Positions 1-61,071 of a DNA stretch of 61,071 nt are shown here, piece by piece. Origin of the DNA: a virus (taxonomy: Duplodnaviria; Heunggongvirae; Uroviricota; Caudoviricetes); the IMG/VR virus record IMGVR_UViG_2778261463_000006, positions 1 to 61,071 of that record. One strand, written 5' to 3'. How positions within the stretch are numbered: position 1 is the stretch's first letter; each line of letters opens with the position of its first letter. The notes below the pieces were generated by a model. It saw nothing but the letters and a program-made list of their open reading frames with translations. It had not been told where the DNA came from and did no database searches. The position numbers and the translations under genes were made by a program.

Positions 1-600
1 TTTCAGAAAAACCAGAAGAAGCTGGCGAGACTTCAGCGACAGTTAAGCCGCAAGGTCAAATTCAGCAACAACTGGCAGATGCAGAAACGCAAAATACAGC
101 GACTGCATTTTCGTATCGCAAACATCCGCAGAGACTACCTTCATAAAATCACAACGATCATCAGCAAAAACCACGCAATGATTGTCATTGAGGATTTGAA
201 GGTTAAATACATGTCAAAGTCAGCGGCGGGTACGATAAGTCAGCCGGGGCGCAATGTCCGGGCAAAATCAGGTTTAAACCGTTCGATACTGGATCAGGGC
301 TGGTATGAAATGCGCCGCCAGCTTGAGTACAAGCAGCTCTGGCGTGGCGGTCAGGTACTGGCAGTGCCGCCAGCGTACACAAGCCAGCGTTGCGCGTGCT
401 GTGGCCATACAGCGAAAGAAAACCGCCTGTCACAAAGTAAATTCGTGTGTCGGGATTGTGGATATACAGCGAACGCCGATGTAAACGGCGCTCGTAACAT
501 TTTAGCGGCGGGGCACGCCGTGCTTGCCTGTGGAGGGATGGTGCAGTCAGACCGCCCGTTGAAGCAGGAACCCTCCGAAATGATTCAGGCGACAGCCTGA
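1..600 (+). CDS. tnpB: IS200/IS605-family TnpB (OrfB) RNA-guided nuclease, C-terminal part; 5' end lies outside the window
   Basis: Frame is open from position 1; translation has TnpB-like basic region and C-terminal zinc-finger pattern CxxC...CxxC (QRCACCGH...CRDCGY) with RuvC-like tail; stop at 600. Confidence 0.8.
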
Positions 601-650
601 ACATAGCAGGAATCCACACCCCGAAGGGCGTGGAGGATGTCACGCTGCCT
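1..650 (+). mobile_element. Right portion of an IS200/IS605-family insertion sequence (right end approximate)
   Basis: tnpB followed by imperfect subterminal hairpin at 613-634 (tccacaccc-cgaa-gggcgtgga); abuts the 3' end of the ddrA-like gene. Confidence 0.5.
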
Positions 651-1005
651 CTTTAATGTTGGCGGCTATCCATGCCGCCGTGTGCTGTTTAACCTGGTCC
701 AGGTCGATGTATGTGCCAACATATTGACTCAAATCCTGCAAGGTACCGATAAATGCATCGGTGCTCTGATCGACGAATTTATCAGCCAGGAAATCAGCAA
801 CCAGTTTTGGCACACCATCATGTACCGAAGGTTGTTTTTCCTCGCCACTACTGCCGCCGGACACACCGTACCCCATCTGTTGCATGATCTGGTCAATTTC
901 ATCGCTGATATCCAGCAACTCCATGCCACTCGCGGTAGCCGCTTTGGACATCAGAGCATCCAACTTATCGCTGAGATCCATTAACTCAATAGCTGATAGT
1001 GTCAT
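640..1005 (-). CDS. ddrA: DdrA-like protein of the P1 darA antirestriction operon (121 aa, acidic)
   Basis: ORF immediately downstream of darA, stop/start overlap with it; name from P1 synteny recalled from memory. Confidence 0.5.
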   Translation of the reverse strand: MTLSAIELMDLSDKLDALMSKAATASGMELLDISDEIDQIMQQMGYGVSGGSSGEEKQPSVHDGVPKLVADFLADKFVDQSTDAFIGTLQDLSQYVGTYIDLDQVKQHTAAWIAANIKEAA

Positions 1006-2921
1006 GCCGCTACCCCCGCTTTCTGGATTGCTACCAACAGATCAGCCAGGTGGCGAGCTGCGCCGTTAACCAGCTCTTCGTTTTCCTCAAAACGTCCGGC
1101 AGCCTGAAGGGCTGCAATCGCTTCCCGGACATTGCCCCGGGCGTTACGGATCTCCGCCATGTCAGTGCTTTGTATATCCATCACGTTATTGAGATATTCA
1201 ATGGCTTTATTAGCCTCTGCATCTGCTTCGCTAACCGTTTCATCAGGCTGTGCCGTGGCCGGTTCTGACTGAGTAATCTCACCGACTTCGGCCTGCAATG
1301 CATTGATCATGCTCTGCACCATTTTCTCGGTGCCAGCGCCCCCAGGAAACGCAATATTGGGGAAAGTTTTTTGAAACTGAGTTTTCAGCATTACGCGGAA
1401 CTCGTCTGGTGAGCTGGTGGCCAGCTCCAGAGCTTTTTGTGCATATTTGCCAAACGGACCATTAGTAAGTGTCTTCGCCAGGAAGTCGAAAGAATCCTCG
1501 CGAGGCAATAACTTCAGGTCGTACTCACTCATTTGCTGATCAGAAAGCGGGGTATCGTAAGTAGCAATGCCGTAGCGTGCATATTCATAATACGGGTCAC
1601 CTTCATCAGGGCGCGGCAGAATTGCTTTGTTACCTTCAGGTATTGCGCCAGGGGCCGCCGGACGCATTTGCAGGGCATATCGATATGCACCTACAGAGAC
1701 TTCTGGTTCAGGCGAAGAGCTACCGGTATCCTCCGCTGGTTCAGGTTCGACGTTTTCCGGTTTATGTTCTTCTGGTTGGACCAGGTATTCCGATACATTA
1801 CCCGCTTTATAGGCTTTAAACAGCTTGCCGATCGCATCTGCCATGTCCACACCCTGTATGGATTTAGCCTTGATCATGTATACGCTGCCATCCGGATCGG
1901 TTAACTGGATATACCCTTCGCCGCCCCCAATGAATTGCTTCATTGATGCACCATTACTGAGCGTCACTTCCCCGTCCATATGCATACGATTTTTGATACT
2001 GGCAAGGCGATCCGTCAGCGCGCGAGAGTGCCCACCAGTCATCCCCGCTGGAGCAATGGTATCGCGCCCACCAGTGCGATTGAGCTGTTCAATCTCCGTC
2101 TGCAAACGCTCATTCTCTTCATAAAGAGAATCCGCTTCCGATGCAACAGCGTTAATTTTCTGCTCCAGATCTGCCTTCTGCCCTTCTACCGCTGCCACCT
2201 GATCCGCGAGGTCGCTCATGGCATCCTCTTTCTGGTCACTGTCAGCCTGTAGTTGGGTTATTTCATCAACAAGGGCTTTTTTCTTCTTCTGCGCACGCTG
2301 GAATTTTGCCGAGTTTTTCTCTGCAAGGTTGGCAAGTTTCATGGTGACCTGCGCCAGCGTCATATCACGTCCACTCATCGGAGCAACGGTGTGAGTAACG
2401 TCTTTTTTATTCAGTAAGAACTGGAAAGCAACCAGCGTATCGCTATTGGTGATCCGGTTTTCCGCTGTCGGGCTATGAAACAGAATGCTGATAGTCTGAC
2501 CATCACTGAGCGGAATAATGGCTGGCAAGACCGGCAGCCCGTTAACGTTACGTGCCCGGCCAATTTCAGCGCCGCCGATCGCGCGCGCGCCGCTCTGGGC
2601 CACATCCCCCGTTTTATCACTCCCCGCAGAGATTCCGGTACCATTCAGCTTCTGGTTCAATGCCCGGACAAATGCCTGCATGGTCCGGTGTAACTGCAAA
2701 CGAGTAGAACTAATCGCCTCCAGTAAATCCGTAGCACACCAGTGGATCGGCGTGTCATAGAAGAACGTAGCCTCGATTTCCTCCAGGGTGTTGGATTCCG
2801 TCATCAGATAGCGGTCCTCACCGGCCATTAATGCGCGATATTCATCATCAGTCACTGGCGGGGGAAGCACGTCAAGCCCAGGCTTGATCGTCACCCCTTT
2901 ATTGATATTGAACTGTTCCAT
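1002..2921 (-). CDS. darA: DarA-like defence-against-restriction / capsid internal protein (639 aa)
   Basis: 639-aa ORF with coiled-coil-rich centre; shares motif NSAKFQ with upstream Hdf; position after lydA/lydB/hdf as in P1. Confidence 0.7.
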   Translation of the reverse strand: MEQFNINKGVTIKPGLDVLPPPVTDDEYRALMAGEDRYLMTESNTLEEIEATFFYDTPIHWCATDLLEAISSTRLQLHRTMQAFVRALNQKLNGTGISAGSDKTGDVAQSGARAIGGAEIGRARNVNGLPVLPAIIPLSDGQTISILFHSPTAENRITNSDTLVAFQFLLNKKDVTHTVAPMSGRDMTLAQVTMKLANLAEKNSAKFQRAQKKKKALVDEITQLQADSDQKEDAMSDLADQVAAVEGQKADLEQKINAVASEADSLYEENERLQTEIEQLNRTGGRDTIAPAGMTGGHSRALTDRLASIKNRMHMDGEVTLSNGASMKQFIGGGEGYIQLTDPDGSVYMIKAKSIQGVDMADAIGKLFKAYKAGNVSEYLVQPEEHKPENVEPEPAEDTGSSSPEPEVSVGAYRYALQMRPAAPGAIPEGNKAILPRPDEGDPYYEYARYGIATYDTPLSDQQMSEYDLKLLPREDSFDFLAKTLTNGPFGKYAQKALELATSSPDEFRVMLKTQFQKTFPNIAFPGGAGTEKMVQSMINALQAEVGEITQSEPATAQPDETVSEADAEANKAIEYLNNVMDIQSTDMAEIRNARGNVREAIAALQAAGRFEENEELVNGAARHLADLLVAIQKAGVAA

Positions 2922-2922
2922 G

Positions 2923-3534
2923 TTAATTTCCTGCTTTCAGTTGCTTAAGACGACGTTTGAGTTCGCCATTCCGTGCCTTTTCGTTATTGAGTCGGCCCGT
3001 CTCCTTATCCAGCTTCGCCCGCAAATCAGTGATCTGCTGTTGATTGAAAGACACCGAATTCTGCGCGGACTTATAAGCGGCAACCACCTGAGCATTCCGC
3101 TGTTTTGCTTCTTGCAGGCGCTGAAAGTTGGATTTAACTGCCGGTTTCTTGTCTACCGGATTGGCAACACGCTTCGCTTTGGCGATCAGTGATTTCTGGA
3201 ATTTTGCGGAGTTTTTACGGGCCGCCTGTCCCATGACGGTACCAAGCGTCTTGATATCCGGCGATTGAGCGTTAGGAATAGCTTTTCCATTCAGCCTCAC
3301 AGACGATATATCGCCAGTATCGTTTACCTGTATGGCAAGAATTTGTCCGTCGTTAAGAACCAGCTTTGCGGTTTTAACTTTAACGCCATCTTTCGTTGTT
3401 GCGCGGTTGCTTGAGTCAACCTCAATTACCGTAACACTGGTTTTATTGATCGCCGCGATAAGGGATTTCAGCCCCTTTTCATTAACCTGGTCAAAATCGA
3501 CCGTTGCATACTTATTTTTCGTCATCTGACACAT
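2923..3534 (-). CDS. hdf: Hdf (homolog of DarA fragment)
   Basis: 203 aa; segment AARKNSAKFQKS matches DarA segment AEKNSAKFQRAQ; lies directly upstream of darA. Confidence 0.65.
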   Translation of the reverse strand: MCQMTKNKYATVDFDQVNEKGLKSLIAAINKTSVTVIEVDSSNRATTKDGVKVKTAKLVLNDGQILAIQVNDTGDISSVRLNGKAIPNAQSPDIKTLGTVMGQAARKNSAKFQKSLIAKAKRVANPVDKKPAVKSNFQRLQEAKQRNAQVVAAYKSAQNSVSFNQQQITDLRAKLDKETGRLNNEKARNGELKRRLKQLKAGN

Positions 3535-3955
3535 CCTGTGCGAGATTTATTACGTAACTTCTGCGGATTTGCTGAGTAACAGGGAAAATCCGATACAACG
3601 GGTTAATGAACGAGTCGCCATGCGTAACCATGACGTTGAAATGCCACAGCCGTTCTCCTTTACCCATATATTCAGTGGGTATGTACAACCATTCACTGTT
3701 TTCGCCCTGTTCAGCCGACGTCAGACAACGTTGTTCGCCTTCAATCACTGTCGTCGGCTTCTGAACATCGCGGATCCAATATCTGACCGTTGCGCCGCGC
3801 AAAAACGGGAATTTAGACCGGTATTTGAACGGCACCCGGATGAAACCCGGTTTAATTTCCACATCACCAAGTTCTAAATGCGTGATGTCCTTGCGTTTTA
3901 GCAAATAGCGATCGGCTAAGGCTAACGCAAGAACGCATACACCCCAGCCAATCAT
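3512..3955 (-). CDS. lydB: LydB-like antiholin candidate (147 aa)
   Basis: ORF between holin-like gene and hdf; N-terminal hydrophobic segment; assignment by P1 synteny only. Confidence 0.45.
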   Translation of the reverse strand: MIGWGVCVLALALADRYLLKRKDITHLELGDVEIKPGFIRVPFKYRSKFPFLRGATVRYWIRDVQKPTTVIEGEQRCLTSAEQGENSEWLYIPTEYMGKGERLWHFNVMVTHGDSFINPLYRIFPVTQQIRRSYVINLAQDVSDDEK

Positions 3956-4281
3956 TTCCCGCCTCCCTTTTTCACCAAACTTGTAAGAACATTCAGAATG
4001 CTATCGATATTCACTCGTTTCATCCCTGAAATCACCTCATGACCGTTATTGCTGGCTATCGTTACCATTAAGTACGTAATTGATAACTCCCAGCCCTTGT
4101 GTTGCCCCAATAGGTACGCCACCGCGCCAGCTGTCACTGCAACAAAGATCTCCGTAACCAATCCCAACAAATTGCCAGACTGGCGACCGTCTCGGACATC
4201 CATCAGGAACGTGCCTATCCCACCAATTACTGAAAGCAGGAGCGCAATAGCAACTGGAGCTAATTCCTGTGTGTCAAGCAC
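3952..4281 (-). CDS. lydA: LydA-like holin (109 aa, about three transmembrane segments)
   Basis: Small protein with three hydrophobic helices and charged C-terminus; start overlaps next gene; P1 lydA position. Confidence 0.55.
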   Translation of the reverse strand: MLDTQELAPVAIALLLSVIGGIGTFLMDVRDGRQSGNLLGLVTEIFVAVTAGAVAYLLGQHKGWELSITYLMVTIASNNGHEVISGMKRVNIDSILNVLTSLVKKGGGK

Positions 4282-4355
4282 AAGTTCCCTCCTACGTTGT
4301 CAGGAGGTAATGGTATGCAAAGTAACTTCTCAACCGGTTATGTTGCATAAGAGAC

Positions 4356-4619
4356 TTACCTATTCAACCGACTTTTGGAACCTTCAATAATAAGCCTGCT
4401 ATTGGCGCTGAAAATAAGAACCATGCAGCTCTGAAGGCTTTCATTCATGTCCTTATATTCCGCGAGATACATGCCAATAAAGCCAGCAAGTACGGCGGAA
4501 ATACATTCGGCCAGCAATTTCTTGCATGAAGACTCGTAACGGTTTTCACATAGCCCACTCAAATACGAATACACCCCACCAAGAAGGGATAACATCACGA
4601 TATGTACATAAAATGTCAT
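4356..4619 (-). CDS. Small membrane protein (87 aa, two hydrophobic segments), possible holin-like
   Basis: ORF with two hydrophobic stretches; first gene of the leftward lyd/dar block. Confidence 0.45.
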   Translation of the reverse strand: MTFYVHIVMLSLLGGVYSYLSGLCENRYESSCKKLLAECISAVLAGFIGMYLAEYKDMNESLQSCMVLIFSANSRLIIEGSKSRLNR

Positions 4620-4746
4620 TTTTTACCTATACAACAGTAAGTTGAACAACATTTGAGAACGGTATGCACTTTGTGATTTCCACACACACTGGTTTTGTTA
4701 ATTAAAACCTGTAGCTTGCAATAAATAACGATAGTGGGCAGAAAAT

Positions 4747-4933
4747 ATGCTAATAGGCTATGTACGCATATAGACAAATGAACAAAACACAGCTATGCAG
4801 TGAAAAGCACTTGAAAGCGCAGGATGTGAGCTAATTTTTGCGAATAAGGCGAGCAGCAAAAAGGCTGGGCACCCTGGGTTAAAAAAGGTTCTGCGTATGC
4901 TTTCCAGAGGTGATACCCTAGTCTCGGACTAGG
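4747..4933 (+). pseudogene. Remnant of the N-terminus of a serine DNA invertase (frameshifted/stopped)
   Basis: ATG at 4747 encodes MLIGYVRI then stop; downstream frame reads AGCELIFANKASSKKAGHPGLKKVLRMLSRGDTLV, collinear with Cin residues 1-65; ends in a perfect palindrome 4916-4934. Confidence 0.6.
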
Positions 4934-5054
4934 GACAACATTTCGAGAACAGTTTTCATTAGCGGTCAGCAGGCGCTAGATACATCGAATTGATGTGCCG
5001 CGCGATAAATGTACCTATTCTATCAAGATAAATTACACCGACGCGGCATTAGAA

Positions 5055-5627
5055 TTACAGCTCAGATTGAGTTTGGCGCTTCTCTACAGGATGATAACGA
5101 TAAATCGTCGATACACCGATATCGTAAATAATTGCCAACTGTTTCCTGCTGTAGCCATTTTCGATCAACCTCGCTATTTGCTCATGTTGTTCTTTTGTCA
5201 ACTTCGGGCGACGTCCGCCAATGCGTCCTTGTGCGCGTGCTGCTGCCAGCCCGGCCAGTGTACGCTCTACAATTAATTCACGTTCCATTTCGGCTAAAGC
5301 TCCCATGACGTGAAAAAAGAAACGCCCCATGGGTGTTGATGTGTCAATGCTGTCCGTCAGACTACGGAAATTAACACCTTTTTCCCGCAATTCCTCAATA
5401 AGCGTGATCAGGTGTTTCATACTTCTGCCCAGTCTGTCCAGCTTCCAGACAACCAGCGTATCTCCTTCTGATAGCGTTCTGAGCAGTTTTTTCAATCCCG
5501 GTCTGGCTGATTTCGTTCCGCTGATTTTATCTTCAAAAATCAGTTCACATCCTGCGCACTCCAGCGCGTTACGCTGCAATTCTGTATTCTGGTCATTTGT
5601 TGATACGCGGACATAGCCAATAAGCAT
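5055..5627 (-). CDS. cin: Serine-recombinase DNA invertase (Cin/Gin/Hin/Pin family)
   Basis: 190 aa; catalytic N-terminus MLIGYVRVSTNDQ...VVWKLDRLGRS and C-terminal HTH; adjacent to invertible tail-fibre segment. Confidence 0.9.
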   Translation of the reverse strand: MLIGYVRVSTNDQNTELQRNALECAGCELIFEDKISGTKSARPGLKKLLRTLSEGDTLVVWKLDRLGRSMKHLITLIEELREKGVNFRSLTDSIDTSTPMGRFFFHVMGALAEMERELIVERTLAGLAAARAQGRIGGRRPKLTKEQHEQIARLIENGYSRKQLAIIYDIGVSTIYRYHPVEKRQTQSEL

Positions 5628-5682
5628 GATGGATCCCCTGAATAAAAACCGGGGATGATGCCAGTTAGCCGTAATCTCTGCA

Positions 5683-5708
5683 TTTTCTTAAACGTTGGTT
5701 TGGGAGAA
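5683..5708. other. cix-like 26-bp recombination site (left)
   Basis: TTTTCTTAAACG-TT-GGTTTGGGAGAA; inner half-site is the reverse complement of the inner half-site at 7568-7593; resembles hix/gix architecture. Confidence 0.6.
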
Positions 5709-6206
5709 GGCTCTGCATTACCGGTTGGTGTGCCTGTTCCGTGGCCTTCAGCCACTCCGCCAACAGGCTGGCTGAAATGCAACGGAGCAGCTTTTTCTGC
5801 TGAAGAATACCCGGAGCTGGCAAAGGCTTACCCGACAAATAAATTGCCTGATTTACGTGGTGAGTTTATTCGTGGCTGGGATGACGGACGTGGTATGGAT
5901 ACGGGGAGGGCAATATTATCCGCTCAGGGCGATGCCATACGTAATATCTATGGTGAGTTCAAGACTGTAAACACCGAAAATTATTCAATATGGGAATCAG
6001 TAGGCTCGTTTAAGGGGGCAGTAGTGCCTTTGAACCCCTCAACGAACAATAGTTATTTCTCCTTAATCAGAAGTATGGTGACAGAAAGAACAGATGGCGC
6101 TGTTTACCCAAAAGTGATTGGCCTTGATGCTTCAAGAATTGTTCCAACTGCAAACGAAAACCGTCCTCGTAACATTGCCTTTAATTATATCGTGAGGGCT
6201 GCCTGA
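5697..6206 (+). CDS. Alternative tail-fibre C-terminal segment Sv' (no own start; would fuse in frame to S constant part after inversion)
   Basis: Reading frame continues GLGE... across the crossover exactly as the S frame does at 7579; ORF-track start at 5655 is read-through of the cix site. Confidence 0.55.
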   Translation, partial: GLGEGSALPVGVPVPWPSATPPTGWLKCNGAAFSAEEYPELAKAYPTNKLPDLRGEFIRGWDDGRGMDTGRAILSAQGDAIRNIYGEFKTVNTENYSIWESVGSFKGAVVPLNPSTNNSYFSLIRSMVTERTDGAVYPKVIGLDASRIVPTANENRPRNIAFNYIVRAA

Positions 6207-6808
6207 TGAATAAAGCCGTATTAAATAACGAACTCATTGCCATAAAAGCGGGAGTCATTACCATTTATAATTATGATGGTGAAACGCGGGAATATATTTC
6301 CACATCAACTGAATATCTTGCGGTTGGCGTCGGTATCCCGGCATGTTCTTGTTTAGATGCACCAGTTACACATAAAGCTGGTTATGCAATCTGCCGTTCT
6401 GCAGATTTTAACTCATGGGAATATGTGCCAGACCATCGCGGTGAAATCATCTATAGCACCGAAACAGGAGAATCGAAAGAAATCACAGCTCCGGGTGATT
6501 ATCCTGAAAATACAACCACTATCGCCCCGTTAACGCCATACGATAAATGGGATGGTGAGAAATGGGTGACGGATACCGAGGCACAGCATAGCGCCGCAGT
6601 AGAAGCGGCAGAAGCACAGCGCCAGTCGCTGATTGATGCTGCAATGGCTTCCATCAGTCTGATTCAGCTGAAATTACAGGCCGGGCGGAAGCTGACGCAG
6701 CCAGAAAACACCCGACTTAACGCTGTGCTGGATTATATTGACGCGGTGACGGCAACAGATACCAGCACAGCGCCGGACGTCATCTGGCCTGAACTGCCGG
6801 AGGCGTAG
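6206..6808 (+). CDS. Tail fibre assembly protein U' (for Sv')
   Basis: 200 aa; C-terminus with Tfa hallmark ...DYIDAVTATDTSTAPDVIWPELPEA; start overlaps Sv' stop (TGATG). Confidence 0.75.
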   Translation: MNKAVLNNELIAIKAGVITIYNYDGETREYISTSTEYLAVGVGIPACSCLDAPVTHKAGYAICRSADFNSWEYVPDHRGEIIYSTETGESKEITAPGDYPENTTTIAPLTPYDKWDGEKWVTDTEAQHSAAVEAAEAQRQSLIDAAMASISLIQLKLQAGRKLTQPENTRLNAVLDYIDAVTATDTSTAPDVIWPELPEA

Positions 6809-7220
6809 GCCATTCAATATCTGGCGCACCGGAAGTATCGACCAGTTCCAGTGCGTCCAGATAATCCAGCCACAAATTATATTGCGCCAGTTCCTCACCT
6901 TTCAGGCGACCAATCGCCGCTTTACCAGGCCATTGCTTACTGTTTATGTATTCGTTGACCTGATTAATCAATTGCTGCTTTTCCAGTTCGGCTGCGGCAA
7001 TTTGTTCCTCATGAGTTGGCGGTGGAATATCAATCCATGCAGGCATTCCGTCGATGACACCTCTGTATTTTCCTTCTGGTGCTTCCTTCATAAATTCGGC
7101 GGCAACAGTGTCGTCAATTTCGATTCCATCACCGGGCCATTCGCCGGATTCCTGATAAGCGATTTTAAGCTCCACAGGGAAAAACGCATTTTTCTCGGCA
7201 CTGAAAATATATTTCTGCAT
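6780..7220 (-). CDS. Tail fibre assembly protein U
   Basis: 146 aa; Tfa-family C-terminus ...DYLDALELVDTSGAPDIEWPTPP; immediately downstream of S. Confidence 0.8.
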   Translation of the reverse strand: MQKYIFSAEKNAFFPVELKIAYQESGEWPGDGIEIDDTVAAEFMKEAPEGKYRGVIDGMPAWIDIPPPTHEEQIAAAELEKQQLINQVNEYINSKQWPGKAAIGRLKGEELAQYNLWLDYLDALELVDTSGAPDIEWPTPPAVQAR

Positions 7221-7222
7221 TT

Positions 7223-9019
7223 CTACCGTCCTATCGAAATATAACTGAATCTGTATTGCTGTGAGATATCACTGGTTGCCACACGCCACGCTGAATTACT
7301 GATATGTTCAAAATTTACAGACAAAACCTGCGGGGCAGGATTCGACGGGTCTGACTGAACGGCATCAGACATAACACTGACTGAAACCATCGGCTGATTA
7401 GGGAATGGTATAGGGAAGTGTCCACTGATAAAGCGGGTCGTGTTTCCTGAAAAAGTGCCAAACTGAACAATATATCCACCTGGTAGCCTGAACCATCCCG
7501 AACCAGAAGCGAATGCTCCCATATCCGGTATCTGATTATCTCCTGTGCCCACATCCCTTTTCGCCGCTTCTCCCAAACCAAGGTAATCAAGAACTCCCTG
7601 AGTGCTGGTTTTACCAAGAATGGCACGTCCAACACTTGTCAACGCGGTTAACGCGGCACGATCTGCCCCTGTAAAATATGGGAGTTTATCTGCTGATGTA
7701 GCAAGCTCCGCCAGCGCCGTCAGGGTGGCATCCTTCGGTTGCTTACCCGCAAGCGCGTTAGTCATGGTGGTCGCAAAATTCGGGTCATTGCCCAGCGCCG
7801 CAGCCAGTTCGTTCAGCGTGTTCAGTGCATCAGGTGACGAATCTACAAGTGCGGCAATCGCGGCCATAACGAAAGCCGTGCTTGCGATCTGGGTACTATT
7901 AGTCCCCTGTGGCGCTGTTGGTGTTGTTGGCGTTCCGGTCAGTGCCGGGCTGTTTAATGGTGCTTTCTTGTTCGTTTCATCCATTACCGCCTTAACAGCT
8001 TTTGGTGTCGCTGCCAGCGTTTCAGACGTGCTGTTCGTGGCGCTACTGAGCTGAGTGATGCCTTTCGCTGTCAATGAAGCTGTTGGCACACCAGTGATCT
8101 GATTCCAGGGATGTGTATGACTGGATGGTGCCTTTCCGGCTGCTAGATCGTATGCAGCTTTAACCGCTTTTGGAGTTGCAGCTAATGTTTCAGAAGTGCT
8201 GTTGGTGTCGCTACTGAGCTGAACTATCCCTTTTTGTGTCGTGGTTGCATCCTGGGCTGTATACTTCCCGTTAGCCAGGTCATATGCAGCCTTGACAGCT
8301 TTCGGTGTGGCGGCCAGCACTTCGGACGTGCTGTTAGTGGCACTACTGAGCTGAACTAATCCCTTTTGCGTTGTGCTTGCATCCTGCGCCGTATACTTGC
8401 TTTTCGCCAGATCGTAGGCTTTTTTAACTGCCAGCGAACTCGCAGCAACATCACTTCTGGTACTGGTTACAGAGTCTGAAATATCAATGCCGATCGTGCG
8501 GTTGATACGCTCGGATGTATCAATCATCTCTTGAGTAATGGTAGATACGCCAGCAGGGATATTCACCGTACAAACCAGCAGTTCCCCATCACCTAACTGA
8601 TATGAATCGGTATAGGTTCTGGCAACAAATTCAGCTGCATGAATATGTGACGCGGTATTCACCTGATAGGTATCTTCTCCAAGAAGGTATCTTCCCTTCA
8701 GCACAATTGCATATTTCTTGCCTGCGTTAAGTGCAAGAGAGATATCCTTACGATGCTGAATAGTTACCTGGTAGAATTCACCAATATCCACTGACGCCGC
8801 GCCAGCGGTTTTATCTCCATCCACTGAGGTGATTAACAGGTTCATCCCACCGCCAGGCTTAGGCAAGAAACCAGCATAAAATCCCGGGTCAACAATTCCC
8901 CTGAATTTTCGGTTTAGAGCGGCTGACAGATATGGTTCGTGGTATTGCACATCAGCCACCATAGCCAACGACTCGGGTGATGGGTAAGTAACCGATGTAA
9001 CAACTGTAACGTCATTCAT
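7223..9019 (-). CDS. Tail fibre protein S (constant part 7580-9019, variable C-terminal part Sv 7223-7579)
   Basis: Likely start MNDVTVV at 9019 (ORF track extends to 9106); internal fibre repeats KAVKAAYDLA...TQKG.VQLSS.TNSTSE.LAATP; cix site inside coding frame. Confidence 0.8.
   Translation of the reverse strand: MNDVTVVTSVTYPSPESLAMVADVQYHEPYLSAALNRKFRGIVDPGFYAGFLPKPGGGMNLLITSVDGDKTAGAASVDIGEFYQVTIQHRKDISLALNAGKKYAIVLKGRYLLGEDTYQVNTASHIHAAEFVARTYTDSYQLGDGELLVCTVNIPAGVSTITQEMIDTSERINRTIGIDISDSVTSTRSDVAASSLAVKKAYDLAKSKYTAQDASTTQKGLVQLSSATNSTSEVLAATPKAVKAAYDLANGKYTAQDATTTQKGIVQLSSDTNSTSETLAATPKAVKAAYDLAAGKAPSSHTHPWNQITGVPTASLTAKGITQLSSATNSTSETLAATPKAVKAVMDETNKKAPLNSPALTGTPTTPTAPQGTNSTQIASTAFVMAAIAALVDSSPDALNTLNELAAALGNDPNFATTMTNALAGKQPKDATLTALAELATSADKLPYFTGADRAALTALTSVGRAILGKTSTQGVLDYLGLGEAAKRDVGTGDNQIPDMGAFASGSGWFRLPGGYIVQFGTFSGNTTRFISGHFPIPFPNQPMVSVSVMSDAVQSDPSNPAPQVLSVNFEHISNSAWRVATSDISQQYRFSYISIGR
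7568..7593. other. cix-like 26-bp recombination site (right), inside S
   Basis: TTCTCCCAAACC-AA-GGTAATCAAGAA; matches hix/gix-type architecture; inner 12-bp half-site identical (reverse complement) to left site. Confidence 0.6.
8030..8420 (-). repeat. Three tandem ~120-bp repeats encoding tail-fibre repeat units (boundaries approximate)
   Basis: Near-identical DNA blocks ...gctactgagctga... at about 8040, 8205 and 8335; protein repeats of ~37 aa. Confidence 0.55.
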
Positions 9020-9030
9020 CAAGCATATCC

Positions 9031-9465
9031 TTATGCTGTAGTCGAGTTTATGGCCATAACTGCGGTATATGTTTTGCCCACATACAGCGAGTCTTCTTGG
9101 ACACAAATAATGGCGATTGGCTTATTCTCGTTATCCAGAACAACCAGAGTGTTGAATGGGTAGTTTTTCCCTTCCTGCAACTGACTTTGATCAAGGTCCA
9201 TTCGGACAGTAATTATCCCGCCTGAGTAGGTTGGGACGAGGTTGATGGTGCAAAATTGACTGGTCAGTTCTGCCAGATCGAAAGCCTTTGGCAGTTCTCC
9301 AATCTCATAAGTGCCATCTCCTTTCTTAGTAACCAGTGAACTGGTACCGAAAACGGCCTTGCTGATTAAAAATCGAGAGCCTTTGTTAATGGACGATTCA
9401 GCGCGCCGCTGATAGTAATAGTCCAACAACTGACTCTTATAGAGGTTTGTTGAGACGTCAGACAT
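9031..9465 (-). CDS. R-like tail-fibre-associated structural protein (144 aa)
   Basis: ORF directly upstream of S with tight spacing; assignment by P1 synteny. Confidence 0.45.
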   Translation of the reverse strand: MSDVSTNLYKSQLLDYYYQRRAESSINKGSRFLISKAVFGTSSLVTKKGDGTYEIGELPKAFDLAELTSQFCTINLVPTYSGGIITVRMDLDQSQLQEGKNYPFNTLVVLDNENKPIAIICVQEDSLYVGKTYTAVMAINSTTA

Positions 9466-9543
9466 GATTTTCCCTAATCAATGTTGTGAAGCCTCATTGT
9501 AAGATAAGTAACTTGTCACCCCGCCCTGCGGACGAGGTGATTG

Positions 9544-10383
9544 TCACGCATCGCTATCCAACAGCAAATCATCTGCGCGGGTGCGATCAAACGTAGGCGT
9601 TGCTTTCACAATAGTGCCGCCCGGCGTTGCAGTGATCGGGGCGTTAATCGACGTAACTTCAGTAAGCGAAGTTGTATCCGAAGTTTCAAACCAGCAGAAT
9701 GCTTTTTCGGTATCAGAAATCTCATTCAAAGTGATCATGTCGGCCTGTTCATTTACAACAACCGACAAATAGAGCGTAAGCCCATCAAACACTATATGCA
9801 GTGGCAGTAGAGGCTTTACGAACTGATTAAACTTTCTGAGAATTTCTTCTGTAATTGCGGACTGATCTATCGTTCCAGTAATACCCATTGTCCGGGCCAG
9901 GTCGTTTATGGGAATACTGATCATTCCTCTGGAAGTCAGAAACATCTCGCCGAATGTGCCGCCGGTGGTTTCCAGTGTGCTTTCTGGAATCAGGACCGTG
10001 CCATAGGGATGTCGTTCAAAGTCCACCGGAGCATATATGGGATCCCATAAAACCGATATACCGTTAAATTCGCGATAAATTGTCTGGTTTATAGGGCGTT
10101 CAGTACCCTTAAAATGGATCTCATCAAACCGCTGTTGTAACAACATCGGAACGGAAGATGAATTCGACGTTCTGATAGTAAAAAACTGGCCAAGTTCATT
10201 TGTCCTAGTCTCCAGATCCTCCTTGCTCATGGAGAAAATAGACTTCCGGTTGGTAATTCGCTCCAACCATGGGTCAACAAAGGTGTCCATCATTGACTGA
10301 ACCAAATCAGCCAATGATTTATAAAGCAATGACTTTTGCTTAGCTGATGTAAGCCGGTTATTAAACCAGGAACGTTGCATCAC
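9544..10383 (-). CDS. Baseplate/tail protein (P1 gp16-like, 279 aa)
   Basis: ORF in baseplate block, start overlaps upstream gene end; synteny only. Confidence 0.45.
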   Translation of the reverse strand: MMQRSWFNNRLTSAKQKSLLYKSLADLVQSMMDTFVDPWLERITNRKSIFSMSKEDLETRTNELGQFFTIRTSNSSSVPMLLQQRFDEIHFKGTERPINQTIYREFNGISVLWDPIYAPVDFERHPYGTVLIPESTLETTGGTFGEMFLTSRGMISIPINDLARTMGITGTIDQSAITEEILRKFNQFVKPLLPLHIVFDGLTLYLSVVVNEQADMITLNEISDTEKAFCWFETSDTTSLTEVTSINAPITATPGGTIVKATPTFDRTRADDLLLDSDA

Positions 10384-11813
10384 TCCTCCTCATACGAAAT
10401 ATTGAAGGTGGAGTTTTCTGTATCCAGATAAACGAAATCGTAAAAGCCGTTGGACTCATTCCACTCGACAAACTCCAGATAAAAGTCGCGGAAATAGCCC
10501 AGCGTTTCGATAAACGCCCAAACGTCTTTTTTCTTAATCAGGATGTACTTTCCGACGCGGTTCGGATCAAAGAAAGTTGAGTCGCGCCCAAATTTTTTTT
10601 CCAGTGCCGACTTCAGCTCATCGGTCACATTCTCAATGGTCAGGCTTGCCGATATCCGTCCGGTGATGGTTATCTTAAATGGTAGTTTTCTGACCTCTTT
10701 ATAAGAGAATTTCTTGTTCAGTTCATTCGGTACCTTCTTAAAGGCAGCCAGGATCATTTCTTCAAGCTCTGACTGACTTTTATTCGGATGCCATCCTGAA
10801 ATAAATATCTTATTGATATTCTGAACATTATAAGCACCATCTAATTTTTCTTGCTGACCCTCGCCCCATGCCTTTACCCAGGACAGTCCCGGGATGTTAC
10901 GCACCAGAAAATACGTATAGTCCCCGCCCCATACGACCTGATCATCATAGGCGAGGTAATATTGTGCACGGTTACGTGTGATCTCCGTTGTTTCGGCATC
11001 GGTACCTGTGGTTATAGGTGTCGTTGTCTTAACTGAAATCAAATTAGCTAAATTAGCCGCAGAATCGACAGGCGTCAGGTTTTGGCCAGCAACCAGGGTT
11101 ATATCGCCGTTGGTGCACCATACCTTAAGCGTAATTGTCGAGCCTTCTGGCGGTATTTGCCCAATTAGCCCATCGCCGAATCGAACCCCCAACTGCTCGG
11201 ATGGTTTATAAAACTCAACGTAGACCTGGCTTTTACTACCGGCTAACCGGAACATAGTGCTGGAAGACCACTGCGTGGTCTTACCATCGGTCGTCACGAA
11301 TACTTCCAGCTTATAGCAGACAGCAGTGAGAGCCTTTGATAACACGACTTCCAGAAATTCTTTGGCTGCCGTAACGGTATATGTCACCTCCTGGATTTCC
11401 AACTGTGCCACTTCTACCGTACCGGTGCCGTCAACCAACCTGCATACATCCATAGTCATGTAAGGGTACTGGTCGTCAGATATTAAAGGCGTGTTTTTGG
11501 GGATTACCGCTGGAGCATCTTCACTTGTGGCTGTGATCTCAACCATCCCGGATGACGGTGTTGGCTTGGTACCAACGTAACTATTCGTTTCTGCCGCTGC
11601 CAGGATAGAGGAACGCCGCGTCGCGGTCGATATAAAGCCTTCAGCCAGCGCCGCATCGGCATACTGAAAGCACCTGTAGACAATCTGGGTAATAAACAAT
11701 GTCAGCATCGAGACAAATTGAGAGCCGACAAACTTCGACCAGAATGAATCTTTCTCGACAAGCTCTTCAAACTCTGCACGAATACTGTCTTTAGTCGGTG
11801 TTGTTTTACTCAT
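10380..11813 (-). CDS. Baseplate protein (BplA-like, 477 aa)
   Basis: Large ORF between gp25-like wedge gene and gp16-like gene; synteny with P1 bplA. Confidence 0.5.
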   Translation of the reverse strand: MSKTTPTKDSIRAEFEELVEKDSFWSKFVGSQFVSMLTLFITQIVYRCFQYADAALAEGFISTATRRSSILAAAETNSYVGTKPTPSSGMVEITATSEDAPAVIPKNTPLISDDQYPYMTMDVCRLVDGTGTVEVAQLEIQEVTYTVTAAKEFLEVVLSKALTAVCYKLEVFVTTDGKTTQWSSSTMFRLAGSKSQVYVEFYKPSEQLGVRFGDGLIGQIPPEGSTITLKVWCTNGDITLVAGQNLTPVDSAANLANLISVKTTTPITTGTDAETTEITRNRAQYYLAYDDQVVWGGDYTYFLVRNIPGLSWVKAWGEGQQEKLDGAYNVQNINKIFISGWHPNKSQSELEEMILAAFKKVPNELNKKFSYKEVRKLPFKITITGRISASLTIENVTDELKSALEKKFGRDSTFFDPNRVGKYILIKKKDVWAFIETLGYFRDFYLEFVEWNESNGFYDFVYLDTENSTFNISYEEE

Positions 11814-12169
11814 AGCACCACGTCCTGTGTGATAGTTATGTCCCTGATACGAATGGATATTTTCAACTTATCAAAAGCATCTCCCTCGGCTACTGACAAG
11901 CCAGAAATCGGTATGTCAGGTAAATCTACCGTCAGTTTTTGCAACAGCATTGCCTCAACCGCAATTTGAACATGCGACAAGTTGGTCGGTTCGTGTTTAA
12001 ACTGCGGTAAAACATTGCCCCAAGACGGATCTCCGTATACCTCACCCTGATAAGTGTTTAGCCACTCATATAAACGAGCGCCCCAGGCCTCCTCCTGGGA
12101 CTCATACGTTTTTACGCCGGATAACTCCAGCGTCAGTAAAGGATCAATTTCATTATTGTTGGCCATCAA
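11810..12169 (-). CDS. gp25-like baseplate wedge protein (PmgA-like, 119 aa)
   Basis: Size and sequence character of GPW/gp25 family; sits immediately downstream of sit. Confidence 0.5.
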   Translation of the reverse strand: MMANNNEIDPLLTLELSGVKTYESQEEAWGARLYEWLNTYQGEVYGDPSWGNVLPQFKHEPTNLSHVQIAVEAMLLQKLTVDLPDIPISGLSVAEGDAFDKLKISIRIRDITITQDVVL

Positions 12170-15100
12170 TCAACTCTCGCGTAGTCATTCATCAACGGAT
12201 CATCAATTGACAGTGGTACCGTGCGCATAACGCCCGGCTGAGGCGTGCTGACCTTTACGACAGTTCCCTGGCCTTTCGCCGAGTCTTTGGTGTGCTCTTC
12301 AATCCTGGCAAGCAATGAGGTCATCTGCGCAAACAGCCGCTTCGTTTCACCATCAAGTGAAACGGTATTATCAGCCAACTGCATTGTCGGCTTGGCACCG
12401 GAACCGCCAAGGTCACTAATAACCTGCCCGTCTATCTGCATACGACCGGTTGGTTGCTGCAAATCGTTGGCGGCAGTCGTCACCTGGGACGTGGAGGCTG
12501 GTTCAGGCGCATTATTTTTCCGCATCCCCGGCGAGTTGCGGAGTTTATCGAATAGTCCATCAATCCCCATTTGTGCGCCGAGATGGTCAAAGTAACTTGA
12601 GTTGTTGGCCACCGGACGCGCCTCTTCAACTGGCATCGGGGTATCAACATACACATTGCCAGCTGCTGTTGCGGTCCCCTTCCCTCGTGCACGTTCTTCG
12701 AGCGTTCCCTGAACGACTTCCCGACGCATCCCCCGGCCATTCATGAATTTGTTGACCAGATCGTTAACGCCAACAGCATTGCCAATTTTGTCTACCAGAC
12801 CGCCTTTCTCAAACGGGCTATCACCAGGGGTAAACGCCAGGCCAGTAGACTGATCGATAACAGCGTTATCAGGCAGTGGTCCCCTCACTCCATATTGCGC
12901 CCCACCCTGTGCTCCTGCTCCAGGTGTATAGATTTCACCACCTAAATAGCGAGCACGATGAGTATTGACCTTGATCGCGTACTCACGGTTTTCTTTCGAT
13001 AAGTCACCTGTGCCTTTTTTCCACTTATTGATAGTGCCAAACCCAGCATTATATGCAGTGATGGCCTCGTTTAAGTCTCCATTGGCTTGCTTCAGATATT
13101 TGCTCATGAGAAGAGCCGCAGCTTCTGCCGATTTCACAGGATCAAACGATTCACCTTCAGCTAAGCCAGTCTCTTCACGAGCAATCCCCGTGAACTGAAA
13201 CATCCCCAGAGCACCGGTTTGGGATTTTGCATACGGATTACCACCAGATTCAGTTGCAGCAATCGCGTAAAGAGTGCCTTCTGGAAGACCGTATTTATTC
13301 TCTAGTTCGGCAAAATACGGAGCCAACTTATCGAGATTTGCCTTGCCTTCAGCGCCAAGACTTCCGACTTTTACATCCAAGTTGCCATTGTTGTAGGTAT
13401 CCGCAGCTTTCTGAATGTCATTCCTGGTGCCAGTGGTATTAAACGACGATGATGACGAGCTATTTTGACCAATAGCTTTATCAATTTTCTGCAACGCGCT
13501 ATTGCCCGTTTCTACGGCATTTGCATTGATAATCTGATTGGCAGTTTGTTTTACTGTTTTATTGCTATCTTTCGCCGTGTCAAGTGCCGCATTTATCACG
13601 CGGGTAGCAATATTACTCTGTTTGGCATCGGATTCAGTTTTAGAATTAGACGTCTCCTGGTGGCTATTAACCGGAGCTTTTAACTCTGGAGTGATTTCTT
13701 TCGCATTAGCCTCGCCGATTGGATTGGGTATTTTTGATACAATCATTGCCGCAGGGGTATTTTTAACGGCATCAACCGCTGCATCTAATGCTTTACCTGG
13801 TAAATTTTTAACCCCATCCCAAATATTACCAGCCGCCTCTTTAATGTGTTTCCCAGGGTTCTTAATGAAATCAATTGCACTATCAATTGCATCACTGAAA
13901 ACCTGTTTCAGGTTATCGACAGTAAAGAAGTCTTTGATGGCATCCAGCTTTTCAAGCAGCTTATTAGATGTATCGCTAAACCATGCTGAAACAGCATCAC
14001 CAATCTTTGCTGTGTAATCATCGAACTTGGTAGAAATGGTGTCGCCAAGGTTAGCAATATATGTTTCTAAGTTGGTAATCCCACTATCAATGGCCTGGGC
14101 AATACTTTCCGTCGAAAATGATTGCAACATATTGCCGATATCCTCAAATCCAAGTGATTTGAGAACCTCACCAATGGCGCTGCTAATACCAGATACCAGT
14201 CCCCCCATATCAAGAACATTAGCTAACGTATAAGCGGCTTTTTGCTGGAATGATGGATCTTGTCCTGATTTAAGCCCAAACGCTCGACGTTGCGCTTCTG
14301 TATCATTCCAACCGGTTACCGCATCATAAATACCTCCAGCCACTGTGCCGACTAGGGGAATTGCGCGTAACGCCCCTTTACCAACTGCCTTTAATCCAAG
14401 TTTACCTGCTGCCCGGGCAGCCAAATCTCCGCCTTCATGGGCGAGAGTCTTCTTGCCACCACCGCGTAGCATTCCTACAAGTTTCTTTGCCCCCAGAGCG
14501 CCAAAAGCGAGTGCTCCAGCTTTTTTCAGCATGCCACGCCCCATTAACAACGACGCGACGCCACCGGCCCCCTTCCCTAACAGGCTAAATAGTTTGGACA
14601 GCAAGCCGCCCTTCTTTTTCCCGGTGTTTTTGGCTATCTGATCAAGGGCGCTGAGAATCTTGTCATTGCCCTCTTTAATTTCGCTGGTCTGCTCCTGAAG
14701 TTCCTGAACCGTCCGTTTTTGGGTGTTAACCTGAACGACATCGGCACTATTTTGCGATTTACGCCTAAAAAAACCTTTTCTACGGCTGTTATCGTCATTG
14801 CCACGAATCACATCGGCAATAGACTTTCTGGCACCATTAAGCGATCCACCAACTTCTTTTGATATCCCGCCAAGCTCCTTCCCTGCTGCCCACAATGGAC
14901 CAGCAACGGCATAACCTAACGCATCGACGGCACGAGTTTCTGAAGGGTTACCTATGCCTTCAGCTACTTTTGACAGTTTTTTTAATAAACCTGATTCAGC
15001 ATTTAGACGCTCATCATCCTCTTTGCGCCTGGCCTTTTCAGCACGTTCAGCACGGGCATCTTCCGCTGCGGCCTTACTCCCTGACTTTCCAATAAAACGA

Positions 15101-15558
15101 CCACGCGCATCGCGTTGGTTTTGGCTTTTTTGCGCACCGCCTTTTTGACCGAACATTTCGCGAGCGTGTTCAGCTGCTTCGGTTCGTTGCGCCTTTACAT
15201 CTTCTGTTATAGCCTTCTTGCGTCGTTTTTTACCCTTTCGCGTAGTTGATTTGGCCTGCGGTTCCTGTAGAGCAACATCCTCCTGAACTACACGAGAAAC
15301 GTCCCCTAAATTAAGCCGTTTCATTGCCTCAACAATAGGGTCCACTGATGGCGCATTGGCCACAAAGTCTGGCCGGGAATTTTCGATTGTGCGATTTAAT
15401 GCCGACACACTGCGAGAGACAGGATCAACAGTTGCAACGCGCCCCCCTTTCAAATCTTCAACAGCTTCCCGGATACCAGCAAGCTCTTCCAGCTCTTTTG
15501 CGCTGGCGGTTTCAACTGTCCTTATAACATCGTCAATGTTGGCGTTTTTTCTTTCCAT
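12166..15558 (-). CDS. sit: Sit-like structural injection transglycosylase / tape-measure-like protein (1130 aa)
   Basis: Soluble lytic transglycosylase motif ...AIAATESGGNPYAKSQTGALGMFQF...; Gly/Lys-rich and coiled-coil regions; size matches P1 Sit. Confidence 0.8.
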   Translation of the reverse strand: MERKNANIDDVIRTVETASAKELEELAGIREAVEDLKGGRVATVDPVSRSVSALNRTIENSRPDFVANAPSVDPIVEAMKRLNLGDVSRVVQEDVALQEPQAKSTTRKGKKRRKKAITEDVKAQRTEAAEHAREMFGQKGGAQKSQNQRDARGRFIGKSGSKAAAEDARAERAEKARRKEDDERLNAESGLLKKLSKVAEGIGNPSETRAVDALGYAVAGPLWAAGKELGGISKEVGGSLNGARKSIADVIRGNDDNSRRKGFFRRKSQNSADVVQVNTQKRTVQELQEQTSEIKEGNDKILSALDQIAKNTGKKKGGLLSKLFSLLGKGAGGVASLLMGRGMLKKAGALAFGALGAKKLVGMLRGGGKKTLAHEGGDLAARAAGKLGLKAVGKGALRAIPLVGTVAGGIYDAVTGWNDTEAQRRAFGLKSGQDPSFQQKAAYTLANVLDMGGLVSGISSAIGEVLKSLGFEDIGNMLQSFSTESIAQAIDSGITNLETYIANLGDTISTKFDDYTAKIGDAVSAWFSDTSNKLLEKLDAIKDFFTVDNLKQVFSDAIDSAIDFIKNPGKHIKEAAGNIWDGVKNLPGKALDAAVDAVKNTPAAMIVSKIPNPIGEANAKEITPELKAPVNSHQETSNSKTESDAKQSNIATRVINAALDTAKDSNKTVKQTANQIINANAVETGNSALQKIDKAIGQNSSSSSSFNTTGTRNDIQKAADTYNNGNLDVKVGSLGAEGKANLDKLAPYFAELENKYGLPEGTLYAIAATESGGNPYAKSQTGALGMFQFTGIAREETGLAEGESFDPVKSAEAAALLMSKYLKQANGDLNEAITAYNAGFGTINKWKKGTGDLSKENREYAIKVNTHRARYLGGEIYTPGAGAQGGAQYGVRGPLPDNAVIDQSTGLAFTPGDSPFEKGGLVDKIGNAVGVNDLVNKFMNGRGMRREVVQGTLEERARGKGTATAAGNVYVDTPMPVEEARPVANNSSYFDHLGAQMGIDGLFDKLRNSPGMRKNNAPEPASTSQVTTAANDLQQPTGRMQIDGQVISDLGGSGAKPTMQLADNTVSLDGETKRLFAQMTSLLARIEEHTKDSAKGQGTVVKVSTPQPGVMRTVPLSIDDPLMNDYARVD

Positions 15559-15639
15559 GATCTTATCGCCTACCGCTTCGGTTTAAGTTTTTCTTCCAGT
15601 TTCTCCAACAGGAAAAACGCATAGGATTCAGTAAGCCTT

Positions 15640-16521
15640 TCAGCGTCCTGAATCGGTATACCCCCATACAAAACCAGGTTGGACACTAAGGTCTGATAGC
15701 TTTTCAATCCCCACCTGTGGAATGAAGTCGGTAGCCCGAAAGGGCACCCACAGACGGGTATATGCACCCTCTGTGGACTCCTTTTTATCCTGATTTGGGC
15801 ATTTATGCGGCGGGAGACGAAGACGCATTTCACCTTTATCGATGTAGCACGGTAAACCATGTTCGAGCTTTTCATGAGCCAGTCGGATGTGTGCCGCCAG
15901 CTTCATAAATTCAGTATCAATGGCCATCCGTTTAATCGTTTCATAACGACGCTCAGCCTGATCTTCACGAGTACCGCTAACATCGTTATAAAGCTCACAC
16001 TGATAAGCGAATTCCCAAAAACGCAAATCAACGATCGCTTCTTTGAATTCCGCGTCGTCTTCAGGTGGCAATGCAGCACGGCGCATCTCCAGCATTTCCA
16101 TTGCCCAGCCATCAAGCGGCACGATACGCCATTGATAAGGCACTCCCTCTACAGACACCTCAATATCGTCAATGAACGGTTCCACTTCCAGGACCTGGAT
16201 ATCTTCAGCCAGAGCATTCATATCGCAATCGTAATAATGCTCTTTACCGCAATGTTTACAGGTGTAGGTGAATGTCTCGACCGGTGTTTCACGGGAGCCG
16301 GTAAATATCCACCATAACGCGGTAATCCGGTCCTGCGCCGTCCATGTCAGGGGATCATGTTTCGCGGGTTCAGCCAGCAAGGCTTTTAAATACGCCGTTG
16401 TCTGTTGTTCTTGTTCCTCCGGTGTTATCGAGTTGAAACGCATCGCATCAGCAATATTTGGCTGACGGAACTGGATCAATTCAGTTGGCCGCGATGGTAG
16501 CGGGAAAAGAGGTAAAAGCAT
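15640..16521 (-). CDS. PmgB-like tail morphogenesis protein (293 aa)
   Basis: ORF upstream of sit in same orientation; synteny only. Confidence 0.45.
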   Translation of the reverse strand: MLLPLFPLPSRPTELIQFRQPNIADAMRFNSITPEEQEQQTTAYLKALLAEPAKHDPLTWTAQDRITALWWIFTGSRETPVETFTYTCKHCGKEHYYDCDMNALAEDIQVLEVEPFIDDIEVSVEGVPYQWRIVPLDGWAMEMLEMRRAALPPEDDAEFKEAIVDLRFWEFAYQCELYNDVSGTREDQAERRYETIKRMAIDTEFMKLAAHIRLAHEKLEHGLPCYIDKGEMRLRLPPHKCPNQDKKESTEGAYTRLWVPFRATDFIPQVGIEKLSDLSVQPGFVWGYTDSGR

Positions 16522-16535
16522 CCTTGCTCCTTAAT

Positions 16536-17147
16536 TCAAAGAGAAAAACTAAAGCCCAGAAGGGAAGCCAAAGAACTTGAAGATTGGTTAAACGTGCTGT
16601 GCAATGCGAAGGTCATTGGGAATGACTTAAATTCCGTAACCTGATCCCGCGCATAGGTGACATCGCCGGTAGTGACCGGAAATACAGTCATCTCATTTTC
16701 CAGTTTGGTTAAGCCGGAAGACAGCAACCGATAAATACGCACATTGAGCAAATATTTAGACGGTATATTCCCAGTACCGTCCGGATTGATCACCCGACTT
16801 TTTGCCGTCTTAAACCAGTCCAAAACGAGGCCATCAACGGTATCCCTGACCATCATTGTTATCTGCCCAGGCGAACGCTCCGTTGGTTGAAGGATATTCC
16901 CTCCGCCGATTTTAATCGTTTCATATTCGATGCTGTAATCGTGGTAGGTAATATCTTTGGCAAAGAAGTCTGCCCCCTCCAGTCCATCAACTTCGACAGA
17001 GAACTGCCATCCTTGCGCGAACAACATTTTGTTCATGATGATTGACGTCAGCTTACCAACTTCCCGCTCACCAACGCCGGAGCCAAATAATGTCGTCGTT
17101 AATGCCGAAGATACATAAGACTTTACTGAAGCAACATTAAGCCCCAT
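16536..17147 (-). CDS. Tail-associated structural protein (203 aa)
   Basis: ORF in tail block; no recognisable motif. Confidence 0.45.
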   Translation of the reverse strand: MGLNVASVKSYVSSALTTTLFGSGVGEREVGKLTSIIMNKMLFAQGWQFSVEVDGLEGADFFAKDITYHDYSIEYETIKIGGGNILQPTERSPGQITMMVRDTVDGLVLDWFKTAKSRVINPDGTGNIPSKYLLNVRIYRLLSSGLTKLENEMTVFPVTTGDVTYARDQVTEFKSFPMTFALHSTFNQSSSSLASLLGFSFSL

Positions 17148-17157
17148 ATCAGCCCCC

Positions 17158-17748
<591 letters not shown>

Positions 17749-17782
17749 TTAACCGATTCTACGAGTAGTCATTTGTGACAGG

Positions 17783-18259
17783 TTATTTTGCGCGCTTCAG
17801 GCAGCCATCTTCAGGTGCCGCGTTGAAAAGCTCTGCGGCCTTACGTAGCGTAAATGTTGCGATTTTTTTTCCGTCTACGTATGCATCGAATGTTTTAACT
17901 TCCATATCAGGGGTATCTGACCAAAAACCATACCAGTAACTATCACCCACAGAGGAACCGATAGAACTGATAGGATATTCATCATCACCAACTTTCAGCG
18001 TTATTTGTTCTTTTTTAGCATCAAATGACTCACCGCCAGGTTCTGTTTTCATGAGAGTGAGTAGTCGTGTTCCTACTTGATTGGGATCCGTATTATTAAA
18101 TCCAACATCGCACTCAAATGTAAGCGTATAATTATCTTTGCTGGAAACAGCATAAGAACGAACACCATGAGTCTCGCCGGTTGACCATTTGCTTACATTT
18201 GCCATTGATGAAAATGGAGTAAGCAAAGCAAGAATTAGAAAAAATCGTTTGATGCGCAT
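17783..18259 (-). CDS. Secreted/periplasmic protein (158 aa) with N-terminal signal peptide
   Basis: MRIKRFFLILALLTPFSSMA signal-like N-terminus. Confidence 0.55.
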   Translation of the reverse strand: MRIKRFFLILALLTPFSSMANVSKWSTGETHGVRSYAVSSKDNYTLTFECDVGFNNTDPNQVGTRLLTLMKTEPGGESFDAKKEQITLKVGDDEYPISSIGSSVGDSYWYGFWSDTPDMEVKTFDAYVDGKKIATFTLRKAAELFNAAPEDGCLKRAK

Positions 18260-18310
18260 TAATTTATCTCCTTTGGATATTAATATTTTAATTAGTTAAC
18301 CACCATATAT

Positions 18311-18958
18311 TCACCATTCATAGGGTAAATTAAGCGCTTTTAAACCTTGCTGGAAAGTATTAAGAGAGCCGTTTTTTTGTTGTTCCATTTTTTCGCGTGC
18401 AGCTTTCTCATACTGCTCCATCCGTTGGTTATACTCTTGCAATTCCTCCGGGGAGAGGTTTCCCATTGGGGAGTTTGTACCCGGCCCCCTGGCCCGTTCT
18501 TCAAGCGTACCCTGAACGTTTTGATGGCGCATTCCCGGGGCGTTTCTGATTGAATCAATGCCATTTCTTCCAACGTCTTCTTTATTAACGGCATTGCTCG
18601 CCACCAGTACGCCCCAGCTAGGGATAGCAAAATCAGGAGCGGTTTCGCATGCCTTTACCATATAATCGAAAGAGCTTCGATTGATCTCGTTTGCGTCGGG
18701 ATTTAATAGGCGAGAATATTGATATTTAGCATTTTCGTTGGTTGCGACTTTATACAGTTCTTGCTGCACCATCGCTTCAGAAAGTTTAAGGCGTTTCATA
18801 TCTGATAGTAACTTCTTGCGCATGGATTCGTCTTGACTGACAGCAAAACCGTAAACGTGCCCAAGGTATTTCGTATAATCGGTACAAATCTCCTTTACGC
18901 TTGATGCTGCATTAACAGTCCCAGCCATAAATAATAACGGTAGTAATAGTTTTCTCAT
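18311..18958 (-). CDS. Secreted protein, candidate Sim-like superinfection-exclusion protein (about 215 aa from MRKLLL start)
   Basis: Signal peptide MRKLLLPLLFMAGTVNAAS; C-terminal segment GMRHQNVQGTLEERARGPGT matches Sit segment GMRREVVQGTLEERARGKGT; located beside immI region. Confidence 0.55.
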   Translation of the reverse strand: MRKLLLPLLFMAGTVNAASSVKEICTDYTKYLGHVYGFAVSQDESMRKKLLSDMKRLKLSEAMVQQELYKVATNENAKYQYSRLLNPDANEINRSSFDYMVKACETAPDFAIPSWGVLVASNAVNKEDVGRNGIDSIRNAPGMRHQNVQGTLEERARGPGTNSPMGNLSPEELQEYNQRMEQYEKAAREKMEQQKNGSLNTFQQGLKALNLPYEW

Positions 18959-19054
18959 TATAACCTCACCTGCCTTATAACTCATTTAGGGTACATATTT
19001 TCGCCTTTAAAAAAAAGAGGTTATTAGATCCAACTGTGTATTTATTAAGCATAT

Positions 19055-19071
19055 AATGCTCTAATAAATTT
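19055..19071 (+). promoter_or_regulatory. C1 repressor operator-like site upstream of c4-icd-ant (Op51-like)
   Basis: AATGCTCTAATAAATTT, 16/17 match to recalled P1 C1 operator consensus ATTGCTCTAATAAATTT. Confidence 0.6.
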
Positions 19072-19239
19072 GTATTTTTAAGTCGCGAATGCTATCTTTT
19101 CGCATCATATTGACCTTTTAATCGTTCAGGCTTATAGTTCCGCCGTCGTAGCAAATTCTGCGACCGGGTTTAGCAGCCTGAATGATTGTGCGGACAGCCG
19201 CAGATATCCGATATTGCGGTATTTTTGTGTCCGTAAAAC

Positions 19240-19330
19240 CGCGTTACGCCCAAATTATGGTGGGGCGTGATGGGGAGGCTTCGGCCTGCTGGTTTCACAA
19301 TCGCCAGTCTGCTAACCCCGTCACGTCCTG
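19240..19330 (+). ncRNA. c4: c4-like antisense RNA of immunity region immI (boundaries approximate)
   Basis: Contains cacaatc (19296-19302) and ctgctaa (19309-19315), complementary to direct repeats gtttagcagc/tgattgtg at 19168-19190 and 19337-19374; the latter abuts the icd Shine-Dalgarno. Confidence 0.45.
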
Positions 19331-19385
19331 CCACCTGTTTAGCAGCGGGTAGCAGGTTGTTAAACCTGATTGTGAGGCCGTAACT

Positions 19386-19607
19386 ATGGTTAATGCCAAT
19401 CCTTGCGCACGCCAAGAATTCATCTGGCGTTTCTATTCCTGTAAAAAACACCACTATCACTTCGTTATCGCAGCAACAGAAGACGAAGCACGCTCTCAAT
19501 TGCCTGATGGCCCCTGCATTTTTACTGCCCGTTTTTCAACTAACTCGCGCAATTCACTTAGTTACTGGAACCTCCCCTTCTCTGCCGACGTTCAGGGGGG
19601 TTTATGA
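19386..19607 (+). CDS. icd: Icd-like small protein (73 aa) translationally coupled to ant
   Basis: 73-aa ORF whose stop overlaps ant start (ATGA); target repeats of c4 cover its RBS. Confidence 0.6.
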   Translation: MVNANPCARQEFIWRFYSCKKHHYHFVIAATEDEARSQLPDGPCIFTARFSTNSRNSLSYWNLPFSADVQGGL

Positions 19608-20647
19608 AAAAACCTCTCGTCACCCGTAATGACATAGCCGAAGCGATCGCCCTGCATACTGCCTGTATGTCGACACGGGAGATCCCCGGCGCAATTGCCA
19701 ACTATTTCATGATAACCAGACGTTTTTATACCCGAACAGATAAGGCTGTGATCAACAAGCTACTGATAGCCGAGATCAGGGATTATTTGATTGAACAAGG
19801 ACGTCTACGTTACGCAACAGTGGCAGCAGAAATGAGAAAGGAGGCACATAGAATGACCGGTAATAATTTAAATGTTGAAAAACCAGCACCTGTTGCTTCA
19901 GCTACGCCAGCACCAGCCGTGAATATCATCCCCAACACCGGAGACACAATCGACAGCCTGACACTGTTAAAGATGGTCAATGAAGCGCGTAAGTTATGTG
20001 GGGAACCAGAGGTTCGGAACAACAAATTCATCGAAAAAATACTCGACGAATTAGAAGGTGAGGACGGTTACACAAAAAGTGCAACCGTGCCGCCAGGTGG
20101 CGGTACGCCTATGGTTGTCATAACCATGACCTACAAACAAGCCCTGCGAGTCGCCGCACGCGAATCAAAAGCCGTCCGCCGTTCGCTGATCGACAAACTG
20201 GAAGAATTGCAGCAGGCAAACTCCCCTGCCCCATCGATCCCCCAAACATTACCAGAAGCTCTACGCCTGGCTGCCGAGTTGGCAGAACAGAAAATGCAGC
20301 TGGAACAACAGCTGGTGGCCGCAGCCCCTAAAGTCGATTTTGCCGACCGGGTATCAGTGGCCAATGGAATCCTGATCGGGAACTTTGCAAAGGTCGTTGG
20401 ACTTAAGCAAAACGCCCTTTTCTCATGGTTGCGCCAGAACGGCATTCTCATGGCTTTTGGTGCGCGCAAAAACGTACCGCGCCAGCAGTACATTAACGCC
20501 GGGTATTTCACGGTGAAAGAAGTGGTGCTGGATGATGAAAATGGCTACCAGATACGGCTGACGCCCCAATTAACGGGTAAAGGCCAGCAGTGGTTAACTC
20601 GCAAGCTACTTGATGCTGGTTTGTTAAAACCAGTAGCAATAGGTTAA
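19604..20647 (+). CDS. ant: Antirepressor Ant (347 aa) with KilA-C/ANT-type C-terminal domain
   Basis: C-terminal ~150 aa paralogous to KilA C-terminus (LPEALRLAAELAEQK...TGKGQQWL...LLDAG). Confidence 0.75.
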   Translation: MKKPLVTRNDIAEAIALHTACMSTREIPGAIANYFMITRRFYTRTDKAVINKLLIAEIRDYLIEQGRLRYATVAAEMRKEAHRMTGNNLNVEKPAPVASATPAPAVNIIPNTGDTIDSLTLLKMVNEARKLCGEPEVRNNKFIEKILDELEGEDGYTKSATVPPGGGTPMVVITMTYKQALRVAARESKAVRRSLIDKLEELQQANSPAPSIPQTLPEALRLAAELAEQKMQLEQQLVAAAPKVDFADRVSVANGILIGNFAKVVGLKQNALFSWLRQNGILMAFGARKNVPRQQYINAGYFTVKEVVLDDENGYQIRLTPQLTGKGQQWLTRKLLDAGLLKPVAIG

Positions 20648-20660
20648 CAAAAGAAAAAAA

Positions 20661-20686
20661 CCTGCCAGCAAACTGGCAGGTTTCTG
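20661..20686 (+). terminator. Rho-independent terminator after ant
   Basis: cctgccagca-aactggcagg hairpin followed by TTTCT; A-run before it. Confidence 0.65.
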
Positions 20687-20725
20687 AGCAGATCGACCAA
20701 CCCGATCTGGATCGAGTTAGAAAAA

Positions 20726-20742
20726 TTTGCTCTAATAAATTT
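20726..20742 (+). promoter_or_regulatory. C1 operator-like site upstream of kilA (Op53-like)
   Basis: TTTGCTCTAATAAATTT, 16/17 to consensus. Confidence 0.65.
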
Positions 20743-20811
20743 CGTTTTCTAAGTGCAAAGAATCACCATTTCGAGCTGGTGATTGAAGGTTGATGCAAAT
20801 TTGGAGAAAAA

Positions 20812-21612
20812 ATGCAACAAACATTCAATGCGGATATGAATATATCAAACCTTCATCAAAATGTCGATCCTTCAACCACTCTGCCCGTTATTTGTGGTGT
20901 TGAAATTACGACCGACCGCGCTGGCCGTTACAACCTTAATGCTCTACACAGAGCGAGCGGACTCGGTGCCCATAAAGCGCCAGCTCAATGGCTAAGAACG
21001 CTGTCAGCTAAACAGCTCATCGAAGAGCTTGAAAAAGAAACTATGCAGAATTGCATAGTTTCGTTCGAAGGCCGTGGCGGCGGCACTTTTGCCCATGAAT
21101 TGCTCGCAGTGGAGTACGCTGGTTGGATTTCTCCCGCGTTTCGGCTGAAGGTAAACCAGACATTTATCGACTATCGAGCCGGAAGATTACAACCTGCTAT
21201 TCCGCAGAGTCTCCCTGAAGCTCTCCGTTTGGCTGCCGACCTGGCAGAGCAAAAGCAACGGCTGGAACAAAAAATGCTTATGGATGCACCTAAAGTCGAA
21301 TTCGCCGAACGCGTTGCTACCGCCAGCGGGGTTCTAATCGGCAACTATGCCAAAGTGCTCGGTCTGGGCCAAAACTATCTCTTCACCTGGTTGCGTGATA
21401 ACGGAATTCTGATCGCAACCGGTGAACGCAGGAACGTCCCCAAACAAGAATACATATCCCGTGGGTATTTCACCCTTAAAGAAACCGTGATCGATACAAG
21501 CAATGGAAGCAGGATTTCTTTCACGACTCGTATAACCGGCAAAGGTCAGCAGTGGCTGATGAAGCGATTGCTTGATGCTGGTGTGCTGGTACCTGTCGCG
21601 GCAACGCGCTAA
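20812..21612 (+). CDS. kilA: KilA (KilA-N domain plus antirepressor-like C-terminal domain)
   Basis: N-terminal KilA-N-like segment RYNLNALHRASGLGAHKAPAQWLR; C-terminus paralogous to Ant. Confidence 0.75.
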   Translation: MQQTFNADMNISNLHQNVDPSTTLPVICGVEITTDRAGRYNLNALHRASGLGAHKAPAQWLRTLSAKQLIEELEKETMQNCIVSFEGRGGGTFAHELLAVEYAGWISPAFRLKVNQTFIDYRAGRLQPAIPQSLPEALRLAADLAEQKQRLEQKMLMDAPKVEFAERVATASGVLIGNYAKVLGLGQNYLFTWLRDNGILIATGERRNVPKQEYISRGYFTLKETVIDTSNGSRISFTTRITGKGQQWLMKRLLDAGVLVPVAATR

Positions 21613-21641
21613 CAGACGTAGTAAGAACCACCAGCATTGTA

Positions 21642-22487
21642 ATGCTGGCTAAAGTCACTTTCCTGAGCTGTATAACGATGAGCGATTTTACTTTTTCTGG
21701 CTATGAATTGGCCTGCTTTGTAACACACTCCGGTCTATCCCGTAGCGCCGGGCATATCCTGTCGCAATGTGCAAATCTCGCGGCAACAACCAGTGAATAC
21801 TTCATTCACAAGCCTCACCGCCTGATCGCGGCAGAAACTGGTTATAGCCAATCAACCGTCGTTCGTGCATTCCGTGAAGCTGTAAACAAAGGAATTCTGT
21901 CTGTAGAGATTGTTATCGGCGATCACCGTGAACGTCGCGCTAACCTGTACCGGTTTACACCATCCTTTTTGGCCTTCGCACAACAAGCCAAAAATGCGCT
22001 GATTGAAAGCAAATTAAAGATCTCTTCAGCGGCAACCAAGGTTAAAGCTGTTCTCGCTAAGACATTGGCTTTATTTAATTTTTTATCCACACCCCCATGT
22101 CAAAATGATACCCCCTCCCCCTGTCAGGATGACGTGGCAATAAAGAATAAGAAGTCACAAGTTAAAAAAACAAAAAGATCAGTTTCCGGCGGTGCCGGAA
22201 CGACCAGACTCAAAAAATTGACTTCATGGATCGCTGAGGCAAAAGCAAAGGCTGACAATCTGCGGTTATCCAAAAAACGCGCTCAAAAACATGAGTTCAA
22301 GCAGAAAGTAGAGGCGGCAGCGCGGAAATATGCTTACCTGAAGAACAAGCGTTCTCCTGATATTGGCGGGGTATCAAACTTCGATAATCTGCCGCATTGC
22401 ATGACGGTAAACGAAGCTCTTAATGCGGTTTTAGCCAAAAATAAAGATAACGAACAATGGGGTATACCGGCAGGATTCAGAGGGTGA
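21642..22487 (+). CDS. repL: RepL-like lytic replication initiator (281 aa)
   Basis: 281-aa ORF directly downstream of kilA, basic central region; assignment by P1 kilA-repL synteny. Confidence 0.6.
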   Translation: MLAKVTFLSCITMSDFTFSGYELACFVTHSGLSRSAGHILSQCANLAATTSEYFIHKPHRLIAAETGYSQSTVVRAFREAVNKGILSVEIVIGDHRERRANLYRFTPSFLAFAQQAKNALIESKLKISSAATKVKAVLAKTLALFNFLSTPPCQNDTPSPCQDDVAIKNKKSQVKKTKRSVSGGAGTTRLKKLTSWIAEAKAKADNLRLSKKRAQKHEFKQKVEAAARKYAYLKNKRSPDIGGVSNFDNLPHCMTVNEALNAVLAKNKDNEQWGIPAGFRG

Positions 22488-22537
22488 TAGATTGCTCTAA
22501 TCTGGAGTCACCTGGCGTTTTCAGTTTGAGGTCGGAG

Positions 22538-22783
22538 ATGCAATCTGATTTTTTACAGTTAGCGATCGCTTTTGCAGGATATGTTTGTATTGGCTTCTGT
22601 GTATACATGATCAGCCGAAAAATGCTTGTCGATATCGACCGCAAAGAACGAGCAGAGGAGATCTTAGTATGGATTTTCTTTGGCGCGGTCTGGCCATTAG
22701 GGATCATGTTTGCTGCAACATTTCTTCTGATGTGGATATTCACCCTTCCAGGTGATTTCTATAGAAAAAAAGCCAGACATTGA
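22538..22783 (+). CDS. Small membrane protein (about 81 aa from internal Met)
   Basis: Two hydrophobic segments; ORF track extends to 22457 overlapping repL. Confidence 0.4.
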   Translation: MQSDFLQLAIAFAGYVCIGFCVYMISRKMLVDIDRKERAEEILVWIFFGAVWPLGIMFAATFLLMWIFTLPGDFYRKKARH

Positions 22784-22965
22784 TACACCCGCTGCGGTGT
22801 GCTTGAGGCTATCTGCTTCAGGCATTCCCCGAAAAGCAGATAGAAGAAAGCCCCAGTAAACATTATGCGTCCCGCACAACGCTTAACATTAACCGGGGCC
22901 ATACCTATGCTTAGCATACGTAGATTAACCCTCTCCCCTTTTAAGGAGCAAGGAATTTTTTACTG

Positions 22966-23598
22966 CTATGCCGCCTTTCCAGTTATGGATTCTGCGACAA
23001 GAACAACCCCATGCTTACTTCGATCCGGATGTTCACTCCATATCTCGGATTCAGGAATACTTTTCCCGTCATAGCAAACACGTTCGCCGTCAAACGGGTA
23101 ATACTGAGCAGCATCGGTGTCGAGGATAAACACTTTTAGCTCGGAAGAGCGACGGGCGATATGTTGCCAAAGAGCTTTTCCACCTTCGTATTGCTCATTA
23201 TCACTGAGCAAAACAACACCAGCTTTTGAGGCTACGGTTTCGTAAACAAAAGTAGCTAAACCGACATCCCGGACAGTTCCATCAACCACGATACCTTCAA
23301 TCTGGCCAACATCGCTATCCTCCCAGAACTTCCTTACCAGTACGCCTTCAAGCTGCGGGCGACGTTGAAGTTCAAGAGTAGCGACAACCTTATGCCGCAT
23401 ATCACCATCGATAACAGAAGGCGCAGCCTCTATTACAGCTGCAAATGGGGTTTTGGAATCCCATATAACCTGGTAAAGCACACCCTGGATGGTAACTCCG
23501 TCCAGGATCGAAAATCGACGAGCGACAGTACCCGGGGAGTACGACATTGGAATCACAGCCATTTTAGAGTCCCCCTTTAACAGTACAGGCACAAACAT
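22966..23598 (-). CDS. Hypothetical protein (about 198-210 aa)
   Basis: Clean ORF; C1 operator-like site in its upstream region. Confidence 0.5.
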   Translation of the reverse strand: MFVPVLLKGDSKMAVIPMSYSPGTVARRFSILDGVTIQGVLYQVIWDSKTPFAAVIEAAPSVIDGDMRHKVVATLELQRRPQLEGVLVRKFWEDSDVGQIEGIVVDGTVRDVGLATFVYETVASKAGVVLLSDNEQYEGGKALWQHIARRSSELKVFILDTDAAQYYPFDGERVCYDGKSIPESEIWSEHPDRSKHGVVLVAESITGKAA

Positions 23599-23625
23599 CT
23601 ACCTCAATAATTGTAGTTTATTAGA

Positions 23626-23642
23626 ACATTAATAATCTAACA
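23626..23642 (-). promoter_or_regulatory. C1 operator-like site (minus orientation) upstream of 22966-23598 gene
   Basis: Reverse complement AATGTTCTAATAAACTA, about 14/17 to consensus. Confidence 0.4.
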
Positions 23643-23733
23643 TAAAACTCCAGACAATGTTATCGATGCATTTTTATATAAAATAGTTATAAAAAAAGCT
23701 CCCGAAGGAGCTTTAAAATACAAGGGATGGCTC

Positions 23734-24243
23734 TTAATCCCAATCAATCCAGTTGTAGACGATACGAAGTGACGGGCGCACAGCGGCAGTCACATCTTCG
23801 GTACTAAAGTCGATTGCATCACTGTAGATTTTGCAGTCCAACATTTCAATTGTTGTAGCAGCTTTAGTCACAGCGTTAACCCCGGAAGATTTGGATTCAG
23901 GGGTCGCAGCCATCGTGATATCAACATAGTCCTTCGCCGCAATGCGATCCTTAATGAACTGAAGAATATCGCCTTCGATAGTCTCCACGCACTGGACCTG
24001 GATTTCCCCAGAGTTTCGAATTGGACCGTGCTGGTTGAACTTCACACCATTCGGACCATAGTCCTCCACATCCTCGCGGGTCATTTCAGGAATTTGCGAC
24101 GTGCGAACCAGTACGCTGATATCTTCATGGCCTGCAAAAGTGAGCTGGAATTCAGAAGATACCAGTCGTTCGCCTTTGGCCGCGTTGGCAGTATAGCGGC
24201 CCTTAATAAATTTACGGTTTCCCTTAGTGTTATTGTGCCCCAT
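23734..24243 (-). CDS. Tail tube-like protein candidate (169 aa)
   Basis: Size and C-terminal character resemble myovirus tube proteins; not verified. Confidence 0.4.
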   Translation of the reverse strand: MGHNNTKGNRKFIKGRYTANAAKGERLVSSEFQLTFAGHEDISVLVRTSQIPEMTREDVEDYGPNGVKFNQHGPIRNSGEIQVQCVETIEGDILQFIKDRIAAKDYVDITMAATPESKSSGVNAVTKAATTIEMLDCKIYSDAIDFSTEDVTAAVRPSLRIVYNWIDWD

Positions 24244-24254
24244 ATAAAATCCTT

Positions 24255-24836
24255 TTACTGGAACGCCCGAACAATATCGGAGCTGTTATATATCGAAGAA
24301 CCGGTCAACTGGAGGTTGACGGTGTTTTTCAGGAAATATCCATTACTGTCCCTTGGCGCATCGAGATCAAAACTTAAGTCCTGGATAGCGACATCGGTGA
24401 TGTTGATCCGGCGACCAATGTTTAGCGTCACACGTTCCGGGATTCGACCACCAACATTGGCCGCTTTTAGTTCCGGGCTAATCATGGCTGTCAACGCGGC
24501 GATAGCGCCTGAAACTTCAATGAATGGATTGTTCAAAGCAATGAAAGTTACGGGCAGCGTGAACGTCGGCGGTGTCCCCCCTTCCCAAACCATTAAGCTG
24601 TTCCAACGGGCAACCGACGTTGTTTCAGTACCAACCTGCGCAAAACCACTGAAAGCACCAGCAACAGACCCCATGGACATACCGGTAAACGGCGCTTCCC
24701 AATTCTGGGCCATATTCATTGCTGCCCCCTGGCTGATATATCCGGTAACCTGGTACTGAGAGTTCGTTAAAGTAACTTTCAGAAATGGCGATACACCGTC
24801 AGCCTGGCTGTAAACCCCATAAGGTATAGGTGCCAT
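24255..24836 (-). CDS. Structural protein (193 aa)
   Basis: ORF tightly spaced in late structural block. Confidence 0.45.
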   Translation of the reverse strand: MAPIPYGVYSQADGVSPFLKVTLTNSQYQVTGYISQGAAMNMAQNWEAPFTGMSMGSVAGAFSGFAQVGTETTSVARWNSLMVWEGGTPPTFTLPVTFIALNNPFIEVSGAIAALTAMISPELKAANVGGRIPERVTLNIGRRINITDVAIQDLSFDLDAPRDSNGYFLKNTVNLQLTGSSIYNSSDIVRAFQ

Positions 24837-24871
24837 TCAAGTTAAAGGCCGGAGTTCTCCGGCCTCCTCCT

Positions 24872-25687
24872 TTAGCCAAGGCGCTTACGGCGCAGTTTCA
24901 TTGACTTTTTGCGGGCAAGTTTTGCCGCGCCGGTCTGGGCTTTTCGACGCGCTTTTTTCAGCGCCGATTTTTGAGCCGCAGTCAGACGTTTTTTACGCAG
25001 GCGTTTACGGATGAGTTTGATCTCACCGTTACGAACAACCTTCTTAAATGCTTCAGTCAGCATTTCATCAGAAGTGCCAGCTACAACAAACGCCGCTTCC
25101 AGTTCGTCACGGTCGTCGCTATCTAAACCAGCGATAGAGGCACCAACATCAGCTGCTGCGTCGTCGTCTTCATCGTCAGCCAGTGCTTCGATCAGGTCAT
25201 CATCTACACCGCATGCTGCGAGGAAGTCAGCAACATTTGCCCATGCTTCGTTATAGGCATCGTCCTGTTCTTCTGTAACTTCGGCGTCGTCGTCATCAGA
25301 GATACCAGCGATAGCCTGAACGAAACCATCAAGGGAGTCGAAAGTCAGATCACCGCTATCAGCCCAGGCGAAAACGGCGTCGGCCGCATCACTCAACGCA
25401 TTCTGCATAGCACTTCGATTTGCAGCTTCCAGAATCATCTGGTGCGCCTGTTCGACGGTCCATTCTTTACCGTCTTTCCCTTCCAGGATTTGCTCAGGAG
25501 CCGGGGCAGATGGAACGTTATCGTTAGTCTGTGCCGCCGGTTCCGGATTATTATTAATAACCGGATCTGTTGGCGGTTCGGCGCTTGCTCGGGCAGACTC
25601 CATCAGCTGCACAGGATCAGAGTTCAAAGCGAAACGGGACAGTCCATTCCCCAAAAATGCCCCGGATTGAAAAAAGTTTTTGCTCAT
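24872..25687 (-). CDS. Acidic protein with strongly basic C-terminal tail (271 aa), possible scaffold/internal protein
   Basis: Central D/E-rich tract and C-terminal K/R-rich 50 aa. Confidence 0.5.
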   Translation of the reverse strand: MSKNFFQSGAFLGNGLSRFALNSDPVQLMESARASAEPPTDPVINNNPEPAAQTNDNVPSAPAPEQILEGKDGKEWTVEQAHQMILEAANRSAMQNALSDAADAVFAWADSGDLTFDSLDGFVQAIAGISDDDDAEVTEEQDDAYNEAWANVADFLAACGVDDDLIEALADDEDDDAAADVGASIAGLDSDDRDELEAAFVVAGTSDEMLTEAFKKVVRNGEIKLIRKRLRKKRLTAAQKSALKKARRKAQTGAAKLARKKSMKLRRKRLG

Positions 25688-25696
25688 TGTATTCCC

Positions 25697-27286
25697 TTAC
25701 TTAATAAGCAGCGGTACGCCCTGGATACGACGGGCTACGCCAGTCGGGCAGCAGGCCCAGACTACTTCCCATTTATCGAATTCCGCCTGCGTAACTTTCA
25801 GCACATACGGTTCTGTACCGTCAGCATCAGGATCACGAGGAGCCACCAGAGCGCCGGAGGCGACAAAGCGATCTAAAAGTTTGGTCATCCCTTTAGTCAG
25901 GCCAGCCGCAGTAATACCGTCCGGGCTATGCTTCATCTGTCGGGCTAACTGGACAAAGAAACGGCTGATTGCATTCATCAGGGATGGGACGTGCTGGAAG
26001 TGCAGATAGTTATCCTGCGTGCAGCAAGTTAAAGCATCGTCGATGATCATCTGGCCAGAGGTGCCAACAGATACTTTATTGAGACGGCCCTTGACCATTG
26101 CTTCTTCGTCCGGGGTATCTTCCGGATACAGCGGTTGAATTGACGCACGAGCAATGACGGCACGTTCTTCACCAGCCGGTGAGTAATGCCAACCGCCGAC
26201 ATCAGAGTTTTTCTTGACGCCGCGAGCTTTCGCCGCATACGCCGCGCCAGACAGACCGAAGACCACACGGGATTGGGTCCATTTGTCTTTGCAGGAGAAC
26301 GGGAAGTGATAGACAGCACAGCTTACATAATCGGTACCAAGTAAACCGGTATCTTCAACAGCAGAGATCGCTTCCGTGTACGTCAATGTCGGTTTGACAT
26401 CAAAGAAGCCATCAATCAGGCGATCTGCACAGATTTTACCTAATGCGGTGATAGCCGCATTGTCATAGCAGCCCAGGCCAAGAACAGCGGTGTACATGTA
26501 CGGCGCATTATTCAGCACTTTAACCGCACGTAGGTACGCAGCGGTTGAGATTTTCGACTGATCACCGTTGGTACCACCAGTGAACGCCAGCGATTTTTTA
26601 TTTGTTACTTTCGCCGTCGAAATCAGCTCTTCATTAACAACCGCGCGCAGATATTTAGAACGGGCTTCCAGAGCCGTAGGCAGATAACACAAGCGGCCCA
26701 TGTCATCTTTCGCTTCTTCCGCCAAAGATACAGTGTGTGTCTCCAGGGTCGTTACCACGCCGAGCGAAGTCGTCTGGGTCAGTTTTAAGAGGAAGCGTTC
26801 ATTACCCGCGCTATCCGCTGTTGCCGTTTCGATGGTTAACTCACGGGTAGGTGAAATACACGGATCACCATCATCAACGTAGATAGCAAAGGCTTCGCCA
26901 CTATCAAGTTCAATTTCAGAACCGTATGGCAACGCACTGTAAGCCGGTTCGCCTGATTCATCGAACATAATAATCGGGAACTTCGCATCATCCGGAACAG
27001 CACGAACAACATAACCAGACGTTTGCTGAATAGCTTCGTACACATGACGAATTGGTTCGAACTGTGAGCCGGAAGACGGCTTCAGCGGTTCGCCGAGAAC
27101 ATCTTCGTAATTGGACTCAGTAACCGCCAGAACAGTAAACGGCTTGCCACGCGCAAATACGCCAATACCAGCCCACAAGCTGCTATTTAATGCAACACCG
27201 GTAGATAACGTCGCATCGGCATTGATCGGGCTAACCGCGACGCCGGATGCATTACCTAATGACTGTTGAATTGAATATTGAGACAT
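25697..27286 (-). CDS. Tail sheath protein candidate (P1 gp22-like, 529 aa)
   Basis: Large ORF directly downstream of capsid gene; assignment by size and P1 order 22-23-parS. Confidence 0.5.
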   Translation of the reverse strand: MSQYSIQQSLGNASGVAVSPINADATLSTGVALNSSLWAGIGVFARGKPFTVLAVTESNYEDVLGEPLKPSSGSQFEPIRHVYEAIQQTSGYVVRAVPDDAKFPIIMFDESGEPAYSALPYGSEIELDSGEAFAIYVDDGDPCISPTRELTIETATADSAGNERFLLKLTQTTSLGVVTTLETHTVSLAEEAKDDMGRLCYLPTALEARSKYLRAVVNEELISTAKVTNKKSLAFTGGTNGDQSKISTAAYLRAVKVLNNAPYMYTAVLGLGCYDNAAITALGKICADRLIDGFFDVKPTLTYTEAISAVEDTGLLGTDYVSCAVYHFPFSCKDKWTQSRVVFGLSGAAYAAKARGVKKNSDVGGWHYSPAGEERAVIARASIQPLYPEDTPDEEAMVKGRLNKVSVGTSGQMIIDDALTCCTQDNYLHFQHVPSLMNAISRFFVQLARQMKHSPDGITAAGLTKGMTKLLDRFVASGALVAPRDPDADGTEPYVLKVTQAEFDKWEVVWACCPTGVARRIQGVPLLIK

Positions 27287-27346
27287 AACTTTCCCTGTTA
27301 TGCGCCCCGCACGGGGGCGCTATGTTAAACGGAGAACTTCCCCTGA

Positions 27347-29074
27347 TTACTCAGAGTCACCGGCATCAATCGTGTCGCCGCTTATGAAGTTAAGCCCGCC
27401 TTTTTTGGCCATTGTCAGCGTTACACGAGTGAAGTAATCAGCGCCGTTGCGTGGGTGCATATCGTTGATAGCCGAACCCCACAGCGTGGTACGGTTGACC
27501 AGCGCCGGAGTGGTCGGATGCTGGAACGGGATGGCCGGGACAGCATCACCAGTCACGAAGCCTGCTTTACCCGGATTTTCATCACGGACGTAGCACAGCA
27601 CATCCATCGAGCTGAACTGAATGTTCTCTGTCGTTAAGTTCTTACAAATACCAGCAGGTACTTCGTACACTTTCACGTTACCGAACAGGGTACCGATGTA
27701 GTGAACATACGGAGTCTGGATATAGTCTTCGGCTGGCTGGAAGAAATCCTTCGGCAACTGTTTGAAGAAAGATGCTGCATCAGCACCAGCAAACATCCCC
27801 ATCGCACCAGAAGATTTAACGCGCTCAATAATGTCGCGATATACAGTCTGGAATTTGCCACGAATGATGGTTGCCCATACATCAAAGGACTGGTTAACCG
27901 GCAGAGCGATGTCAAAGGTGTCGGTCGCAAGAGTGCGCCAGATCATGATGCGAAGACGCAGCATATCCTGTTCATGAGACAGGTATTCCTTCAGGGTGCG
28001 GAACTGTAGGGACCCCAGGTCCAGACCAAATTCACGCTGTGCTTCATACGCCGCCTGTACCGTGTGCTCAGCCGCGATAACGAACTGACTTGGGAACAGG
28101 GTGTATTTCTTCATTTCGTGGTTGATCAGCGGGATCAGCTCAGGAGCGGCTTCAATATTGATTTCCGTCTCAATTGCGATCTCAGTGCCTTTATCCGGCG
28201 CTTTGGAGAACGACAGGGCAATCTGACCAATGTTGTAGTTCAGAGAGCAGGTAACAGTGATTTGCTCACCAGCAGCATTAGTAAACGAGTGAAGTAGGCT
28301 GCCGGAACCGTTATCAACAACAGACTTAATACGGTTAACGTAGATGTTAGTGCGACCTTTTCGGATTGGTACATTCTGGCCTTCGAAGTCTTCCATCTTG
28401 AAGGTTGCGGTTTTGCTGGTGCCATCGGAGCTTGCCACCAGCACATAGCGGCGACGTAACTGGCTGTACACACCGACGGATTGCATGTCCAGAACATCAC
28501 CAGCAGCATAAGAACCAAAAGAGGAACCTGCCACGTTAAAGACTTCATAGATGTCGGACTGGTCACGCGTAACCGGAATGAAGGTACACGCATCAGCGGT
28601 AGCTGCCCCCAACTGAACAGGCAGGATCATCGCGAGGAATAAAGGCAGACGCATAACACCGTCAGAAACGCTCATCATCTCTGCTGCGACGGATTCCAGC
28701 ATCGCTTTATTAGTGGCATCCATGCTATTGCGGGTGGACTCAATCAGGCAGTTTTCCAGCGTCTGGTGGCAGGAGGCCAGAATTTCCGGACGCGGCATAG
28801 ATTTATGTGCTGCGGCGTAGTCAGCCAGTGCACTTGCCCACGCTGTAGCGATTTGAGCGGTGGCATTATCAGAGATACCCGCAAAAACCGGGTCTTTACG
28901 TGCAGCTTCAAGGATAGATGCGGCACGCGCGGCATCATCTTTAATGAATTGGTTATCAGTACCGAACTGCGCAGTGCTTGCCCAGCCAAGCACAGCTTTA
29001 GAGCGTTTTGCGATATCTGCAATACGATTCTGGTATTCGCGTAAGTTACTCAATTTACTCTTCCTTAAACACAA
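27347..29074 (-). CDS. Major capsid protein candidate (P1 gp23-like, 575 aa; likely TTG start near 29053)
   Basis: Large ORF adjacent to parS as gene 23 is in P1; RBS GGAAGAG precedes TTG at 29053. Confidence 0.5.
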   Translation of the reverse strand: MCLRKSKLSNLREYQNRIADIAKRSKAVLGWASTAQFGTDNQFIKDDAARAASILEAARKDPVFAGISDNATAQIATAWASALADYAAAHKSMPRPEILASCHQTLENCLIESTRNSMDATNKAMLESVAAEMMSVSDGVMRLPLFLAMILPVQLGAATADACTFIPVTRDQSDIYEVFNVAGSSFGSYAAGDVLDMQSVGVYSQLRRRYVLVASSDGTSKTATFKMEDFEGQNVPIRKGRTNIYVNRIKSVVDNGSGSLLHSFTNAAGEQITVTCSLNYNIGQIALSFSKAPDKGTEIAIETEINIEAAPELIPLINHEMKKYTLFPSQFVIAAEHTVQAAYEAQREFGLDLGSLQFRTLKEYLSHEQDMLRLRIMIWRTLATDTFDIALPVNQSFDVWATIIRGKFQTVYRDIIERVKSSGAMGMFAGADAASFFKQLPKDFFQPAEDYIQTPYVHYIGTLFGNVKVYEVPAGICKNLTTENIQFSSMDVLCYVRDENPGKAGFVTGDAVPAIPFQHPTTPALVNRTTLWGSAINDMHPRNGADYFTRVTLTMAKKGGLNFISGDTIDAGDSE

Positions 29075-29190
29075 GGCACTTGTGTGAATCCCTTTTCGGA
29101 AGAGATTTTATTGAAAGTCACTTGTTGACTTTCTCGTGACAAGCAATTTTTTTATTTTTTCGGGAGGAGGGGAGGAAGGTAAAATCCAAG

Positions 29191-29274
29191 GTGAAATCGT
29201 GGCGATTTCACCTTGAAATTTTAGAGTAATTTACTTTAAAAACAGTCAGTTAATAGTGAAATTTGAATGGCGAA
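29191..29274. other. parS: parS partition (centromere) site
   Basis: Heptamer boxes GTGAAAT/ATTTCAC and hexamer TGGCGA on both arms flanking an AT-rich IHF-like core; downstream of parB. Confidence 0.65.
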
Positions 29275-29277
29275 AGT

Positions 29278-30279
29278 TTAAGGCTTCGGCTTTTTATCGA
29301 GGCTCTTTCTAAGGATATGCCCAATCATCCTGTCGAGTTCTTCCTGTAACTCTTTTGAGAGTCGATTAAACTCATAAGAAAATGCACGGCCTTTCACGCG
29401 CTTCCTTGCAAAGCGATCCTTGTCCTCAAATTTCCATAATTCAGTAACTACGGACTTATCTTTAGAACCTTTATCCGTGAGTAGTGAGGCTTCCTTTGTT
29501 ATCAAGCGCAGGATTTTATTTTTAACTTCATCTTCGGCCATTTCTTCAATGGATAAGATGTCGTTTATTTCCGGGGATATGTTTTGAATAAGCTGATCAA
29601 ACTCTAAATTCTTGTTCCCCATTTCGTCGCCAACAGCACAAAGCGTTTTGTAGTCCGAAAAGGTTAATTCCGACTGCACAGGGAAAAGGGCGACTAATTC
29701 TTCCGGAGCACTCGCTGCCTGGAGAGCACGCGTGACCTTCGCCTGAGACAGCCCTTCTTTGGCTGCAATATCCTTTTGACTCATCCCATCATTTTTCATT
29801 CGCATCAAACGCAGACCTATTTCTCGAATGCTGTGCTGCAATGCTGTCTGAACGTCTTTCGCTAAATTTTGCGCTTCCTGAACGCTGATCTCCTGGTCCG
29901 TGACTAAAACCCGCAACCCTACGTTCTCTAAGATGGCAGAAGCTCGACGCCGGGAACCATCCAAAATTTCAATTTTCCCTGTAGCCCGTCTGACACCTAT
30001 TGCAGGGTAAAATTGCTGATGCTTAATAGTGCTTAGGATACTTTTTAATGATTTTGGCGTAAGAGATGCCTGGTCACGCCCGTTGTTATGCTGATCAACA
30101 AAGGTATCGCTTTCTACCTGGTTCGGAGGTATTACCTCTTCAATAAATGTGGCCTGGCGACCAGTTGATAACTTGAATACCTGCTCGACTCGATCGCCAG
30201 AGGCTGAAGAACTATCAAATCCGCTTAATATTGAAGGATTAAGGGTTCGCCCAATTGTTGGTCTGTTTTTCTTTGACAT
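29278..30279 (-). CDS. parB: Partition protein ParB
   Basis: 333 aa, ParB/SopB-like, immediately downstream of parA and upstream of parS. Confidence 0.9.
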   Translation of the reverse strand: MSKKNRPTIGRTLNPSILSGFDSSSASGDRVEQVFKLSTGRQATFIEEVIPPNQVESDTFVDQHNNGRDQASLTPKSLKSILSTIKHQQFYPAIGVRRATGKIEILDGSRRRASAILENVGLRVLVTDQEISVQEAQNLAKDVQTALQHSIREIGLRLMRMKNDGMSQKDIAAKEGLSQAKVTRALQAASAPEELVALFPVQSELTFSDYKTLCAVGDEMGNKNLEFDQLIQNISPEINDILSIEEMAEDEVKNKILRLITKEASLLTDKGSKDKSVVTELWKFEDKDRFARKRVKGRAFSYEFNRLSKELQEELDRMIGHILRKSLDKKPKP

Positions 30280-30295
30280 GGGGGTTTCTTACTCC

Positions 30296-31492
30296 TCAGT
30301 TAGATCTGATAAATTCAATACGGTCAAAAACTGCTTTAGCAAAATCTTCCGCGGCAATTCGCGCGTTCTTCAATGCATCAGCACTACCAACATACGTTGC
30401 CGGGTTAGCTGAAATAACAGTGTCAAAAGACTCGCCGCAACGTTCAAAACCGTCAAGGCGAGGGAGGACGACATCGAGCATATCCCCACCGAACACTTCT
30501 TTAGCCAGGCTATGGCAATACTTATGATCTGCCTTGTTACTCAACTTGGACATAAAACCAATGTTAGTCGCAAGCTGGCACTCGCAGCCTTCATCCGAAA
30601 TGAGTTTCACCAACTCAGGAAGGCGGGCAACGTATTTAAGCGATGAGTGGAAATCGACAGTTGCTGGCGGCAGAGGTGTAAACAGTATATTGGCCGAGGC
30701 CAAAGCATTTTTCAGGAAGGCGTCAAGGTGAGGACCACTATCAACGAGGATAAAGTCATAATCGCTCTTCAGCTTATCAATCACATTCTCTTTCAGGACA
30801 GCATGGATGTTCTGACCCGGTAGATGCTCATTGCACAGCTCTCTCCAATCGGATGCAATAAAGGCATCGTCAATCGACGCAGGCATAACGTCAACCCCAG
30901 GTACAACAGAAGGAACAATAAACTCCTCTAACAGCTCTTCACGGCTTACATTCTGCAACATAGCCTGTGCAGATGTTGCGTTTACGATACCAATAGAGTG
31001 TTTATGGCTTAAAAACATCGTTGCTGAAGATTGCGGATCAAGGTCAATAACCAGAATCCTTAAATCTTCCATCAGAAGATGAGGGTGGGCACGCATTGCA
31101 TGCGCCAGAGAAACCGTCGATACAGTTTTTGACACACCGCCTTTAAGATTGGAGATGAAAATCACATACGCTTCGCTGTAGCGATCCCGGTATTTTGGCA
31201 CTCCGCGATGTTCATATATGTCAATGATGTTCTGAATTGACATCGCATATTTCATTGAAGAGCCAGCAGGGCGTTTATCGAAAACATAACCCTTTTCTTC
31301 CATTTCACTTACGGCATAGTCAACGTTCGCACGAGTCAGTAGAGGCAATTTTGCCAGTGCCGCTTTCGCATAGACCTGGTAAAACTCGTTCGCGTGTAGC
31401 TCATCCTTTTGCAACTGTACTTGTTCAGTCAGAACATTGAGCATTCTATTTGCTCTTTGAGCAACCTTGTGAAGCTGGCTGGAATCACTCAT
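30296..31492 (-). CDS. parA: Partition ATPase ParA (Type Ia, with N-terminal DNA-binding extension)
   Basis: 398 aa; deviant Walker A KGGVSKT; SopA/ParA-like. Confidence 0.9.
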   Translation of the reverse strand: MSDSSQLHKVAQRANRMLNVLTEQVQLQKDELHANEFYQVYAKAALAKLPLLTRANVDYAVSEMEEKGYVFDKRPAGSSMKYAMSIQNIIDIYEHRGVPKYRDRYSEAYVIFISNLKGGVSKTVSTVSLAHAMRAHPHLLMEDLRILVIDLDPQSSATMFLSHKHSIGIVNATSAQAMLQNVSREELLEEFIVPSVVPGVDVMPASIDDAFIASDWRELCNEHLPGQNIHAVLKENVIDKLKSDYDFILVDSGPHLDAFLKNALASANILFTPLPPATVDFHSSLKYVARLPELVKLISDEGCECQLATNIGFMSKLSNKADHKYCHSLAKEVFGGDMLDVVLPRLDGFERCGESFDTVISANPATYVGSADALKNARIAAEDFAKAVFDRIEFIRSN

Positions 31493-31630
31493 CGAAAGTC
31501 ATCCTTTATGCTGTATTTTTGAGTTTAATTAAAAATGCTGCATAAAATAATAATGTATGCGTAGATGCTTGTACATAGCATTCTCTGCATGTTTGGTTCA
31601 TTTTGCACGATTGAGAGTTACAAGGAGGGC

Positions 31631-31653
31631 ACAAAAAAGCCCCGTTCAGGGGC
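31631..31653 (-). terminator. Rho-independent terminator after the T5orf172-like gene (minus strand)
   Basis: gcccc-gttca-ggggc hairpin with A-run on plus strand (T-run on minus). Confidence 0.55.
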
Positions 31654-31660
31654 ATCAGTG

Positions 31661-32470
31661 TTATTTGCTAAGAGCAGCGAATAATCGTTCGAAATCGATA
31701 GTATCTATAGCACGCGTAAGCGCCGGAAGTTCAGCCTCAAAGTACCCGTGTCGATCGTAAAAGAAGGGACCGAAGAGCGAGGCATGTTGGATTCTACTTC
31801 GCCCCAGCCCGGACACACAGTTAAGCCCATTACCGGCTAAAAGGCTAAAAAACTTCTCTGGATTATCGTGGTAAAGCTGGGAATCAATGGTGGCGGTTAA
31901 CTCTTCCATAGGGAAGCACACCCGCCCTGTATCCCAGGGATATTTAGTCCGAAGCATAAACATTGCTTTCAGCAATTCACATTGAGCGCGGATCGCGTCC
32001 GGTTCATAGCCAGATATGGAGACATAAGCCACGTCCCTCATTCCTGCGTCATCTTTGAAAGTCACGATAGAAGTAACATCCAGCTCTTTTTCGAAAGAGC
32101 AAGCAGCATCTACTGGACGCTGAAGTAAATCATTCGACTTAATGCGCTCGAGAATCCCTCCCCACATATCATTTAGATATTCGATATGAGCCAAAACCTT
32201 ATCAAGACACTCTCGTGTAAACCATTCAGTATGCCCGCCACCGACGCTTTTCTCCCACGGCGCATTCCAGGGGAAAAAGGTTGCGTGTAAAGCCCGCTCA
32301 AGATTAACCATTGCCAAACGCGTACCACGATAGACCCGTGAAAGCGCAAAATCGGGACTCACTTGTAGCCCTTTAAACCGTGCCAATGGACCACATGAAA
32401 TGCCGATTTTAAAAGTATCTCCGTTCTCTGGCACCAGAACGTAGAGGTAGTGTTGTTTCTCTTCTTGCAT
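31661..32470 (-). CDS. T5orf172 / GIY-YIG-like domain protein (269 aa), accessory insertion between parA and incA
   Basis: N-terminus YLYVLVPENGDTFKIGIS...RFKGL...GGGHTEWF fits T5orf172-type motif; C-terminal domain unassigned. Confidence 0.6.
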   Translation of the reverse strand: MQEEKQHYLYVLVPENGDTFKIGISCGPLARFKGLQVSPDFALSRVYRGTRLAMVNLERALHATFFPWNAPWEKSVGGGHTEWFTRECLDKVLAHIEYLNDMWGGILERIKSNDLLQRPVDAACSFEKELDVTSIVTFKDDAGMRDVAYVSISGYEPDAIRAQCELLKAMFMLRTKYPWDTGRVCFPMEELTATIDSQLYHDNPEKFFSLLAGNGLNCVSGLGRSRIQHASLFGPFFYDRHGYFEAELPALTRAIDTIDFERLFAALSK

Positions 32471-32504
32471 ATCAATACCACTGCTTGATGAGAACCGCGC
32501 AAAT

Positions 32505-32761
32505 GTTGACTATGCGCGAAGGTTAATGTGAATAGTTGACTATGCGCGATGTGACTACAGTCAAAAGTTGACTGTAGTCGATTTAACTCCACCAAAGATC
32601 GACTATGTAAGATATTGTCGGGAGAAACGTTGACTATACGCGATGAAATGCCCCTAAAAGCCATCTCAATAGCGACTTGCAGAATATTGACGCCAGCAAA
32701 AATCCACCAGCGTCAACGAATGTCGCCTATAGTCAACTTCTCGCTATCGCATATAGTCAAT
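32505..32761. repeat. incA: incA iteron array (about 8-9 RepA-binding repeats in both orientations)
   Basis: Repeats of GTTGACTATGCGCGA and inverse TCGCCTATAGTCAAC / TCGCATATAGTCAAT immediately downstream of repA. Confidence 0.7.
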
Positions 32762-32762
32762 A

Positions 32763-33683
32763 TTATGGATTGCGCTTATGGATCTGGAAGCCGATTTTCC
32801 TGCCGTTTTTTATCTCTGAAAATTTAAGATATTCAATAGCTTCCAAATCTTTCATGGCTTTTCTGATAACGCTATTTTGCACGCTAACGGATGATTTGAG
32901 ATTAAGCCTCGCTCTAAGGCGCTCAATGCTGACAGGTGCCGGGTTGGCGGGTAGAGCCTCAAAGAATGTATACAGTACCTTGGCCGTCTCTTTGCGCCCT
33001 AGTTTATCCAGCATCTTCAGCTTCAGGATTCGCTTATAGTCAACATAGTAAAGTTCAGATAGCTGTTTCTGCGGCTGGATCTCGATAACATCAAGCTCGG
33101 TATTCAGGCTGCTATATGCCAACAAGTTGACGTTAATGTTATTGAGATGACCTTTTGCCGCCGGGAAGCGGAATTTGACAACTGTCTGCTGAATGCGTGT
33201 CAGAGAGTCATCAATACTTTTACGGAACGCCTTTGAAAGGCGCTTACGTGGATAGCCGCATCGATCGGCAAACTCGGAGAATGGCAGGGTGATTATGCCG
33301 TCATCATCAGGTGCGTAGTCAAACAACGCGGAAGTTATGCCCACCCACACCTTAAAATCAGTATCCATATCCAGGCGTGGACCATGAATTTCAATTCCCT
33401 CATAGCCTTCCTGCTCAACAATTTTGAGGCTTGATAGTTCTTCAGTTGCGTTCGTTGTGTTTGTTGTAACTGACGATCCGCGACGTAGCGCCACATTGGT
33501 AGATTTTAAGGTTGGCACAAACACACCTAAGCGCAACAAAGCGATGGGTTGTATAGTGCTGTTGTTATTGGGCTTCAGGCTGTGGATTTCTCCTGTATTT
33601 CCTGCAACTTCTTCAACGCTAAGGAAGCCTTTACTTTCTTCCGGCATCACGGTTTCTCCATGTGTGGCGCGGCCTGACGTCAA
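32763..33683 (-). CDS. repA: Plasmid replication initiator RepA (start probably at 33647)
   Basis: Rep protein flanked by iterons on both sides; RepFIB/P1 RepA-like. Confidence 0.85.
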   Translation of the reverse strand: MTSGRATHGETVMPEESKGFLSVEEVAGNTGEIHSLKPNNNSTIQPIALLRLGVFVPTLKSTNVALRRGSSVTTNTTNATEELSSLKIVEQEGYEGIEIHGPRLDMDTDFKVWVGITSALFDYAPDDDGIITLPFSEFADRCGYPRKRLSKAFRKSIDDSLTRIQQTVVKFRFPAAKGHLNNINVNLLAYSSLNTELDVIEIQPQKQLSELYYVDYKRILKLKMLDKLGRKETAKVLYTFFEALPANPAPVSIERLRARLNLKSSVSVQNSVIRKAMKDLEAIEYLKFSEIKNGRKIGFQIHKRNP

Positions 33684-33724
33684 TTTGGATGGCTGTTATC
33701 AACAGCTGTGAATATTCAGACTCT

Positions 33725-33935
33725 AAAATCGCGTACAGTCAATGTTTCTGTCGCGTATAGTCAACAATAAATCGCGTGCAGTCAACAATAAATCGTGCAC
33801 AGTCAACATAAAATCGCGTATAGTCAATGTTGATCCCATTTCAGGCCAGTAATGACGCGGCTTACAGCGATCCGGGATCTTCTTTGGATCTTCCTAGGTT
33901 CTCTTTAGGATCTGTTTATTGGATCTATGCTGTGG
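33725..33935. other. oriR: incC iterons (5), GATC-rich AT-rich region and DnaA box
   Basis: Five ~21-bp spaced iterons TCGCGTATAGTCAA-like at 33726-33832; six GATC sites 33836-33915; DnaA box TGTGGATAA at 33921-33929. Confidence 0.7.
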
Positions 33936-33982
33936 ATAAGTTGAATAAACCGGCCAACAAAGCCGGTTGGAAGGAAGTCATA

Positions 33983-34375
33983 TTATTCTACGCTTTCGAT
34001 AAGAAGACCATGTTCATAACATTTAAGCTCATCGCCTTCATACAGGAATTGGTATCCAACACCACCATCTTCATGGACATTAGGGAATAACTCATAACTC
34101 ACTGAAGAGCAAATCACACCAATGCAGCGATCAACTCCTTCTCGTTCTTCAGTGCTGAAAAAATCCTCTTCGGTAAGAACATGAGTACATTGCTCATCAG
34201 CATAGGTCGGAAATACATGCTCAATGCAATCCGGGTGTTTTAAACCAAGCTGATCGGCAAGCTCGAAAGCACGACGGTATTGTTCAGATCCTGGCTTGCC
34301 AACAGTGATTTGCTCAATTTTGTAGATTGAAGTCGCTTTGTTGATAGTTTGCTTTACTGTTACTTTATCAGACAT
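33983..34375 (-). CDS. UpfA-like hypothetical protein (130 aa)
   Basis: ORF upstream of oriR; P1 synteny. Confidence 0.5.
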   Translation of the reverse strand: MSDKVTVKQTINKATSIYKIEQITVGKPGSEQYRRAFELADQLGLKHPDCIEHVFPTYADEQCTHVLTEEDFFSTEEREGVDRCIGVICSSVSYELFPNVHEDGGVGYQFLYEGDELKCYEHGLLIESVE

Positions 34376-34386
34376 AAAAATCCCTT

Positions 34387-34638
34387 TTAGTTACCGCTAA
34401 TAGCTCGGTTGTAATCATTAACGTTGCGATTCTTCCTGTTAATCCCCATCAGCATCGTTTCTGTATCGAGGATATACGCTGGCAGATCATCAAAATATTC
34501 ACTGCTAAACTCTGGCATCCTGCACATAAATGCACTTTTGGGGGCAGGGTGGTTAACCTTTGTCGGCGTCGGCGTTAAATTCGCTGATCGACTCCCGGAG
34601 CAACCGCTGAGTGTCAGCAGGAATACGCTGGCGAACAT
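34387..34638 (-). CDS. mlp: Lipoprotein Mlp-like; Rz1-like o-spanin candidate (start at internal Met)
   Basis: Lipobox LTLSGC, Pro-rich mature N-terminus LTPTPTKVNHPAPKS; start embedded out of frame in the 3' end of ppfA. Confidence 0.5.
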   Translation of the reverse strand: MFASVFLLTLSGCSGSRSANLTPTPTKVNHPAPKSAFMCRMPEFSSEYFDDLPAYILDTETMLMGINRKNRNVNDYNRAISGN

Positions 34639-35002
34639 TACCCGCCGCAACCAGTTGTTTCTGAACTTCAGCTTTTCGTTCCATTTGCCTGTCAGCATAC
34701 TTGGCTTGTTCTGATTCATTTTTCACTTCCTGGCTGTGAAAATGTTGATCTGCTTTGTTCATCGTCTCAATGGTCTGGTTAAGATCCATTATTGACTTAT
34801 CACGTTCCTTAACAGCCTGATCAAGACTGCCAATTTTCTCCATGGCTTGCTTTAGCTGATGACGTTCCCACGCAAACCCAGCACCAACAAGTGCGCAAAT
34901 CAGAACAAGAACACCAGTAGCAGCAAGTTTCTCCTTCAAAGACAAAGCTGTTTTTAACGTAGAAAAGAATGACATGTCTTCCTCCTGAAGAAAAATTATC
35001 AA
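34553..35002 (-). CDS. ppfA: PpfA-like; Rz-like i-spanin candidate (N-terminal TM plus coiled coil)
   Basis: TM segment LAATGVLVLICALVGAGFAW followed by E/K/Q-rich helical region; overlaps lipoprotein gene. Confidence 0.5.
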   Translation of the reverse strand: MIIFLQEEDMSFFSTLKTALSLKEKLAATGVLVLICALVGAGFAWERHQLKQAMEKIGSLDQAVKERDKSIMDLNQTIETMNKADQHFHSQEVKNESEQAKYADRQMERKAEVQKQLVAAGNVRQRIPADTQRLLRESISEFNADADKG

Positions 35003-35014
35003 TGAAGTCCTTTG

Positions 35015-35860
35015 TTACTGTGCCGCTTTGTTTAATTCATCAAGAACAGAATCAGGAACCAAAGCGGCAACTGCGCTGGCTGTGCTGGCCTTATTTGCTG
35101 ATGCTTCCGCAAGCGCGGTACCGATAGCATGGTTATAAGCAGTTATGGCTACGTTGGCGCTTTCATTCGCTCGTTCATACTGCTGTTGTAACGCAGTTGT
35201 GGGCGCTGTTGTCTGGTTGAAAACAACCCCAAACTGTTCAGTTGCTACTTTCAGAGATTCAATTTGCTCTTCTGTTAGTGCTGGTGGGGGAGTGGCAGTG
35301 CCGCCGCCTGAACCAGAGCCTGACGAGCTTCCTGAGCCAGTGTTAAGGGTCTGGTTAATCTCCCCCATAGCAGCGACTAAACTTGATGTATTAAGCGCGT
35401 TAACAGCGTCCTCAAGCGATTTAGTAATATTCACATCACCAATGGCAATAGAGATCGGCAGTTCTGAAACTTCTCGCTCATTAGCACGGCAGTAAACATC
35501 CCAACCAATATCGAGTTGAAGCAGCATTGACAGATCTGCATAACCAGCCAACAGGTCCGCGTGCTTAGTTGCCAGTTCTCCAATGTTCGTTAAGCCGGTT
35601 GTGGTTGTTCTGATCGTTGAAACATAGCTGGTAATAGTGTCGGGATAGACAATTGTATCCAGAATTAATCCGGTCAATTCTTCTGCAAGCAGTTTTGCTG
35701 TGTTAGCACTGTTTCGTGCCGATGTTATGGCACCAGGTGTTTTCATCCCACCGGCGGCGGCCAATTTTTTATATGCGGATAACTGGTAGTCTTTTTCCAG
35801 CATGATATCTCCTAACTTACCTGAACCAGGCCGTCTCCGGACGCTACGGTAGATCCGCAT
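35015..35860 (-). CDS. UpfB-like protein with Gly/Ser-rich linker (about 262-281 aa)
   Basis: Contains GSGSSSGSGSGGG linker; synteny. Confidence 0.5.
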   Translation of the reverse strand: MRIYRSVRRRPGSGKLGDIMLEKDYQLSAYKKLAAAGGMKTPGAITSARNSANTAKLLAEELTGLILDTIVYPDTITSYVSTIRTTTTGLTNIGELATKHADLLAGYADLSMLLQLDIGWDVYCRANEREVSELPISIAIGDVNITKSLEDAVNALNTSSLVAAMGEINQTLNTGSGSSSGSGSGGGTATPPPALTEEQIESLKVATEQFGVVFNQTTAPTTALQQQYERANESANVAITAYNHAIGTALAEASANKASTASAVAALVPDSVLDELNKAAQ

Positions 35861-36096
35861 GAAACAGGGTCACCAACGCATACGATCCCTTTACCATTGA
35901 CGGTAAACCATGCCCTGGTTGATATAGCTTGCCCACCGTGCGTACTGTTTCCATCGGTATGCTGTGCATATTGCTTACCATCAACTAACACTTCGACTCC
36001 GTTGACTTTAAGTAGTGGTTCACTCTCTACAGGAGGCCTGGATGGGAATCCTCCGTGCCCCGAACAAATGCTGTCTTTTGTTGCAATACTTGCCAC
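35812..36096 (-). CDS. PAAR-like small protein (UpfC-like, 94 aa)
   Basis: Motifs CSGHGG, HGGQ and VNGKGIVCVGDPVSCG resemble the PAAR / PAAR-like fold. Confidence 0.45.
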   Translation of the reverse strand: MASIATKDSICSGHGGFPSRPPVESEPLLKVNGVEVLVDGKQYAQHTDGNSTHGGQAISTRAWFTVNGKGIVCVGDPVSCGSTVASGDGLVQVS

Positions 36097-36177
36097 GCCA
36101 TCACCAATTATTTGCTCTGATTTTCGTTATTTTAACTTAGGTTATTTGTGGGCTGTATGGCGTTTACTTATTACAAA

Positions 36178-36194
36178 ATTGCTCTAATAAATAT
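36178..36194 (+). promoter_or_regulatory. C1 operator-like site upstream of uhr-hrdC-dmt
   Basis: ATTGCTCTAATAAATAT, 16/17. Confidence 0.65.
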
Positions 36195-36265
36195 TGTTTT
36201 TTATGTCGTATTTTCGGTACCATTCAGCCATCGCCCTTCAATGGGCATTTGTTTGGAGTCGTCAG

Positions 36266-36550
36266 ATGCAGATGGAGCTAATAAGCCGCAAAGAGTTCGA
36301 TAGCCGTGTAACCAGCGGTGAACTCGACAACTTGCAGGCTATCAAGGTGAAAGAAGGCTTTTGCCTCATTGGGAATCAGAGCGGAACAAATCGCGTTTTT
36401 ATGCTTCGCCGTACGGATTTGAAGCCATTTGTCTGGAAGAACGAAATTGGTCCCAGCTCATACGCTCAAACGAGGGGGTGCCACAACCTGGCCTTTTTCT
36501 ACAAAGACGAGCTTTCTGTGGTTGATATTCAAGGGTTACAACATGTTTAA
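36266..36550 (+). CDS. Uhr-like small protein (about 94 aa)
   Basis: ORF with GGAG RBS before ATG at 36266; stop overlaps hrdC start. Confidence 0.45.
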
Positions 36551-37448
36551 GCACTGGAAAAACATTACTATTTATAAACTTTCTCGTGAGGCGGATCTGA
36601 CCGACTTAGAAGATAAAAAGAAAATGATCCTTTTCACGCCATGCGGTAGTCAGGATATGGCCAAGTTCGGTTTTGTATCTCCATTTGGTGATAATTCCGA
36701 AGTTATCGCTATGCATGGAAATGGTTTTATCCTTGTTGAAGCAAAGCGCGAAACAAAAATTCTTCCCCCGCCGGTTATCCAGCGAGCTATTCAAGAAAAA
36801 ATTGAAAAACTTGAGCAAGAACAAGCGCGTAAACTGAAGAAAACAGAGAAGGACTCCCTGAAAGACGAAGTTCTGCATTCTCTTCTGCCACGGGCTTTTT
36901 CAAAGTTTTCTGTTATCCAGGCGATCTACGACGGTTCAACTAAACGTATCTATATCAATGCCAGCGCGCGGCAGGCAGAGGATATGCTCGCGCTTATGCG
37001 TAAGTCTCTGGGTTCTCTTCCTGTTGTTCCCCTGAGTGTTGAAAATCCCATTGAATTAACGCTGACCGACTGGGTACGTGATGGTAGTGCTCCACAGGGA
37101 TTTCAAATGGGGGATGCGGCAGAACTTAAGGCAGTGCTTGAGGATGGCGGTATTGCCCGAGTGAAAAAGCAGGATTTGGGAAGCGATGAAATTTCCACAC
37201 ACCTGGAAGCTGGCAAGCTCGTCACTAAGTTGGCACTCGACTGGCAGAACCGCATTAAATTTACACTGGACCATAACTTCAGCCTTACCAGCGTCAAATT
37301 TGCGGATGAATTGCTTGAGCAGAACTCTGATATTGATAGTGAAGATGTTGCGCAGCGACTGGACGCAGATTTCTTCCTGTTGACCAGTGAAATTTCGTGC
37401 CTGGTTGATGCTCTGGTAAATGCCCTTGGTGGAGAGGCTAAGCAGTGA
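36543..37448 (+). CDS. hrdC: RdgC homolog (recombination-associated protein; P1 hrdC)
   Basis: Collinear similarity to E. coli RdgC as recalled (...[11 protein letters not shown]..., ...[21 protein letters not shown]..., ...LGGEA...). Confidence 0.85.
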
Positions 37449-50375: not shown

Positions 50376-50954
50376 ATGTTGCGCTTTACTGAGGAAGAGT
50401 TTCAGGCTTTTAGTGAGCGTCGAAATAAGGGGCGGTCCAGGCCAAAAACCAAAAAGGATCCATTCTTATCGCTTGCGCCGGTAAAAGAAGTTTCTCCACA
50501 TGCGAAGGCACTTGCAGCACTGGCAAAGAACCCAGACCTGCGCGACGGAAATTGCGAGCACTTCGAGCAGGTTTTCATTTTTGATTACTTCGAACGCAAG
50601 CACCCTGACATCTATGAGCTGTTGCATGCAACGCCTAACGGAGGGAAGCGTTCAAAAGCAACCGCCGGGAAAATGAAGGCTTAAGGGCAGAAAAAAGGTT
50701 ATCCGGACATGAGTCTCGATAAAGCATGCGGTATTTATCACGGCATGCGAATTGAGCTTAAAGAACCAAATGGTAAAGCCCCGACGAAAGAGCAGATCGC
50801 CTGGATGCGCAGGCTTAGAGAGGAAGGCTACTACGTTGTTCTTGCGTATGGTGCAGAACAAGCGATTACCGCCATCCTGGAATACATAAGTCTTAAAAAG
50901 GGTGAGGCTATCGAGCATGTATTGAACGGCGATAAGTGGTTGCATATTGCTTAA
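50376..50954 (+). pseudogene. VRR-NUC-type nuclease gene interrupted by a single in-frame TAA stop (50682-50684)
   Basis: Same frame reads ...HATPNGGKRSKATAGKMKA*GQKKGYPDMSLDKACGIYHGMRIELKEPNGKAPTKEQIAWMRRL...; both halves match VRR-NUC motif. Confidence 0.5.
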
Positions 50955-51150
50955 AATAATAAATTAATTAGTGCATATACGCTCTTTGTGATAGTGCACT
51001 TTAACATCGGGAGAATAATCGTGTCATCCAAGGTTAATTATGAGTCGCTGGCATCGGTCATGCCGCGTAATGAACAGGAAACAGATGCTGTAGTGGACCC
51101 TGTAATCGCTGAAATGAATGCTCGCCTGGAGGCTGAATTTGCAGCTGAGA

Positions 51151-51780
51151 ATGAACATACCACCCAGGGCGACTAGGACTGTTTTTTGTGTCGGTAGCGG
51201 TCCGTCACTCACTCGTGAGGACTGTGCTGCTATAGAAAAAACTGGCTGTTCAATCATCGCGGTTAACAATTCCTGGCAGATGTTCGATGACATTTATGCC
51301 TTATACGCCGGTGATTTGTCATGGTGGAAGCAATACGGATCCACCATACCGGGAGGGAGATTCCGCAAAGTGACAGCCAACCTGGCGGCGGCGAAATCAT
51401 TTTCGTTGGAGTACAGGCGATATTGTGGACCGGCGGAAGGGGTAAATAGCGGCGCGCAGGCTATCAGTCTGGCTGCTGAATCAGGGGCTGAAGTAGTGGT
51501 ATTAGTCGGCTATGACTGTTCTCTGCAAAACGGCCTTCATTGGCATGGCGCGCACCCTCAAGCACTACGGAATCCAACGCAGGTGTCTATTTCAAAATGG
51601 CAACAGCAGTTCCTGGATACCCGCAAAAAACACGCAGATTTACATATTTTGAATGCAAGTAGGAGCAGTGCAATTCAATGTTTCCCAAGAATAAATTTAG
51701 AGGCAGTGATCGCGTTATTATCGTCGGCAGTGGCCCAAGCGCCGCAAACTTTGTTGCGCCGCGCGGAGTGCCGATTATAG
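51151..51780 (+). CDS. MptE/DUF115-like protein (GSGPS motif), paralog 1
   Basis: Motif FCVGSGPSLT...SIIAVNNS; start uncertain (51118 or 51151). Confidence 0.45.
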   Translation: MNIPPRATRTVFCVGSGPSLTREDCAAIEKTGCSIIAVNNSWQMFDDIYALYAGDLSWWKQYGSTIPGGRFRKVTANLAAAKSFSLEYRRYCGPAEGVNSGAQAISLAAESGAEVVVLVGYDCSLQNGLHWHGAHPQALRNPTQVSISKWQQQFLDTRKKHADLHILNASRSSAIQCFPRINLEAVIALLSSAVAQAPQTLLRRAECRL

Positions 51781-52304
51781 CGGTCAATGGGGCCATCGAC
51801 TGGCTTAACCGCGCTTCTTATTTTTTCACCCTTGATCCATCCCCAGACAATATGCGGCGCGTTGGTCGTGGCCGCCGTCGCCGTGGTGTTTGTTATTGCA
51901 TGGCACTACCCGATGTTAAAGAACGTGAAGTCAGAGATGGCGTTCTGTGCTTCCGTCGTGTGGCTGAACGCGGCATGGAGCCAAAAAATACGAATTCTCC
52001 CGAGTGGTGGGCGTGGCGCTGGTCCGCACATTTCGGCCTTTGCGAAGATGAGAATGAAATTGCCAGCGGCAATAGTGCATATGGTGCTCTGAACCTGGCT
52101 TTCCATATCGGATTCAAACATGTAGCTCTGGTGGGCGTTGACGCTACGCAAGAACTACGCGTTCACTCCGGCGGCACGCCAAAAAATCTAAGTCACCTGC
52201 CTTTGTTATTCCAGTCTGCGCGTGAACAGATTGACGTTGTTTCATGCGGGAAAATGGGAGGTATTCCGCAGATGACTCTTAAAGAATGGCTGAAGAATAC
52301 ATGA
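51678..52304 (+). CDS. MptE/DUF115-like protein (GSGPS motif), paralog 2
   Basis: Motif [12 protein letters not shown]...PIIAVNGA; paralogous to upstream gene. Confidence 0.5.
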
Positions 52305-52978
52305 TGGCACCCACAATTTATCACCGTATCGACGGTACCAAATACAGGAATGTCTGGGTTGTTGGTGATCTGCATGGTTGCTACACCAGACTGATGTCCG
52401 AACTCCATCGTGTGGATTTTGACCCGGCGCAGGATTTACTGATATCGGTCGGCGACCTTATCGATCGCGGTACTGAAAATGTCGAATGTCTGGAACTATT
52501 GCAGATGCCCTGGTTCAGGGCAGTGATGGGGAACCATGAGCGGCTGATGATTGATGCGTTAAGTCCAGATGGCAACGTGAATAACTGGCTAATGAATGGC
52601 GGACAATGGTTCTTCATGCTGGACACTGATCAGGAAATATTAGCCTGGGCGCTGGTGGAGCTGGTAAAGCATCTGCCCTATATCATTGAGTTGAACACCG
52701 GGCAAGAAACTATCGTTATAGCCCATGCCGACTATCCGGATAATGAATACCAATTCGGTAAGGAGGTGCCGCTTTTCAACGTTGTCTGGGCGCGCGAGCG
52801 TATCAGTGATTCGATGGATGATATTGGTGGCGAAATTTCGGGCGCAGATCGTTTTATCTTTGGTCACACTCCGGTGAAAAGCCCGAAGACATTCTGGAAT
52901 CAGCAGTATATCGACACTGGTGCCGTATTTTGCGGAAACCTGACATTGATGAAAGTGAAAGGTGATGGTGCAGCATGA
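52286..52978 (+). CDS. ppp: Ser/Thr protein phosphatase (PPP/calcineurin-like metallophosphatase; P1 ppp)
   Basis: Motifs GDLHG, GDLIDRG, GNHE. Confidence 0.8.
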
Positions 52979-53676
52979 AGATTGCTTTAGTTTTTCGCTC
53001 TGGTGGTGACTATAACGCTTCCGATGTGCAGTGGCTGGTTAATCAACTGCCAAAAGGCTATGAAATTATTTGCCTGACAGACCTGAAGCGTTTACATGTA
53101 CCTGGCGTCAAAGTTGTCCCATTGATCAACCAGTGGCAAAAGTGCCGTGGCTGGTGGGCGAAAATAGAGTTGTTCCGACCGGATATAACCGATGATCTGT
53201 TCTATCTGGATTTGGACACGGTTATTGCCGGTGATATACGCCCAATCCTAGAGCATCCACCAACCAGCTTCACCATGCTTAGGGATTTTTACCATCCACA
53301 ATATCGTGGCAGCGGTGCCCTGTGGATACCAAATAGTGTAAAAGCGCATATCTGGAGTGCATTCTGGCAAGATCCGGAAGGTTGGATTGCTCGTTGTGTT
53401 ACTACTGAATGCTGGGGTGATCAGGGGTTTTTGCGGAAGGTTATGGGTGATGATACACCAGCATTTCAGGATCTGTATCCGGGATGGTTTGTAAGTTACA
53501 AGGCCGATGTTGTGGAACCTGGTTCGAAATATGCGAGCGCGCGTTACTCCAGGGGGAATGGGGCATTACCAAAAGACTGCCGAATAATCTTTTTCCACGG
53601 CAAACCGCGACCTCGCGAAGTGTCAGAGGATTGGCTTCCCCTTATCAGCTCATTTTTTGAGCGAGAATCAGAATAA
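52975..53676 (+). CDS. Glycosyltransferase-like protein with DxD motif (233 aa)
   Basis: FYLDLDTVI DxD-type motif after Rossmann-like N-terminus MKIALVF. Confidence 0.45.
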
Positions 53677-53677
53677 T

Positions 53678-53694
53678 ATTGCTCTAATAATTCC
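53678..53694 (+). promoter_or_regulatory. Degenerate C1 operator-like site
   Basis: ATTGCTCTAATAATTCC, 14/17. Confidence 0.4.
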
Positions 53695-53703
53695 ATATTT
53701 TTA

Positions 53704-53732
53704 AAACGTGATGTACACTCATCACGTTTTTT
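53704..53732 (+). terminator. Rho-independent terminator
   Basis: acgtgatg-tacactc-catcacgt followed by TTTTTT. Confidence 0.65.
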
Positions 53733-53743
53733 ATTAGAGCAAT
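53727..53743 (-). promoter_or_regulatory. C1 operator-like site (minus orientation)
   Basis: Reverse complement ATTGCTCTAATAAAAAA, first 14 of 17 match. Confidence 0.5.
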
Positions 53744-53977
53744 CTACAAGGTGCACTATGTGGCCATTCCGACGGAAATATCACTACTGGCTGATCGCCT
53801 TTGTTACGCCGACCGGCGGTATCAGGCATGTCATCACCAGGTATCGCAACAAGAGACTCACCTTAGCCAGAATTTTACAGGCTGCCATAGGTGAGGGACT
53901 GGATACAAATTGCGTAGTCCTTCCACCTTCATACTTAGGAAAAATGACCGAAGCACAAGCTAATACGGAACTTTGAA

Positions 53978-55240
53978 ATGAGCACTTCAGCACAAAACCA
54001 ATCAATCGAAAATGTATCTATCCCTGATGTCCTGAATGCCGGTATCCCGGCCATTATCCAGAACATCCGGGCCGCGCAACGCCGCGTTAGTTGTGATGAC
54101 CTCACAGCACGTTTTTTTGATAATGCGGTTCAGTCAGCGGAGATGCTTCACGCACAGCTTATTGATGTTTATAACGCAGAAGCTGATAGCCATAACTCCC
54201 TGGTCGATGCAGCTGAAAATATGCAGTTGGATCTCGGTCTGAAGGGTAAAGAAATTGAAGAGCTTCAGCTGCAAATTGAACATTTGAAACGCCAGCAACA
54301 GGACGCGATCGACGATGCGACGCATGACGCCAACCAGCGTGCTGATAATGCCGAACGTATAAGCATTGAGCTGGAAACAAAACTCAATGAAATGACCGCG
54401 ATGGTTGAACTGCGGAACTCACAGATTTCAACGCTAAAATCTCAATATAAAGAGATCATGAAACTTGATCCTTTTAACCTTGAGAAACGCTATAACAAAG
54501 CTAAAAGCGAGCGACAGGAACTGCGTAAGCAGGTCGCCGACCTTAACCAACAGCTCAAAAAAACTATTAAAGATGCAAGCGAAGCGCGCGTGGCATTTGC
54601 TAATAAAAAAGCAGAGGTTACCGCGCTGGTTAATGAGAATGCCAAATTTGCGACGCTCAAGAAGGAAATGTATGGCATTACTGAGCGCCGTTTCCCTGCA
54701 AGCAAACTTCACCCGACGTTAGGGCAAATCTCCTTCTTCCCGCGCCTCCTGGCTTATGGGATCTCATCGCCTAAAGAGTTCAATAACGAGCGTCCTTATA
54801 TCGTTTCTAAGCTGGACTTTGCTTATCAGTTCTGCTGCGACATGGGCTATGCCATTGATATCCGGATCAACGAATGGTTGATGCCAAACTTCCAGCCGTT
54901 GGCCATTTTCCGCGAGTTCCAGCCGGAAGGTTGGGTAGAGTTCTTCCATGAATTGATCTGTAAAGAGATGGAAAGCCGCCGCCCGGAACTGGTCCGTCGA
55001 GTTGAGTGGGCGCAAGAGGTTATGTTGGCAGATGCAGAGCTGCCGTTCAAACCGGAATTCATTGATGATCTGGCAACTAAAGGGCTGCATACCCTGTTTG
55101 ATGTGGTTACCCGCCGTCATGAGCAGTTGGTTGTCGAATTGAGTTTAGAGGAAACTGCGGCAAGAAGACTTCTCGATGTTTGCTATGCACGTAGCGATGC
55201 ATGGGAAAAAGAGAACGGCGGCACTATTTACGTTCGCTGA
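53978..55240 (+). CDS. Large coiled-coil protein (420 aa)
   Basis: N-terminal half coiled-coil (E/K/Q-rich), C-terminal globular domain. Confidence 0.5.
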   Translation: MSTSAQNQSIENVSIPDVLNAGIPAIIQNIRAAQRRVSCDDLTARFFDNAVQSAEMLHAQLIDVYNAEADSHNSLVDAAENMQLDLGLKGKEIEELQLQIEHLKRQQQDAIDDATHDANQRADNAERISIELETKLNEMTAMVELRNSQISTLKSQYKEIMKLDPFNLEKRYNKAKSERQELRKQVADLNQQLKKTIKDASEARVAFANKKAEVTALVNENAKFATLKKEMYGITERRFPASKLHPTLGQISFFPRLLAYGISSPKEFNNERPYIVSKLDFAYQFCCDMGYAIDIRINEWLMPNFQPLAIFREFQPEGWVEFFHELICKEMESRRPELVRRVEWAQEVMLADAELPFKPEFIDDLATKGLHTLFDVVTRRHEQLVVELSLEETAARRLLDVCYARSDAWEKENGGTIYVR

Positions 55241-55313
55241 TAGTTACAGTGTCACTTTTAATGCTGGTGGAGTGCGTCCCACCAGCATTTTTTTCGTCCA
55301 ATGAGGAGGGCAT

Positions 55314-55820
55314 TTGAGTATTTTCAATAAACACGCACACCAGGAACGTCCGTATATCGTCATAGTCGATATTGATGGAACAATATCGGAGGCAACGGAA
55401 GACAGACTGCATTTGCTTCCGCCACCAGGTAAAGGTGCATTAACAAAGGACTGGAACGAGTTTAATCTCGCCTGTGACACTGATACTCCCATAACTCCAG
55501 TTATTGATATTGTGCGCCAGTTATTTAACGTTTACACGGTCTGGTTTGTAACCGGGCGCTGTGAGATCGCAAGGGATAAAACACGAGCTTGGCTGCGGAA
55601 GTACGTAACAAACGGGGCTGAGCCTTTGCTATCTATGCGCCCTGCCACCGATGACAGAAATGACGGCCCAGCAAAGATTGATCTCCTTAAGAAAATTGGT
55701 CTAAGTAAAATTGCGTTCGCGCTGGAAGATAAGATTGAAGTGGCGCGTGTTTTCAGGAGACACGGCGTGCTTACGTTAATGGTCAGGGAGTATGAAAATG
55801 CGCTTCTTCATCAGCAGTAA
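55314..55820 (+). CDS. pap: HAD-superfamily phosphatase (P1 pap-like)
   Basis: HAD motif I VIVDIDGT near N-terminus; downstream motifs consistent with HAD fold. Confidence 0.6.
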   Translation: MSIFNKHAHQERPYIVIVDIDGTISEATEDRLHLLPPPGKGALTKDWNEFNLACDTDTPITPVIDIVRQLFNVYTVWFVTGRCEIARDKTRAWLRKYVTNGAEPLLSMRPATDDRNDGPAKIDLLKKIGLSKIAFALEDKIEVARVFRRHGVLTLMVREYENALLHQQ

Positions 55821-55836
55821 TTGCTCTAATAAATCT
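55820..55836 (+). promoter_or_regulatory. C1 operator-like site
   Basis: ATTGCTCTAATAAATCT, 16/17. Confidence 0.6.
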
Positions 55837-55918
55837 TGATTTTTAAAGCAGGGAAAGTGAAAATAAAAACATGCCGCAAGGCGCGGCATGTATCTAATCA
55901 ATCACAGGAGCTGAAAAT

Positions 55919-56005
55919 ATGAACACGGCATTCAAAATCATTATGGCCGCGATCTATTTCTGGCTGTTCTCTATCACTTTTGGCGGCATCGTCGCGCATG
56001 GGTAA
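55919..56005 (+). CDS. Small hydrophobic peptide (28 aa), possible small membrane protein/toxin
   Basis: MNTAFKIIMAAIYFWLFSITFGGIVAHG; AGGAG RBS; preceded by hairpin 55870-55891 and C1 operator. Confidence 0.4.
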   Translation: MNTAFKIIMAAIYFWLFSITFGGIVAHG

Positions 56006-56014
56006 GGGGGATGC

Positions 56015-56419
56015 ATGAAAGGCGAAGTGAAAGAGCGCGGCATGATTTTCAACGATGAGATGGTCCGGGCCATCCTCGAAGGAAGGAAAACGCAGACGCG
56101 GCGGATAATGAAAAATCAGCCTGCGGAAGTTGGTCCAGAAGCACCAGTGATGGTTAGAAAAATTGGTGCAGGTTTTCAGTGGTACGGGGCTGATGGTGTA
56201 AGCAGTGTTTTCAATTGCCCCTTTGGTATCGTCGGCGATCGAATTTGGGTTCGTGAAACATGGGCGATATTAGGCAATGAGGATGGTTGCAGTGTGGACT
56301 GGAACGACAACCTTTGTCGTGGCGATGAGAAGAGCGCAGCAAGGATTTATCGGGCCAGTTGTGAGCAAAAGCCTGGTGATTACGGCTTATGGTCGATATG
56401 TGGCCTACAAAAAAGGTAG
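56015..56419 (+). CDS. ASCH/PUA-like domain protein (134 aa)
   Basis: N-terminal motif FNDEMVRAILEGRKTQTRR typical of ASCH-like phage proteins. Confidence 0.55.
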   Translation: MKGEVKERGMIFNDEMVRAILEGRKTQTRRIMKNQPAEVGPEAPVMVRKIGAGFQWYGADGVSSVFNCPFGIVGDRIWVRETWAILGNEDGCSVDWNDNLCRGDEKSAARIYRASCEQKPGDYGLWSICGLQKR

Positions 56420-56780
56420 CTGGAACGGCAACGATGTTTACTGGCTTCAACACGGTGGATTGCCAACCGATGACTTCAGTAAAGCGACCATCTTTTGCGT
56501 CGCCAACAAAAACGAACCAGGAATAGTTTGGTTGCCATTTTCCATTGCTGATGCAGTAAAGCGCCGGACGTTCAATATCAATAACTTTAACCGCAGAACA
56601 ATGGTTCAGGGCGCAGGTTTGGTCATGCCTGACTGGTTGAAAGAGCAGAACAGAAGAAAGAAGTCGCGAAGCGGGAAGGTGCGTTGGAATTGTCCGCATT
56701 GCGGAAAAATCACCTGGCAGTACAGCCCATATGATTTTGAAGGCTGTCGTGATTACAACTGTGAAGGATGGCGAGAATGA
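56277..56780 (+). CDS. ORF overlapping the ASCH gene in another frame; Cys-rich C-terminus (CPHCG...CRDYNCEG); possible frameshift partner
   Basis: 167-aa ORF; real start uncertain. Confidence 0.35.
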   Translation: MRMVAVWTGTTTFVVAMRRAQQGFIGPVVSKSLVITAYGRYVAYKKGSWNGNDVYWLQHGGLPTDDFSKATIFCVANKNEPGIVWLPFSIADAVKRRTFNINNFNRRTMVQGAGLVMPDWLKEQNRRKKSRSGKVRWNCPHCGKITWQYSPYDFEGCRDYNCEGWRE

Positions 56781-56955
56781 CAATTGACTATCAAGAACTG
56801 CGCGAGGCAGCGGAACAGGCAACGCAAGATGAATGGGTAGCATATATTTTGCCGGGTCATAACGGCATTTATCCTGCGCGCACGTCTGAGGGTAGGCATT
56901 GTGCGGATACTTTATTGACTGGCCTGGCGTCTGTCAGGGGCGGGAGAGCATCAAC

Positions 56956-57456
56956 ATGAGCATCAGAACCTACGCAGTGAATTGCAATGACGCATGGCTA
57001 AACACCGAAGGTGATGACATCTCCGGCTCATACGTTAAGTACAAAGACCATCAGGAAGTGGTTGCCGCTCTTGAGGCCAAGTGCGCGGCGCTGGCAGTGG
57101 AGAATGAGCTGGCTCGTAAGGCAGTTCAGGCATTCTGCGATGTTGTTGGCGACAACACCGAGGTTATCGCTGAGGTGGTTGGGCGAGATGGCGTTCTGGT
57201 TATTTTGGAGGCCATGAAGGCAACAGGAAATATGCCAGCCACCGATGCTTTCCTGGCTGAAGTGCGGGCGCAGGGCGTGGATGCTGCTATAGAAGCTGCA
57301 AAAAATCTGGTGGCCCAAGAATATGAGTATAAGGATTTCAAAGCGGCGCAGAGTGATTGCTGTATGCACCCTGGTTCAGATCTGGTAGGGAAGGTTGAAA
57401 TGACTGAGTGGTTAGTTGACTTTGCTGCCCAGCTTCGCAAAGGAGGCAACCAGTGA
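56956..57456 (+). CDS. Hypothetical protein (about 167 aa)
   Basis: ORF in early block; preceded by 63-aa Ea22-like N-terminal fragment ORF 56768-56959. Confidence 0.45.
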   Translation: MSIRTYAVNCNDAWLNTEGDDISGSYVKYKDHQEVVAALEAKCAALAVENELARKAVQAFCDVVGDNTEVIAEVVGRDGVLVILEAMKATGNMPATDAFLAEVRAQGVDAAIEAAKNLVAQEYEYKDFKAAQSDCCMHPGSDLVGKVEMTEWLVDFAAQLRKGGNQ

Positions 57457-58142
57457 GCGAAATTAATTACCAGGCACTGCGTGAGGCGGCGGAACGTGCA
57501 ATTCCAGCAATGGAACGCCTGTTAATGTTGCCAGCTGATGATGATTTGTTAAGTGAACAGGAACTTAAAGATTACGGTGTGGATATTGATGCGCTCAACG
57601 CCTTCAAATTTCTGGCCGGACCAGAAACCGTGCTGGCACTACTGGATGAACGGGAAAGGAACCAGCAATACATCAAATCACGCGACCAGGAGAACGAGGA
57701 TATTGCGCTAACGGTAGGGAAGCTGCGTGTTGAGCTGGAAGGCAAAGACAGCAAAATAGCCAATCTTACCGCCGAACGCGATGCTCTTCGTGAAGGTGAG
57801 ATGGGCGACGCTAGGCATAGCAACACACGGGCCGCAGCTGATATCTACTTCCAACTGGTCGAGGAGTGCGAAATTCCTGCTGGCGGATCTCTGGTCGAGT
57901 ACGTTGACGATATGCGCGAGAAGCTGGAAGCCGCAGAGAAGCGCATTGCAGAGTTAGAAAGTGGTTCTCAGGCACAAAAGTTAGTTGAAGCAATCATTGT
58001 TGCGATAGAAAACGAACAGGAAAGGCTTTTTGATGAAGATTACCTAATGGATTCGAAAGAATGCATTGACGTAATTCGTGAAGAAGTAAAGCGATGGAAT
58101 GATTCCCGTGCCGCTGGCATTCGCATCAACGGAGGTGAGTAG
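57453..58142 (+). CDS. Ea22/Ead-like coiled-coil protein (229 aa)
   Basis: N-terminus MSEINYQALREAAERA... typical of Ea22-like family; central coiled coil. Confidence 0.5.
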   Translation: MSEINYQALREAAERAIPAMERLLMLPADDDLLSEQELKDYGVDIDALNAFKFLAGPETVLALLDERERNQQYIKSRDQENEDIALTVGKLRVELEGKDSKIANLTAERDALREGEMGDARHSNTRAAADIYFQLVEECEIPAGGSLVEYVDDMREKLEAAEKRIAELESGSQAQKLVEAIIVAIENEQERLFDEDYLMDSKECIDVIREEVKRWNDSRAAGIRINGGE

Positions 58143-58314
58143 TGCGTGTGGCATGTATCGGCTTGTTACCGTACCCGACTCGTTTTTGGGCTTCTGCGCT
58201 AATTGCAAAGCCACATGTCCTGATGGCTGACAACATCATCCCGGCACCAAAGCGCCGCCATACCGGTATTGCAGCGGCACGACGAGCAGCAAAGAGACGC
58301 AGGAGAGCAAAGCG

Positions 58315-58491
58315 ATGAAAAACCGTAAGGCAAAACGACTTTTTTTACAGCGACCTGTGCGTGTGGTGGAGCTGGTTATTAGCAACCATAAGATAGCGGT
58401 ACTCCATCCATTTGGTCAGGTGGCTTTTGCCGCAAAGCGTAAGCCTACTGCGTCACAGAACAGGCGGAAGAAAGGGTACGCTGTAAGATGA
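58315..58491 (+). CDS. Small basic protein (58 aa), paralog A
   Basis: MKNRKAKRLF...; ATGA overlap with next gene. Confidence 0.4.
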   Translation: MKNRKAKRLFLQRPVRVVELVISNHKIAVLHPFGQVAFAAKRKPTASQNRRKKGYAVR

Positions 58492-58676
58492 AAAACCGTA
58501 AAGCAAAGATTCTGTTAGTTCGTAGAAACGCTCCTGGCGTCTGGCAGTGGGTGAGACTCAGCAACCGACGGATGGGGTTAATGAAACATTACGGGATGAT
58601 GGATTGTGGTTTTTGCAAAAAGCCCAGCGCGGCGCAAAACCGCTGGAAAAACCACTTGCGTACTAAAGGAGAGTGA
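58488..58676 (+). CDS. Small basic Cys-containing protein (62 aa), paralog B
   Basis: MKNRKAKILL...; shares N-terminus and KKP.A.QNR segment with paralog A. Confidence 0.45.
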   Translation: MKNRKAKILLVRRNAPGVWQWVRLSNRRMGLMKHYGMMDCGFCKKPSAAQNRWKNHLRTKGE

Positions 58677-58677
58677 T

Positions 58678-58893
58678 ATGGCTATCGCTGCAAGTTACAC
58701 CATGCATCTCTATTGTGACTGCCGTCAGTGCACGGAAGGTGTATATCCAGTGCCAGACTTCGGTGAGTATATAGGTACGTCATGGGCTGGCTGTGCAAAA
58801 GAGGCCCGTAAAGACGGGTGGCGAATAAGCAAAGACAAAACGCGTGCTTTTGCGCCAGGGCATAAAATTTTGAGGAGCAACAAAGGAGAGTGA
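58678..58893 (+). CDS. Small Cys-rich protein (71 aa)
   Basis: CDCRQC motif; ends KGE like the upstream gene; ORF track places start at 58606. Confidence 0.4.
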   Translation: MAIAASYTMHLYCDCRQCTEGVYPVPDFGEYIGTSWAGCAKEARKDGWRISKDKTRAFAPGHKILRSNKGE

Positions 58894-58894
58894 T

Positions 58895-59113
58895 GTGCCT
58901 ACATTATTCAGAAAAGAATATCCGCGAAAAAGTAGAGCGACAGAATTTTTGTTTCTCATTCTGTTTATCGTGTTGATGATACCGATATCCCCGTTAATTC
59001 TGGTATGGGGAATCGGAAAAATAATTGAGCCAGTTATTGAATTGTATAACGACGTGGTATGGGCTCCGTTCAACACACTGCACAATAAAATTAATCCGTA
59101 TAAGGAAAACTGA
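58895..59113 (+). CDS. Small membrane protein (72 aa)
   Basis: Central hydrophobic helix FLFLILFIVLMIPISPLILVWGIG. Confidence 0.45.
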   Translation: MPTLFRKEYPRKSRATEFLFLILFIVLMIPISPLILVWGIGKIIEPVIELYNDVVWAPFNTLHNKINPYKEN

Positions 59114-59114
59114 T

Positions 59115-59378
59115 ATGGCAACTTTGACAAAAAAAGAACAGGCATGGTTGAACGAATTACAGGACGTTCTTGATCGCTGTCCATCACCGAAAAAAATTGG
59201 TTTTTACACCATTGGCGATAAAAGCATTTACCTGTATGACCTGCGCCGCATGGATGAAATCATGGAGGCTCTTGATAATCGTTCGTCAATGGATTGGTGT
59301 GTTGCTGTCCATGATATGAATGCCGGATTTGATGAAAAGATTTTATTCCCCTCATCAGTTGAAAGCACAGCAGGATAA
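59115..59378 (+). CDS. Hypothetical protein (87 aa)
   Basis: ATG with upstream AAGGA; ORF track extends to 59025. Confidence 0.4.
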   Translation: MATLTKKEQAWLNELQDVLDRCPSPKKIGFYTIGDKSIYLYDLRRMDEIMEALDNRSSMDWCVAVHDMNAGFDEKILFPSSVESTAG

Positions 59379-59388
59379 GGACTAACAC

Positions 59389-60090
59389 ATGACAACGTTC
59401 ACCGACAAAGAACTGATTAAAGAAATCAAAGAGCGTATAGGCAGCCTGGACGTCCGAGACAATATTGAGCGTCGGGCTTATGAAATCGCACTGGCATCGC
59501 TGGAAGCAGAGCCGGTGGCGTGGATGCGTGATGACGCAGATGGTCGTGAGTATAACGCTCGCAATGAATTTTCTGGTGGAGGGGGAGGAGTTCCACTCTA
59601 CGCCACCCCTCCAGCGCCAGTAGTACCGGAAGAAAAACCAATGCCTAACCCTCTAAGCATGCTTGAAAGAGAGATCACACAACTGATTGGTGATGCGCAG
59701 GAAGCCACTGTCACTGGCTATGAGTTAATCGCTGAAGCTTGGCGTTTGATGGATGGACAAGACCCTAAAACCAGCGATTGGCATAGCAACGCTTCGAAGT
59801 ATTTAAATTCCAATATTGTAGAAAAAGTTGATGATGACCGTATTGAAGCTGTTAAGGCTGTTTTGCGTAGACTGGCTGGCAACTATCCGGTAACTCCGGA
59901 TGGTTGGATAAGCTGTAGTGAGCGAATGCCCGCTCAAGATGATTGGATTTTAATTTATTCAAAGCACGGCGAGTATATGGCAGGACAGGTACAAGAGGAA
60001 TACGTGGAGTTGAGCGACGGCACTTTATCGTGGTTAGGGAACGCCTTGTTCTGGATGCCTCTACCGGAACCGCCTCAGGAGGCAAAATGA
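59389..60090 (+). CDS. DUF551-domain protein (233 aa)
   Basis: C-terminal DGWISCSERMPAQDDWILIY...FWMPLPEPP matches DUF551 signature. Confidence 0.55.
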   Translation: MTTFTDKELIKEIKERIGSLDVRDNIERRAYEIALASLEAEPVAWMRDDADGREYNARNEFSGGGGGVPLYATPPAPVVPEEKPMPNPLSMLEREITQLIGDAQEATVTGYELIAEAWRLMDGQDPKTSDWHSNASKYLNSNIVEKVDDDRIEAVKAVLRRLAGNYPVTPDGWISCSERMPAQDDWILIYSKHGEYMAGQVQEEYVELSDGTLSWLGNALFWMPLPEPPQEAK

Positions 60091-60347
60091 TGGATGTCAA
60101 AGAGAAGATTTTGCAGGTGATGCGTTCCCGGGCTGCCCTGCAAGATAAAGCTCTCGGCGGGGAATATCCATTCAGGATGGCAACCTGGAATCTGCGGTTG
60201 GCAATGGAGAAGGAATTTCCTGATGAAGAATGGCGTTCGGCAGATTTGCGCAAAATTCTTATGGAGATGGCTAAAGACGGAACAGTATCCAAAGATACCC
60301 ATGCCAGCCGGATTGGTCAGGCGGTATGGAGACTGGAGGTGAGGTAA
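60087..60347 (+). CDS. Hypothetical protein (86 aa)
   Basis: ATGA overlap with upstream stop. Confidence 0.4.
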   Translation: MMDVKEKILQVMRSRAALQDKALGGEYPFRMATWNLRLAMEKEFPDEEWRSADLRKILMEMAKDGTVSKDTHASRIGQAVWRLEVR

Positions 60348-60628
60348 TGGCTAACCTGCAACTTGCCGTCAAAGGTGAATACTTCGATGCCATGATTCGC
60401 GGGGAGAAAACGGAAGAGTATCGCTTGTGTAATGACTACTGGAATAAGCGCCTCGTTAACCGTAAGTATGACCGTCTGATTATCACAAAGGGATATCCGA
60501 AGCGCGACGATTCCAGTCGCAGAATAGACGTCCCGTATAACGGATATGAAATCAAGACAATCACACATCCGCACTTCGGTGATAAACCGGTAAAGGTGTT
60601 CGCGATAAAAGTGAAGATTAATAGCTAA
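60347..60628 (+). CDS. ASCH-like domain protein (93 aa)
   Basis: LAVKGEYFDAMIRGEKTEEYR motif; GGAGG RBS before ATG at 60347. Confidence 0.5.
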   Translation: MANLQLAVKGEYFDAMIRGEKTEEYRLCNDYWNKRLVNRKYDRLIITKGYPKRDDSSRRIDVPYNGYEIKTITHPHFGDKPVKVFAIKVKINS

Positions 60629-60651
60629 ATTTCAATTAACACGGAGTAATT

Positions 60652-60948
60652 ATGTGGCGCGGTAATAATCATGGCGGAAGCCAGATGATACTTACCGAAT
60701 ATACGGTCGACCCCAAAACCTATAAATCACGTTCAGTATATTTGCTTCGGCACAATAGCCGCGTAAGGAATACCGTGCTGGAGCAAAATCTGACCGTTGA
60801 AATGGATAATTTTGGGAACTTCAAGCCAACAATTGCGCTTGATGATTTTCCGCGTGGTTTAAGCGAAAGAGAAGCAATGCTGAAATTAGCAGAATGGCTA
60901 CAAAGATTAAGCACTGAGAGATCCCCTCATAATTTCCCCAAAGCGTAA
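60652..60948 (+). CDS. Hypothetical protein (98 aa)
   Basis: Clean ORF with RBS. Confidence 0.4.
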   Translation: MWRGNNHGGSQMILTEYTVDPKTYKSRSVYLLRHNSRVRNTVLEQNLTVEMDNFGNFKPTIALDDFPRGLSEREAMLKLAEWLQRLSTERSPHNFPKA

Positions 60949-61071
60949 CCATGTGTGAATAAATTTTGAGCTAGTAGGGTTGCAGCCACGAGTAAGTCTT
61001 CCCTTGTTATTGTGTAGCCAGAATGCCGCAAAACTTCCATGCCTAAGCGAACTGTTGAGAGTACGTTTCGA

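Follow-up and report, generated by a model that had tools for sequence, protein, structure and literature searches.

A tnpA-less IS609-type element at the ddrA-ddrB junction of SJ46-like, P1-like phage-plasmids and its predicted TnpB target

Our analyses support as likely a scenario in which a tnpA-less element of the IS609 type, carried by an SJ46-like sublineage of P1-like phage-plasmids, sits silently between ddrA and an intact ddrB and encodes a TnpB and an omega-RNA directed against the empty version of its own site. The right-hand part of this element opens the window, i.e. the whole stretch of 61,071 nucleotides analysed here (IMG/VR record IMGVR_UViG_2778261463_000006). The element inserted 3' of a TTAT within the last sense codon of ddrA, leaving DdrA unaltered on one side and the ribosome-binding region and ORF of ddrB unharmed on the other, and is fixed in one SJ46-like sublineage. 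According to this scenario, it would express TnpB together with a structured omega-RNA, the 3' guide of which would be templated by window positions 644-659. The resulting complex would spare its own genome, in which the guide match is preceded by TCAC, and would cut the unoccupied site TTAT|GCTGCCTCTTTAATGT, an activity expected to restore the IS after excision and to convert or eliminate co-resident IS-free P1-like genomes. ddrB would presumably still be expressed from transcripts that start at the late promoter LPdar and cross the IS antisense to tnpB. Since the right end is TCAC and tnpA is absent, excision of the element may not occur at all, in which case the role classically assigned to TnpB would no longer be required.

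Identity and boundaries of the element

The window begins at codon 204 of tnpB; the left end (LE) of the element, Asp183 of TnpB and ddrB were therefore taken from relatives. The features of the element itself lying within the window are the following:

1-600, plus strand: 3' part of tnpB (codons 204-402 plus stop), from Pfam and NCBIfam matches and the alignment to ISDra2 TnpB
190-192, plus strand: codon of TnpB RuvC Glu267, from the alignment to ISDra2 TnpB 8bf8
391-393, 400-402, 448-450 and 457-459, plus strand: codons of the TnpB zinc-finger cysteines
478-480, plus strand: codon of TnpB RuvC Asp363, from the alignment to ISDra2 TnpB 8bf8
601-643, plus strand: non-coding right end (RE), with a hairpin at 613-634 and the cleavage tetranucleotide TCAC at 640-643, from the family alignment and the comparison of empty and filled sites

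Frame 1 of the plus strand is open over positions 1-600, closing with a TGA at 598-600, and encodes the last 199 of the 402 residues of a TnpB. This partial ORF matched the Pfam families OrfB_IS605 (3.7e-20) and Cas12f1-like_TNB (zinc ribbon; 7.9e-25), and its product matches the TnpB of plasmid pLAO38 (402 aa) at 100% identity over residues 204-402. The full 402-aa protein scored 386 bits against NCBIfam guided_TnpB, and its residues 5-377 aligned with the ISDra2 TnpB structure 8bf8 (E 3.7e-51) with conservation of RuvC D183/E267/D363 and of the CxxC...CxxC motif. The RuvC D-E-D triad and C-terminal zinc finger expected of a TnpB RNA-guided endonuclease are consequently present, E267, D363 and C334/C337/C353/C356 being encoded in the window and D183 being read from the identical pLAO38 protein.

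At the DNA level the element is 93.7% identical to the IS609 copy of E. coli K-12 over tnpB and the RE (positions 100-1334), and can be referred to IS609 by identity to this reference. Full-length relatives in the family carry a divergent Y1 (HUH) TnpA of 138-147 aa between LE and tnpB, whereas in the phage copy, as read in relatives, merely 83 nt separate LE from the start of tnpB, leaving no room for tnpA; a tblastn search for tnpA across the whole window likewise returned no match. The Y1 TnpA typical of the IS200/IS605 family is thus missing, and from this sequence evidence the element is a non-autonomous, tnpA-less IS609-type derivative of that family, resembling its other tnpB-only members.

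Comparison of empty and filled sites delimits an element of exactly 1,335 bp, with a target neither duplicated nor deleted and with no terminal inverted repeats. Window positions 1-643 constitute its right-hand 643 bp, the right end being base 643 and the left end lying 691 nt before base 1. The empty site of P1 and plasmid pRHB25-C13_2 reads ...CAT CCCTGTTACGCC TTAT|GCTGCCTCTTTAATG..., and occupied sites read ...TTAT[CCAATGTGCC ... GGAGGATGTCAC]GCTGCCTCTTTAATG... The junctions proper are ...CGCCTTAT|GCTGCC... where empty (P1, L004) and TTAT[CCAATGTG...GGATGTCAC]GCTGCC where filled (L001, L003, L005 and the window), and they recur identically in 12 IMG/VR contigs, so that insertion took place 3' of TTAT on the plus strand (empty TTAT|GCTG; filled TTAT[1,335 bp]GCTG). 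A left flank of TTAT or TTAC was found in 15 independent insertions of the IS609 family, for which the published cleavage sites are TTAT (left) and TCAA (right; PMC6906374).

The right boundary was confirmed independently by aligning the window to 26 homologous elements of other Enterobacterales (27 family members in total), similarity ending right after GGAGGATGTCA[A/C]. The terminal tetranucleotide here is TCAC (640-643), as opposed to TCAA in 20 other family members, and homology to IS-free P1 genomes begins at window position 644 (megablast). Subterminal hairpins, characteristic of IS200/IS605 elements, occur at both ends, that of the RE within the window and that of LE (CTCCCCAC...GTGGGGAT) beyond it, in relatives L001, L003 and L005. 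The initial annotation, which had the window opening within the TnpB gene of an IS200/IS605-family element with a subterminal right-end hairpin, is upheld by these results (Pfam, NCBIfam and the pLAO38 identity in the case of the gene). It had also advised searching upstream for tnpA and for the bounds of the IS: no tnpA was found, and the left end was located in relatives, 83 nt from the tnpB start of a clean 1,335-bp element.

Consequences for ddrA, ddrB and the Dar operon

To the right of the element, the minus strand carries part of the Dar operon, which in P1 is ordered lydA-lydB-hdf-darA-ddrA-ddrB:

640-1005, minus strand: ddrA (121 aa), stop TGA at 640-642, from the ORF list, the P1 annotation and the junction alignment
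1002-2921, minus strand: darA (639 aa), from Pfam DarA_N and DarA_C and P1 synteny
2923-3534, minus strand: hdf (203 aa, DarA_N-like), from P1 synteny

Equivalents of lydB, lydA and cin lie beyond hdf, and ddrA, darA, hdf, lydB and lydA keep the P1 order within the window. Positions 644-1100 share 96-99.6% DNA identity with the ddrA-darA region of P1, P7 and many P1-like phages (megablast).

On the minus strand of P1, ddrA ends ...GAG GCA GCA TAA and is followed, after 12 nt, by the ATG of ddrB. The insertion point falls between bases 2 and 3 of the last Ala codon of ddrA, and occupied copies read ...GAG GCA GC|G TGA, in which G and TGA are the complement of the terminal TCAC of the element. 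The right end of the IS therefore supplies both the third base of the last Ala codon (643) and a new stop codon (640-642), and since the Ala codon is restored and a TGA added, DdrA is unchanged, with 121 aa and the same C-terminus. A 146-aa antisense ORF (203-643, minus strand), the GTG start of which overlaps the new ddrA TGA (GTGA), was considered as a candidate for translational coupling and rejected for lack of conservation, since it measures only 66 aa in IS variant B and 6-31 aa in the remaining IS609 copies; it is probably fortuitous.

The initial annotation had proposed that the IS displaced or disrupted ddrB, leaving the phage devoid of its last Dar component. Two observations could be read in that sense, namely that a tblastn search for ddrB across the window gave no match and that the IS occupies precisely the ddrA-ddrB junction of P1. 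Nevertheless, wherever a relative shares the junction exactly and extends far enough to the left (13 of 13), ddrB is full-length and begins 15 nt to the left of the element; pLAO38, with 100% identity to window positions 1-1255, is among them, and the insertion represents a clean addition of 1,335 bp with nothing deleted. The encoded DdrB has 995 aa in most occupied relatives and 991 aa in one divergent allele, and the ddrB leader, A TAA GGCGTAACAGGG ATG, is preserved in all 13. Loss of ddrB is accordingly extremely unlikely, and, judging from these relatives, this phage lineage almost certainly has a complete rather than a truncated set of Dar antirestriction genes. An intact adjacent ddrB, which the initial annotation had itself named as the observation that would overturn its proposal, is what the relatives display. 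Its statement that ddrB follows ddrA in P1 holds, with a 12-nt spacer, and so does its remark that the element abuts the stop of the ddrA-like gene, which in fact the element overlaps; its placement of the IS at the 3' end of the darA operon does not, given that the element sits inside the operon, between ddrA and ddrB. The practical outcome is thus a correction, in that ddrB is almost certainly not lost, and the finding is real yet ordinary.

The main consequence of the insertion might instead be regulatory, if a convergent insert of 1.3 kb lowered the expression of ddrB (and hxr) or uncoupled it from the late darA operon, thereby altering the antirestriction spectrum. The IS does part two genes that only 12 nt separate in P1, tnpB and the operon run convergently, and DdrB is a virion protein that helps the addition of DarB to the capsid (PMC9024508; PMC12810830). 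Against such an effect, ddrB has remained unbroken where the flanks diverge by ~2-3% and also as an allele of 78% identity, a sign that it is still used, its 15-nt leader is unaltered, and a scan through the IS in the operon direction gave no terminator-like signal above chance (shuffle expectation). We consider it unlikely that a regulatory effect of this kind is the main consequence; the maintenance of an unbroken ddrB across diverged lineages rather suggests that the gene is still expressed.

The allele in question was observed in two IMG/VR loci (L007 and L017), where the same IS lies beside a ddrB ~78% identical over the first 1 kb (991 aa), and where the IS consequently abuts a recombination breakpoint.

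Elsewhere in the window, C4 antisense RNA and its a1/b1 target elements (immI region) were identified at 19132-19338 (plus strand), both above Rfam gathering scores, confirming a P1-type organisation of immunity. A sok/CssrC antitoxin RNA (Rfam, 72.9 bits, above gathering score) lies at 22797-22970 (plus strand), downstream of a repL-like gene, with no obvious Hok-like peptide among nearby ORFs of at least 25 aa. Four tRNA genes occur at 40139-40385 and 42190-42265 (plus strand), namely Asn(GTT), 'Tyr(GTA)' (87 nt, low score), Thr(TGT) and a Met/Ile-type (CAT); P1 has three tRNAs, and the Tyr-like gene between Asn and Thr may be the extra one relative to P1.

Predicted omega-RNA, guide and target

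Consensus folding of 21 homologous elements over their final 260 nt returned seven helices, spanning window positions 474-634. The following features were predicted:

474-643, plus strand: predicted omega-RNA (reRNA) scaffold, overlapping both the 3' end of tnpB and the RE, from the RNAalifold consensus
474-478/486-490, 505-510/516-521, 527-531/564-568 and 535-542/551-557, plus strand: first four scaffold helices
575-576/609-610, 580-590/595-604 and 613-621/626-634, plus strand: remaining scaffold helices
644-659 (possibly to 663), plus strand: predicted template of the omega-RNA guide, GCTGCCTCTTTAATGT, the first 16 nt past the RE following the geometry of Karvelis 2021

Across the seven helices, pairing holds in 97.5% of cells and compensatory double changes occur at nine pairs, values reached in none of 500 column shuffles, while register-shifted controls were 35-51% paired. 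The seventh helix corresponds to the hairpin at 613-634 (5'-UCCAC.CCC-CGAA-GGG.GUGGA, -12.7 kcal/mol), which had been pointed out in the initial annotation and is substantiated both by its fold energy and by its maintenance with compensatory changes across the 21 elements; as this helix doubles as the DNA hairpin recognised by TnpA, its conservation is not specific to a role in RNA. The single-sequence minimum free energy fold partly differs from the consensus, pairing 533-538 with 571-576, and the helices supported by covariation were preferred. The sole Rfam match across the element was to RAGATH-18 at 527-570, with a sub-threshold score of 28.1 bits (gathering score 44.9; E 0.0079); RAGATH-18-derived RNAs are guide RNAs of IS607 TnpBs (PMC11061315). 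Altogether, the helices in the last ~170 nt are consistent with an omega-RNA scaffold, that is, with a conserved structured RNA overlapping the 3' end of tnpB.

Within the RE hairpin, the centre was found to be reverse-complemented between the two IS variants described below (window 617-630 vs L005 5617-5630; ACCCCGAAGGGC vs GCCCTTCGGGGC), an inversion of the loop that leaves the stem unbroken except for one A.C mismatch in the window copy.

In the established mechanism of TnpB, the guide corresponds to the 16-20 nt past the right end and the target-adjacent motif (TAM) to the target motif of the transposon (PMC8612924). By this rule the predicted guide is window 644-659 and the predicted TAM is TTAT or TTAC, which lends support to the initial proposal that the guide derives from the 3' region of ddrA past the right end. 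The template lies antisense to the last ddrA codons, and the guide sequence is identical to the bases that follow TTAT at the unoccupied site of P1 and of 57 other loci. In the element's own genome the same sequence is preceded by TCAC, which is not a TAM, and that genome should therefore be spared. The only other near match to the guide in the window, a 15/16 match at 13832-13847 (plus strand; GCCGCCTCTTTAATGT) inside a 1,130-aa ORF (12166-15558, minus strand), was rejected as a self-target, the closest TTAC being off register by 2 nt; the stretch encodes an IKEAA peptide, as does the C-terminus of DdrA.

Among 69 unoccupied IMG/VR contigs, 58 carry a perfect 16-nt target and 11 have changes within it, seven of the latter at guide positions 1-2. 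The changes, in IS-free loci L130-L140, comprise G1T (n=5, turning the last DdrA residue from Ala to Glu), C2T (n=1), T15C (n=4) and one locus with TTAC and two changes. They could represent plain polymorphism or escape from TnpB targeting. Because P1 and the majority of P1-like plasmids carry sequences matching the predicted guide and TAM, the system offers a handy natural setting for testing TnpB homing and exclusion between phage-plasmids.

Distribution, history and comparison with known systems

The element is borne by ~16% of P1-like plasmids. In PLSDB, the ddrB-ddrA junction region was matched by 469 plasmids, 355 of them uninterrupted, and the IS-ddrA junction was found in 75; the latter junction also occurs in 64 complete E. 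coli genomes, and IS609 relatives in 4,919 out of 5,426 E. coli genomes. All 12 occupied IMG/VR contigs have the element at the ddrA/ddrB site. Among phages, megablast placed window positions 1-643 beside ddrA only in SJ46, RCS47 and vB_EcoM-813R1, where the element is annotated as insQ or IS605 transposase. The closest records were pLAO38 (100% over window 1-1255), SJ46 (99.3%), a Salmonella Agona plasmid and the 12 IMG/VR contigs, and no record was identical past ~1.25 kb when window positions 1-1100 and 1-15000 were searched by megablast among phages, plasmids and E. coli genomes.

Occupied sites contain two variants of the IS (A and B), which differ at 48 of 1,335 positions in a patchy manner (113-182, 772-852, 1049-1058, 1137-1148 and 1295-1317), and one locus (L013) is a mosaic, in which variant A is interrupted by foreign sequence at 613-1148. 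This pattern suggests gene conversion between phage-borne and other IS609 copies. Alternatively, the site could be a hot spot that received the element recurrently and independently, in place of one ancestral event, as might be argued from a divergence between variants that exceeds that of the flanks and from the presence of filled sites on several flank haplotypes. Both variants nonetheless share the derived TCAC end, absent from the 20 other family members, which speaks for one original insertion, and their junctions are identical; the clustering of their differences and the L013 mosaic are as expected from gene conversion, and the target of TnpA needs just TTAY, a motif far too common to account for an exact repeat of the site. 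Recurrent insertion is for these reasons very unlikely.

Occupied sites lie on many flanking haplotypes, from E. coli, E. albertii and Salmonella, and over 1 kb of flank their nearest neighbours are usually unoccupied genomes. The presence of the IS is unlinked to flanking SNPs past ~100 bp, a figure based on only 8 usable filled haplotypes. This spread fits TnpB-driven homing, but linkage between ordinary SNPs of the same region decays within ~100-200 bp, almost as fast, and ordinary recombination among mosaic phages is therefore sufficient to explain it.

The element may be an immobile relic, an inert passenger the TnpB and RNA of which have no consequence and which persists by hitch-hiking and recombination among P1-like plasmids; we regard this as a genuine, if minority, possibility. 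tnpA is missing, the RE cleavage site is TCAC instead of the TCAA of the family, the K-12 IS609 copy likewise has a tnpA pseudogene, and the rapid decay of SNP linkage around the site makes homing dispensable. Many natural TnpBs are weak, and a scan of the tnpB strand of the IS gave no promoter-like site above shuffle expectation. Other observations are less easily reconciled with a relic. Translation of four copies (variants A and B, L013 and L007) showed an unbroken 402-codon ORF in each, at up to 3.6% divergence and with an excess of synonymous changes (22 synonymous vs 14 nonsynonymous codon differences in tnpB between variants A and B), the catalytic and zinc-binding residues of TnpB are retained, and the RNA helices are held by compensatory changes. 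Moreover, gene drive by TnpB in plasmids has been shown experimentally for other elements (bioRxiv 10.1101/2025.02.20.638934). Our preferred reading remains a silent insertion with a TnpB and omega-RNA that target the empty site.

A bolder extension, which we advance tentatively and with some doubt, would make this tnpB-only IS609 copy a natural gene drive and an anti-competitor weapon of one P1-like lineage, cutting superinfecting or co-resident IS-free genomes. If so, genomes that had been cut would be destroyed or converted through recombinational repair, the same insertion on many haplotypes of E. coli, E. albertii and Salmonella at ~16% would be explained, and the target variants at seed positions in some IS-free genomes would suggest escape alleles.

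The type of element, its TnpB, the logic of TAM and guide, and the presence of such elements in P1-like phage-plasmids are already known and annotated. The K-12 IS609 (insQ/yncK locus) has in common with the phage copy a 402-aa TnpB, a TTAT left flank, LE and RE hairpins and the GGAGGATGTCA end; it differs in its 1,748 bp with a divergent tnpA pseudogene, compared with 1,335 bp and no tnpA in the phage copy, in the first ~100 nt, and in an RE ending in TCAA in place of TCAC. The RE of the K-12 copy (…GGATGTCAA; L018 = NC_000913.3, 8906-8909) likewise supplies the TGA of a convergent gene, ydcO, the CDS of which ends 3 nt inside the annotated IS609. Two minor observations deserve to be retained, namely that the IS right end takes over the final codon base and stop of ddrA silently, as happens at ydcO, and that the predicted guide matches the ddrA/ddrB junction of P1 itself exactly.

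Insertions of IS609 or IS609-like elements are known in the P1-like phage-plasmids pJIE250-3 and pSvP1 (Venturini et al. 2019, PMC6906374), members of the same phage family that bear a tnpB-only element of this kind (~1.34 kb). In pJIE250-3 the element is situated between the head-processing and lysis operons, unlike the ddrA/ddrB site described here, whereas SJ46 and RCS47 have an annotated insQ at exactly this site. In the papers on these P1-like IS609 insertions (PMC6906374; SJ46, RCS47), no discussion was found of the replacement of the ddrA stop codon or of the relation between guide and target.

ISDra2 TnpB (PMC8612924; 8bf8, 8exa, 8h1j) belongs to the same protein family, with the same length, triad and zinc finger, and in ISDra2, as predicted here, the guide scaffold overlaps the tnpB 3' end and the RE and the TAM is the target motif; the TAM is however TTGAT, vs the TTAY predicted for this element, and ISDra2 has a tnpA, which is absent here. 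Experiments have established that TnpB drives the inheritance of its IS in plasmids and acts against IS-free copies (bioRxiv 10.1101/2025.02.20.638934; 10.1101/2023.03.14.532601). Mears et al. (bioRxiv 10.1101/2025.02.20.638934) studied the arrangement predicted here, in which an extrachromosomal replicon carries an IS with TnpB and the guide matches the IS-free version of that replicon. Their experiments concerned multicopy and conjugative plasmids, with no mention of phage-plasmids, whereas the present case is that of a low-copy P1-like prophage with a tnpA-less IS.

What the first reader, a model, noticed from the sequence alone, without database searches (positions are those of the whole stretch)
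4747..4934. Decayed second invertase N-terminus next to cin, ending in a perfect palindrome
The plus strand opposite cin retains the first ~65 codons of a Cin-like invertase, broken by a stop after codon 8 and ending at 4931-4933. It terminates in the palindrome CCCTAGTC-TCG-GACTAGGG (4916-4934). In Hin/Gin/Cin genes the recombinational enhancer lies in the 5' coding region, so this remnant could retain an enhancer or mark an ancestral duplication or rearrangement at the switch.
Basis: seen in the sequence. Interest (0 to 1): 0.45.

Follow-up and report, generated by a model that had tools for sequence, protein, structure and literature searches.

The report
Dead cin stub beside Min invertase
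This is the decaying first third of the phage-P1 invertase gene cin, left behind when a P1-like plasmid swapped its tail-fibre switch for a different, oppositely oriented one; the same scar is in plasmid p15B, so it is ordinary.

Summary
Window 4658-4923 (+) is 89.9% identical to the phage P1 cin promoter region plus cin nt 1-177, which include the annotated enhancer. The similarity stops abruptly at 4923, the end of the left arm of the palindrome.

The stub is the resident cin, not a copy of its neighbour. It is 89% identical to P1 cin but only 67% identical to the adjacent intact invertase (5055-5627, minus strand). That gene is a different, Min-type invertase.

P1 homology is lost from 4924 to 8272. 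A foreign 3.35 kb module sits there: invertase, a 1.86 kb invertible segment and the variable part of the tail-fibre gene.

The P1 GenBank annotation records the same arrangement in plasmid p15B, collinear with the window at the two mapped stretches.

The stub is dead:
- The catalytic Ser9 codon is TAG and codon 19 is TGA.
- Its 15 lineage-private substitutions are spread evenly over codon positions.
- Nine of them fall in the enhancer homolog.
- Candidate -10 hexamers are damaged.

The palindrome is imperfect in 12 of 22 relatives and has no T-run.

At least eight cin stub lengths (52-307 nt) occur in P1/D6-like plasmids.

Verdict: a known rearrangement scar, of low interest.

The parts
4356..4619 (-). 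lydC (holin-like). This is the last P1-backbone gene to the left of the scar.
   Evidence: ORF list. It is collinear with P1 lydC and annotated LydC in phage vB_EcoM-813R1.
4658..4746 (+). Relic of the cin promoter and leader region, homologous to the predicted P1cin promoter and Shine-Dalgarno of P1. Both candidate -10 hexamers are altered: TAAAAT to TAAAAC, and TATAAA to AATAAA. There is also a 1-nt deletion in the spacer.
   Evidence: Alignment with P1 31570-31659, P1 feature table. The consensus scan finds no promoter-like site on the + strand here.
4747..4923 (+). Pseudo-cin: cin codons 1-59. The catalytic Ser9 codon is changed to TAG (4771-4773) and Arg19 to TGA (4801-4803).
   Evidence: It is 89.3% identical to P1 cin nt 1-177. 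There are 15 private substitutions at codon positions 5/4/6.
4765..4836 (+). Homolog of the annotated P1 cin recombinational enhancer (P1 31678-31749). Its distal part is mutated (4768, 4772, 4773). The block at 4810-4840 is intact.
   Evidence: P1 annotation; substitution list; multi-remnant alignment.
4916..4934 (.). The 8-3-8 palindrome that straddles the homology breakpoint at 4923/4924. The left arm is cin codons 57-59. The right arm is junction or filler sequence.
   Evidence: Right arm is imperfect (GGCTAGGG) in 12 of 22 relatives. No T-run, and not called as a terminator. RNA hairpin z-score is -3.2 on the + strand and -2.1 on the - strand.
4924..5054 (.). 3' flank of the incoming invertase module; origin unknown. 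Positions 4935-4953 (ACAACATTTCGAGAACAGT) are a direct repeat of 4646-4663 (ACAACATTTGAGAACGGT), which lies upstream of the cin promoter relic.
   Evidence: No P1 homology. Found only in P1-like plasmids of the window type and the pGA_Eco1 type.
5055..5627 (-). Intact 190-aa serine DNA invertase of Min type, in the opposite orientation to P1 cin. Its own enhancer homolog lies at 5538-5609.
   Evidence: ORF. Pfam Resolvase plus HTH_7. 76% amino-acid identity to P1 Cin. About 80% nucleotide identity to P2/P88-like phage invertases.
5685..5710 (.). Crossover site proximal to the invertase: TTCTTAAACG TT GGTTTGGGAGAA.
   Evidence: Resembles P1 cixL.
7565..7590 (.). Partner crossover site in inverted orientation, inside the tail-fibre gene. 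It delimits a 1.86 kb invertible segment.
   Evidence: Inverted repeat I3, 18 nt at 94% complementarity.
8273..8273 (.). Point where P1 homology resumes (constant part of tail-fibre gene S). This is the right boundary of the replaced module.
   Evidence: blastn of the window against P1. The P1 annotation places the p15B/P1 homology boundary at about the same place, P1 37152.

Best explanation
The segment is a pseudogene stub of the resident P1-type cin gene (promoter region plus codons 1-59). It was left when an ancestor of this P1-like phage-plasmid replaced the 3' two-thirds of cin, the C segment and the variable part of tail-fibre gene S. The replacement was a foreign tail-fibre switch whose invertase (Min type) points the other way.

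The incoming invertase is antiparallel to cin, so the two genes could not pair for homologous recombination. The left joint therefore had to be illegitimate. It could fall anywhere in the now dispensable cin, but not further left, where lydC and its control region lie. The right joint lies in the conserved part of S.

Since then the stub has drifted neutrally. It has no coding function and probably no enhancer or promoter function. The palindrome is a by-product of the joint or of a later internal deletion, not a working element.

Shown: the homology boundaries, the decay pattern, the identity of architecture with p15B, and the recurrence of such stubs.

Inferred: the order of events, the illegitimate nature of the left joint, and the lack of function.
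For: - Window 2168-4923 is 95% identical to P1 and 8273-15148 is 96% identical. The stretch 4924-8272 has only weak similarity (68-76%) to P1.
- The break lies exactly at cin nt 177.
- The stub is 89.3% identical to P1 cin and includes 89 nt of upstream region. It is only 67% identical to the neighbouring invertase.
- The P1 GenBank record notes that P1 31570-31832 is 89% identical to p15B X62121 nt 7147-7408. It separately notes that the cin enhancer matches p15B nt 6463-6533.
- Both p15B stretches map onto the window with one and the same offset (p15B position = 12066 minus window position). The stub-to-min spacing is therefore identical.
- P1 37152-38867 matches p15B nt 1-1712, which places the right boundary at about the same point in S (P1 37152, against 37095 for the window).
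- Decay: the catalytic Ser9 codon is TAG and codon 19 is TGA. The 15 private substitutions are spread 5/4/6 over codon positions, and 11 are non-synonymous or stops.
- By contrast, 14 of 17 private substitutions in intact cin of P1, P7 and D6 are at third positions.
- Stubs with other end points occur at cin nt 52, 117, 198, about 212-217, 234, 236 and 307. They sit next to different right-hand modules: a reversed pin in SJ46, an acetyltransferase, or no invertase at all.
- The junction is frequent. It is present in 160 of 5426 complete E. coli genomes and in 147-161 PLSDB plasmids, depending on the query, at 98% identity or more.
Against: - No experiment or transcript data bear on function.
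- A 31-nt block (cin nt 64-94, containing the proximal Fis-site homolog) is unchanged in the window stub and in the pGA_Eco1 stub family, which decayed almost entirely separately from it (one shared derived site), although substitutions flank it closely. This could hint at constraint. However, an even longer unchanged stretch (nt 126-173) exists in the same stub, so it is not significant.
- The exact coincidence of a perfect palindrome with the breakpoint is unlikely by chance (roughly 1e-3 by my own rough estimate). It needs a mechanistic explanation that I can only guess at.
- Two different cin alleles, truncated at nt 177 and nt 307, are joined to the same end of the min flank. A single simple event does not explain this.
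- The p15B sequence itself (X62121) and the 1991 paper could not be read here.
Confidence: 0.9

Rival explanations
1. The stub still works as a second recombinational enhancer, or at least as a Fis-binding site, that assists inversion by the neighbouring invertase in cis.
For: It contains the full-length homolog of the annotated P1 enhancer. The proximal half, cin nt 64-94 with GCGCAGGATGTGAGC, is unchanged in the window stub and the pGA_Eco1 family, and carries one change each in the SJ46 and E. fergusonii stubs. Enhancers of this family act at a distance and in either orientation (established knowledge of the Hin/Gin/Cin systems).
Against: Nine of the 15 private substitutions lie in the enhancer homolog. 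G22A, C26A and A27G hit the stretch that aligns with the distal Fis site of Hin, including its outer G (the Hin site positions are from memory). Enhancer function needs two Fis dimers. The intact invertase has its own unmutated enhancer homolog 0.7 kb away. Stubs as short as 52 and 117 nt, and plasmids with a stub but no invertase at all, also exist. The conserved block is not statistically exceptional.
Confidence: 0.06
2. The stub has been co-opted as a regulatory spacer. In one version the old cin promoter makes an RNA antisense to the 3' end of the invertase gene. In another, the palindrome hairpin insulates the lysis genes lydC-lydA from read-through out of the invertase gene, which now points at them.
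For: The invertase gene and lydC are now co-directional, with only this 435-bp interval between them. The hairpin is more stable than shuffled controls, with z = -3.2 and -2.1. The A-to-G variant in relatives keeps a U-G pair in the + strand RNA.
Against: No T/U tract follows the hairpin on either strand, and the scan does not call it a terminator. No promoter-like site is found on the + strand, and both candidate -10 hexamers have lost conserved bases. On the - strand RNA, which is the read-through direction, the variant gives a C-A mismatch. There is no Rfam match.
Confidence: 0.04
3. The stub is a local inverted partial duplication of the neighbouring invertase gene, or a chance resemblance.
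For: The stub and the 5' end of the neighbour form a 101-nt inverted repeat at 76% complementarity.
Against: The stub is 89% identical to P1 cin and continues into the P1 cin upstream region, against 67% identity to the neighbour over 177 nt. The E-value is 6e-92.
Confidence: 0.01

Closest known systems
The truncated invertase 5' region next to min in plasmid p15B of E. coli 15T- (GenBank X62121; Sandmeier et al. 1991, Nucleic Acids Res 19:5831)
   Same: Same backbone order: lydA, lydC, stub, reversed invertase, invertible tail-fibre segment, S. The identity to P1 is the same (89%, one gap). The extent agrees to within 4 nt: P1 31570-31832 in the annotation against 31570-31836 here. The spacing to the invertase's enhancer is identical to the nucleotide, as deduced from coordinates in the P1 GenBank annotation.
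   Different: The window has a single 1.86 kb invertible segment with two crossover sites. From memory, p15B has a 3.5 kb region with six. Among relatives the invertase gene is mosaic, at 89-98% identity. I could not read X62121 or the paper. My recollection that its abstract mentions a truncated invertase 5' region next to min is unverified.
Intact cin of phages P1, P7 and D6
   Same: Same position relative to lydC (lydA in D6, which lacks lydC) and same orientation. The promoter region matches that of P1 only; the P7 and D6 matches begin at the coding region. Over nt 1-177 the identity is 84-89%.
   Different: Truncated after codon 59, with two stop codons and the catalytic serine lost. There is no C-terminal DNA-binding domain and no adjacent cixL.
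Other cin stubs in P1/D6-like plasmids (SJ46, pHNCF11W-130kb, pEC21Z083-80K, pC5104, pGA_Eco1, CP021537, pEc1079_2, CP062884)
   Same: All keep the cin 5' end next to the lysis genes and lose the rest to a replaced tail-fibre region.
   Different: The break points differ (nt 52 to 307), as do the right-hand partners. pGA_Eco1 is a D6-type allele joined to the same min flank as the window, but at nt 307. Its nt 1-177 are 90% identical to D6, while nt 178-307 are only about 70% identical to any cin.

Membership tests
Serine DNA invertase gene (Hin/Gin/Cin/Pin/Min family) | Resolvase-type N-terminal catalytic domain | tested here: inconclusive
   The conceptual translation matches Pfam PF00239 positions 2-68 of 145 only (E = 2.8e-9). 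Homologous in origin, but less than half the domain is present.
Serine DNA invertase gene (Hin/Gin/Cin/Pin/Min family) | Catalytic serine near the N-terminus (Ser9 in Cin/Gin; established knowledge) | tested here: not met
   Codon 9 is TAG, against TCA in every intact cin compared.
Serine DNA invertase gene (Hin/Gin/Cin/Pin/Min family) | Uninterrupted ORF of about 185-190 aa with a C-terminal helix-turn-helix | tested here: not met
   Stops at codons 9 and 19. Homology ends at codon 59. No HTH_7 domain. The neighbour at 5055-5627 meets all of these.
Recombinational enhancer (sis) of the Hin/Gin/Cin systems | Position in the 5' coding part of the invertase gene, homologous to an experimentally defined enhancer | tested here: met
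   Window 4765-4836 aligns without gaps to the annotated P1 enhancer at 31678-31749.
Recombinational enhancer (sis) of the Hin/Gin/Cin systems | Two intact Fis-binding sites about 48 bp apart | tested here: inconclusive
   The proximal-site homolog is unchanged. The distal-site homolog has 3 private substitutions, including the outer G. The site positions are inferred from Hin from memory, and no Fis matrix was available.
Recombinational enhancer (sis) of the Hin/Gin/Cin systems | Stimulates inversion in cis in a Fis-dependent way | not testable with these tools
   Needs an inversion assay.
p15B-type pseudo-cin/min arrangement | cin 5' fragment between lydC and an oppositely oriented invertase, with P1 homology resuming in S | tested here: met
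   The p15B coordinates in the P1 annotation are collinear with the window at a constant offset.
Intrinsic terminator | G+C-rich hairpin followed by a T-run | tested here: not met
   The hairpin is present, but there is no T-run and the scan does not report it.
Invertase crossover site (cix/gix/hix/mix) | Two 12-bp half-sites ending in AAACC around a 2-bp core | tested here: not met
   Neither the palindrome nor the 19-nt repeat at 4646-4663 / 4935-4953 has the AAACC..GGTTT core. The strict AAACSWWSGTTT core occurs only at 5690-5701, inside the site at 5685-5710; the partner site at 7565-7590 was found as its inverted repeat.

The most novel reading that the evidence does not exclude
The stub is not inert. 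It persists because it gives the Min-type tail-fibre module a left-hand homology arm, which lets the module move between P1/D6-like plasmids that carry intact cin. This would explain why proximal stub sequence looks recently refreshed while distal sequence is much older. The stub may also keep one working Fis site (cin nt 64-94), which is unchanged in the window stub and the pGA_Eco1 family and carries one change each in the SJ46 and E. fergusonii stubs.
Probability: 0.12. Interest if true: 0.35.

Novelty: already known. Interest (0 to 1): 0.15.

Why it matters
It matters little beyond annotation. It shows that the intact gene here should be called a Min-type invertase rather than cin. It also shows that the host-range switch of this plasmid lineage was acquired as a cassette.

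The one modestly useful by-product is the catalogue of cin stubs with at least eight different end points. The stubs show mosaic ages along their length. They could serve as markers to reconstruct how often, and by what joints, P1-like phage-plasmids exchange tail-fibre modules.

Tried and rejected
- **Quasi-crossover site at the joint.** I tested whether the junction palindrome or the 19-nt direct repeat (4646-4663 and 4935-4953) is a quasi-cix/mix site, which would imply an invertase-made joint. This was rejected: the AAACC..GGTTT core is absent, and the strict core pattern AAACSWWSGTTT occurs only at 5690-5701; the partner site at 7565-7590 was found as its inverted repeat.
- **Relatives lacking the stub.** I looked for relatives that carry the min flank without the stub, as possible donors or a 'B-type' ancestor. 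None was found in phages, PLSDB or 5426 E. coli genomes. Chromosomal prophages match only window 4988-5050.
- **Shared origin with pGA_Eco1.** I tested whether the window and pGA_Eco1 stubs share a truncated ancestor. Only 1 derived site is shared, against 14 and 13 private ones, so the result is inconclusive. The steep rise in decay distal to nt 177 in pGA_Eco1 suggests an old stub whose proximal part was later replaced by recombination.
- **Late promoter or C1 operator in the repeat.** The only similarity is to LPdar, at 4623-4645 on the minus strand. The P7 Op(lydC) region is not homologous.
- **Known RNA families.** An Rfam search of 4282-5700 found nothing relevant.
- **Constraint within the lineage.** This was uninformative, because the 22 relatives are 99.8% identical in the stub.
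- **Literature.** The 2004 P1 genome paper and the 1991 p15B paper are not held. Full-text searches found only general mentions of altered or truncated cin in P1-like plasmids (PMC6906374).

Full report
**Context.** The window is a P1-like phage-plasmid. Its left end runs darA (1002-2921), hdf (2923-3534), lydB, lydA and lydC (4356-4619), all on the minus strand. This order is collinear with phage P1. The finding lies in the 435-bp interval between lydC and an intact 190-aa serine invertase gene at 5055-5627 on the minus strand.

**Checking the observation.**
- The frame starting at 4747 reads MLIGYVRI*TNEQNTAMQ*KALESAGCELIFANKASSKKAGHPGLKKVLRMLSRGDTLVSD*. The palindrome CCCTAGTC-TCG-GACTAGGG is at 4916-4934.
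- Megablast against phage records shows window 4658-4923 is 89.9% identical (E = 6e-92) to P1 31570-31836.
- That P1 stretch carries the predicted P1cin promoter, the Shine-Dalgarno sequence, the first 177 nt of cin and the annotated recombinational enhancer at 31678-31749.
- The conceptual translation matches the first half of the Pfam Resolvase domain.
- The observation therefore holds, with corrections. There are two internal stops (codons 9 and 19). Homology covers 59 codons plus 89 nt upstream. The closing stop is at 4930-4932.

**Where the homology ends.** A pairwise alignment with P1 shows near-continuous identity up to ...GGTGATACCCT(A/G)GTC. After window 4923 there is no similarity at all. 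That position is exactly the last base of the left arm of the palindrome.
- blastn of the first 16 kb of the window against P1 gives 95% identity for 2168-4923 and 96% for 8273-15148.
- In between there are only weak matches. The intact invertase is 70% identical to cin in the reverse orientation, and repeats in the tail-fibre gene give 68-76%.
- So a 3.35 kb segment (4924-8272) replaces P1 31837-37094, which holds the 3' two-thirds of cin, the C segment and the variable part of S.
- The replacement carries the reversed invertase and two inverted crossover sites, at about 5685-5710 and 7565-7590. These bound a 1.86 kb invertible segment with tail-fibre tips and assembly genes.

**Which gene is which.** The stub is 89.3% identical to P1 cin over 177 nt but only 67% identical to its neighbour. 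It also carries P1's cin upstream region. It is therefore the resident cin, not a copy of the neighbour. The neighbour is 76% identical to Cin in protein. It is about 80% identical in DNA to invertases of P2/P88-like prophages. Like Mu gin, its 5' end abuts the invertible segment and it is co-directional with S and U. P1 cin, by contrast, converges on them.

**Already described.**
- The P1 GenBank record notes that P1 31570-31832 is '89 pct identical (1 gap) to region of plasmid p15B genome at nt 7147..7408' of X62121.
- It separately notes that the cin enhancer matches p15B nt 6463-6533, and that lydC and lydA match p15B nt 7483-7638 and 7728-8294.
- It also notes that P1 37152-38867 matches p15B nt 1-1712.
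- Converting these coordinates gives the same offset for the stub and for the enhancer of the intact invertase: p15B position = 12066 minus window position. The architecture and spacing are therefore identical to p15B, whose invertase is Min.
- From memory, the abstract of Sandmeier et al. 1991 (NAR 19:5831) mentions a truncated 5' region of an invertase gene next to min. The paper is not held, so I could not verify this.
- A 2019 survey of P1-like plasmids also reports reversed Min-like invertases and partial cin ORFs (PMC6906374).

**Is it functional?**
- *Coding.* No. The catalytic Ser9 codon is TAG and codon 19 is TGA.
- *Decay pattern.* Compared with five other cin 5' ends, the window stub has 15 private substitutions in 177 nt. 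They are spread 5/4/6 over codon positions, and 11 change the amino acid or create stops. Intact cin of P1, P7 and D6 have 14 of 17 private changes at third positions. This is the signature of neutral decay.
- *Enhancer.* Nine of the 15 changes lie in the 72-bp enhancer homolog. G22A, C26A and A27G fall in the stretch that aligns with the distal Fis site of Hin, including the outer G that matters most for Fis binding. The site positions and the Fis rules are from memory. The proximal half (nt 64-94) is untouched here and in the pGA_Eco1 stub family, which shares only one derived site with it. An even longer untouched stretch (nt 126-173) exists in the same stub, so this is not significant. The intact invertase also has a complete enhancer homolog of its own at 5538-5609.
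- *Promoter.* The predicted -10 TAAAAT has become TAAAAC. The alternative TATAAA has become AATAAA. The spacer has lost a base. The consensus scan finds no + strand promoter.
- *RNA.* There is no Rfam match.

**The palindrome.**
- It folds better than shuffled controls, with z = -3.2 on the + strand and -2.1 on the - strand. It has no T-run and is not called a terminator.
- Among 22 related copies (21 IMG/VR contigs plus phage 813R1), 12 have GGCTAGGG in the right arm, with no compensating change.
- Perfect 8-bp hairpins are common in this window: about 20 distinct loci, against a mean of 6.1 counted hits in shuffles (34 hits in the window, nested ones included).
- What is unusual is that its centre coincides with the homology break. 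By my rough count this has a probability of about 1e-3 for a random joint.
- The simplest reading is that the right arm is templated filler, copied in inverted orientation from the adjacent cin sequence when the joint, or a later deletion, was sealed. This is inference only.
- The private G174A change in the left arm is synonymous, so it could predate the joint.

**Relatives.**
- The exact junction occurs in 147-161 PLSDB plasmids, depending on the query, and in 160 of 5426 complete E. coli genomes, always on P1-like plasmids. It also occurs in phages vB_EcoM-813R1 and 673R5.
- Within this lineage the stub and flank are 99-100% identical, while the invertase gene varies from 89% to 98%. The invertase gene is thus itself a recombination mosaic.
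- Other P1/D6-like plasmids carry cin stubs that end at nt 52, 117, 198, about 212-217, 234, 236 and 307. Their right-hand partners differ: a reversed pin in SJ46, an acetyltransferase in an E. fergusonii plasmid, or a tail-fibre gene with no invertase at all.
- I found no case of the min flank without a stub.
- This recurrence fits a survivorship argument. A left joint can land anywhere in the dispensable cin, but not in lydC or its control region.

**Unresolved detail.**
- pGA_Eco1 has a D6-type stub that ends at nt 307. It is joined to the same end of the same min flank as in the window. The flank is 81% identical, and its homology begins at about 4930-4937.
- The two stubs share only one derived site.
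- pGA_Eco1's nt 1-177 are 90% identical to D6, while its nt 178-307 are only about 70% identical to any cin.
- pC5104 and pEC21Z083 show the same pattern: a fresh proximal part and an old distal part.
- A consistent model has three steps. First, one old joint formed near cin nt 310-325. Second, the proximal stub was repeatedly replaced through homologous recombination with intact cin genes of co-resident plasmids. Third, a later internal deletion (nt 178 to about 310) in the window's lineage created the palindromic joint.
- I cannot prove this model. The 19-nt direct repeat (4646-4663 and 4935-4953) that brackets the stub also remains unexplained.

**Verdict.** This is a real but ordinary rearrangement scar. 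It is the pseudo-cin stub of the p15B-type arrangement, already recorded in the P1 annotation and, to my recollection, in the 1991 p15B paper. It very probably has no function.

Noticed in passing
window 79-600 (+): This 173-aa ORF matches the C-terminal parts of TnpB/OrfB_IS605 and the Cas12f1-like TNB domain. It looks like a truncated or window-cut IS200/IS605-family element next to darA, which P1 does not have at this position.
   Followed up: partly
window 4646-4663 and 4935-4953: A 19-nt direct repeat, ACAACATTTGAGAACGGT and ACAACATTTCGAGAACAGT, brackets the P1-homologous stub. The left copy overlaps the homolog of P1's predicted P2cin -10. It is not a crossover-site look-alike. Its meaning is unknown; it may be a remnant of a donor lydC-proximal region or a duplication at the joint.
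   Followed up: partly
window 5055-5627 versus loci L002 and L010-L030: Among 22 close relatives the intact invertase gene is only 89-98% identical to the window's copy. lydA, lydC, the stub and the flank are 99-100% identical. The invertase gene therefore appears to be exchanged by recombination independently of its surroundings.
   Followed up: no
L003, L004, L005, L007, L031-L034 (P1/D6-like plasmids): cin 5' stubs occur with at least eight different end points (nt 52-307). Several plasmids (CP021537, pEc1079_2) keep a stub but have no invertase at all, so their tail-fibre configuration is presumably fixed. In pGA_Eco1, pC5104 and pEC21Z083 the proximal part of the stub is much less decayed than the distal part.
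   Followed up: partly
window 4310-4328 (-): This 19-nt sequence, AAGTTACTTTGCATACCAT, is identical to the annotated P1 late promoter LPdar (-22 box and -10) upstream of lydA. A weaker look-alike, AACTTACTG...TATAGG, lies upstream of lydC at about 4623-4645 on the minus strand.
   Followed up: no
L007 799-1023 (phage SJ46): The SJ46 cin stub is annotated in GenBank as a 74-aa 'DNA invertase' CDS, although it is a truncated and frameshifted relic next to a reversed pin gene. This is an annotation artefact, and such artefacts are likely to be common in P1-like records.
   Followed up: no

What the first reader, a model, noticed from the sequence alone, without database searches (positions are those of the whole stretch)
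5683..7593. Intact invertible tail-fibre host-range switch with 26-bp cix-like sites
Sites at 5683-5708 and 7568-7593 share an inverted 12-bp inner half (GGTTTGGGAGAA / TTCTCCCAAACC) around a 2-bp core and fall in codons encoding GLGE in both S (minus) and Sv' (plus). Inversion would swap the C-terminal ~120 aa of the fibre and the cognate assembly protein (U for U'). In the orientation present, S-Sv-U is expressed; Sv'-U' is silent.
Basis: partly seen in the sequence, partly recalled or inferred. Interest (0 to 1): 0.45.

Follow-up and report, generated by a model that had tools for sequence, protein, structure and literature searches.

The report
Invertible tail-fibre switch in P1-like plasmid
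This is a working DNA flip-switch of a long-known type that lets a P1-like phage-plasmid of E. coli alternate between two receptor-binding tail-fibre tips; public assemblies already hold the same element in both orientations, so it is real but ordinary.

Summary
Two 26-bp crossover sites (5683-5708, 7568-7593) bound a 1.88-kb segment. They share a perfect inverted 14 bp: a TT/AA core plus GGTTTGGGAGAA, which reads GLGE in frame in both fibre genes. The segment carries two convergent tip-plus-chaperone cassettes: Sv'-U' on the plus strand and Sv-U on the minus strand. An intact 190-aa serine invertase lies beside it at 5055-5627 on the minus strand.

A position weight matrix built from P1, Mu, e14 and Hin sites ranks these two sites first in the 61-kb window (24.5 bits each; the next best scores 9.7). 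The fibre predicted after flipping (S', 649 aa) exists exactly in public data. One assembly (L019) matches the window's flanks at 100% over 11.9 kb with the segment inverted. Another assembly (GCA_900449835.1) holds both orientations on two contigs.

- The recombinase is not Cin. P1's own cin survives only as a truncated pseudogene (4747-4923, plus strand).
- The active enzyme is closest to e14 PinE among those compared. Its position and orientation next to the cin relic match p15B's.
- The invertase-proximal site matches e14's at 25 of 26 positions.
- The swapped tips are 114 and 165 aa.

This is a member of a textbook family, so interest is low.

The parts
4747..4923 (+). Pseudo-cin. This is the relic of the first 177 nt of P1's own invertase gene, with stop codons at codons 9 (replacing the catalytic Ser) and 19. 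It is truncated where homology to P1 ends.
   Evidence: Translation reads MLIGYVRI*TNEQNTAMQ*K…. It is 86% identical to the intact cin of a P1-like plasmid. The P1 alignment ends at 4923. The repeat finder pair I1 shows it as an inverted copy of the N-terminus of the active invertase.
5035..5049 (-). Terminator-like hairpin just downstream of the invertase stop codon.
   Evidence: Consensus scan only; function is inferred.
5055..5627 (-). Intact 190-aa serine DNA invertase of the Pin/Min type, transcribed away from the invertible segment.
   Evidence: Pfam Resolvase 5.8e-52 and HTH_7 3.5e-15. Amino-acid identity is 81.5% to e14 PinE, 76.3% to P1 Cin and 72.1% to Mu Gin. It matches the Gin structures 4M6F and 3UJ3 over residues 1-185. 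The exact protein is seen on 265 public contigs.
5538..5609 (-). Presumed Fis-dependent recombinational enhancer (sis), at nt 19-90 of the invertase gene and about 75-170 bp from the left site.
   Evidence: It aligns without gaps to the enhancer annotated in P1 cin at nt 19-90, with 57 of 72 positions identical. The two G-N13-C 15-mers, at nt 22-36 and 71-85, are identical and 14 of 15 identical to those of Mu gin. Function is inferred, and the coding constraint confounds the conservation.
5683..5708 (+). Left, invertase-proximal 26-bp crossover site: outer half TTTTCTTAAACG, core TT (5695-5696), inner half GGTTTGGGAGAA.
   Evidence: It matches the pin-proximal site of e14 at 25 of 26 positions. 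Inversion breakpoints in relatives fall at 5692-5709.
5697..6206 (+). Sv': the silent alternative fibre tip (GLGE + 165 aa, tail-collar domain). It has no constant N-terminal part in this orientation.
   Evidence: Pfam Collar 6.6e-16; frame confirmed; it joins Sc in frame after an in-silico flip.
6206..6808 (+). U': the tail-fibre assembly chaperone (200 aa, TfaE-like) cognate to Sv', silent in this orientation.
   Evidence: Pfam Caudo_TAP 4.9e-32. Relatives are annotated tfaE.
6780..7220 (-). U: the tail-fibre assembly chaperone (146 aa) cognate to Sv, expressed in this orientation. Its 3' end overlaps that of U' by 29 nt.
   Evidence: Pfam Caudo_TAP 3.1e-34; ORF coordinates.
7223..7579 (-). 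Sv: the currently expressed fibre tip (GLGE + 114 aa + stop), with a Gp53-like C-terminal domain.
   Evidence: Pfam Gp53-like_C 1e-07; translation.
7568..7593 (+). Right 26-bp crossover site inside the fibre gene: inner half TTCTCCCAAACC, core AA (7580-7581), outer half GGTAATCAAGAA.
   Evidence: Breakpoints in relatives fall at 7567-7584.
7580..9019 (-). Sc: the constant N-terminal part of tail fibre S (start ATG at 9019). It contains the shaft repeats. From 8273 upward it is 96% identical to P1; 7568-8272 is only 68-75% identical.
   Evidence: Pfam Phage_fiber_2 repeats 1.5e-71.
9031..9465 (-). R: first gene of the R-S-U late operon.
   Evidence: Aligned to P1 R. Pfam Phage_P1_tail_fiber_R in the precomputed table.
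9496..9514 (-). Late promoter LPs (the -22 and -10 boxes), which drives R-S-U.
   Evidence: The window 9477-9533 is identical to the P1 stretch that contains the annotated LPs.

Best explanation
The window is a contig of a P1-like (Punavirus) phage-plasmid of E. coli. Its tail-fibre gene S is split by a site-specific inversion switch of the Hin/Gin/Cin/Pin/Min (Din) family.

**Proposed mechanism** (by analogy with Gin and Hin; not tested here). Dimers of the 190-aa serine invertase bind the two 26-bp sites. A Fis-bound enhancer inside the 5' end of the invertase gene brings them together on the supercoiled plasmid. Both sites are cut at the 2-bp core (TT/AA), one pair of subunits rotates 180 degrees, and the ends are rejoined. 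This inverts bases 5697-7579.

**Consequence for expression.** The crossover lies in the same codon phase (GLGE) in both tips. The constant part Sc, expressed from the late promoter LPs through R, is therefore fused to one of two tips:
- Sv (114 aa, Gp53-like C-terminus) followed by chaperone U. This is the present state and gives a 598-aa S.
- Sv' (165 aa, tail-collar domain) followed by chaperone U'. This is the flipped state and gives a 649-aa S'.

A lysogen population would therefore release virions with two different receptor specificities.

**Origin.** This module replaced P1's own cin and 4.2-kb C segment, leaving a cin pseudogene. The invertase has the same placement and orientation as min of plasmid p15B. 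The cassette and the invertase-proximal site are e14 P-segment-like.

**Shown:** the anatomy, the reading frames, the site family, and the existence of both orientations in nature. **Inferred:** Fis dependence, the cleavage chemistry, and the host-range effect.
For: **Backbone.**
- Bases 9000-24000 are 97-98% identical to P1 and its relatives.
- P1 homology runs 644-4923 and 8273 onward at about 96%, with a 3.35-kb replacement between.

**Invertase.**
- It is intact, with resolvase and HTH_7 domains.
- It is 81.5% identical to PinE, 76% to Cin and 72% to Gin, and matches solved Gin structures over its full length.

**Sites.**
- They are the top two position-weight-matrix hits in 61 kb.
- The cores are identical in inverted orientation.
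- The left site matches e14's pin-proximal site at 25 of 26 positions.

**Enhancer.** It is colinear with the enhancer annotated in P1 cin and with Mu gin.

**Frames.** Confirmed.

**Both orientations in nature.**
- The exact predicted S' protein is public.
- L019 has flanks identical to the window with 0 mismatches over 11.9 kb, and the segment inverted.
- Contigs 2 and 4 of one assembly, GCA_900449835.1, carry opposite orientations with 0 flank mismatches.
- pF1055-2 and the CP098993.1 plasmid differ by the same inversion.
- Two 120,248-bp K. pneumoniae plasmids are 100% identical in the flanks, with 1,903 bp inverted.

**p15B-like architecture.**
- Notes in the P1 record place p15B homology to cin nt 1-173 and to the enhancer at spacings that match this window.
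- PMC6906374 describes a P1-like plasmid (pJIE250-3) whose invertase gene is 98.5% identical to Min and lies in reverse orientation to P1 cin.

**Promoter.** The late promoter LPs is conserved.
Against: - No promoter for the invertase was identified; the consensus scan found none on the minus strand between 5628 and 5720.
- Conservation of the enhancer cannot be separated from the coding constraint.
- The outer half-sites are poor palindromic partners of the inner ones (7-8 of 12), although P1's own cix sites are similar in this respect.
- Inversion could also be catalysed in trans by a host prophage invertase such as e14 Pin. The natural isomers therefore do not prove that this particular gene is the active one.
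- The receptors of the two tips are unknown, so the host-range change is inferred from P1 and Mu.
Confidence: 0.92

Rival explanations
1. The switch is a fossil. The sites and genes look intact, but this plasmid no longer inverts, and the present orientation is fixed.
For: Only one orientation is present in the window itself. No invertase promoter was found. At least one relative, the Salmonella Agona plasmid L007, has lost the alternative cassette and the inner half-site.
Against: An assembly with flanks 100% identical to the window carries the flipped segment. One assembly holds both isomers. The exact flipped fusion protein is in public data.
Confidence: 0.03
2. The natural isomers arise by RecA-dependent homologous recombination between the short inverted repeats, not by the serine invertase.
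For: The two sites share an inverted repeat, and the breakpoints can only be placed within it.
Against: The repeat is only 14 bp perfect (17 of 18). From my own knowledge, that is far below the length RecA needs for efficient exchange. The repeat is a canonical Din-family site beside an intact invertase. The same breakpoints recur in unrelated replicons that carry the same site and invertase types.
Confidence: 0.02
3. It is a multi-site, shufflon-like Min system as in p15B, with more than two states.
For: The invertase has p15B-like placement next to a cin relic. Some P1-like plasmids carry a 5-kb min-like multiple-inversion region (PMC5786510).
Against: Only two sites score above background in the whole window (24.5 bits each; the next best is 9.7). 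Only two tip cassettes are present.
Confidence: 0.03

Closest known systems
Min inversion system of plasmid p15B (E. coli 15T-), a P1-related plasmid
   Same: The backbone is P1-like. The invertase gene lies in the opposite orientation to P1 cin, next to a truncated cin relic. The spacings match: notes in the P1 record place p15B homology to cin nt 1-173 and to the enhancer about 135 nt apart, against 131 nt here. P1-like plasmids with a Min-like invertase in reverse orientation are described in PMC6906374, and a plasmid with a 573-bp 'pin' gene in the same position, beside a min-like region, in PMC5786510.
   Different: From my own knowledge (Sandmeier et al. 1990, 1991; papers not held), p15B has six mix sites and a 3.5-kb cluster of overlapping invertible segments. 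Here there are only two sites and one 1.88-kb segment.
Pin / P segment of the cryptic prophage e14 (E. coli K-12)
   Same: The gene order is the same: invertase diverging from the silent tip, with two convergent tip-plus-Tfa cassettes. The invertase is 81.5% identical. The inner half-site GGTTTGGGAGAA is identical, and the invertase-proximal site matches at 25 of 26 positions. U' is TfaE-like.
   Different: e14 is a defective lambdoid prophage in the chromosome. Here the module is grafted onto the P1 fibre shaft (Sc) of a plasmid prophage, and the Sv tip differs.
Cin / C segment of phage P1
   Same: The genomic position is the same, between lydC and S-R-16. The logic is the same: Sc fused to Sv or Sv', with U or U'. 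The TT core and the site family are shared, at 19-20 of 26 positions.
   Different: P1's cin reads towards cixL and is intact; here it is a pseudogene and a different invertase faces the other way. The P1 C segment is about 4.26 kb (32225-36480 in the P1 record); from my own knowledge it has 0.6-kb inverted repeats, and the record's Sv is about 534 aa. Here the segment is 1.88 kb with only the 26-bp sites, and the tips are 114 and 165 aa.
Gin / G segment of phage Mu
   Same: The arrangement of invertase, sites and cassettes is the same. The invertase is 72% identical, and Gin is the closest solved structure. The enhancer 15-mers are shared.
   Different: The core dinucleotide differs (TC/GA in gix, TT/AA here). 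The fibre constant part and the tips are different.

Membership tests
Din-family (Hin/Gin/Cin/Pin/Min) DNA inversion systems | Small serine recombinase (about 190 aa) with an N-terminal catalytic domain (YVRVS, catalytic Ser) and a C-terminal HTH | tested here: met
   Pfam Resolvase 5.8e-52 and HTH_7 3.5e-15. The sequence MLIGYVRVST… aligns end to end with Gin, Cin and PinE at 72-82% identity.
Din-family (Hin/Gin/Cin/Pin/Min) DNA inversion systems | Two 26-bp crossover sites (12-bp imperfect inverted half-sites around a 2-bp core), in inverted orientation, with identical cores | tested here: met
   Both cores are TT when each site is read from outer half to inner half. They are the top two position-weight-matrix scores in the window. 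They match known cix, gix and pix sites at 16-25 of 26 positions.
Din-family (Hin/Gin/Cin/Pin/Min) DNA inversion systems | Fis-dependent recombinational enhancer in cis, within the 5' part of the invertase gene | tested here: inconclusive
   The sequence is colinear with the annotated P1 enhancer (57 of 72). The two Fis-like 15-mers are shared with Mu gin. The stretch is also coding sequence, and Fis binding cannot be tested with these tools.
Din-family (Hin/Gin/Cin/Pin/Min) DNA inversion systems | The segment actually inverts, so both isomers are found | tested here: met
   A plasmid identical in its flanks carries the segment inverted (L019). Both isomers occur in assembly GCA_900449835.1. 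The exact S' fusion protein is public. The window itself shows one state only.
Phage tail-fibre host-range switches (Mu G, P1 C, e14 P type) | Inversion exchanges the in-frame C-terminal fibre tip together with a cognate Tfa chaperone, downstream of a constant N-terminal part and a fixed promoter | tested here: met
   Domains are, frames, the in-silico flip giving a 649-aa S' followed by U', and the conserved LPs promoter.
Phage tail-fibre host-range switches (Mu G, P1 C, e14 P type) | The two orientations give different adsorption specificity | not testable with these tools
   This is inferred from P1 and Mu. PMC13172314 states that P1 S and S' bind different LPS structures. The tips here belong to different Pfam domains.
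P1 Cin / C segment proper | Intact cin reading into cixL, and a 4.2-kb C segment with 0.6-kb inverted repeats | tested here: not met
   cin is truncated at nt 177 and carries two stop codons. P1 homology is lost between 4924 and 8272. The segment is 1.88 kb, and the only repeats at its ends are the two 26-bp crossover sites.
p15B Min multiple-inversion system | Six mix sites that give overlapping invertible segments | tested here: not met
   Only two sites lie above background in 61 kb.
p15B Min multiple-inversion system | min invertase in reverse orientation, adjacent to a cin relic on a P1-like backbone | tested here: met
   The layout is shown. The p15B coordinates in the P1 record notes give the same breakpoint (P1 31832 against 31836 here) and the same spacing. 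Identity to the Min protein itself was not measured.

The most novel reading that the evidence does not exclude
The 26-bp sites may serve not only for inversion but also as docking joints, through which whole tip-plus-chaperone cassettes are captured from unrelated phages by invertase-catalysed intermolecular recombination rather than by homologous recombination.

The evidence is compatible with this but does not prove it:
- Plasmid pRHB25-C13_2 (L006) has flanks 99.6% identical to the window up to 5710 and from 7565, but a different cassette between the sites.
- Salmonella phage MET_P1_103_31 shares exactly 5695-7584 at 99.6% and nothing outside it.
- The same cassette family sits in P1-like, P2-like and e14-like elements.
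Probability: 0.2. Interest if true: 0.35.

Novelty: new member of a known kind. Interest (0 to 1): 0.15.

Why it matters
The finding matters little beyond correct annotation. It shows that this P1-like phage-plasmid carries a live two-state host-range switch, built from an invertase with p15B-like placement and an e14-like cassette in place of P1's own Cin/C segment.

Three practical points follow:
- Host range, and so the transduction range of such plasmids (some P1-like phage-plasmids carry resistance genes; PMC9600943, abstract), cannot be read from a single assembly orientation.
- Automatic annotation calls the silent tip a separate 'phage tail protein'.
- Assemblers can emit duplicate contigs for the two isomers, as in GCA_900449835.1.

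The mechanism itself has been textbook knowledge since the 1980s.

Tried and rejected
- **Loose consensus search.** AAACCNNGGTTT with up to 2 mismatches gave 34 hits against 31 expected, so it is uninformative. It was replaced by a position weight matrix of known sites.
- **Promoter scan.** The sigma-70 scan found no convincing promoter for the invertase and none for Sv'.
- **NCBIfam.** It gave no specific equivalog for the invertase or for any fibre part.
- **Papers.** Attempts to read the original p15B Min papers failed because they are not held. The Min comparison therefore rests on the p15B cross-references in the P1 record, on two later papers and on my own recollection.
- **Census of junction types in PLSDB.** The result was 28 records with the native-type left junction against 2 full-length flipped, plus many at about 77% coverage. 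Tip sequence diversity confounds this count, so it is not an orientation frequency.
- **Hypotheses rejected.** A third site or shufflon; a chance inverted repeat; and the internal inverted repeats at 6721-6870 as extra sites. Those repeats lie across the 3' ends of the two convergent Tfa genes. They most likely reflect the similar C-terminal motifs of the two proteins (LDYIDA in U', LDYLDA in U); this is my reading, not a test.
Full report
**What the window is.** The window is contig NNVD01000031.1 of E. coli assembly GCA_002485525.1 (L015 is 100% identical). Bases 9000-24000 are 97-98% identical to phage P1 and P1-like phage-plasmids. Against P1 itself, 644-4923 and 8273 onward align at about 96%. 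Between them lies a 3.35-kb replacement of P1's cin and C segment, which occupies 5.26 kb in P1.

The gene order is:
- darA, hdf, lydB, lydA and lydC, all on the minus strand
- a cin relic, 4747-4923 (plus strand)
- an intact invertase, 5055-5627 (minus strand)
- the invertible segment
- Sc, the constant part of fibre S, up to its ATG at 9019 (minus strand)
- R, 9031-9465; gene 16; bplA

**Check of the observation.**
- 5683-5708: TTTTCTTAAACG TT GGTTTGGGAGAA
- 7568-7593: TTCTCCCAAACC AA GGTAATCAAGAA

The inner 12-mer occurs exactly twice in the window, on opposite strands. With the core, the perfect inverted repeat is 14 bp, or 17 of 18. It reads GLGE in frame in both the plus-strand tip ORF and the minus-strand fibre gene.

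To test whether this is more than chance, I built a position weight matrix from half-sites of P1 cix, Mu gix, e14 pix (read from fetched records) and hixL (from memory). The two sites are the two best 26-mers in the window at 24.5 bits each. The next best scores 9.7, and the background is -25 ± 8. There is therefore no third site.

**Anatomy.**
- Invertase: 190 aa, with resolvase and HTH_7 domains. It is 81.5% identical to e14 PinE, 76.3% to P1 Cin and 72.1% to Mu Gin. It aligns over residues 1-185 with the solved Gin structures 4M6F and 3UJ3.
- Enhancer: nt 19-90 of the invertase gene (window 5538-5609) are colinear with the enhancer annotated in P1 cin. They contain two G-N13-C 15-mers that are identical or 14 of 15 identical to those of Mu gin.
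- Segment 5697-7579 holds four parts:

| Part | Coordinates | Strand | Content |
|---|---|---|---|
| Sv' | 5697-6206 | + | tail-collar domain |
| U' | 6206-6808 | + | Caudo_TAP chaperone, TfaE-like |
| U | 6780-7220 | - | Caudo_TAP chaperone |
| Sv | 7223-7579 | - | Gp53-like C-terminal domain |

- Expression: R-S-U lie on one strand downstream of the P1 late promoter LPs, which is conserved base for base. In the present orientation S (598 aa) and U are expressed. Sv'-U' lack the constant part and have no promoter-like site.
- Flip: inverting in silico at the cores gives an open 649-aa S' followed directly by U'.

**Does it really flip?**
- The predicted S' protein exists residue for residue in public data as STM65099.1, WP_097054184.1 and XGG54397.1.
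- Contig NMLX01000062.1 (L019) is 100.000% identical to the window over 7,453 bp on one side and 4,487 bp on the other. Its 1,890-bp segment is inverted at 99.95% identity. The strand switch falls within 5692-5709 and 7567-7581.
- Assembly GCA_900449835.1 contains both isomers: contig 2 carries S and contig 4 carries S'. The flanks have 0 mismatches and the segment is inverted.
- Further pairs show the same thing:
  - p1_025985 against the FDAARGOS_1250 plasmid.
  - pF1055-2 against the CP098993.1 plasmid, with a 100% left flank and the segment 99.8% identical but inverted.
  - Two 120,248-bp K. pneumoniae plasmids carrying a P2-like prophage with a related invertase and site, with 100% flanks and 1,903 bp inverted.
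- Searching E. coli genomes with the native sequence and with the in-silico flipped sequence gave one-piece hits across the invertase-segment junction for both.

**What it is and is not.**
- It works like the classical Din-family switches.
- It is not P1's Cin system. The real cin is cut off at nt 177 and carries stop codons at codon 9 (in place of the catalytic serine) and at codon 19.
- The active invertase faces the other way, diverging from Sv' as in Mu and e14.
- Cross-references in the P1 record place p15B homology to cin nt 1-173, and place p15B's enhancer at the same spacing as here. Published P1-like plasmids carry a Min-like invertase in reverse orientation (PMC6906374) or a 573-bp 'pin' gene in this position beside a min-like region (PMC5786510). 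The architecture is therefore p15B/Min-like, but with two sites rather than six.
- The cassette is e14-like. The inner half-site is identical to e14's, the invertase-proximal site matches at 25 of 26 positions, and U' is TfaE-like.

**Mechanism (inferred).** From the established biochemistry of Gin and Hin, which was not tested here, the steps would be: invertase dimers bind both sites; the Fis-bound enhancer assembles the synapse on supercoiled DNA; both sites are cleaved at the 2-bp core; subunits rotate; the ends are religated. The identical TT cores in inverted orientation allow inversion. A host Din invertase such as e14 Pin could also act in trans, so the natural isomers do not by themselves prove that this particular gene is the active one.

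**Novelty and score.** The kind has been textbook knowledge since the 1980s. The same invertase protein is on 265 public contigs, and 658 PLSDB plasmids match the region. I found no paper that describes this exact two-site variant with this placement of the invertase. It adds nothing mechanistic, so I file it as a new member of a known kind, with interest 0.15.

The least ordinary reading still open is that the sites also mediate capture of whole cassettes between unrelated phages. Breakpoints at the sites in L006, and in Salmonella phage MET_P1_103_31, are compatible with this. Conserved inner half-sites would give the same picture under homologous exchange.

Noticed in passing
window 4747-4923 (+): There is a relic of P1's own cin gene, with stop codons at codon 9 (in place of the catalytic Ser) and codon 19. 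It is truncated at nt 177, exactly where P1 homology ends. It is about 86% identical to intact cin, while the neighbouring backbone is about 96% identical to P1. It still contains a copy of the enhancer region (62 of 72 identical to P1's). It forms a 101-nt, 76% inverted repeat with the 5' end of the active invertase gene (4747-4847 against 5527-5627).
   Followed up: partly
window 7964-8395; L008, L004, L005, L012: The fibre shaft (Sc) contains diverged 132-nt repeats. In relatives, window 7989-8369 (381 nt) aligns at three positions spaced 300 bp apart. Their fibre genes accordingly encode 824-1,073 aa, against 598 aa here. The copy number of shaft repeats, and so probably fibre length, varies between otherwise near-identical P1-like plasmids.
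   Followed up: partly
L007 (Salmonella Agona plasmid NZ_CP071390.1) 2284-3777: This relative has 99% identical flanks but only one fibre tip and one chaperone. On the left it keeps the outer half-site plus core (TTTTCATAAACG TT) and then diverges exactly after the core. On the right, the inner half-site is replaced. It looks like a locked, one-state derivative, produced either by deletion or by replacement at the crossover point.
   Followed up: partly
L006 (pRHB25-C13_2, CP057476.1) 2311-4190; also one search hit H1: The flanks are 99.6% identical to the window up to 5710 and from 7565, but most of the cassette between the two sites differs. Conversely, Salmonella phage MET_P1_103_31 shares only 5695-7584, at 99.6%. 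The cassette travels as a unit bounded by the sites.
   Followed up: partly
window 5647-5666 (-): A terminator-like hairpin followed by a T-run lies between the left crossover site and the invertase start codon, on the invertase strand. That is also the strand of the late R-S-U transcript. It might insulate the invertase from late read-through, but it comes from a consensus scan only.
   Followed up: no
L017 and L020 (GCA_900449835.1, contigs UGEI01000002.1 and UGEI01000004.1): One public assembly contains two contigs of the same plasmid region that differ only by the inversion, apart from indels in the shorter contig. This is an assembler side-effect of a mixed-orientation population, and it also duplicates gene calls in the databases.
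   Followed up: yes

What the first reader, a model, noticed from the sequence alone, without database searches (positions are those of the whole stretch)
18311..18958. Secreted protein carries a 20-aa motif shared with the injected Sit transglycosylase
The signal-peptide protein at 18311-18958 contains GMRHQNVQGTLEERARGPGT, matching GMRREVVQGTLEERARGKGT in Sit (about 12643-12738, minus strand) at 16/20 residues; Sit has a second weaker copy (NSPGMRKNNAP). The DNA is diverged, so this is conserved protein sequence rather than a recent duplication. A periplasmic protein mimicking a segment of the injected Sit protein is a plausible mechanism for superinfection exclusion of incoming P1-like phages. 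The gene sits beside the immI region where P1 sim maps, but I cannot confirm it is the Sim ortholog.
Basis: partly seen in the sequence, partly recalled or inferred. Interest (0 to 1): 0.6.

Follow-up and report, generated by a model that had tools for sequence, protein, structure and literature searches.

The report
Secreted phage protein copies tape-measure motif
A P1-like phage-plasmid encodes an exported protein, the full-length form of the gene that survives in phage P1 only as the stub simA, and it carries a conserved short peptide motif otherwise found only in the phage's injected tape-measure protein Sit, which suggests, without proving, that it blocks infection by related phages by imitating that protein.

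Summary
The 215-aa signal-peptide protein (18311-18958, minus strand) shares 16/20 residues (23/47 in BLASTP, E=7e-9; shuffle p about 3e-7) with Sit residues 943-962. Sit also has the weaker second copy.

The gene is not the Sim (SimC) orthologue. It is the full-length form of simA: P1's 52-aa SimA is its N-terminal stub, and P1's simB/simC cassette replaced the rest.

The full-length gene plus a YfjT-like secreted neighbour is the commonest occupant of the pmgC-c4 slot (125 PLSDB plasmids, all annotated 'hypothetical').

- **Conservation:** the motif core N-x-x-G-M-R-H-Q is kept in every family member (pN/pS about 0.2 with synonymous sites saturated).
- **In tape-measure proteins:** it is kept in all P1-like Sit proteins and, often twice, in relatives only about 30% identical.
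- **Structure:** it lies in segments predicted to be disordered in both proteins.
- **Specificity:** it occurs nowhere else in a complete 99.6-kb plasmid. A search of 1.84 billion representatives with the Sit tail found only Sit-like proteins.

Superinfection exclusion by mimicry of a tape-measure linear motif is the best-supported reading, but it is inferred. The binding partner is unknown and no phenotype exists. Moderately interesting: a new variant of a known kind.

The parts
18311..18958 (-). Full-length simA-family gene (215 aa; PHROG 3933, function unknown). Predicted exported protein. Alternative upstream ATG at 18985.
   Evidence: ORF and translation. Shine-Dalgarno AGGTGAGG lies before the 18958 ATG. 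phrog_3933 E=4e-137. P1 SimA equals its N-terminal stub.
18908..18958 (-). Sec-type signal peptide MRKLLLPLLFMAGTVNA, with predicted cleavage before ASS.
   Evidence: Sequence. N16, A17 and S19 are invariant in 20 homologues. Inferred, not tested.
18569..18907 (-). Conserved all-helical N-terminal domain (aa 18-130) with two invariant cysteines (C25, C104).
   Evidence: AF2 pLDDT is above 90 over aa 20-130. Invariant columns. pN/pS 0.21. No fold match in PDB or BFVD.
18461..18544 (-). Tape-measure-like linear motif NAPGMRHQNVQGTLEERARGPGTNSPMG (aa 139-166), in a segment predicted to be disordered.
   Evidence: BLASTP. Coordinates. pLDDT below 50 for aa 138-168. Core conserved in all family members.
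18311..18451 (-). Variable C-terminal module. Here it is a helix (aa 170-208) ending in LPYEW-COOH. Other lineages replace it with Cys-pair modules or lack it.
   Evidence: AF2 helices 170-196 and 199-208. Tail variants.
12166..15558 (-). sit: tape-measure protein with an SLT lytic transglycosylase domain (1130 aa).
   Evidence: ORF. Pfam SLT aa 748-857, E=9e-27. P1 annotation and literature PMC9024508.
12658..12741 (-). Sit copy of the motif, NGRGMRREVVQGTLEERARGKGTATAAG (aa 940-967). It lies in a conserved block downstream of the SLT domain.
   Evidence: Conserved in all P1-like Sit proteins examined. AF2 confidence is low there.
12505..12537 (-). Second, partial copy NSPGMRKNNAP (aa 1008-1018). 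It sits inside an insertion of about 50 aa specific to the E. coli P1 lineage.
   Evidence: The flanking GIDGLFDKLRNSPGMRK repeats GVNDLVNKFMNGRGMRR.
17783..18259 (-). Co-cassette gene: 158-aa signal-peptide protein, YfjT-like (PHROG 3429).
   Evidence: ORF. phrog_3429 E=1e-80. Homologues in related loci carry PF27224 YfjT. It accompanies full-length simA in 27 of 73 loci.
17777..18818 (.). Exchangeable cassette relative to P1. The boundaries relative to P7 are 17782-19056.
   Evidence: blastn breakpoints against P1 and P7. Annotations of the three cassette types.
19253..19338 (+). C4 antisense RNA of immI (context marker). The a1/b1 target element is at 19132-19184.
   Evidence: Rfam RF01695 69.6 bits and RF03163 55.5 bits.

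Best explanation
The gene encodes the intact SimA-family protein of P1-like phage-plasmids. It is a Sec-exported periplasmic protein made of a folded helical domain, a flexible linker and a variable C-terminal module.

The linker carries a short linear motif (core N-x-x-G-M-R-H-Q, here extended by V-Q-G-T-L-E-E-R-A-R-G-x-G-T). This is the same motif the tape-measure protein Sit displays, once or twice, in its flexible region downstream of the lytic transglycosylase domain. That part of Sit is expelled into the periplasm when the tail contracts.

The most likely function is superinfection exclusion. The resident protein presents a decoy copy of the Sit motif in the periplasm and occupies, or is recognised by, the partner the incoming Sit needs for wall and membrane passage and DNA entry. 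That partner is unknown; it could be a host envelope component or another ejected phage protein. Infection by P1-like phages would then abort after adsorption.

Shown here:
- the homology of the motif and its restriction to these two families;
- purifying selection on it;
- its predicted disorder;
- the predicted export signal;
- the location in the slot that holds the experimentally defined exclusion gene in P1.

Inferred: periplasmic residence, the exclusion phenotype, competition as the mode of action and the existence of a common partner.
For: 1. The motif match is significant by four independent measures.

2. The core is kept in all 20 aligned family members. pN/pS is 0.19, against 0.21 for the folded domain, while pS is 0.74-0.94. 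Natural 163- and 179-aa variants end just after the motif and still retain it.

3. All P1-like Sit proteins keep the motif whatever occupies the sim slot. Tape-measure proteins only 29-38% identical keep x-[DE]-K-[LI]-x-x-A-[EP]-G-[ML]-R-H-Q, often in two copies, and P0048 also keeps GMRHQVSAGTLAAR. So it is an old functional element of the tape-measure protein, and SimA's NAPGMRHQ is closer to that consensus than P1 Sit's own copies.

4. Both copies lie in low-confidence, probably disordered segments, with the same short helix at LEERAR. This is as expected of a partner-binding linear motif.

5. Specificity is high. There are only three occurrences in the window and the same three in a full 99.6-kb plasmid. 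The Sit tail found only 16 proteins among 1.84 billion representatives, all Sit-like or fragments.

6. Context supports an envelope role. The pmgC-c4 slot holds alternative cassettes that all encode exported envelope proteins: P1 SimB/SimC (SimC annotated as superimmunity) and P7 Upf50.0 plus a lipoprotein with weak TraT similarity.

7. There is precedent that exclusion proteins act on tape-measure proteins: T4 Imm binds the T4 tape-measure protein (bioRxiv 10.64898/2026.03.06.709160).
Against: - No experimental phenotype exists for the full-length protein. In P1 the Sim phenotype is assigned to simC, which is unrelated.
- P1 itself tolerates a truncated simA.
- About half of the family has lost the extension after GMRHQ.
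- There is no clear co-variation between a genome's SimA motif and its own Sit motif.
- No partner could be identified.
- The AF2 monomer models give no docking information.
- No second motif-bearing secreted protein was found next to distant motif-bearing tape-measure genes, so there is no independent recurrence.
- Expression in the lysogen was not established. Only a weak promoter was predicted by homology to P1's annotation.
Confidence: 0.4

Rival explanations
1. A direct anti-Sit protein rather than a decoy. The periplasmic protein binds the incoming Sit itself. Either the motif is a self-association element, so SimA co-assembles with Sit as a poison subunit, or the helical N-domain inhibits the SLT transglycosylase in the way T4 Spackle inhibits gp5 lysozyme, with the motif helping to target it.
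Confidence: 0.2
2. The motif reflects shared handling rather than exclusion. Both proteins pass through the periplasm unfolded, and the motif is a recognition site for a host periplasmic chaperone, protease or peptidoglycan. SimA then has some other envelope role, such as lysogenic conversion, together with the YfjT-like protein.
For: The motif is disordered in both proteins. SimA always travels with a second secreted protein of unknown function. From background knowledge, the HK97 tape-measure protein depends on the periplasmic chaperone FkpA (Cumby et al. 2015, recalled, not read here).
Against: A general chaperone or protease signal would be expected in many exported proteins, yet the motif is confined to these two families. 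The slot otherwise holds exclusion-type genes.
Confidence: 0.15
3. An evolutionary relic. A piece of sit was once copied into simA by illegitimate recombination and persists without a function of its own.
For: The C-terminal half of SimA is modular and often reshuffled or truncated. P1 has lost most of the gene.
Against: Synonymous sites are saturated, yet the core is as constrained as the folded domain, with pN/pS 0.19. The core survives in every tail variant and in the truncated forms. The two copies differ in 11 of 18 codons for identical residues.
Confidence: 0.08

Closest known systems
P1 SimA (52 aa, 'putative superimmunity accessory function', NC_005856 P1_gp043)
   Same: Same gene and the same promoter-proximal position next to the C1 operator Oc4 and immI. 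Residues 10-50 of P1 SimA are 93% identical to residues 1-41 here. Database names such as 'simA domain protein' for homologues reflect this.
   Different: P1's version is a stub cut at window position 18819 by the simB/simC cassette. It lacks nearly all of the helical domain, the motif and the tail. The full-length form is the commoner one: 27 of 73 sampled loci, against 12 of P1 type.
P1 Sim (SimC), the processed periplasmic superinfection-exclusion protein of phage P1
   Same: Same slot between pmgC and c4 and the same strand. It also has a predicted signal peptide. Its role, blocking P1 after adsorption, is known from Kliem & Dreiseikelmann 1989 and Maillou & Dreiseikelmann 1990. Those papers are recalled, not read here.
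   Different: There is no sequence similarity. SimC has no similarity to Sit or to any other phage protein. It belongs to a different PHROG, 14355.
Exclusion proteins that act on tape-measure proteins: T4 Imm and HK97 gp15
   Same: They block genome entry at the tape-measure step. Imm binds the T4 tape-measure protein directly. The HK97 gp15 / PtsG / tape-measure link is recalled from Cumby et al. 2012 and 2015.
   Different: Those are integral inner-membrane proteins with no resemblance to their target. SimA is predicted to be soluble and periplasmic, and it carries a copy of a segment of the target.
T4 Spackle (Sp), periplasmic inhibitor of the tail lysozyme gp5
   Same: A small, secreted, mostly helical phage protein that stops superinfecting phage at the wall-penetration step. 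This is recalled background.
   Different: No fold or sequence match was found. Spackle does not mimic its target.
Sit-like tape-measure proteins with an SLT domain (PHROG 2533)
   Same: They share the linear motif of about 35 aa.
   Different: SimA has no SLT domain and no long helical ruler. It does have a signal peptide. It is not a member of this family.

Membership tests
SimA family (PHROG 3933) | Full-length match to the family profile | tested here: met
   phrog_3933 E=4.1e-137, covering residues 1-215 of the protein and 1-213 of the 213-position profile.
SimA family (PHROG 3933) | Orthology with P1 simA: the same N-terminus and the same position next to Oc4 and c4 | tested here: met
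   93% identity over 41 aa. tblastn hits lie under the P1 simA annotation. Flanks are 95.5% identical from window 18819 onward.
P1 Sim (SimC) exclusion protein | Sequence homology to SimC | tested here: not met
   No BLASTP hit at E<1. Different PHROG.
P1 Sim (SimC) exclusion protein | Located in the pmgC-c4 slot and made with a cleavable signal peptide | tested here: met
   Slot mapping. Signal peptide from sequence only.
P1 Sim (SimC) exclusion protein | Excludes P1 after adsorption when expressed | not testable with these tools
   Needs plating and adsorption assays.
Sit / SLT tape-measure proteins (PHROG 2533) | SLT catalytic domain and a long helical ruler | tested here: not met
   No SLT hit in Pfam. 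Only aa 129-171 match the 1130-position profile.
T4 Spackle-like periplasmic lysozyme inhibitors | Fold similarity to Spackle | tested here: not met
Membrane-embedded tape-measure-targeting exclusion proteins (T4 Imm, HK97 gp15) | Integral inner-membrane protein with transmembrane helices | tested here: not met
   The only hydrophobic stretch is the N-terminal signal peptide. The rest is a polar helical domain plus a disordered linker.
PTP-like phytase (Pfam PF14566) | Score above the gathering threshold and the catalytic C-x5-R loop | tested here: not met
   26.4 bits against a cut-off of 27, covering profile positions 47-132 of 158 only. C104 is followed by ETAPDF, with no Arg at +6. Homologues from other genera carry no such hit.
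Known anti-phage defence systems (PADLOC) | Match to any PADLOC model | tested here: not met
   No family matched SimA, the YfjT-like protein, SimC or SimB.

The most novel reading that the evidence does not exclude
A prophage-encoded periplasmic decoy carries a short linear motif copied from the tape-measure protein and blocks genome injection of related phages by competitive mimicry. The same motif would mark the so far unknown periplasmic or inner-membrane docking step of P1-type tape-measure proteins, giving a direct handle (a peptide bait) on the host or phage factor needed for P1 DNA entry.
Probability: 0.3. Interest if true: 0.8.

Novelty: new variant of a known kind. Interest (0 to 1): 0.55.

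Why it matters
Phage P1 is a workhorse of E. coli genetics, and P1-like phage-plasmids are common carriers of resistance genes. How Sit gets the genome across the envelope is unknown, and Sit is unresolved in the cryo-EM maps (PMC12810830).

If the reading is right, three things follow.

1. The most common cargo of the P1 'sim' slot, annotated 'hypothetical' in 125 plasmids, would gain a function.
2. P1's simA would be understood as a gene remnant, which tidies the annotation of a reference genome.
3. Exclusion by mimicry of a linear motif from the injected protein would be a mechanism not described for the known exclusion proteins. Those either mask receptors, inhibit the tail lysozyme or bind the tape-measure protein from within the membrane.

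The conserved GMRHQ motif also gives a concrete mutational target and peptide bait for finding the partner of the tape-measure protein.

Tried and rejected
- **Sim orthology.** SimC shows no similarity to this protein, so this was rejected.
- **Recent duplication or gene conversion.** Rejected: DNA identity is 64% and 11 of 18 codons for identical residues differ.
- **Common or low-complexity motif.** Rejected.
- **Profile search with the 50-aa motif alignment.** Searching the 5.8-billion-protein index returned only four fragments of Sit and SimA. The word index is not suited to such short queries.
- **PTP-like phytase.** A sub-threshold Pfam hit with no catalytic motif, so rejected.
- **Auto-inhibitory docking of the Sit motif on its SLT domain.** AF2 of Sit 730-1130 gives a confident SLT domain but pLDDT below 50 for everything after it, so there is no support either way.
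- **Co-variation of SimA and Sit motifs within genomes.** In L006 and L010 the cognate Sit is the best or joint-best match, but not in the window or in L004. This is inconclusive.
- **Mimicry by the other tail modules or other slot occupants.** There is no similarity to any other phage protein.
- **Recurrence in other lineages.** No second motif-bearing ORF was found within 10 kb of distant motif-bearing tape-measure genes. The IMG/VR scan for AEGMRHQ found only that tape-measure lineage, one unrelated tape-measure-like ORF and out-of-frame chance hits.
- **Defence-system databases and NCBIfam.** No hits.
- **Literature.** Papers on P1-like elements list simABC as a variable region, but no paper found in these searches describes the full-length gene or the Sit motif. 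Lobocka et al. 2004 is not held.

Full report
**What the window is**

The region around the finding is a P1-like phage-plasmid (genus Punavirus). Positions 17000-21000 match Escherichia phage vB_EcoM-Ro157c2YLVW at 97.7% over the full length. They match P1 and P7 only in two or three blocks, because the middle differs.

The gene order is the same as in P1: sit, pmgB, tub and pmgC on the minus strand, then a variable slot, then immI (c4, icd, ant) on the plus strand. Rfam finds the C4 antisense RNA at 19253-19338 and its a1/b1 target element at 19132-19184. The cassette 17783-18818 is 100% identical to E. coli plasmid p50EVA-2, NZ_CP138414.1.

**Checking the observation**

The ORF 18311-18958 (minus strand) encodes 215 aa. 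An in-frame ATG at 18985 would add nine residues, but a strong Shine-Dalgarno sequence (AGGTGAGG) sits just before the 18958 ATG. The first 17 residues, MRKLLLPLLFMAGTVNA, followed by ASS, form a standard Sec signal peptide. The cleavage region is invariant in homologues.

The match is well beyond chance:
- BLASTP extends it to 23/47 identities with E=7e-9.
- A shuffle test gives a Smith-Waterman score of 101 against 40.1 +/- 5.5 (maximum 70 in 1000 shuffles), Gumbel p about 3e-7.
- tblastn of the protein against all six frames of the complete 99.6-kb sister plasmid finds Sit as the only non-self hit, E=3e-7.
- The PHROG profile of the Sit family independently matches aa 129-171, E=8e-8.

The weaker second copy in Sit (NSPGMRKNNAP, aa 1008-1018) is also there.

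At the DNA level the 28-codon block is 64% identical, and 11 of the 18 identical residues are encoded by different codons. So this is conserved protein sequence, not a recent copy.

**What the gene is**

It is not the orthologue of the P1 exclusion determinant. P1 SimC (264 aa) and SimB show no similarity to it.

P1 SimA does match. It is a 52-aa ORF annotated as a putative accessory function, and it is 93% identical to the first 41 residues of the window protein before ending.

DNA comparison places the breakpoints. The window and P1 are collinear up to 17776 and again from 18819, which is codon 47 of the gene. The window and P7 are collinear up to 17781 and from 19057.

P1's simA is therefore the 5' stub of this gene, left when the simB/simC cassette replaced the rest. 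The window carries the intact form. Database names such as 'simA domain protein' for homologues agree with this.

The slot holds at least three alternative cassettes, and all of them encode exported envelope proteins:

| Element | Slot content |
|---|---|
| This window | Full-length SimA plus a 158-aa YfjT-like signal-peptide protein |
| P1 | SimA stub plus SimB and SimC |
| P7 | Upf50.0 (DUF5384) plus a lipoprotein with weak TraT similarity |

I sampled 73 P1-like loci from IMG/VR through Sit homology. Of these, 27 carry full-length SimA with the YfjT-like gene, 14 carry the P7 type and 12 carry the P1 type. In PLSDB, 125 plasmids carry the cassette, always annotated as two hypothetical proteins.

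**Anatomy of the family**

Only 28 clusters of homologues exist in a 5.8-billion-protein collection. Where context is visible, they lie on contigs of about 90 kb. The seven lineages whose genomic context was retrieved all have P1-like gene order.

The members share an N-terminal domain of about 115 residues. AF2 predicts it as an all-helical domain with pLDDT above 90, and it has two invariant cysteines.

After it comes a segment with pLDDT below 50 (aa 138-168) that contains the motif, and then a variable C-terminal module. In the window the module is a helix ending in LPYEW. Other lineages have one or two Cys-pair modules, or nothing.

Every member keeps N-[AS]-[PR]-G-M-R-[HQ]-Q. Roughly half also keep the extension V-x-G-[TS]-L-x-x-R-A-x-G-x-G, and some keep it further (GTNSPMGNLSP). 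Natural variants of 163 and 179 aa end just after the motif.

With synonymous sites saturated (pS 0.74-0.94), selection on each part is as follows:

| Segment | pN/pS |
|---|---|
| Folded N-domain | 0.21 |
| Ten-codon core | 0.19 |
| Extension, among the lineages that keep it | 0.45 |

**The motif on the Sit side**

All P1-like Sit proteins examined keep the motif, whatever sits in the sim slot. It forms the end of a conserved block that starts about 70 residues downstream of the SLT domain.

In most lineages Sit reads KFMNSRGMRHEVVQGTLAERAYGKGTTTSMGNVSP. Compared with these, the resemblance to SimA runs for about 35 residues.

The second partial copy in this window lies in an insertion of about 50 residues peculiar to the E. 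coli P1 lineage. It looks like a duplication of the first half of the block.

I searched 1.84 billion representative proteins with Sit 870-1130 using full HMMER. This found only 16 proteins at E<=0.001, all Sit-like tape-measure proteins or fragments of them.

The distant ones, 29-38% identical, still carry x-[DE]-K-[LI]-x-x-A-[EP]-G-[ML]-R-H-Q, often twice. One of them reads GMRHQVSAGTLAAR.

The motif is therefore an old, specific feature of this tape-measure family. SimA's NAPGMRHQ is closer to the family consensus than P1 Sit's own two copies.

AF2 of Sit 730-1130 gives a confident SLT domain, but pLDDT is below 50 for everything after residue 875, including the motif. Both models place the same short helix on LEERAR. 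Cryo-EM work on P1 could not resolve Sit (PMC12810830). Proteomics and bioinformatics identify it as the tape-measure protein with a C-terminal muralytic domain (PMC9024508).

**Specificity**

A loose pattern for the motif occurs three times in all ORFs of the window: twice in Sit and once in SimA. In the complete plasmid p50EVA-2 the same three sites are the only matches to the stricter pattern.

None of the other slot occupants (SimB, SimC, the P7 proteins, the YfjT-like protein) resembles any other phage protein, and nor do the other SimA tail modules.

**How it most likely works**

The tape-measure protein of a contractile phage is expelled from the tail tube on contraction. Its SLT domain must act in the periplasm, so the flexible region after the SLT domain is exposed there.

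A short, conserved, disordered and sometimes duplicated peptide in that region is best read as a docking motif for a partner. A resident, exported protein that shows the same peptide on a flexible linker would compete for that partner, or be recognised by it. This fits the role of the slot, which in P1 holds the exclusion gene.

I therefore favour superinfection exclusion by motif mimicry, with confidence of about 0.4. The export signal, the motif homology, the constraint on it and the genomic context are shown. The periplasmic residence, the phenotype, the competition and the partner are inferred.

Precedent exists for exclusion proteins acting on tape-measure proteins. T4 Imm binds the T4 tape-measure protein and prevents genome translocation (bioRxiv 10.64898/2026.03.06.709160). 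Imm, however, is a membrane protein and does not resemble its target.

**Rival readings**

- The motif could be a shared handling signal for a periplasmic chaperone or protease. Its confinement to two families argues against this.
- The motif could be a relic without function. The level of constraint argues against this.

**Weak points**

- There is no phenotype.
- P1 lives with a truncated simA.
- Half of the family has shed the extension.
- Within-genome co-variation of the two motifs is inconclusive.
- No independent recurrence was found near distant tape-measure genes or in an IMG/VR scan for AEGMRHQ.

**Comparison with what is known, and novelty**

The gene is a member of the SimA family (PHROG 3933, function unknown). 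It is the intact counterpart of P1 simA. It is not a member of the SimC, Sit, Spackle, Imm/gp15, PTP-like phytase or PADLOC families.

Papers on P1-like elements treat simABC only as a variable region (PMC9603915, PMC6799933). I found no description of the full-length gene or of the shared motif.

I rate it a new variant of a known kind. Periplasmic phage exclusion proteins are known, and so is exclusion at the tape-measure step. A secreted protein that carries a copy of the tape-measure protein's own linear motif has not been described.

Interest is 0.55. The finding is solid and specific, gives a cheap and decisive experiment and corrects the reading of a reference-genome gene. The mechanism is still a hypothesis.

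Noticed in passing
window 18819-18958; L001 (P1 NC_005856) 3561-3719: P1's annotated simA (52 aa) is a truncated remnant of a 215-aa gene. The P1 simB/simC cassette begins at codon 47. The P1 reference annotation, 'putative superimmunity accessory function', describes a stub.
   Followed up: yes
window 17783-18259 (-): A 158-aa signal-peptide protein (PHROG 3429; homologues carry Pfam PF27224 YfjT). In the lineages examined it follows full-length simA. It may act with simA. It has no similarity to Sit or to any other phage protein.
   Followed up: partly
window 18311-18334 (-): The protein ends in LPYEW-COOH, an aromatic-x-aromatic C-terminus like that of outer-membrane beta-barrel proteins. 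From background knowledge, such C-termini are what the DegS PDZ domain and the Bam machinery recognise. The Salmonella lineage in L004 has the same ending. Whether this matters is unknown.
   Followed up: no
window 12505-12657 (-), Sit aa 968-1018: The second, partial motif copy sits in an insertion of about 50 aa found only in the E. coli P1 lineage of Sit. GIDGLFDKLRNSPGMRK repeats GVNDLVNKFMNGRGMRR, so it looks like a partial internal duplication. Distant tape-measure proteins (P0046, P0048) also carry two copies.
   Followed up: partly
L034-L046, L081 (gene at 10001-10492 in L034): A frequent natural variant of the gene ends at ...ERARGPGVAP, directly after the motif (163 aa; a cluster of 153 sequences). 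It is followed by a different YfjT-like gene and an extra 357-aa ORF.
   Followed up: partly
P0002, P0004, P0005, P0007, P0008, P0016, P0017, P0021: Several database versions of the protein are frameshifted in or after the motif. Nearly all are singletons from automated read-archive assemblies, so they are probably assembly errors rather than real pseudogenes.
   Followed up: no
L003 (P7 NC_050152) 2849-3370 (-): The lipoprotein Upf50.5 in P7's version of the slot has sub-threshold similarity to TraT, the F-plasmid surface-exclusion lipoprotein (E=7e-5, 23 bits against a cut-off of 31). It also has a glycine-zipper region. RefSeq calls it 'DNA methyltransferase', which looks wrong.
   Followed up: no
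window 12169-12480 (-), Sit aa 1027-1130: A second strongly conserved block lies at the extreme C-terminus of Sit (ISDLGGSGAKPTMQLADNTV...VSTPQPGV...DPLMNDYARVD). It is kept even in the 38%-identical relative P0035. AF2 confidence is low there. Its function is unknown.
   Followed up: no
window 18605-18859 (-), aa 34-118: A Pfam PTP-like phytase hit lies just under the gathering threshold (26.4 against 27 bits). It is also precomputed for the E. coli-type homologues only. There is no catalytic C-x5-R, so it is most likely spurious.
   Followed up: partly
window 19055-19071 (+): AATGCTCTAATAAATTT corresponds to P1's C1 operator Oc4 and lies about 100 bp upstream of the simA start, in the divergent promoter region. 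The gene could therefore be under C1 control. This was not examined.
   Followed up: no
L085 (IMGVR_UViG_2871745582_000001): A distant P1-like element, with Sit only 38% identical, keeps the full Sit motif. It has no immI/sim slot between the tail genes and pmgC, and no SimA-like gene within 10 kb.
   Followed up: partly

Follow-up and report, generated by a model that had tools for sequence, protein, structure and literature searches.

Sequences close to the 17-mer ATTGCTCTAATAAATTT recur along the 61,071-nucleotide stretch of viral DNA analysed here (the window), and a preliminary description had read them as operators of a C1 repressor that stand ahead of gene blocks and define the repressor regulon. 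Are these sites operators, of which repressor, and how far do they delimit what it controls? The element that carries them is a P1-like phage-plasmid (Punavirus). The window is collinear with P1 (AF234172, approximately 27.5–84.9 kb) at 96–99% identity, including immI, kilA-repL, par, ban and the tail and head genes, with several modules swapped; the plasmid replicon is among these, being of the RepB type here and RepA in P1.

The 17-bp motif and its P1 counterparts

The window holds ten intact copies of the motif, each an asymmetric 17-bp sequence that matches ATTGCTCTAATAAATTT at 13–17 of 17 positions. Nine of these have three or fewer mismatches, compared with 0.26 ± 0.48 expected from 100 dinucleotide shuffles, and 50 kb of the E. 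coli K-12 chromosome, used as unrelated DNA, contained no site with three or fewer mismatches and one with four. The similar motif density in unrelated DNA that would speak against operators was thus not seen. In the window itself, a four-mismatch site at 14665 (+) lies within a tail gene. We also scanned the window with weight matrices built from P1 operators, a check that the preliminary description had proposed, using either all 20 P1 operators or only the 9 located outside the window's homologous region. Both matrices set the same ten sites (17.3–28.1 bits) apart from everything else (≤13 bits), and the matrix from the nine outside operators alone recovered them, the next match scoring 4 bits lower.

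Most of the sites that the preliminary description listed were borne out. Those at 19055 (+), 20726 (+), 36178 (+), 39454 (+), 53678 (+), 53727 (−) and 55820 (+) match at 14–17 of 17 positions as reported, and 39454, described as bipartite, shares 6 bp with an inverted partner at 39465 (−; 15/17). Two matches reported as weaker, at about 50056 and 50961, fared differently: 50961 (−) is indeed weaker (13/17), but the other, properly at 50054 (−), is strong (15/17). A site given as 23626 (minus) in the 14–17/17 class is misplaced, as the 17-mer starting there matches at only 8 of 17 positions; the real match occupies 23614–23630 (−) at 13/17. The list also left off 14665 (+) and a shortened site at 22491 (+).

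Each intact site corresponds in position to an annotated C1 operator of P1 (AF234172, protein_bind features labelled 'phage repressor C1'), in agreement with the earlier assignment to C1. Orthologues of Op51, Op53, Op68, Op72a/b, Op82, Op83, Op86a/b and Op88 are present, and the 17-mers are identical to those of P1 except for one base, at position 1 of Op83. In the P1 record the operators are renamed, with Op51 corresponding to Oc4, Op53 to OrepL, Op55 to Orlf, Op68 to Odmt, Op72ab to Obanab, Op82 to O26, Op83 to Oppp, Op86ab to OpmgRa/b and Op88 to OpmgT. The published C1 consensus is likewise an asymmetric 17-bp sequence, the same as that of the window, with 22 widely dispersed operators (PMC8546580). 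On sequence comparison, we consider it very likely (probability roughly 0.93) that the ten intact 17-mers came down by descent as operators of C1, the primary immunity repressor of the P1 type. The C1 operator system found here is already known from P1, and its preliminary reading is correct.

Operators, promoters and gene blocks

The gene blocks that the preliminary description placed behind the sites (c4-icd-ant, kilA-repL, uhr-hrdC-dmt, tRNA/ban and early genes) agree with the P1 annotation. Op51 (19055–19071, +; AATGCTCTAATAAATTT, 16/17) is identical to P1 48140–48156, annotated as 'monovalent C1-controlled operator Oc4', and overlaps the −35 of P2c4 (19069–19075) upstream of c4-icd-ant1/ant2. 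Just downstream lies the immI antisense-RNA module (19132–19338, +) that it would control, composed of an a1/b1 target element (19132–19184; Rfam RF03163, 55.5 bits) and the C4 antisense RNA (19253–19338; Rfam RF01695, 69.6 bits), each scoring higher than its gathering score. The antirepressor genes follow on the plus strand (19386–20647), icd at 19386–19607 and ant1/ant2 at 19604–20647, with Ant1 94% identical to P1 Ant1. Op53 (20726–20742, +; TTTGCTCTAATAAATTT, 16/17; identical to P1 49810–49826) covers the −10 of PkilA (20731–20736) upstream of kilA (20812–21612) and repL (21642–22487). Op68 (36178–36194, +; ATTGCTCTAATAAATAT, 16/17; identical to P1 65145–65161) abuts the −35 of Pdmt (36194–36199) upstream of uhr (ATG at 36266), hrdC and dmt. 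The bivalent Op72ab (39454–39481; identical to P1 68667–68694) consists of two inverted 17-mers offset by 11 bp, Op72a (39454–39470, +; 17/17) and Op72b (39465–39481, −; 15/17). Together they cover the P1ban −35 and the P2ban −10, abut the P1ban −10, and head an operon of tRNA-Asn, Tyr, Thr and Met(CAT) and ban (42540–43910).

According to the P1 annotation, the remaining operators precede the pmgL–pmgV early block. Op82 (50054–50070, −; ATTGCACTAATAATTTT, 15/17; identical to P1 78528–78544) is located in the divergent gene 26/pmgL control region and covers the P2pmgL −10 and the P1pmgL −35. Op83 (50961–50977, −; TATGCACTAATTAATTT, 13/17; orthologous to P1 79435–79451) lies between pmgM and pmgN and carries T in place of the C at position 1 in P1. 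Op86a (53678–53694, +; ATTGCTCTAATAATTCC) and Op86b (53727–53743, −; ATTGCTCTAATAAAAAA) each match at 14/17 and are identical to P1 82152–82168 and 82201–82217, respectively. Op86b lies 15 nt ahead of the pmgR ATG (53758), and its A-run forms the T-tract of a hairpin between the two sites. Op88 (55820–55836, +; ATTGCTCTAATAAATCT, 16/17; identical to P1 84293–84309) lies over the P2pmgT −35 and directly beside the P1pmgT −35. Behind it, a string of closely spaced plus-strand genes continues into non-P1 genes (Ead/Ea22-like, DUF551) to the window end.

The window therefore resembles P1 in the positions of its operators within a collinear genome, in their overlap with promoter hexamers and in the bivalent geometry at Op72. 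It differs in several respects: Op55 is cut after position 11 by a module replacement, with rlfA, rlfB and pmgF missing; the Op72-controlled operon has an extra tRNA-Tyr; and the Op88-controlled operon leads into lambdoid ea-type genes, compared with pmgU/pmgV in P1. Of the −35 and −10 positions annotated in P1, 24 of the 26 checked are conserved in the window, and the predicted −10 hexamers of PpmgN and P2pmgT differ from P1. With promoters taken from the P1 annotation, the mapped hexamers overlap or abut eight of the ten sites; Op83 and Op86b are located just downstream of a −10.

This close association raises the question of whether the 17-mer is simply a shared promoter module that recurs through related early promoters rather than through protein binding. 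The motif does contain promoter-like hexamers, with its TTGCTC serving as the annotated −35 at P1ban, PpmgR and P2pmgT and its TCTAAT as the annotated −10 at PkilA. Its register, however, varies (covering either hexamer, closely preceding the −35 or, as at Op83 and Op86b, following the −10), it occurs in both orientations, and both the P1 record and the literature (PMC8546580) call these sites C1 binding sites. Nor would a promoter module explain why the entire 17 bp, beyond a hexamer, is kept while flanks diverge in a far more distant relative, Cronobacter phage JK004 (MZ188976). We regard the promoter module as very improbable.

JK004 has a GC content of 54%, a C1 with 76% amino-acid identity, and homologues of Lxc and Coi. 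Its record is without operator annotation, and we found approximately 19 motif sites at syntenic promoters, including those of uhr, ban, pmgR, the gene string after pap (pmgT in P1), lpa, ssb, ref and c1/coi; Op68 and Op86a each have a syntenic site. Across six syntenic sites, 86 of 102 positions within operators are identical between the window and JK004, compared with 220 of 540 in ungapped 45-nt flanks, indicating selective conservation of the 17-mer. JK004 differs from the window in having T or AT at positions 4–5 of several sites, in extra sites such as one between darB and prt, and in the location of its immI/repL block, which is not between the sim-like genes and bplB. A more distant parallel is provided by the CI/Cro operators of lambda (OL, OR), at which a repressor also occludes early lytic promoters and maintains lysogeny. 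The lambda operators are symmetric, dimer-bound and clustered at two loci, whereas the sites in the window are asymmetric and scattered singly over more than 36 kb.

A search for C1, Coi, Lxc and Lpa found no match to c1, coi, lxc or lpa anywhere in the window; the immC region would lie past its right end. The sites by themselves thus do not define the regulon, as had been claimed, because the repressor gene and its partners are outside the window and the operators are predicted. One could also suppose that this element no longer has the repressor, or has one of altered specificity, leaving the 17-mers as inherited relics, given that c1 is absent from the window and that several modules, including the plasmid replicon, have been swapped. 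This we consider very improbable. The ten sites are as in P1 but for one base, intergenic DNA included, and the close relative vB_EcoM-673R5, in which the repL junction has the same lineage-specific allele, possesses c1, coi, lpa and the lxc modulator as well as the remaining operators, such that C1 is encoded in both a close and a divergent relative. Furthermore, E. coli maintains related plasmids by the hundreds, which would be difficult if kilA-repL and ant were not repressed. Counted against the C1-operator explanation were the absence of these four genes from the window, the match of only 13/17 at Op83 and the altered −10 hexamers of PpmgN and P2pmgT.

A module exchange between repL and bplB

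Downstream of repL, a 1.2-kb foreign module stands in place of rlfA, rlfB and pmgF. P1 homology stops at 22501, inside Op55 (22491–22507, +), which reads ATTGCTCTAAT followed by CTGGAG, so that positions 1–11 alone are kept. No weight matrix distinguishes the remnant from noise (it scores −0.1 to 2.7 bits, and 45–82 such matches are expected per 61 kb). RCS47 and vB_EcoM-673R5 have the same Op55 allele.

The misplaced site noted above, 23614–23630 (−; AATGTTCTAATAAACTA, 13/17), is a statistically ambiguous candidate and not a P1 operator. It is directly upstream of a −10-like hexamer, TACAAT (23608–23613), in the promoter region of a 198-amino-acid gene (phrog_7522; 22966–23562, −). Tentatively, a single repL–bplB module swap may have rewired the C1 regulon in a sub-lineage (approximately 125 of 664 matching plasmid records), halving Op55, removing rlfA and rlfB, and bringing in AATGTTCTAATAAACTA as a working, lineage-specific C1 operator that places the acquired phrog_7522 gene under prophage repression; we consider this full scenario rather doubtful. 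Probably, the AT-rich resemblance of this promoter-region site to an operator is due to chance, which would leave the 198-amino-acid gene outside the C1 regulon. Its C5-to-T change occurs in none of the P1 operators, and the P1-only matrix (11.9 bits) expects 1.35 such matches per 61 kb; other four-mismatch sites do occur, in the tail gene at 14665 and in the 50 kb of E. coli DNA. The matrix from P1 and JK004 together, on the other hand, scores the site at 15.4 bits and expects only 0.12 per 61 kb, and several JK004 sites, among them the one ahead of the lpa homologue, have T at position 5. The conserved TACAAT immediately adjacent also argues against chance, as does the bplB terminator just upstream, which implies that a promoter is needed there. 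Although the site was not found upstream of divergent homologues of the 198-amino-acid gene, these are in non-P1 contexts, making its absence uninformative. Conservation is equally uninformative, as none of the close relatives (4 phages, 30 IMG/VR records and 125 plasmids) shows any variation in the region, leaving footprinting without power.

What may be new is confined to the module swap, which destroyed Op55 and may also have put the phrog_7522 gene under the control of C1. If the scenario is true, inverted left halves of operators (ATTGCTCTAAT ... ATTAGAACATT) would flank the swapped module on both sides, a hint that mosaic exchange can use operator sequences as junctions.

A predicted lysogeny circuit

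By analogy with P1, C1 encoded in immC, outside the window, would bind each asymmetric 17-bp site, with the two inverted sites of Op72 acting as one bivalent operator. Because the sites overlap or abut −35 or −10 hexamers, bound C1 would keep RNA polymerase off sigma-70 promoters in the lysogen, silencing c4-icd-ant (antirepressor), kilA-repL (lytic replication), uhr-hrdC-dmt (methyltransferase), the tRNA/ban helicase operon and the pmgL-to-pmgV early block. The co-repressor Lxc would strengthen this repression and Coi or Ant1/Ant2 would relieve it, roles that are stated for the P1 proteins (PMC8546580). Synthesis of Ant1/Ant2 would in turn be held down by the C4 antisense RNA, whose coding sequence closely follows Op51.

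The 17-mers mainly confirm the origin of the element as a P1-like phage-plasmid with a lysogeny circuit that is probably intact and wired as in P1. They are useful for annotation in that they flag early promoters and, with them, accessory genes likely to be silent in the lysogen, such as the ea-type genes behind Op88 and, in the ban operon, the extra tRNA-Tyr. New biology would be confined to a small-scale rewiring of the regulon, in which Op55 was lost and one operator possibly gained, in a sub-lineage common among P1-like plasmids of E. coli.

Conserved C1 operators of phage P1

Nine positions in the window (19055+, 20726+, 36178+, 39454+, 39465-, 50054-, 53678+, 53727- and 55820+) match the consensus ATTGCTCTAATAAATTT with at most three mismatches, compared with 0.26 expected. 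A tenth site, at 50961- (TATGCACTAATTAATTT, 13/17), emerged from weight-matrix scans. One matrix drew on all 20 of the P1 operators annotated for the primary immunity repressor, C1, and a second on only the 9 P1 operators outside the window-homologous part (Oref, Omat, Ossb, Olpa and Oc1a-e). The latter, built without the P1 counterparts of the window sites and so independent of them, placed the same ten sites on top and clear of background (17.3-25.9 bits; next match, 13.0 bits). The motif is not similarly dense in unrelated DNA, as 50 kb of the E. coli K-12 chromosome contained no site with three or fewer mismatches and one with four. A third four-mismatch match to the consensus in the window (ATTGCCCTCTTTAATTT, 14665-14681, +) lies in a block collinear with P1 tail and baseplate genes and is also present in the close relative vB_EcoM-673R5; it scored at most 8.1 bits on the matrices and is therefore most likely a chance resemblance.

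The 'phage repressor C1' binding sites annotated in the P1 reference (AF234172), mapped through alignment, coincide exactly with the window sites: Oc4/Op51 at 19055 (+), OrepL/Op53 at 20726 (+), Odmt/Op68 at 36178 (+), Obana,b/Op72ab at 39454 (+) and 39465 (-), O26/Op82 at 50054 (-), Oppp/Op83 at 50961 (-), OpmgRa,b/Op86a,b at 53678 (+) and 53727 (-), and OpmgT/Op88 at 55820 (+). These sites and their positions are read directly from the DNA. All 17-mers are identical to those of P1 except Op83, with T in place of C at position 1. P1 operators with this same 17-bp consensus are dispersed and number 22 (PMC8546580). The preliminary description was thus right both in observing a dispersed network and in interpreting it as C1 operators, and the gene blocks it named are those downstream of these operators in the P1 annotation. 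Two matches that it listed as weaker are both P1 operators, Op82 and Op83, but Op82 is a strong site (15/17).

Promoter positions were taken from the P1 annotation, as generic promoter and terminator scans were too crude for the weaker annotated promoters; such a promoter scan did recover P1c4 and PaskilA. Of 26 P1 promoter hexamers checked, 24 are unchanged in the window, the predicted -10 elements of PpmgN and P2pmgT being different. Op51 overlaps the -35 of P2c4, Op53 covers the -10 of PkilA (the TCTAAT of the motif is that -10) and Op68 abuts the -35 of Pdmt. Op72ab lies over one element of each ban promoter (P1ban -35, P2ban -10) and adjoins the P1ban -10, and Op82 lies over the P2pmgL -10 and P1pmgL -35. 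The TTGCTC of the motif is the annotated -35 of PpmgR in Op86a and of P2pmgT in Op88, and Op83 and Op86b each sit just downstream of a -10. Independently of the P1 annotation, Rfam placed the a1/b1 target of the C4 antisense RNA at 19132-19184 and the RNA itself at 19253-19338, both just past Op51.

Two operators have additional features. A weak match (CTTAAAATAATAAATTA, ~11 bits, 50950-50966, +) overlaps Op83 in inverted orientation at an 11-bp offset, the arrangement of the bivalent Op72ab and Op99ab, and resembles the weak Oc1b half (ACGAAAATAATAGATTT); on these grounds Op83 might be bivalent-like. A hairpin (AAAACGTGATG...CATCACGTTTT, 53695-53726) exactly fills the gap between Op86a and Op86b, which are in inverted orientation; the T-tract of the hairpin is the A-run of Op86b.

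In JK004, a divergent P1-like Cronobacter phage (54% GC), nucleotide identity is ~67% over upfB-uhr-hrdC, the region where Op68 lies. Its genome has genes homologous to those for C1 (76% identity at the amino-acid level), Coi and Lxc, and ~19 motif matches of at least 16 bits, found upstream of its uhr, ban, pmgR, lpa, ssb, ref and c1/coi homologues and also just after pap. A comparable inverted repeat separates the two JK004 sites corresponding to Op86a and Op86b. Across six sites syntenic with the window, 86 of 102 operator positions are identical, compared with 220 of 540 in the 45-nt flanks (ungapped). The 17-mers thus stand out as islands of constraint, as expected of protein-binding sites.

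A P1 backbone with exchanged modules

The window is collinear with ~27.5-84.9 kb of AF234172, and in a 5-kb stretch surrounding the first sites it is 96-99% identical to P1-like phages (Punavirus). Alignment to AF234172 delimits eight non-P1 blocks: 1-644, 4923-8273 (cin and tail-fibre segment), 17776-18819 (sim region), 22501-23692 (replacing rlfA, rlfB and pmgF), 31594-33845 (plasmid replicon), 41092-42181, 43920-44209 and 56398-61071. Among the non-P1 modules (replicon, tail-fibre, sim, tci and ea-type), the matrices returned no above-background site other than a candidate at 23614.

The replicon block encodes a RepB-family initiator and a GIY-YIG nuclease in place of P1 repA/incA. A 3.5-kb query around it matched 742 PLSDB plasmid records, mostly from E. 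coli, and was at least 80% covered in 365, marking the window as a common variant among P1-like phage-plasmids.

The cin homologue is inverted and only ~70% identical to P1 cin, and the invertible tail-fibre segment is largely unlike that of P1. Two unknown-function genes (phrog_3429 and phrog_3933; 17783-18985, -) replace the sim superimmunity genes; their JK004 homologues adjoin bplB, at a position lacking the immI/repL block. The ban operon carries an extra tRNA-Tyr (GTA; 40219-40305, +) between tRNA-Asn and tRNA-Thr, whereas P1 has only tRNA Asn, Thr and Ile2(CAT) there. At 56398-61071, after Op88 and a shortened pmgT, small genes packed closely on the plus strand take the place of the P1 genes; they include those for an Ead/Ea22-like and a DUF551 protein and also occur in Stx-converting lambdoid phages.

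The repL-bplB module and a candidate operator

At 22491, a site missing from the preliminary description, the window retains the left 11 bases of Orlf/Op55 (ATTGCTCTAAT|CTGGAG), P1 homology stopping at 22501. This allele is shared with RCS47 and vB_EcoM-673R5. Because the remnant scores as noise on every matrix, Op55 appears to have been effectively lost along with rlfA/rlfB. In place of those genes, and starting 47 nt past the remnant, is an ORF for a very hydrophobic 81-aa protein (phrog_3772, an unknown-function family; 22538-22783, +). It is followed by a match to the Rfam sok antitoxin family (RF01794, 72.9 bits; 22797-22970, +), a location annotated as 'MokW' in a related P1 record. No Hok-like ORF follows this match, as a convergent 198-aa gene ends at 22966; the match may be a hok/sok remnant.

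The same foreign module contains the candidate operator, AATGTTCTAATAAACTA, at 23614-23630 (-). A minus-strand site had been reported at 23626; a match is present nearby, but its true position differs and it agrees with the consensus at only 13/17 positions. It lies just beyond the bplB terminator and 52 nt before the start of the 198-aa gene. Directly downstream of it is a TACAAT hexamer, whose counterpart ahead of some of the gene's divergent homologues is TATAAT. The encoded protein had no Pfam match, and its PHROGs matches were confined to unknown-function families (phrog_7522). The P1-only matrix gave the candidate 11.9 bits (1.35 such matches expected per 61 kb). Adding JK004 sites, several of which share its T at position 5, raised this to 15.4 bits (0.12 expected).

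Comparisons among relatives carry little weight here. The intergenic region is essentially identical in 4 phage relatives, 30 IMG/VR loci and 125 plasmid records, so footprinting has no power. Divergent homologues of the 198-aa protein (76-89% amino-acid identity) lack the site upstream, but their surroundings are not those of P1 and include neither bplB nor repL as a neighbour, making this absence uninformative on C1 control. A JK004 site at 13242, adjoining bplB, was rejected as an equivalent: its neighbour jk14 is homologous to the sim-region gene at 18311-18985, so it corresponds to the Op51 side, and JK004 has no immI/repL block there. Overall, we consider the candidate a possible but rather doubtful operator.

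Immunity in the phage-plasmid

In P1, C1 represses RepL and Lpa expression and is inactivated by Coi and Ant1/Ant2, and Ant synthesis is in turn repressed by C4 RNA (PMC8546580). By analogy with P1, C1 would bind and repress in this element too, occluding the early promoters that the operators overlap or abut. As no match to C1, Coi, Lxc (the co-repressor) or Lpa was found in the window, C1 would be made from immC, outside it; vB_EcoM-673R5 has c1, coi, the lxc modulator and lpa, together with the operators expected outside the window. The network is the textbook, already known P1 immunity system, carried on a common P1-like plasmid, and the exchange of the repL-bplB module may represent a small rewiring of its regulon.

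What the first reader, a model, noticed from the sequence alone, without database searches (positions are those of the whole stretch)
19168..19386. c4-type antisense circuit is readable in the sequence
Direct repeats gtttagcagc / tgattgtg occur at 19168-19190 and again at 19337-19374, the second copy ending at the icd Shine-Dalgarno (GAGG 19374-19377). Between them, cacaatc (19296-19302) and ctgctaa (19309-19315) are complementary to the repeats in antiparallel order. This matches the P1 model in which c4 RNA occludes the icd RBS and thereby blocks coupled ant expression.
Basis: partly seen in the sequence, partly recalled or inferred. Interest (0 to 1): 0.45.

Follow-up and report, generated by a model that had tools for sequence, protein, structure and literature searches.

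The report
P7-type c4 antisense immunity circuit
This is the well-known c4 antisense-RNA switch of phage P1/P7, here in its exact P7 version, which keeps the phage's antirepressor silent by covering the ribosome-binding site of the upstream gene icd; it is real and intact, but ordinary.

Summary

- **Identity.** Window 19055-20647 is the immI operon of a P1-like phage-plasmid. The c4 RNA (19259-19335), both target sets (a1/b1 and a2/b2) and Icd are 100% identical to phage P7. P1 differs only by matched changes in all three copies of each box.
- **Database and fold.** Rfam places C4 at 69.6 bits (cut-off 45) and c4-a1b1 at 55.5 bits (cut-off 46.7). The 77-nt RNA folds at -45.3 kcal/mol (z = -5.9), with a' and b' unpaired.
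- **Target site.** The 9-nt b' loop is complementary to 19368-19376, which includes GAG of the icd Shine-Dalgarno. icd overlaps ant1 by ATGA.
- **Chance.** The two-box motif occurs 3 times in the window against 0.03 expected.
- **Relatives.** In 86 related loci the boxes fall into 8 self-consistent haplotypes (2 a-types x 5 b-types). All four pairings are perfect in 85 of the 86.
- **Not testable here.** RNase P processing, Rho-dependent polarity and trans repression rest on published P1/P7 work.

Verdict: already known, low interest. Two side points came up. The population carries more c4 specificities than the textbook P1/P7 pair. The a1b1 leader resembles Salmonella IsrK.

The parts
19055..19071 (+). 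C1 repressor operator Op(c4), formerly Op51: AATGCTCTAATAAATTT
   Evidence: 16/17 match to the C1 operator consensus. Same alignment columns as the annotated operator in P7 and P1. Nine such sites in the window against 0.26 expected.
19069..19098 (+). Promoter P2c4 (formerly P51a), overlapped by the operator: -35 TTTGTAT at 19069-19075, -10 TATCTT at 19093-19098
   Evidence: Coordinates transferred from the P1 annotation through alignment A1; this stretch is identical to P1. Not independently called by the promoter scan.
19110..19138 (+). Promoter P1c4 (formerly P51b): TTGACC, 17 nt spacer, TATAGT
   Evidence: Promoter scan gives 10/12 matches. Same columns as the annotated P1 promoter.
19145..19190 (+). 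Precursor leader carrying the upstream target copy: hairpin 19145-19164, second hairpin displaying a1 (core 19170-19176, TTAGCAG) in its loop, then b1 (core 19184-19190, GATTGTG)
   Evidence: Rfam c4-a1b1 RF03163 at 19132-19184, 55.5 bits against cut-off 46.7. P1 annotation of a1 and b1. Covariation with a'/b': 100% of cells paired, 8/14 pairs changed on both sides.
19197..19229 (+). Hairpin followed by UAUUUUUGUG between b1 and c4; a terminator-like element homologous to the IsrK terminator
   Evidence: Fold -8.9 kcal/mol, z = -2.0. Rfam isrK RF01394 over 19145-19226 at 43.7 bits, below its cut-off of 50. Nearly invariant in 34 distinct relatives. Not called by the terminator scan.
19259..19335 (+). 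c4 antisense RNA, 77 nt, identical to P7 c4. 17-bp terminal stem; b' (19296-19302) in a 9-nt hairpin loop; a' (19309-19315) in the single-stranded junction
   Evidence: Rfam C4 RF01695 at 69.6 bits against cut-off 45. Annotation transfer from P7 and P1 misc_RNA features. MFE -45.3 kcal/mol, z = -5.87, 0/200 shuffles as good. Unpaired probability 0.88-0.99 at a' and b'.
19337..19346 (+). Target a2 (core TTAGCAG, 19339-19345) in the icd leader
   Evidence: Perfect complement of a'. P1 annotation 'target site a2'. Covaries with a' in relatives.
19367..19377 (+). Target b2 (core GATTGTG, 19368-19374) fused to the icd Shine-Dalgarno GAGG (19374-19377)
   Evidence: Perfect complement of b'. Loop-segment duplex of -14.3 kcal/mol extending over the Shine-Dalgarno. 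P1 annotation 'target site b2'. 6 of 7 pairs covary.
19386..19607 (+). icd, 73 aa; cell-division inhibitor and coupling ORF for ant
   Evidence: 73/73 identical to P7 Icd, 71/73 to P1 Icd. ORF list. + strand C/G ratio about 2 across 19400-19560, i.e. rut-like composition.
19604..20647 (+). ant1, 347 aa; the start codon overlaps the icd stop as ATGA. In-frame ant2 start at 19853 behind AAGGAGG
   Evidence: Pfam ANT/KilAC PF03374, E = 1.3e-30. 328/347 identical to P1 Ant1 and 319/348 to P7 Ant1; in-frame start list. ATGA overlap read.

Best explanation
Window 19055-20647 is the immI immunity operon of a P1-like phage-plasmid, carrying the P7 specificity. Proposed mechanism, step by step:
1. One transcript runs from the C1-controlled promoters (P51a/P51b, operator at 19055-19071) through a leader (a1, b1), the c4 RNA, a second leader (a2, b2), icd and ant1/ant2.
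2. c4 is cut out of this transcript as a 77-nt hairpin RNA (19259-19335).
3. Two unpaired segments of c4, b' in a 9-nt loop and a' in the junction, pair in trans with a2 and b2 just upstream of icd.
4. Because b2 runs into the icd Shine-Dalgarno, pairing blocks icd translation.
5. ant1 overlaps the icd stop (ATGA) and depends on icd translation. Untranslated icd RNA is C-rich and G-poor and is prone to Rho termination. Antirepressor is therefore not made, and C1 repression and lysogeny are kept.
6. The short a/b boxes set the immunity specificity, so only a c4 RNA with matching boxes silences a given ant operon. This element would be immune to P7-type superinfection but not to P1-type.

Shown here: sequence identity, RNA family membership, fold, accessibility, complementarity, covariation, gene order and the ATGA overlap. 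Inferred from published P1/P7 work: RNase P processing, trans repression, Rho polarity and heteroimmunity.
For: Rfam C4 at 69.6 bits and c4-a1b1 at 55.5 bits, both above cut-off. 99.7% identity to P7 over 19057-19650, with only two differences (19085, 19466), neither in a box or in c4. All six boxes are identical to P7, and P1 differs at matched positions in all three copies. The c4 fold is -45.3 kcal/mol, z = -5.87, with a' and b' unpaired at probability 0.88 or higher. The two-box motif occurs 3 times against 0.03 expected. Cognate duplexes are -9.0 and -14.3 kcal/mol, against -4.8 to -7.4 for P1/P7 cross pairs. Among 86 relatives there are 8 haplotypes, and 85 of the 86 are perfectly complementary in all four pairings. 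Formal covariation: 8/14 pairs changed on both sides, 99-100% of cells paired, 0/500 shuffles reaching the observed score, and slid registers at 26-52%. Variation among 34 distinct relatives is concentrated in the six boxes. Icd is 73/73 identical to P7, and Ant1 carries the ANT domain. The C1 operator and the P51b promoter are present. Literature: c4 is an antisense RNA that blocks ant synthesis at the ribosome-binding site and underlies P1/P7 heteroimmunity (PMC12197685; PMC8198154; PMC6906374). C4 RNA is an RNase P substrate (PMC5499578).
Against: There is no expression data for this particular element, so processing, trans action and Rho polarity are carried over from P1/P7 experiments. 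RNAcofold predicts no intermolecular pairs: the dimer energy of -60.0 equals the sum of the monomers. This is expected, because loop-to-strand kissing contacts cannot be represented in that model, but it means the duplex energies are local estimates only. The role of a1/b1 is still only 'putative' in the P1 record. Ant1 is mosaic relative to both P1 and P7, so downstream behaviour could differ in detail.
Confidence: 0.96

Rival explanations
1. The three copies of the bipartite motif (two direct, one inverted) are DNA binding sites for a sequence-specific protein. On this view their concerted change in relatives reflects co-evolution with that protein, not RNA-RNA pairing.
For: Concerted change of a DNA motif present in direct and inverted copies would produce the same 'complementarity-preserving' pattern seen. 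No G-U pairs are seen in the 85 consistent loci that would single out RNA pairing.
Against: The spacing between the two boxes is 7 nt in a1-b1, 6 nt in c4 and 22 nt in a2-b2, which is incompatible with a rigid bipartite protein site. The inverted copy sits exactly in the two unpaired segments of a very stable RNA fold (z = -5.9) that belongs to a curated RNA family. The only protein encoded in the module upstream of ant, Icd, is 95-100% identical across all haplotypes, so no co-varying specificity protein is present. Published genetics identify c4 as an RNA (Citron and Schuster 1990, cited in PMC12197685).
Confidence: 0.01
2. c4 is a small protein repressor, as first proposed in the 1980s, encoded by one of the ORFs overlapping the region (19182-19352, 56 aa, or 19267-19383, 38 aa).
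For: Both ORFs are open in the window. An old GenBank record (X15639) still annotates c4 as a CDS.
Against: The 56-aa ORF is frameshifted in P1 and L003 and carries an internal stop in L004. The 38-aa ORF is frameshifted in L003, L040 and D6. Substitutions follow base-pairing rather than codon structure.
Confidence: 0.01
3. The circuit is present as sequence but is not operating in this element, for example because the prophage is defective or the module is a silent remnant.
For: Nothing in the window speaks to expression. P1-like plasmids often carry deletions and insertions around immI (PMC6906374).
Against: Every component is intact and essentially identical to functional P7. The flanking kilA, repL, C1 operators and tRNAs are all present. 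The haplotype is the commonest in the population sample, 30 of 86 loci.
Confidence: 0.03

Closest known systems
Phage P7 immI (c4-icd-ant1/2), GenBank AF503408
   Same: 594 of the 651 bases compared (19057-19650) are 99.7% identical. c4, a1, b1, a2, b2 and Icd are all identical, and gene order, operator and promoters are the same.
   Different: Left of the C1 operator the sequence switches away from P7. The neighbouring cargo (two minus-strand ORFs, 17783-18985) is neither P7 upf50.0/50.5 nor P1 simABC; it matches phage vB_EcoM-Ro157c2YLVW. Ant1 is only 319/348 identical to P7 Ant1.
Phage P1 immI (c4-icd-ant1/2), GenBank AF234172/AF234173
   Same: Same architecture, annotated in full: Oc4, P2c4, P1c4, a1, b1, c4, a2, b2, icd, ant1/ant2. 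96% nucleotide identity.
   Different: P1 has TTGACAG / GTTAGTG boxes where the window has TTAGCAG / GATTGTG, in all three copies. Predicted cross duplexes are 2-9 kcal/mol weaker than cognate ones. This is the classical basis of P1/P7 heteroimmunity.
Satellite phage P4 immunity: CI RNA with seqA / seqB / seqC
   Same: A processed, RNase P-dependent hairpin RNA cut from the leader of the operon it controls, with complementary sequences both upstream and downstream of itself (PMC4825925; PMC5499578).
   Different: As described in PMC4825925, P4 CI RNA causes premature transcription termination, not occlusion of a ribosome-binding site. There is no icd/ant module. No P4 sequence was examined here.
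Salmonella Gifsy-1 IsrK / orf45 / anrP locus (Rfam isrK RF01394)
   Same: A leader RNA with two hairpins and a terminator, followed by a processed ~80-nt RNA, a short coupling ORF and an antirepressor translated by coupling (PMC4825925). In a related phage fragment an isrK hit above cut-off overlaps c4-a1b1 and lies just 5' of a strong C4 hit.
   Different: The window scores only 43.7 bits against the isrK cut-off of 50. In Gifsy-1 the short leader RNA is an activator acting in trans. No such role has been shown for the P1/P7 leader.

Membership tests
C4 antisense RNA (Rfam RF01695; P1/P7 c4) | Match to the family covariance model at or above the curated gathering score | tested here: met
   69.6 bits against a cut-off of 45, full-length model match 1-87, at 19253-19338.
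C4 antisense RNA (Rfam RF01695; P1/P7 c4) | About 77 nt, long terminal stem enclosing two small hairpins, with the recognition segments a' and b' unpaired | tested here: met
   MFE -45.3 kcal/mol, z = -5.87. Unpaired probabilities are 0.91-0.99 for b' and 0.88-0.99 for a'.
P1/P7 immI circuit | a' and b' complementary to a2 and b2 upstream of icd, with b2 abutting the icd Shine-Dalgarno | tested here: met
   Perfect 7-mers. The b' loop pairs through 19376 inside GAGG. Same columns as the P1 annotated sites.
P1/P7 immI circuit | Second target copy a1/b1 in the leader upstream of c4 (Rfam c4-a1b1 RF03163) | tested here: met
   55.5 bits against a cut-off of 46.7 at 19132-19184.
P1/P7 immI circuit | Complementarity maintained by compensatory change in relatives | tested here: met
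   8 haplotypes, 85 of 86 loci perfect. 8/14 pairs changed on both sides in each pairing, 99-100% of cells paired, slid controls 26-52%.
P1/P7 immI circuit | Operon c4-icd-ant1/ant2 under a C1 operator, with icd and ant1 translationally coupled | tested here: met
   Operator at 19055-19071, 16/17 match. P51b promoter. Icd 73/73 identical to P7. ATGA overlap at 19604-19607. ANT domain in Ant1.
P1/P7 immI circuit | c4 matured from the operon transcript by RNase P to a 77-nt RNA | not testable with these tools
   Known for P1/P7 (Hartmann et al. 1995, cited in PMC5499578). Here only the identical sequence is shown.
P1/P7 immI circuit | c4 represses icd/ant in trans; ant shut-off involves Rho-dependent polarity | not testable with these tools
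   From the literature (PMC12197685; Biere et al. 1992, from my own knowledge). The only supporting sequence feature is the C-rich, G-poor icd RNA.
P7 immunity specificity (as opposed to P1) | Boxes TTAGCAG / GATTGTG in a1-b1, a'-b' and a2-b2 | tested here: met
   All six boxes identical to P7 and different from P1.
isrK Hfq-binding RNA (Rfam RF01394) | Match at or above the gathering score of 50 bits | tested here: not met
   43.7 bits at 19145-19226. I do not file this as an isrK member; the resemblance is noted as probable homology of the leader.

The most novel reading that the evidence does not exclude
The upstream copy a1/b1 may not be a passive duplicate. The leader 19145-19226 ends in a hairpin plus U-run that is homologous to the terminator of Salmonella IsrK. 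It could be released as a short IsrK-like RNA that displays a1 in a loop and b1 single-stranded. Such an RNA would titrate c4 as an anti-antisense decoy, making immI a three-RNA switch in which the ratio of terminated leader to read-through sets how much free c4 is available to silence icd/ant.
Probability: 0.2. Interest if true: 0.5.

Novelty: already known. Interest (0 to 1): 0.12.

Why it matters
For this window it matters mainly as annotation. It fixes the element as a P1-like phage-plasmid with P7-type secondary immunity, and it gives exact coordinates for c4, its targets and the control signals. More generally, the survey of relatives shows that this short two-box address is the most variable part of an otherwise highly conserved module. 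It exists in at least eight internally consistent versions whose predicted cross-pairing is weak. If these behave like P1 and P7, they define many mutually heteroimmune groups among the P1-like plasmids that spread resistance genes in E. coli and Salmonella. That would be useful for typing these plasmids and for predicting which can coexist or exclude each other.

Tried and rejected
- Full-length RNAduplex of c4 against the target regions gave long, meaningless duplexes (-39 to -43 kcal/mol) because it opens the c4 stem. I replaced it with duplexes of the unpaired segments only.
- RNAcofold of c4 plus the icd leader gave no intermolecular pairs; the energy equalled the sum of the monomers. That model cannot represent a loop-to-strand kissing contact, so this is not evidence against pairing.
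- The genome-contig scan with Icd returned only 4 loci. One of them (L006, Phycisphaerae, 46% over 38 aa) has no c4-like sequence and was discarded.
- The 54-nt matches (83-84% identity) in Stx2 phages and mEp460 lie inside an antirepressor/Rha coding sequence and were set aside as irrelevant.
- A permissive Rfam scan found no + strand c4-a1b1 hit on the a2b2 copy. The other weak hits (mir-1231, SRP, COG3943) are chance.
- The terminator scan did not call the hairpin and U-run at 19197-19229. Its fold is only modestly better than shuffles (z = -2.0).
- The primary papers (Lobocka 2004; Citron and Schuster 1992) are not in the held library. Searches of that library found no description of more than two c4 specificities. 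Because the library is incomplete, this does not establish novelty.

Full report
**Observation.**
- GTTTAGCAGC lies at 19168-19177 and 19337-19346, and TGATTGTG at 19183-19190 and 19367-19374.
- Between them lie CACAATC (19296-19302) and CTGCTAA (19309-19315), which are the exact reverse complements of GATTGTG and TTAGCAG.
- GAGG at 19374-19377 precedes the ATG at 19386 by 8 nt.
- This is far beyond chance. The 10-mer occurs nowhere else in the 61 kb.
- The composite motif TTAGCAG-N(4-30)-GATTGTG occurs three times, the two targets on + and the c4 complement on -. Dinucleotide-preserving shuffles give 0.03.

**What it is.** Rfam places C4 antisense RNA (RF01695) at 19253-19338 with 69.6 bits (cut-off 45). 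It places the c4-a1b1 target motif (RF03163) at 19132-19184 with 55.5 bits (cut-off 46.7).
- Window 19057-19650 is 99.7% identical to phage P7 and 96% identical to P1. The only two differences from P7 are at 19085 and 19466, outside every functional box.
- The GenBank records of P1 and P7 annotate the whole circuit. Transferring their coordinates through a three-way alignment gives:
  - C1 operator 19055-19071;
  - promoter P51a at 19069-19098 and promoter P51b at 19110-19138, the latter also found by the promoter scan at 10/12 matches;
  - a1 19170-19176 and b1 19184-19190;
  - c4 RNA 19259-19335;
  - a2 19339-19345 and b2 19368-19375;
  - icd 19386-19607, ant1 19604-20647 and ant2 from 19853.
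- Icd is 73/73 identical to P7 Icd. Ant1 carries the ANT/KilAC domain.
- icd and ant1 overlap as ATGA.
- kilA, repL and a second C1 operator (20726-20742) follow, as in P1 and P7.
- The window as a whole is an ordinary P1-like phage-plasmid. 907 PLSDB plasmids match an 18-kb stretch around the locus, and 396 of them cover at least 80% of it.

**Structure and pairing.** A 77-nt stretch offset by one base from the annotated RNA (19258-19334) folds into a 17-bp terminal stem enclosing two small hairpins, at -45.3 kcal/mol and z = -5.87.
- b' sits in a 9-nt hairpin loop and a' in the single-stranded junction. Both have unpaired probabilities of 0.88-0.99.
- Using only these accessible segments, the cognate duplexes are -9.0 kcal/mol (a'/a2) and -14.3 kcal/mol (b'/b2). 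The latter extends through U-A and U-G pairs into the Shine-Dalgarno.
- P1/P7 cross combinations give only -4.8 to -7.4 kcal/mol.

**Which specificity.** In the three-way alignment the window equals P7 in all six boxes.
- P1 has TTGACAG in place of TTAGCAG, in a1, a' (as its complement) and a2.
- P1 has GTTAGTG in place of GATTGTG, in b1, b' and b2.
- This is the classical molecular basis of P1/P7 heteroimmunity (PMC12197685; PMC6906374). The element should therefore behave as P7-immune.

I collected 87 related loci: P7, P1, D6, 80 IMG/VR contigs and 4 genome contigs. One, L006, has no c4-like sequence and was dropped, leaving 86. I read the six boxes from each.
- They form eight internally consistent haplotypes built from two a-types and five b-types (GATTGTG, GTTAGTG, ACTTACG, ACGAATG, ACTTGTG).
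- All four pairings (a1/a', a2/a', b1/b', b2/b') are perfectly complementary in 85 of the 86 loci. The window's haplotype is the commonest, at 30 loci.
- On an alignment with one representative per haplotype, 8 of 14 pairs show changes on both sides, in both the c4 x a2b2 and the a1b1 x c4 pairings. 99.3% and 100% of cells are paired, 0 of 500 shuffles reach the observed covariation score, and slid registers give 26-52% paired.
- Across 34 distinct sequences, variation is concentrated in the six boxes while the rest of the module is nearly invariant.
- A predicted cross-reactivity matrix gives -11 to -12 kcal/mol on the diagonal and -2.8 to -7.0 off it.

**Mechanism.** The best-supported reading is the published one.
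- The operon transcript yields c4 after RNase P processing (PMC5499578).
- c4 pairs in trans with a2/b2 and covers the icd ribosome-binding site. Without icd translation, ant is not expressed (PMC8198154; PMC12197685).
- From my own knowledge (Biere, Citron and Schuster, Genes Dev 1992), the loss of ant expression is largely due to Rho-dependent termination in untranslated icd. Consistent with that, the icd RNA has a C/G ratio of about 2 over 19400-19560.
- Shown here: identity, family membership, fold, accessibility, complementarity, covariation and gene arrangement.
- Inferred: processing, trans action, polarity and immunity phenotype.

**Rivals.**
- A DNA-level protein-site explanation would produce the same concerted changes. 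It is contradicted by the variable box spacing (7, 6 and 22 nt), by the placement of the inverted copy in the loops of a stable conserved RNA, and by the absence of any co-varying protein (Icd is 95-100% identical across haplotypes).
- The old idea that c4 is a protein fails because both overlapping ORFs are frameshifted or stopped in natural relatives.
- I cannot exclude that the element is silent in its host, but nothing suggests it.

**Side observations.**
- *IsrK-like leader.* The leader 19145-19226 scores 43.7 bits on Rfam isrK, below its cut-off of 50. In a related phage fragment an isrK hit above cut-off (53.8 bits) overlaps c4-a1b1 and lies just 5' of a strong C4 hit. IsrK of Gifsy-1 is a terminated leader RNA that activates, in trans, a coupled short-ORF/antirepressor pair. 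Its authors compared it with P4 seqA and CI RNA but not with P1. The corresponding hairpin and U-run in the window (19197-19229) is conserved but thermodynamically modest. This suggests, without showing, that the a1/b1 leader could act as a c4 decoy.
- *Mismatched locus.* The single inconsistent locus, L011, has b1/b' of one type and b2 of another. That is what a single crossover between a2 and b2 would give.
- *Recombination junction.* The junction between P7-like and non-P7 sequence sits exactly at the C1 operator.

**Verdict.** It re-describes a textbook system that is present here in a form identical to phage P7. Novelty: already known. Interest: low.

Noticed in passing
L001-L087 (relatives); boxes corresponding to window 19170-19176, 19184-19190, 19296-19302, 19309-19315, 19339-19345, 19368-19374: P1-like elements carry at least 8 self-consistent c4 specificity haplotypes (2 a-types x 5 b-types), including all four P1/P7 a x b combinations. 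Because the boxes are interleaved (a1 b1 b' a' a2 b2), a hybrid needs at least two separate sequence patches, so self-consistency looks strongly selected. Predicted cross-pairing is weak (-2.8 to -7.0 against -11 to -12 kcal/mol). I found no description of more than two types in the held literature, but that library is incomplete.
   Followed up: partly
L011 (IMGVR_UViG_2565956613_000015), positions 11-241: This is the only locus of 86 where the boxes disagree. b1 and b' are ACGAATG-type, but b2 is P1-type GTTAGTG (one mismatch and three G-U in seven pairs). It is either a natural recombinant with weakened c4 control or an assembly chimera of two co-resident elements.
   Followed up: partly
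window 19145-19229; L088 501-709: The a1b1 leader plus the hairpin and U-run resembles Rfam isrK (43.7 bits in the window, 53.8 bits in L088, cut-off 50). In L088 the isrK hit overlaps c4-a1b1 and directly precedes C4. Rfam lists isrK outside the C4 clan CL00128, although the two models appear to describe the same leader element.
   Followed up: partly
window 17783-19056: The slot occupied by simABC in P1 and by upf50.0/upf50.5 in P7 holds different cargo here: two minus-strand ORFs of 158 and 224 aa, the latter with a signal-peptide-like N-terminus and no Pfam hit above its cut-off. The stretch is 98.5% identical to phage vB_EcoM-Ro157c2YLVW. Homology with P7 resumes exactly at the C1 operator (19055-19071), which suggests the operator is a recombination boundary.
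   Followed up: partly
window 22797-22970: Rfam sok antitoxin (RF01794) scores 72.9 bits (cut-off 59) just downstream of repL and a 108-aa ORF. This points to a hok/sok-type addiction module at the place where P1 has rlfA/rlfB.
   Followed up: no
window 19604-20647: Ant1 is mosaic: 328/347 identical to P1 Ant1 but only 319/348 to P7 Ant1. The adjacent c4, targets and Icd are pure P7 type. This implies recombination inside the operon, downstream of icd.
   Followed up: no
L020 and L051 (both from IMGVR_UViG_2703718869_000013, 97 kb): One contig carries two c4-icd modules with the same a-type but different b-types (ACTTGTG and GTTAGTG). Several reference phages (D6, RCS47, JL22, Ro157c2YLVW) also show two matching places. 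The window itself has only one C4 hit.
   Followed up: no
window 40139-42262: Four tRNA genes (Rfam tRNA, 35-75 bits), three in a tight cluster at 40139-40382 and one at 42190-42262. Nine C1-operator-like sites are spread through the window (0.26 expected), including a facing pair at 39454-39481.
   Followed up: no
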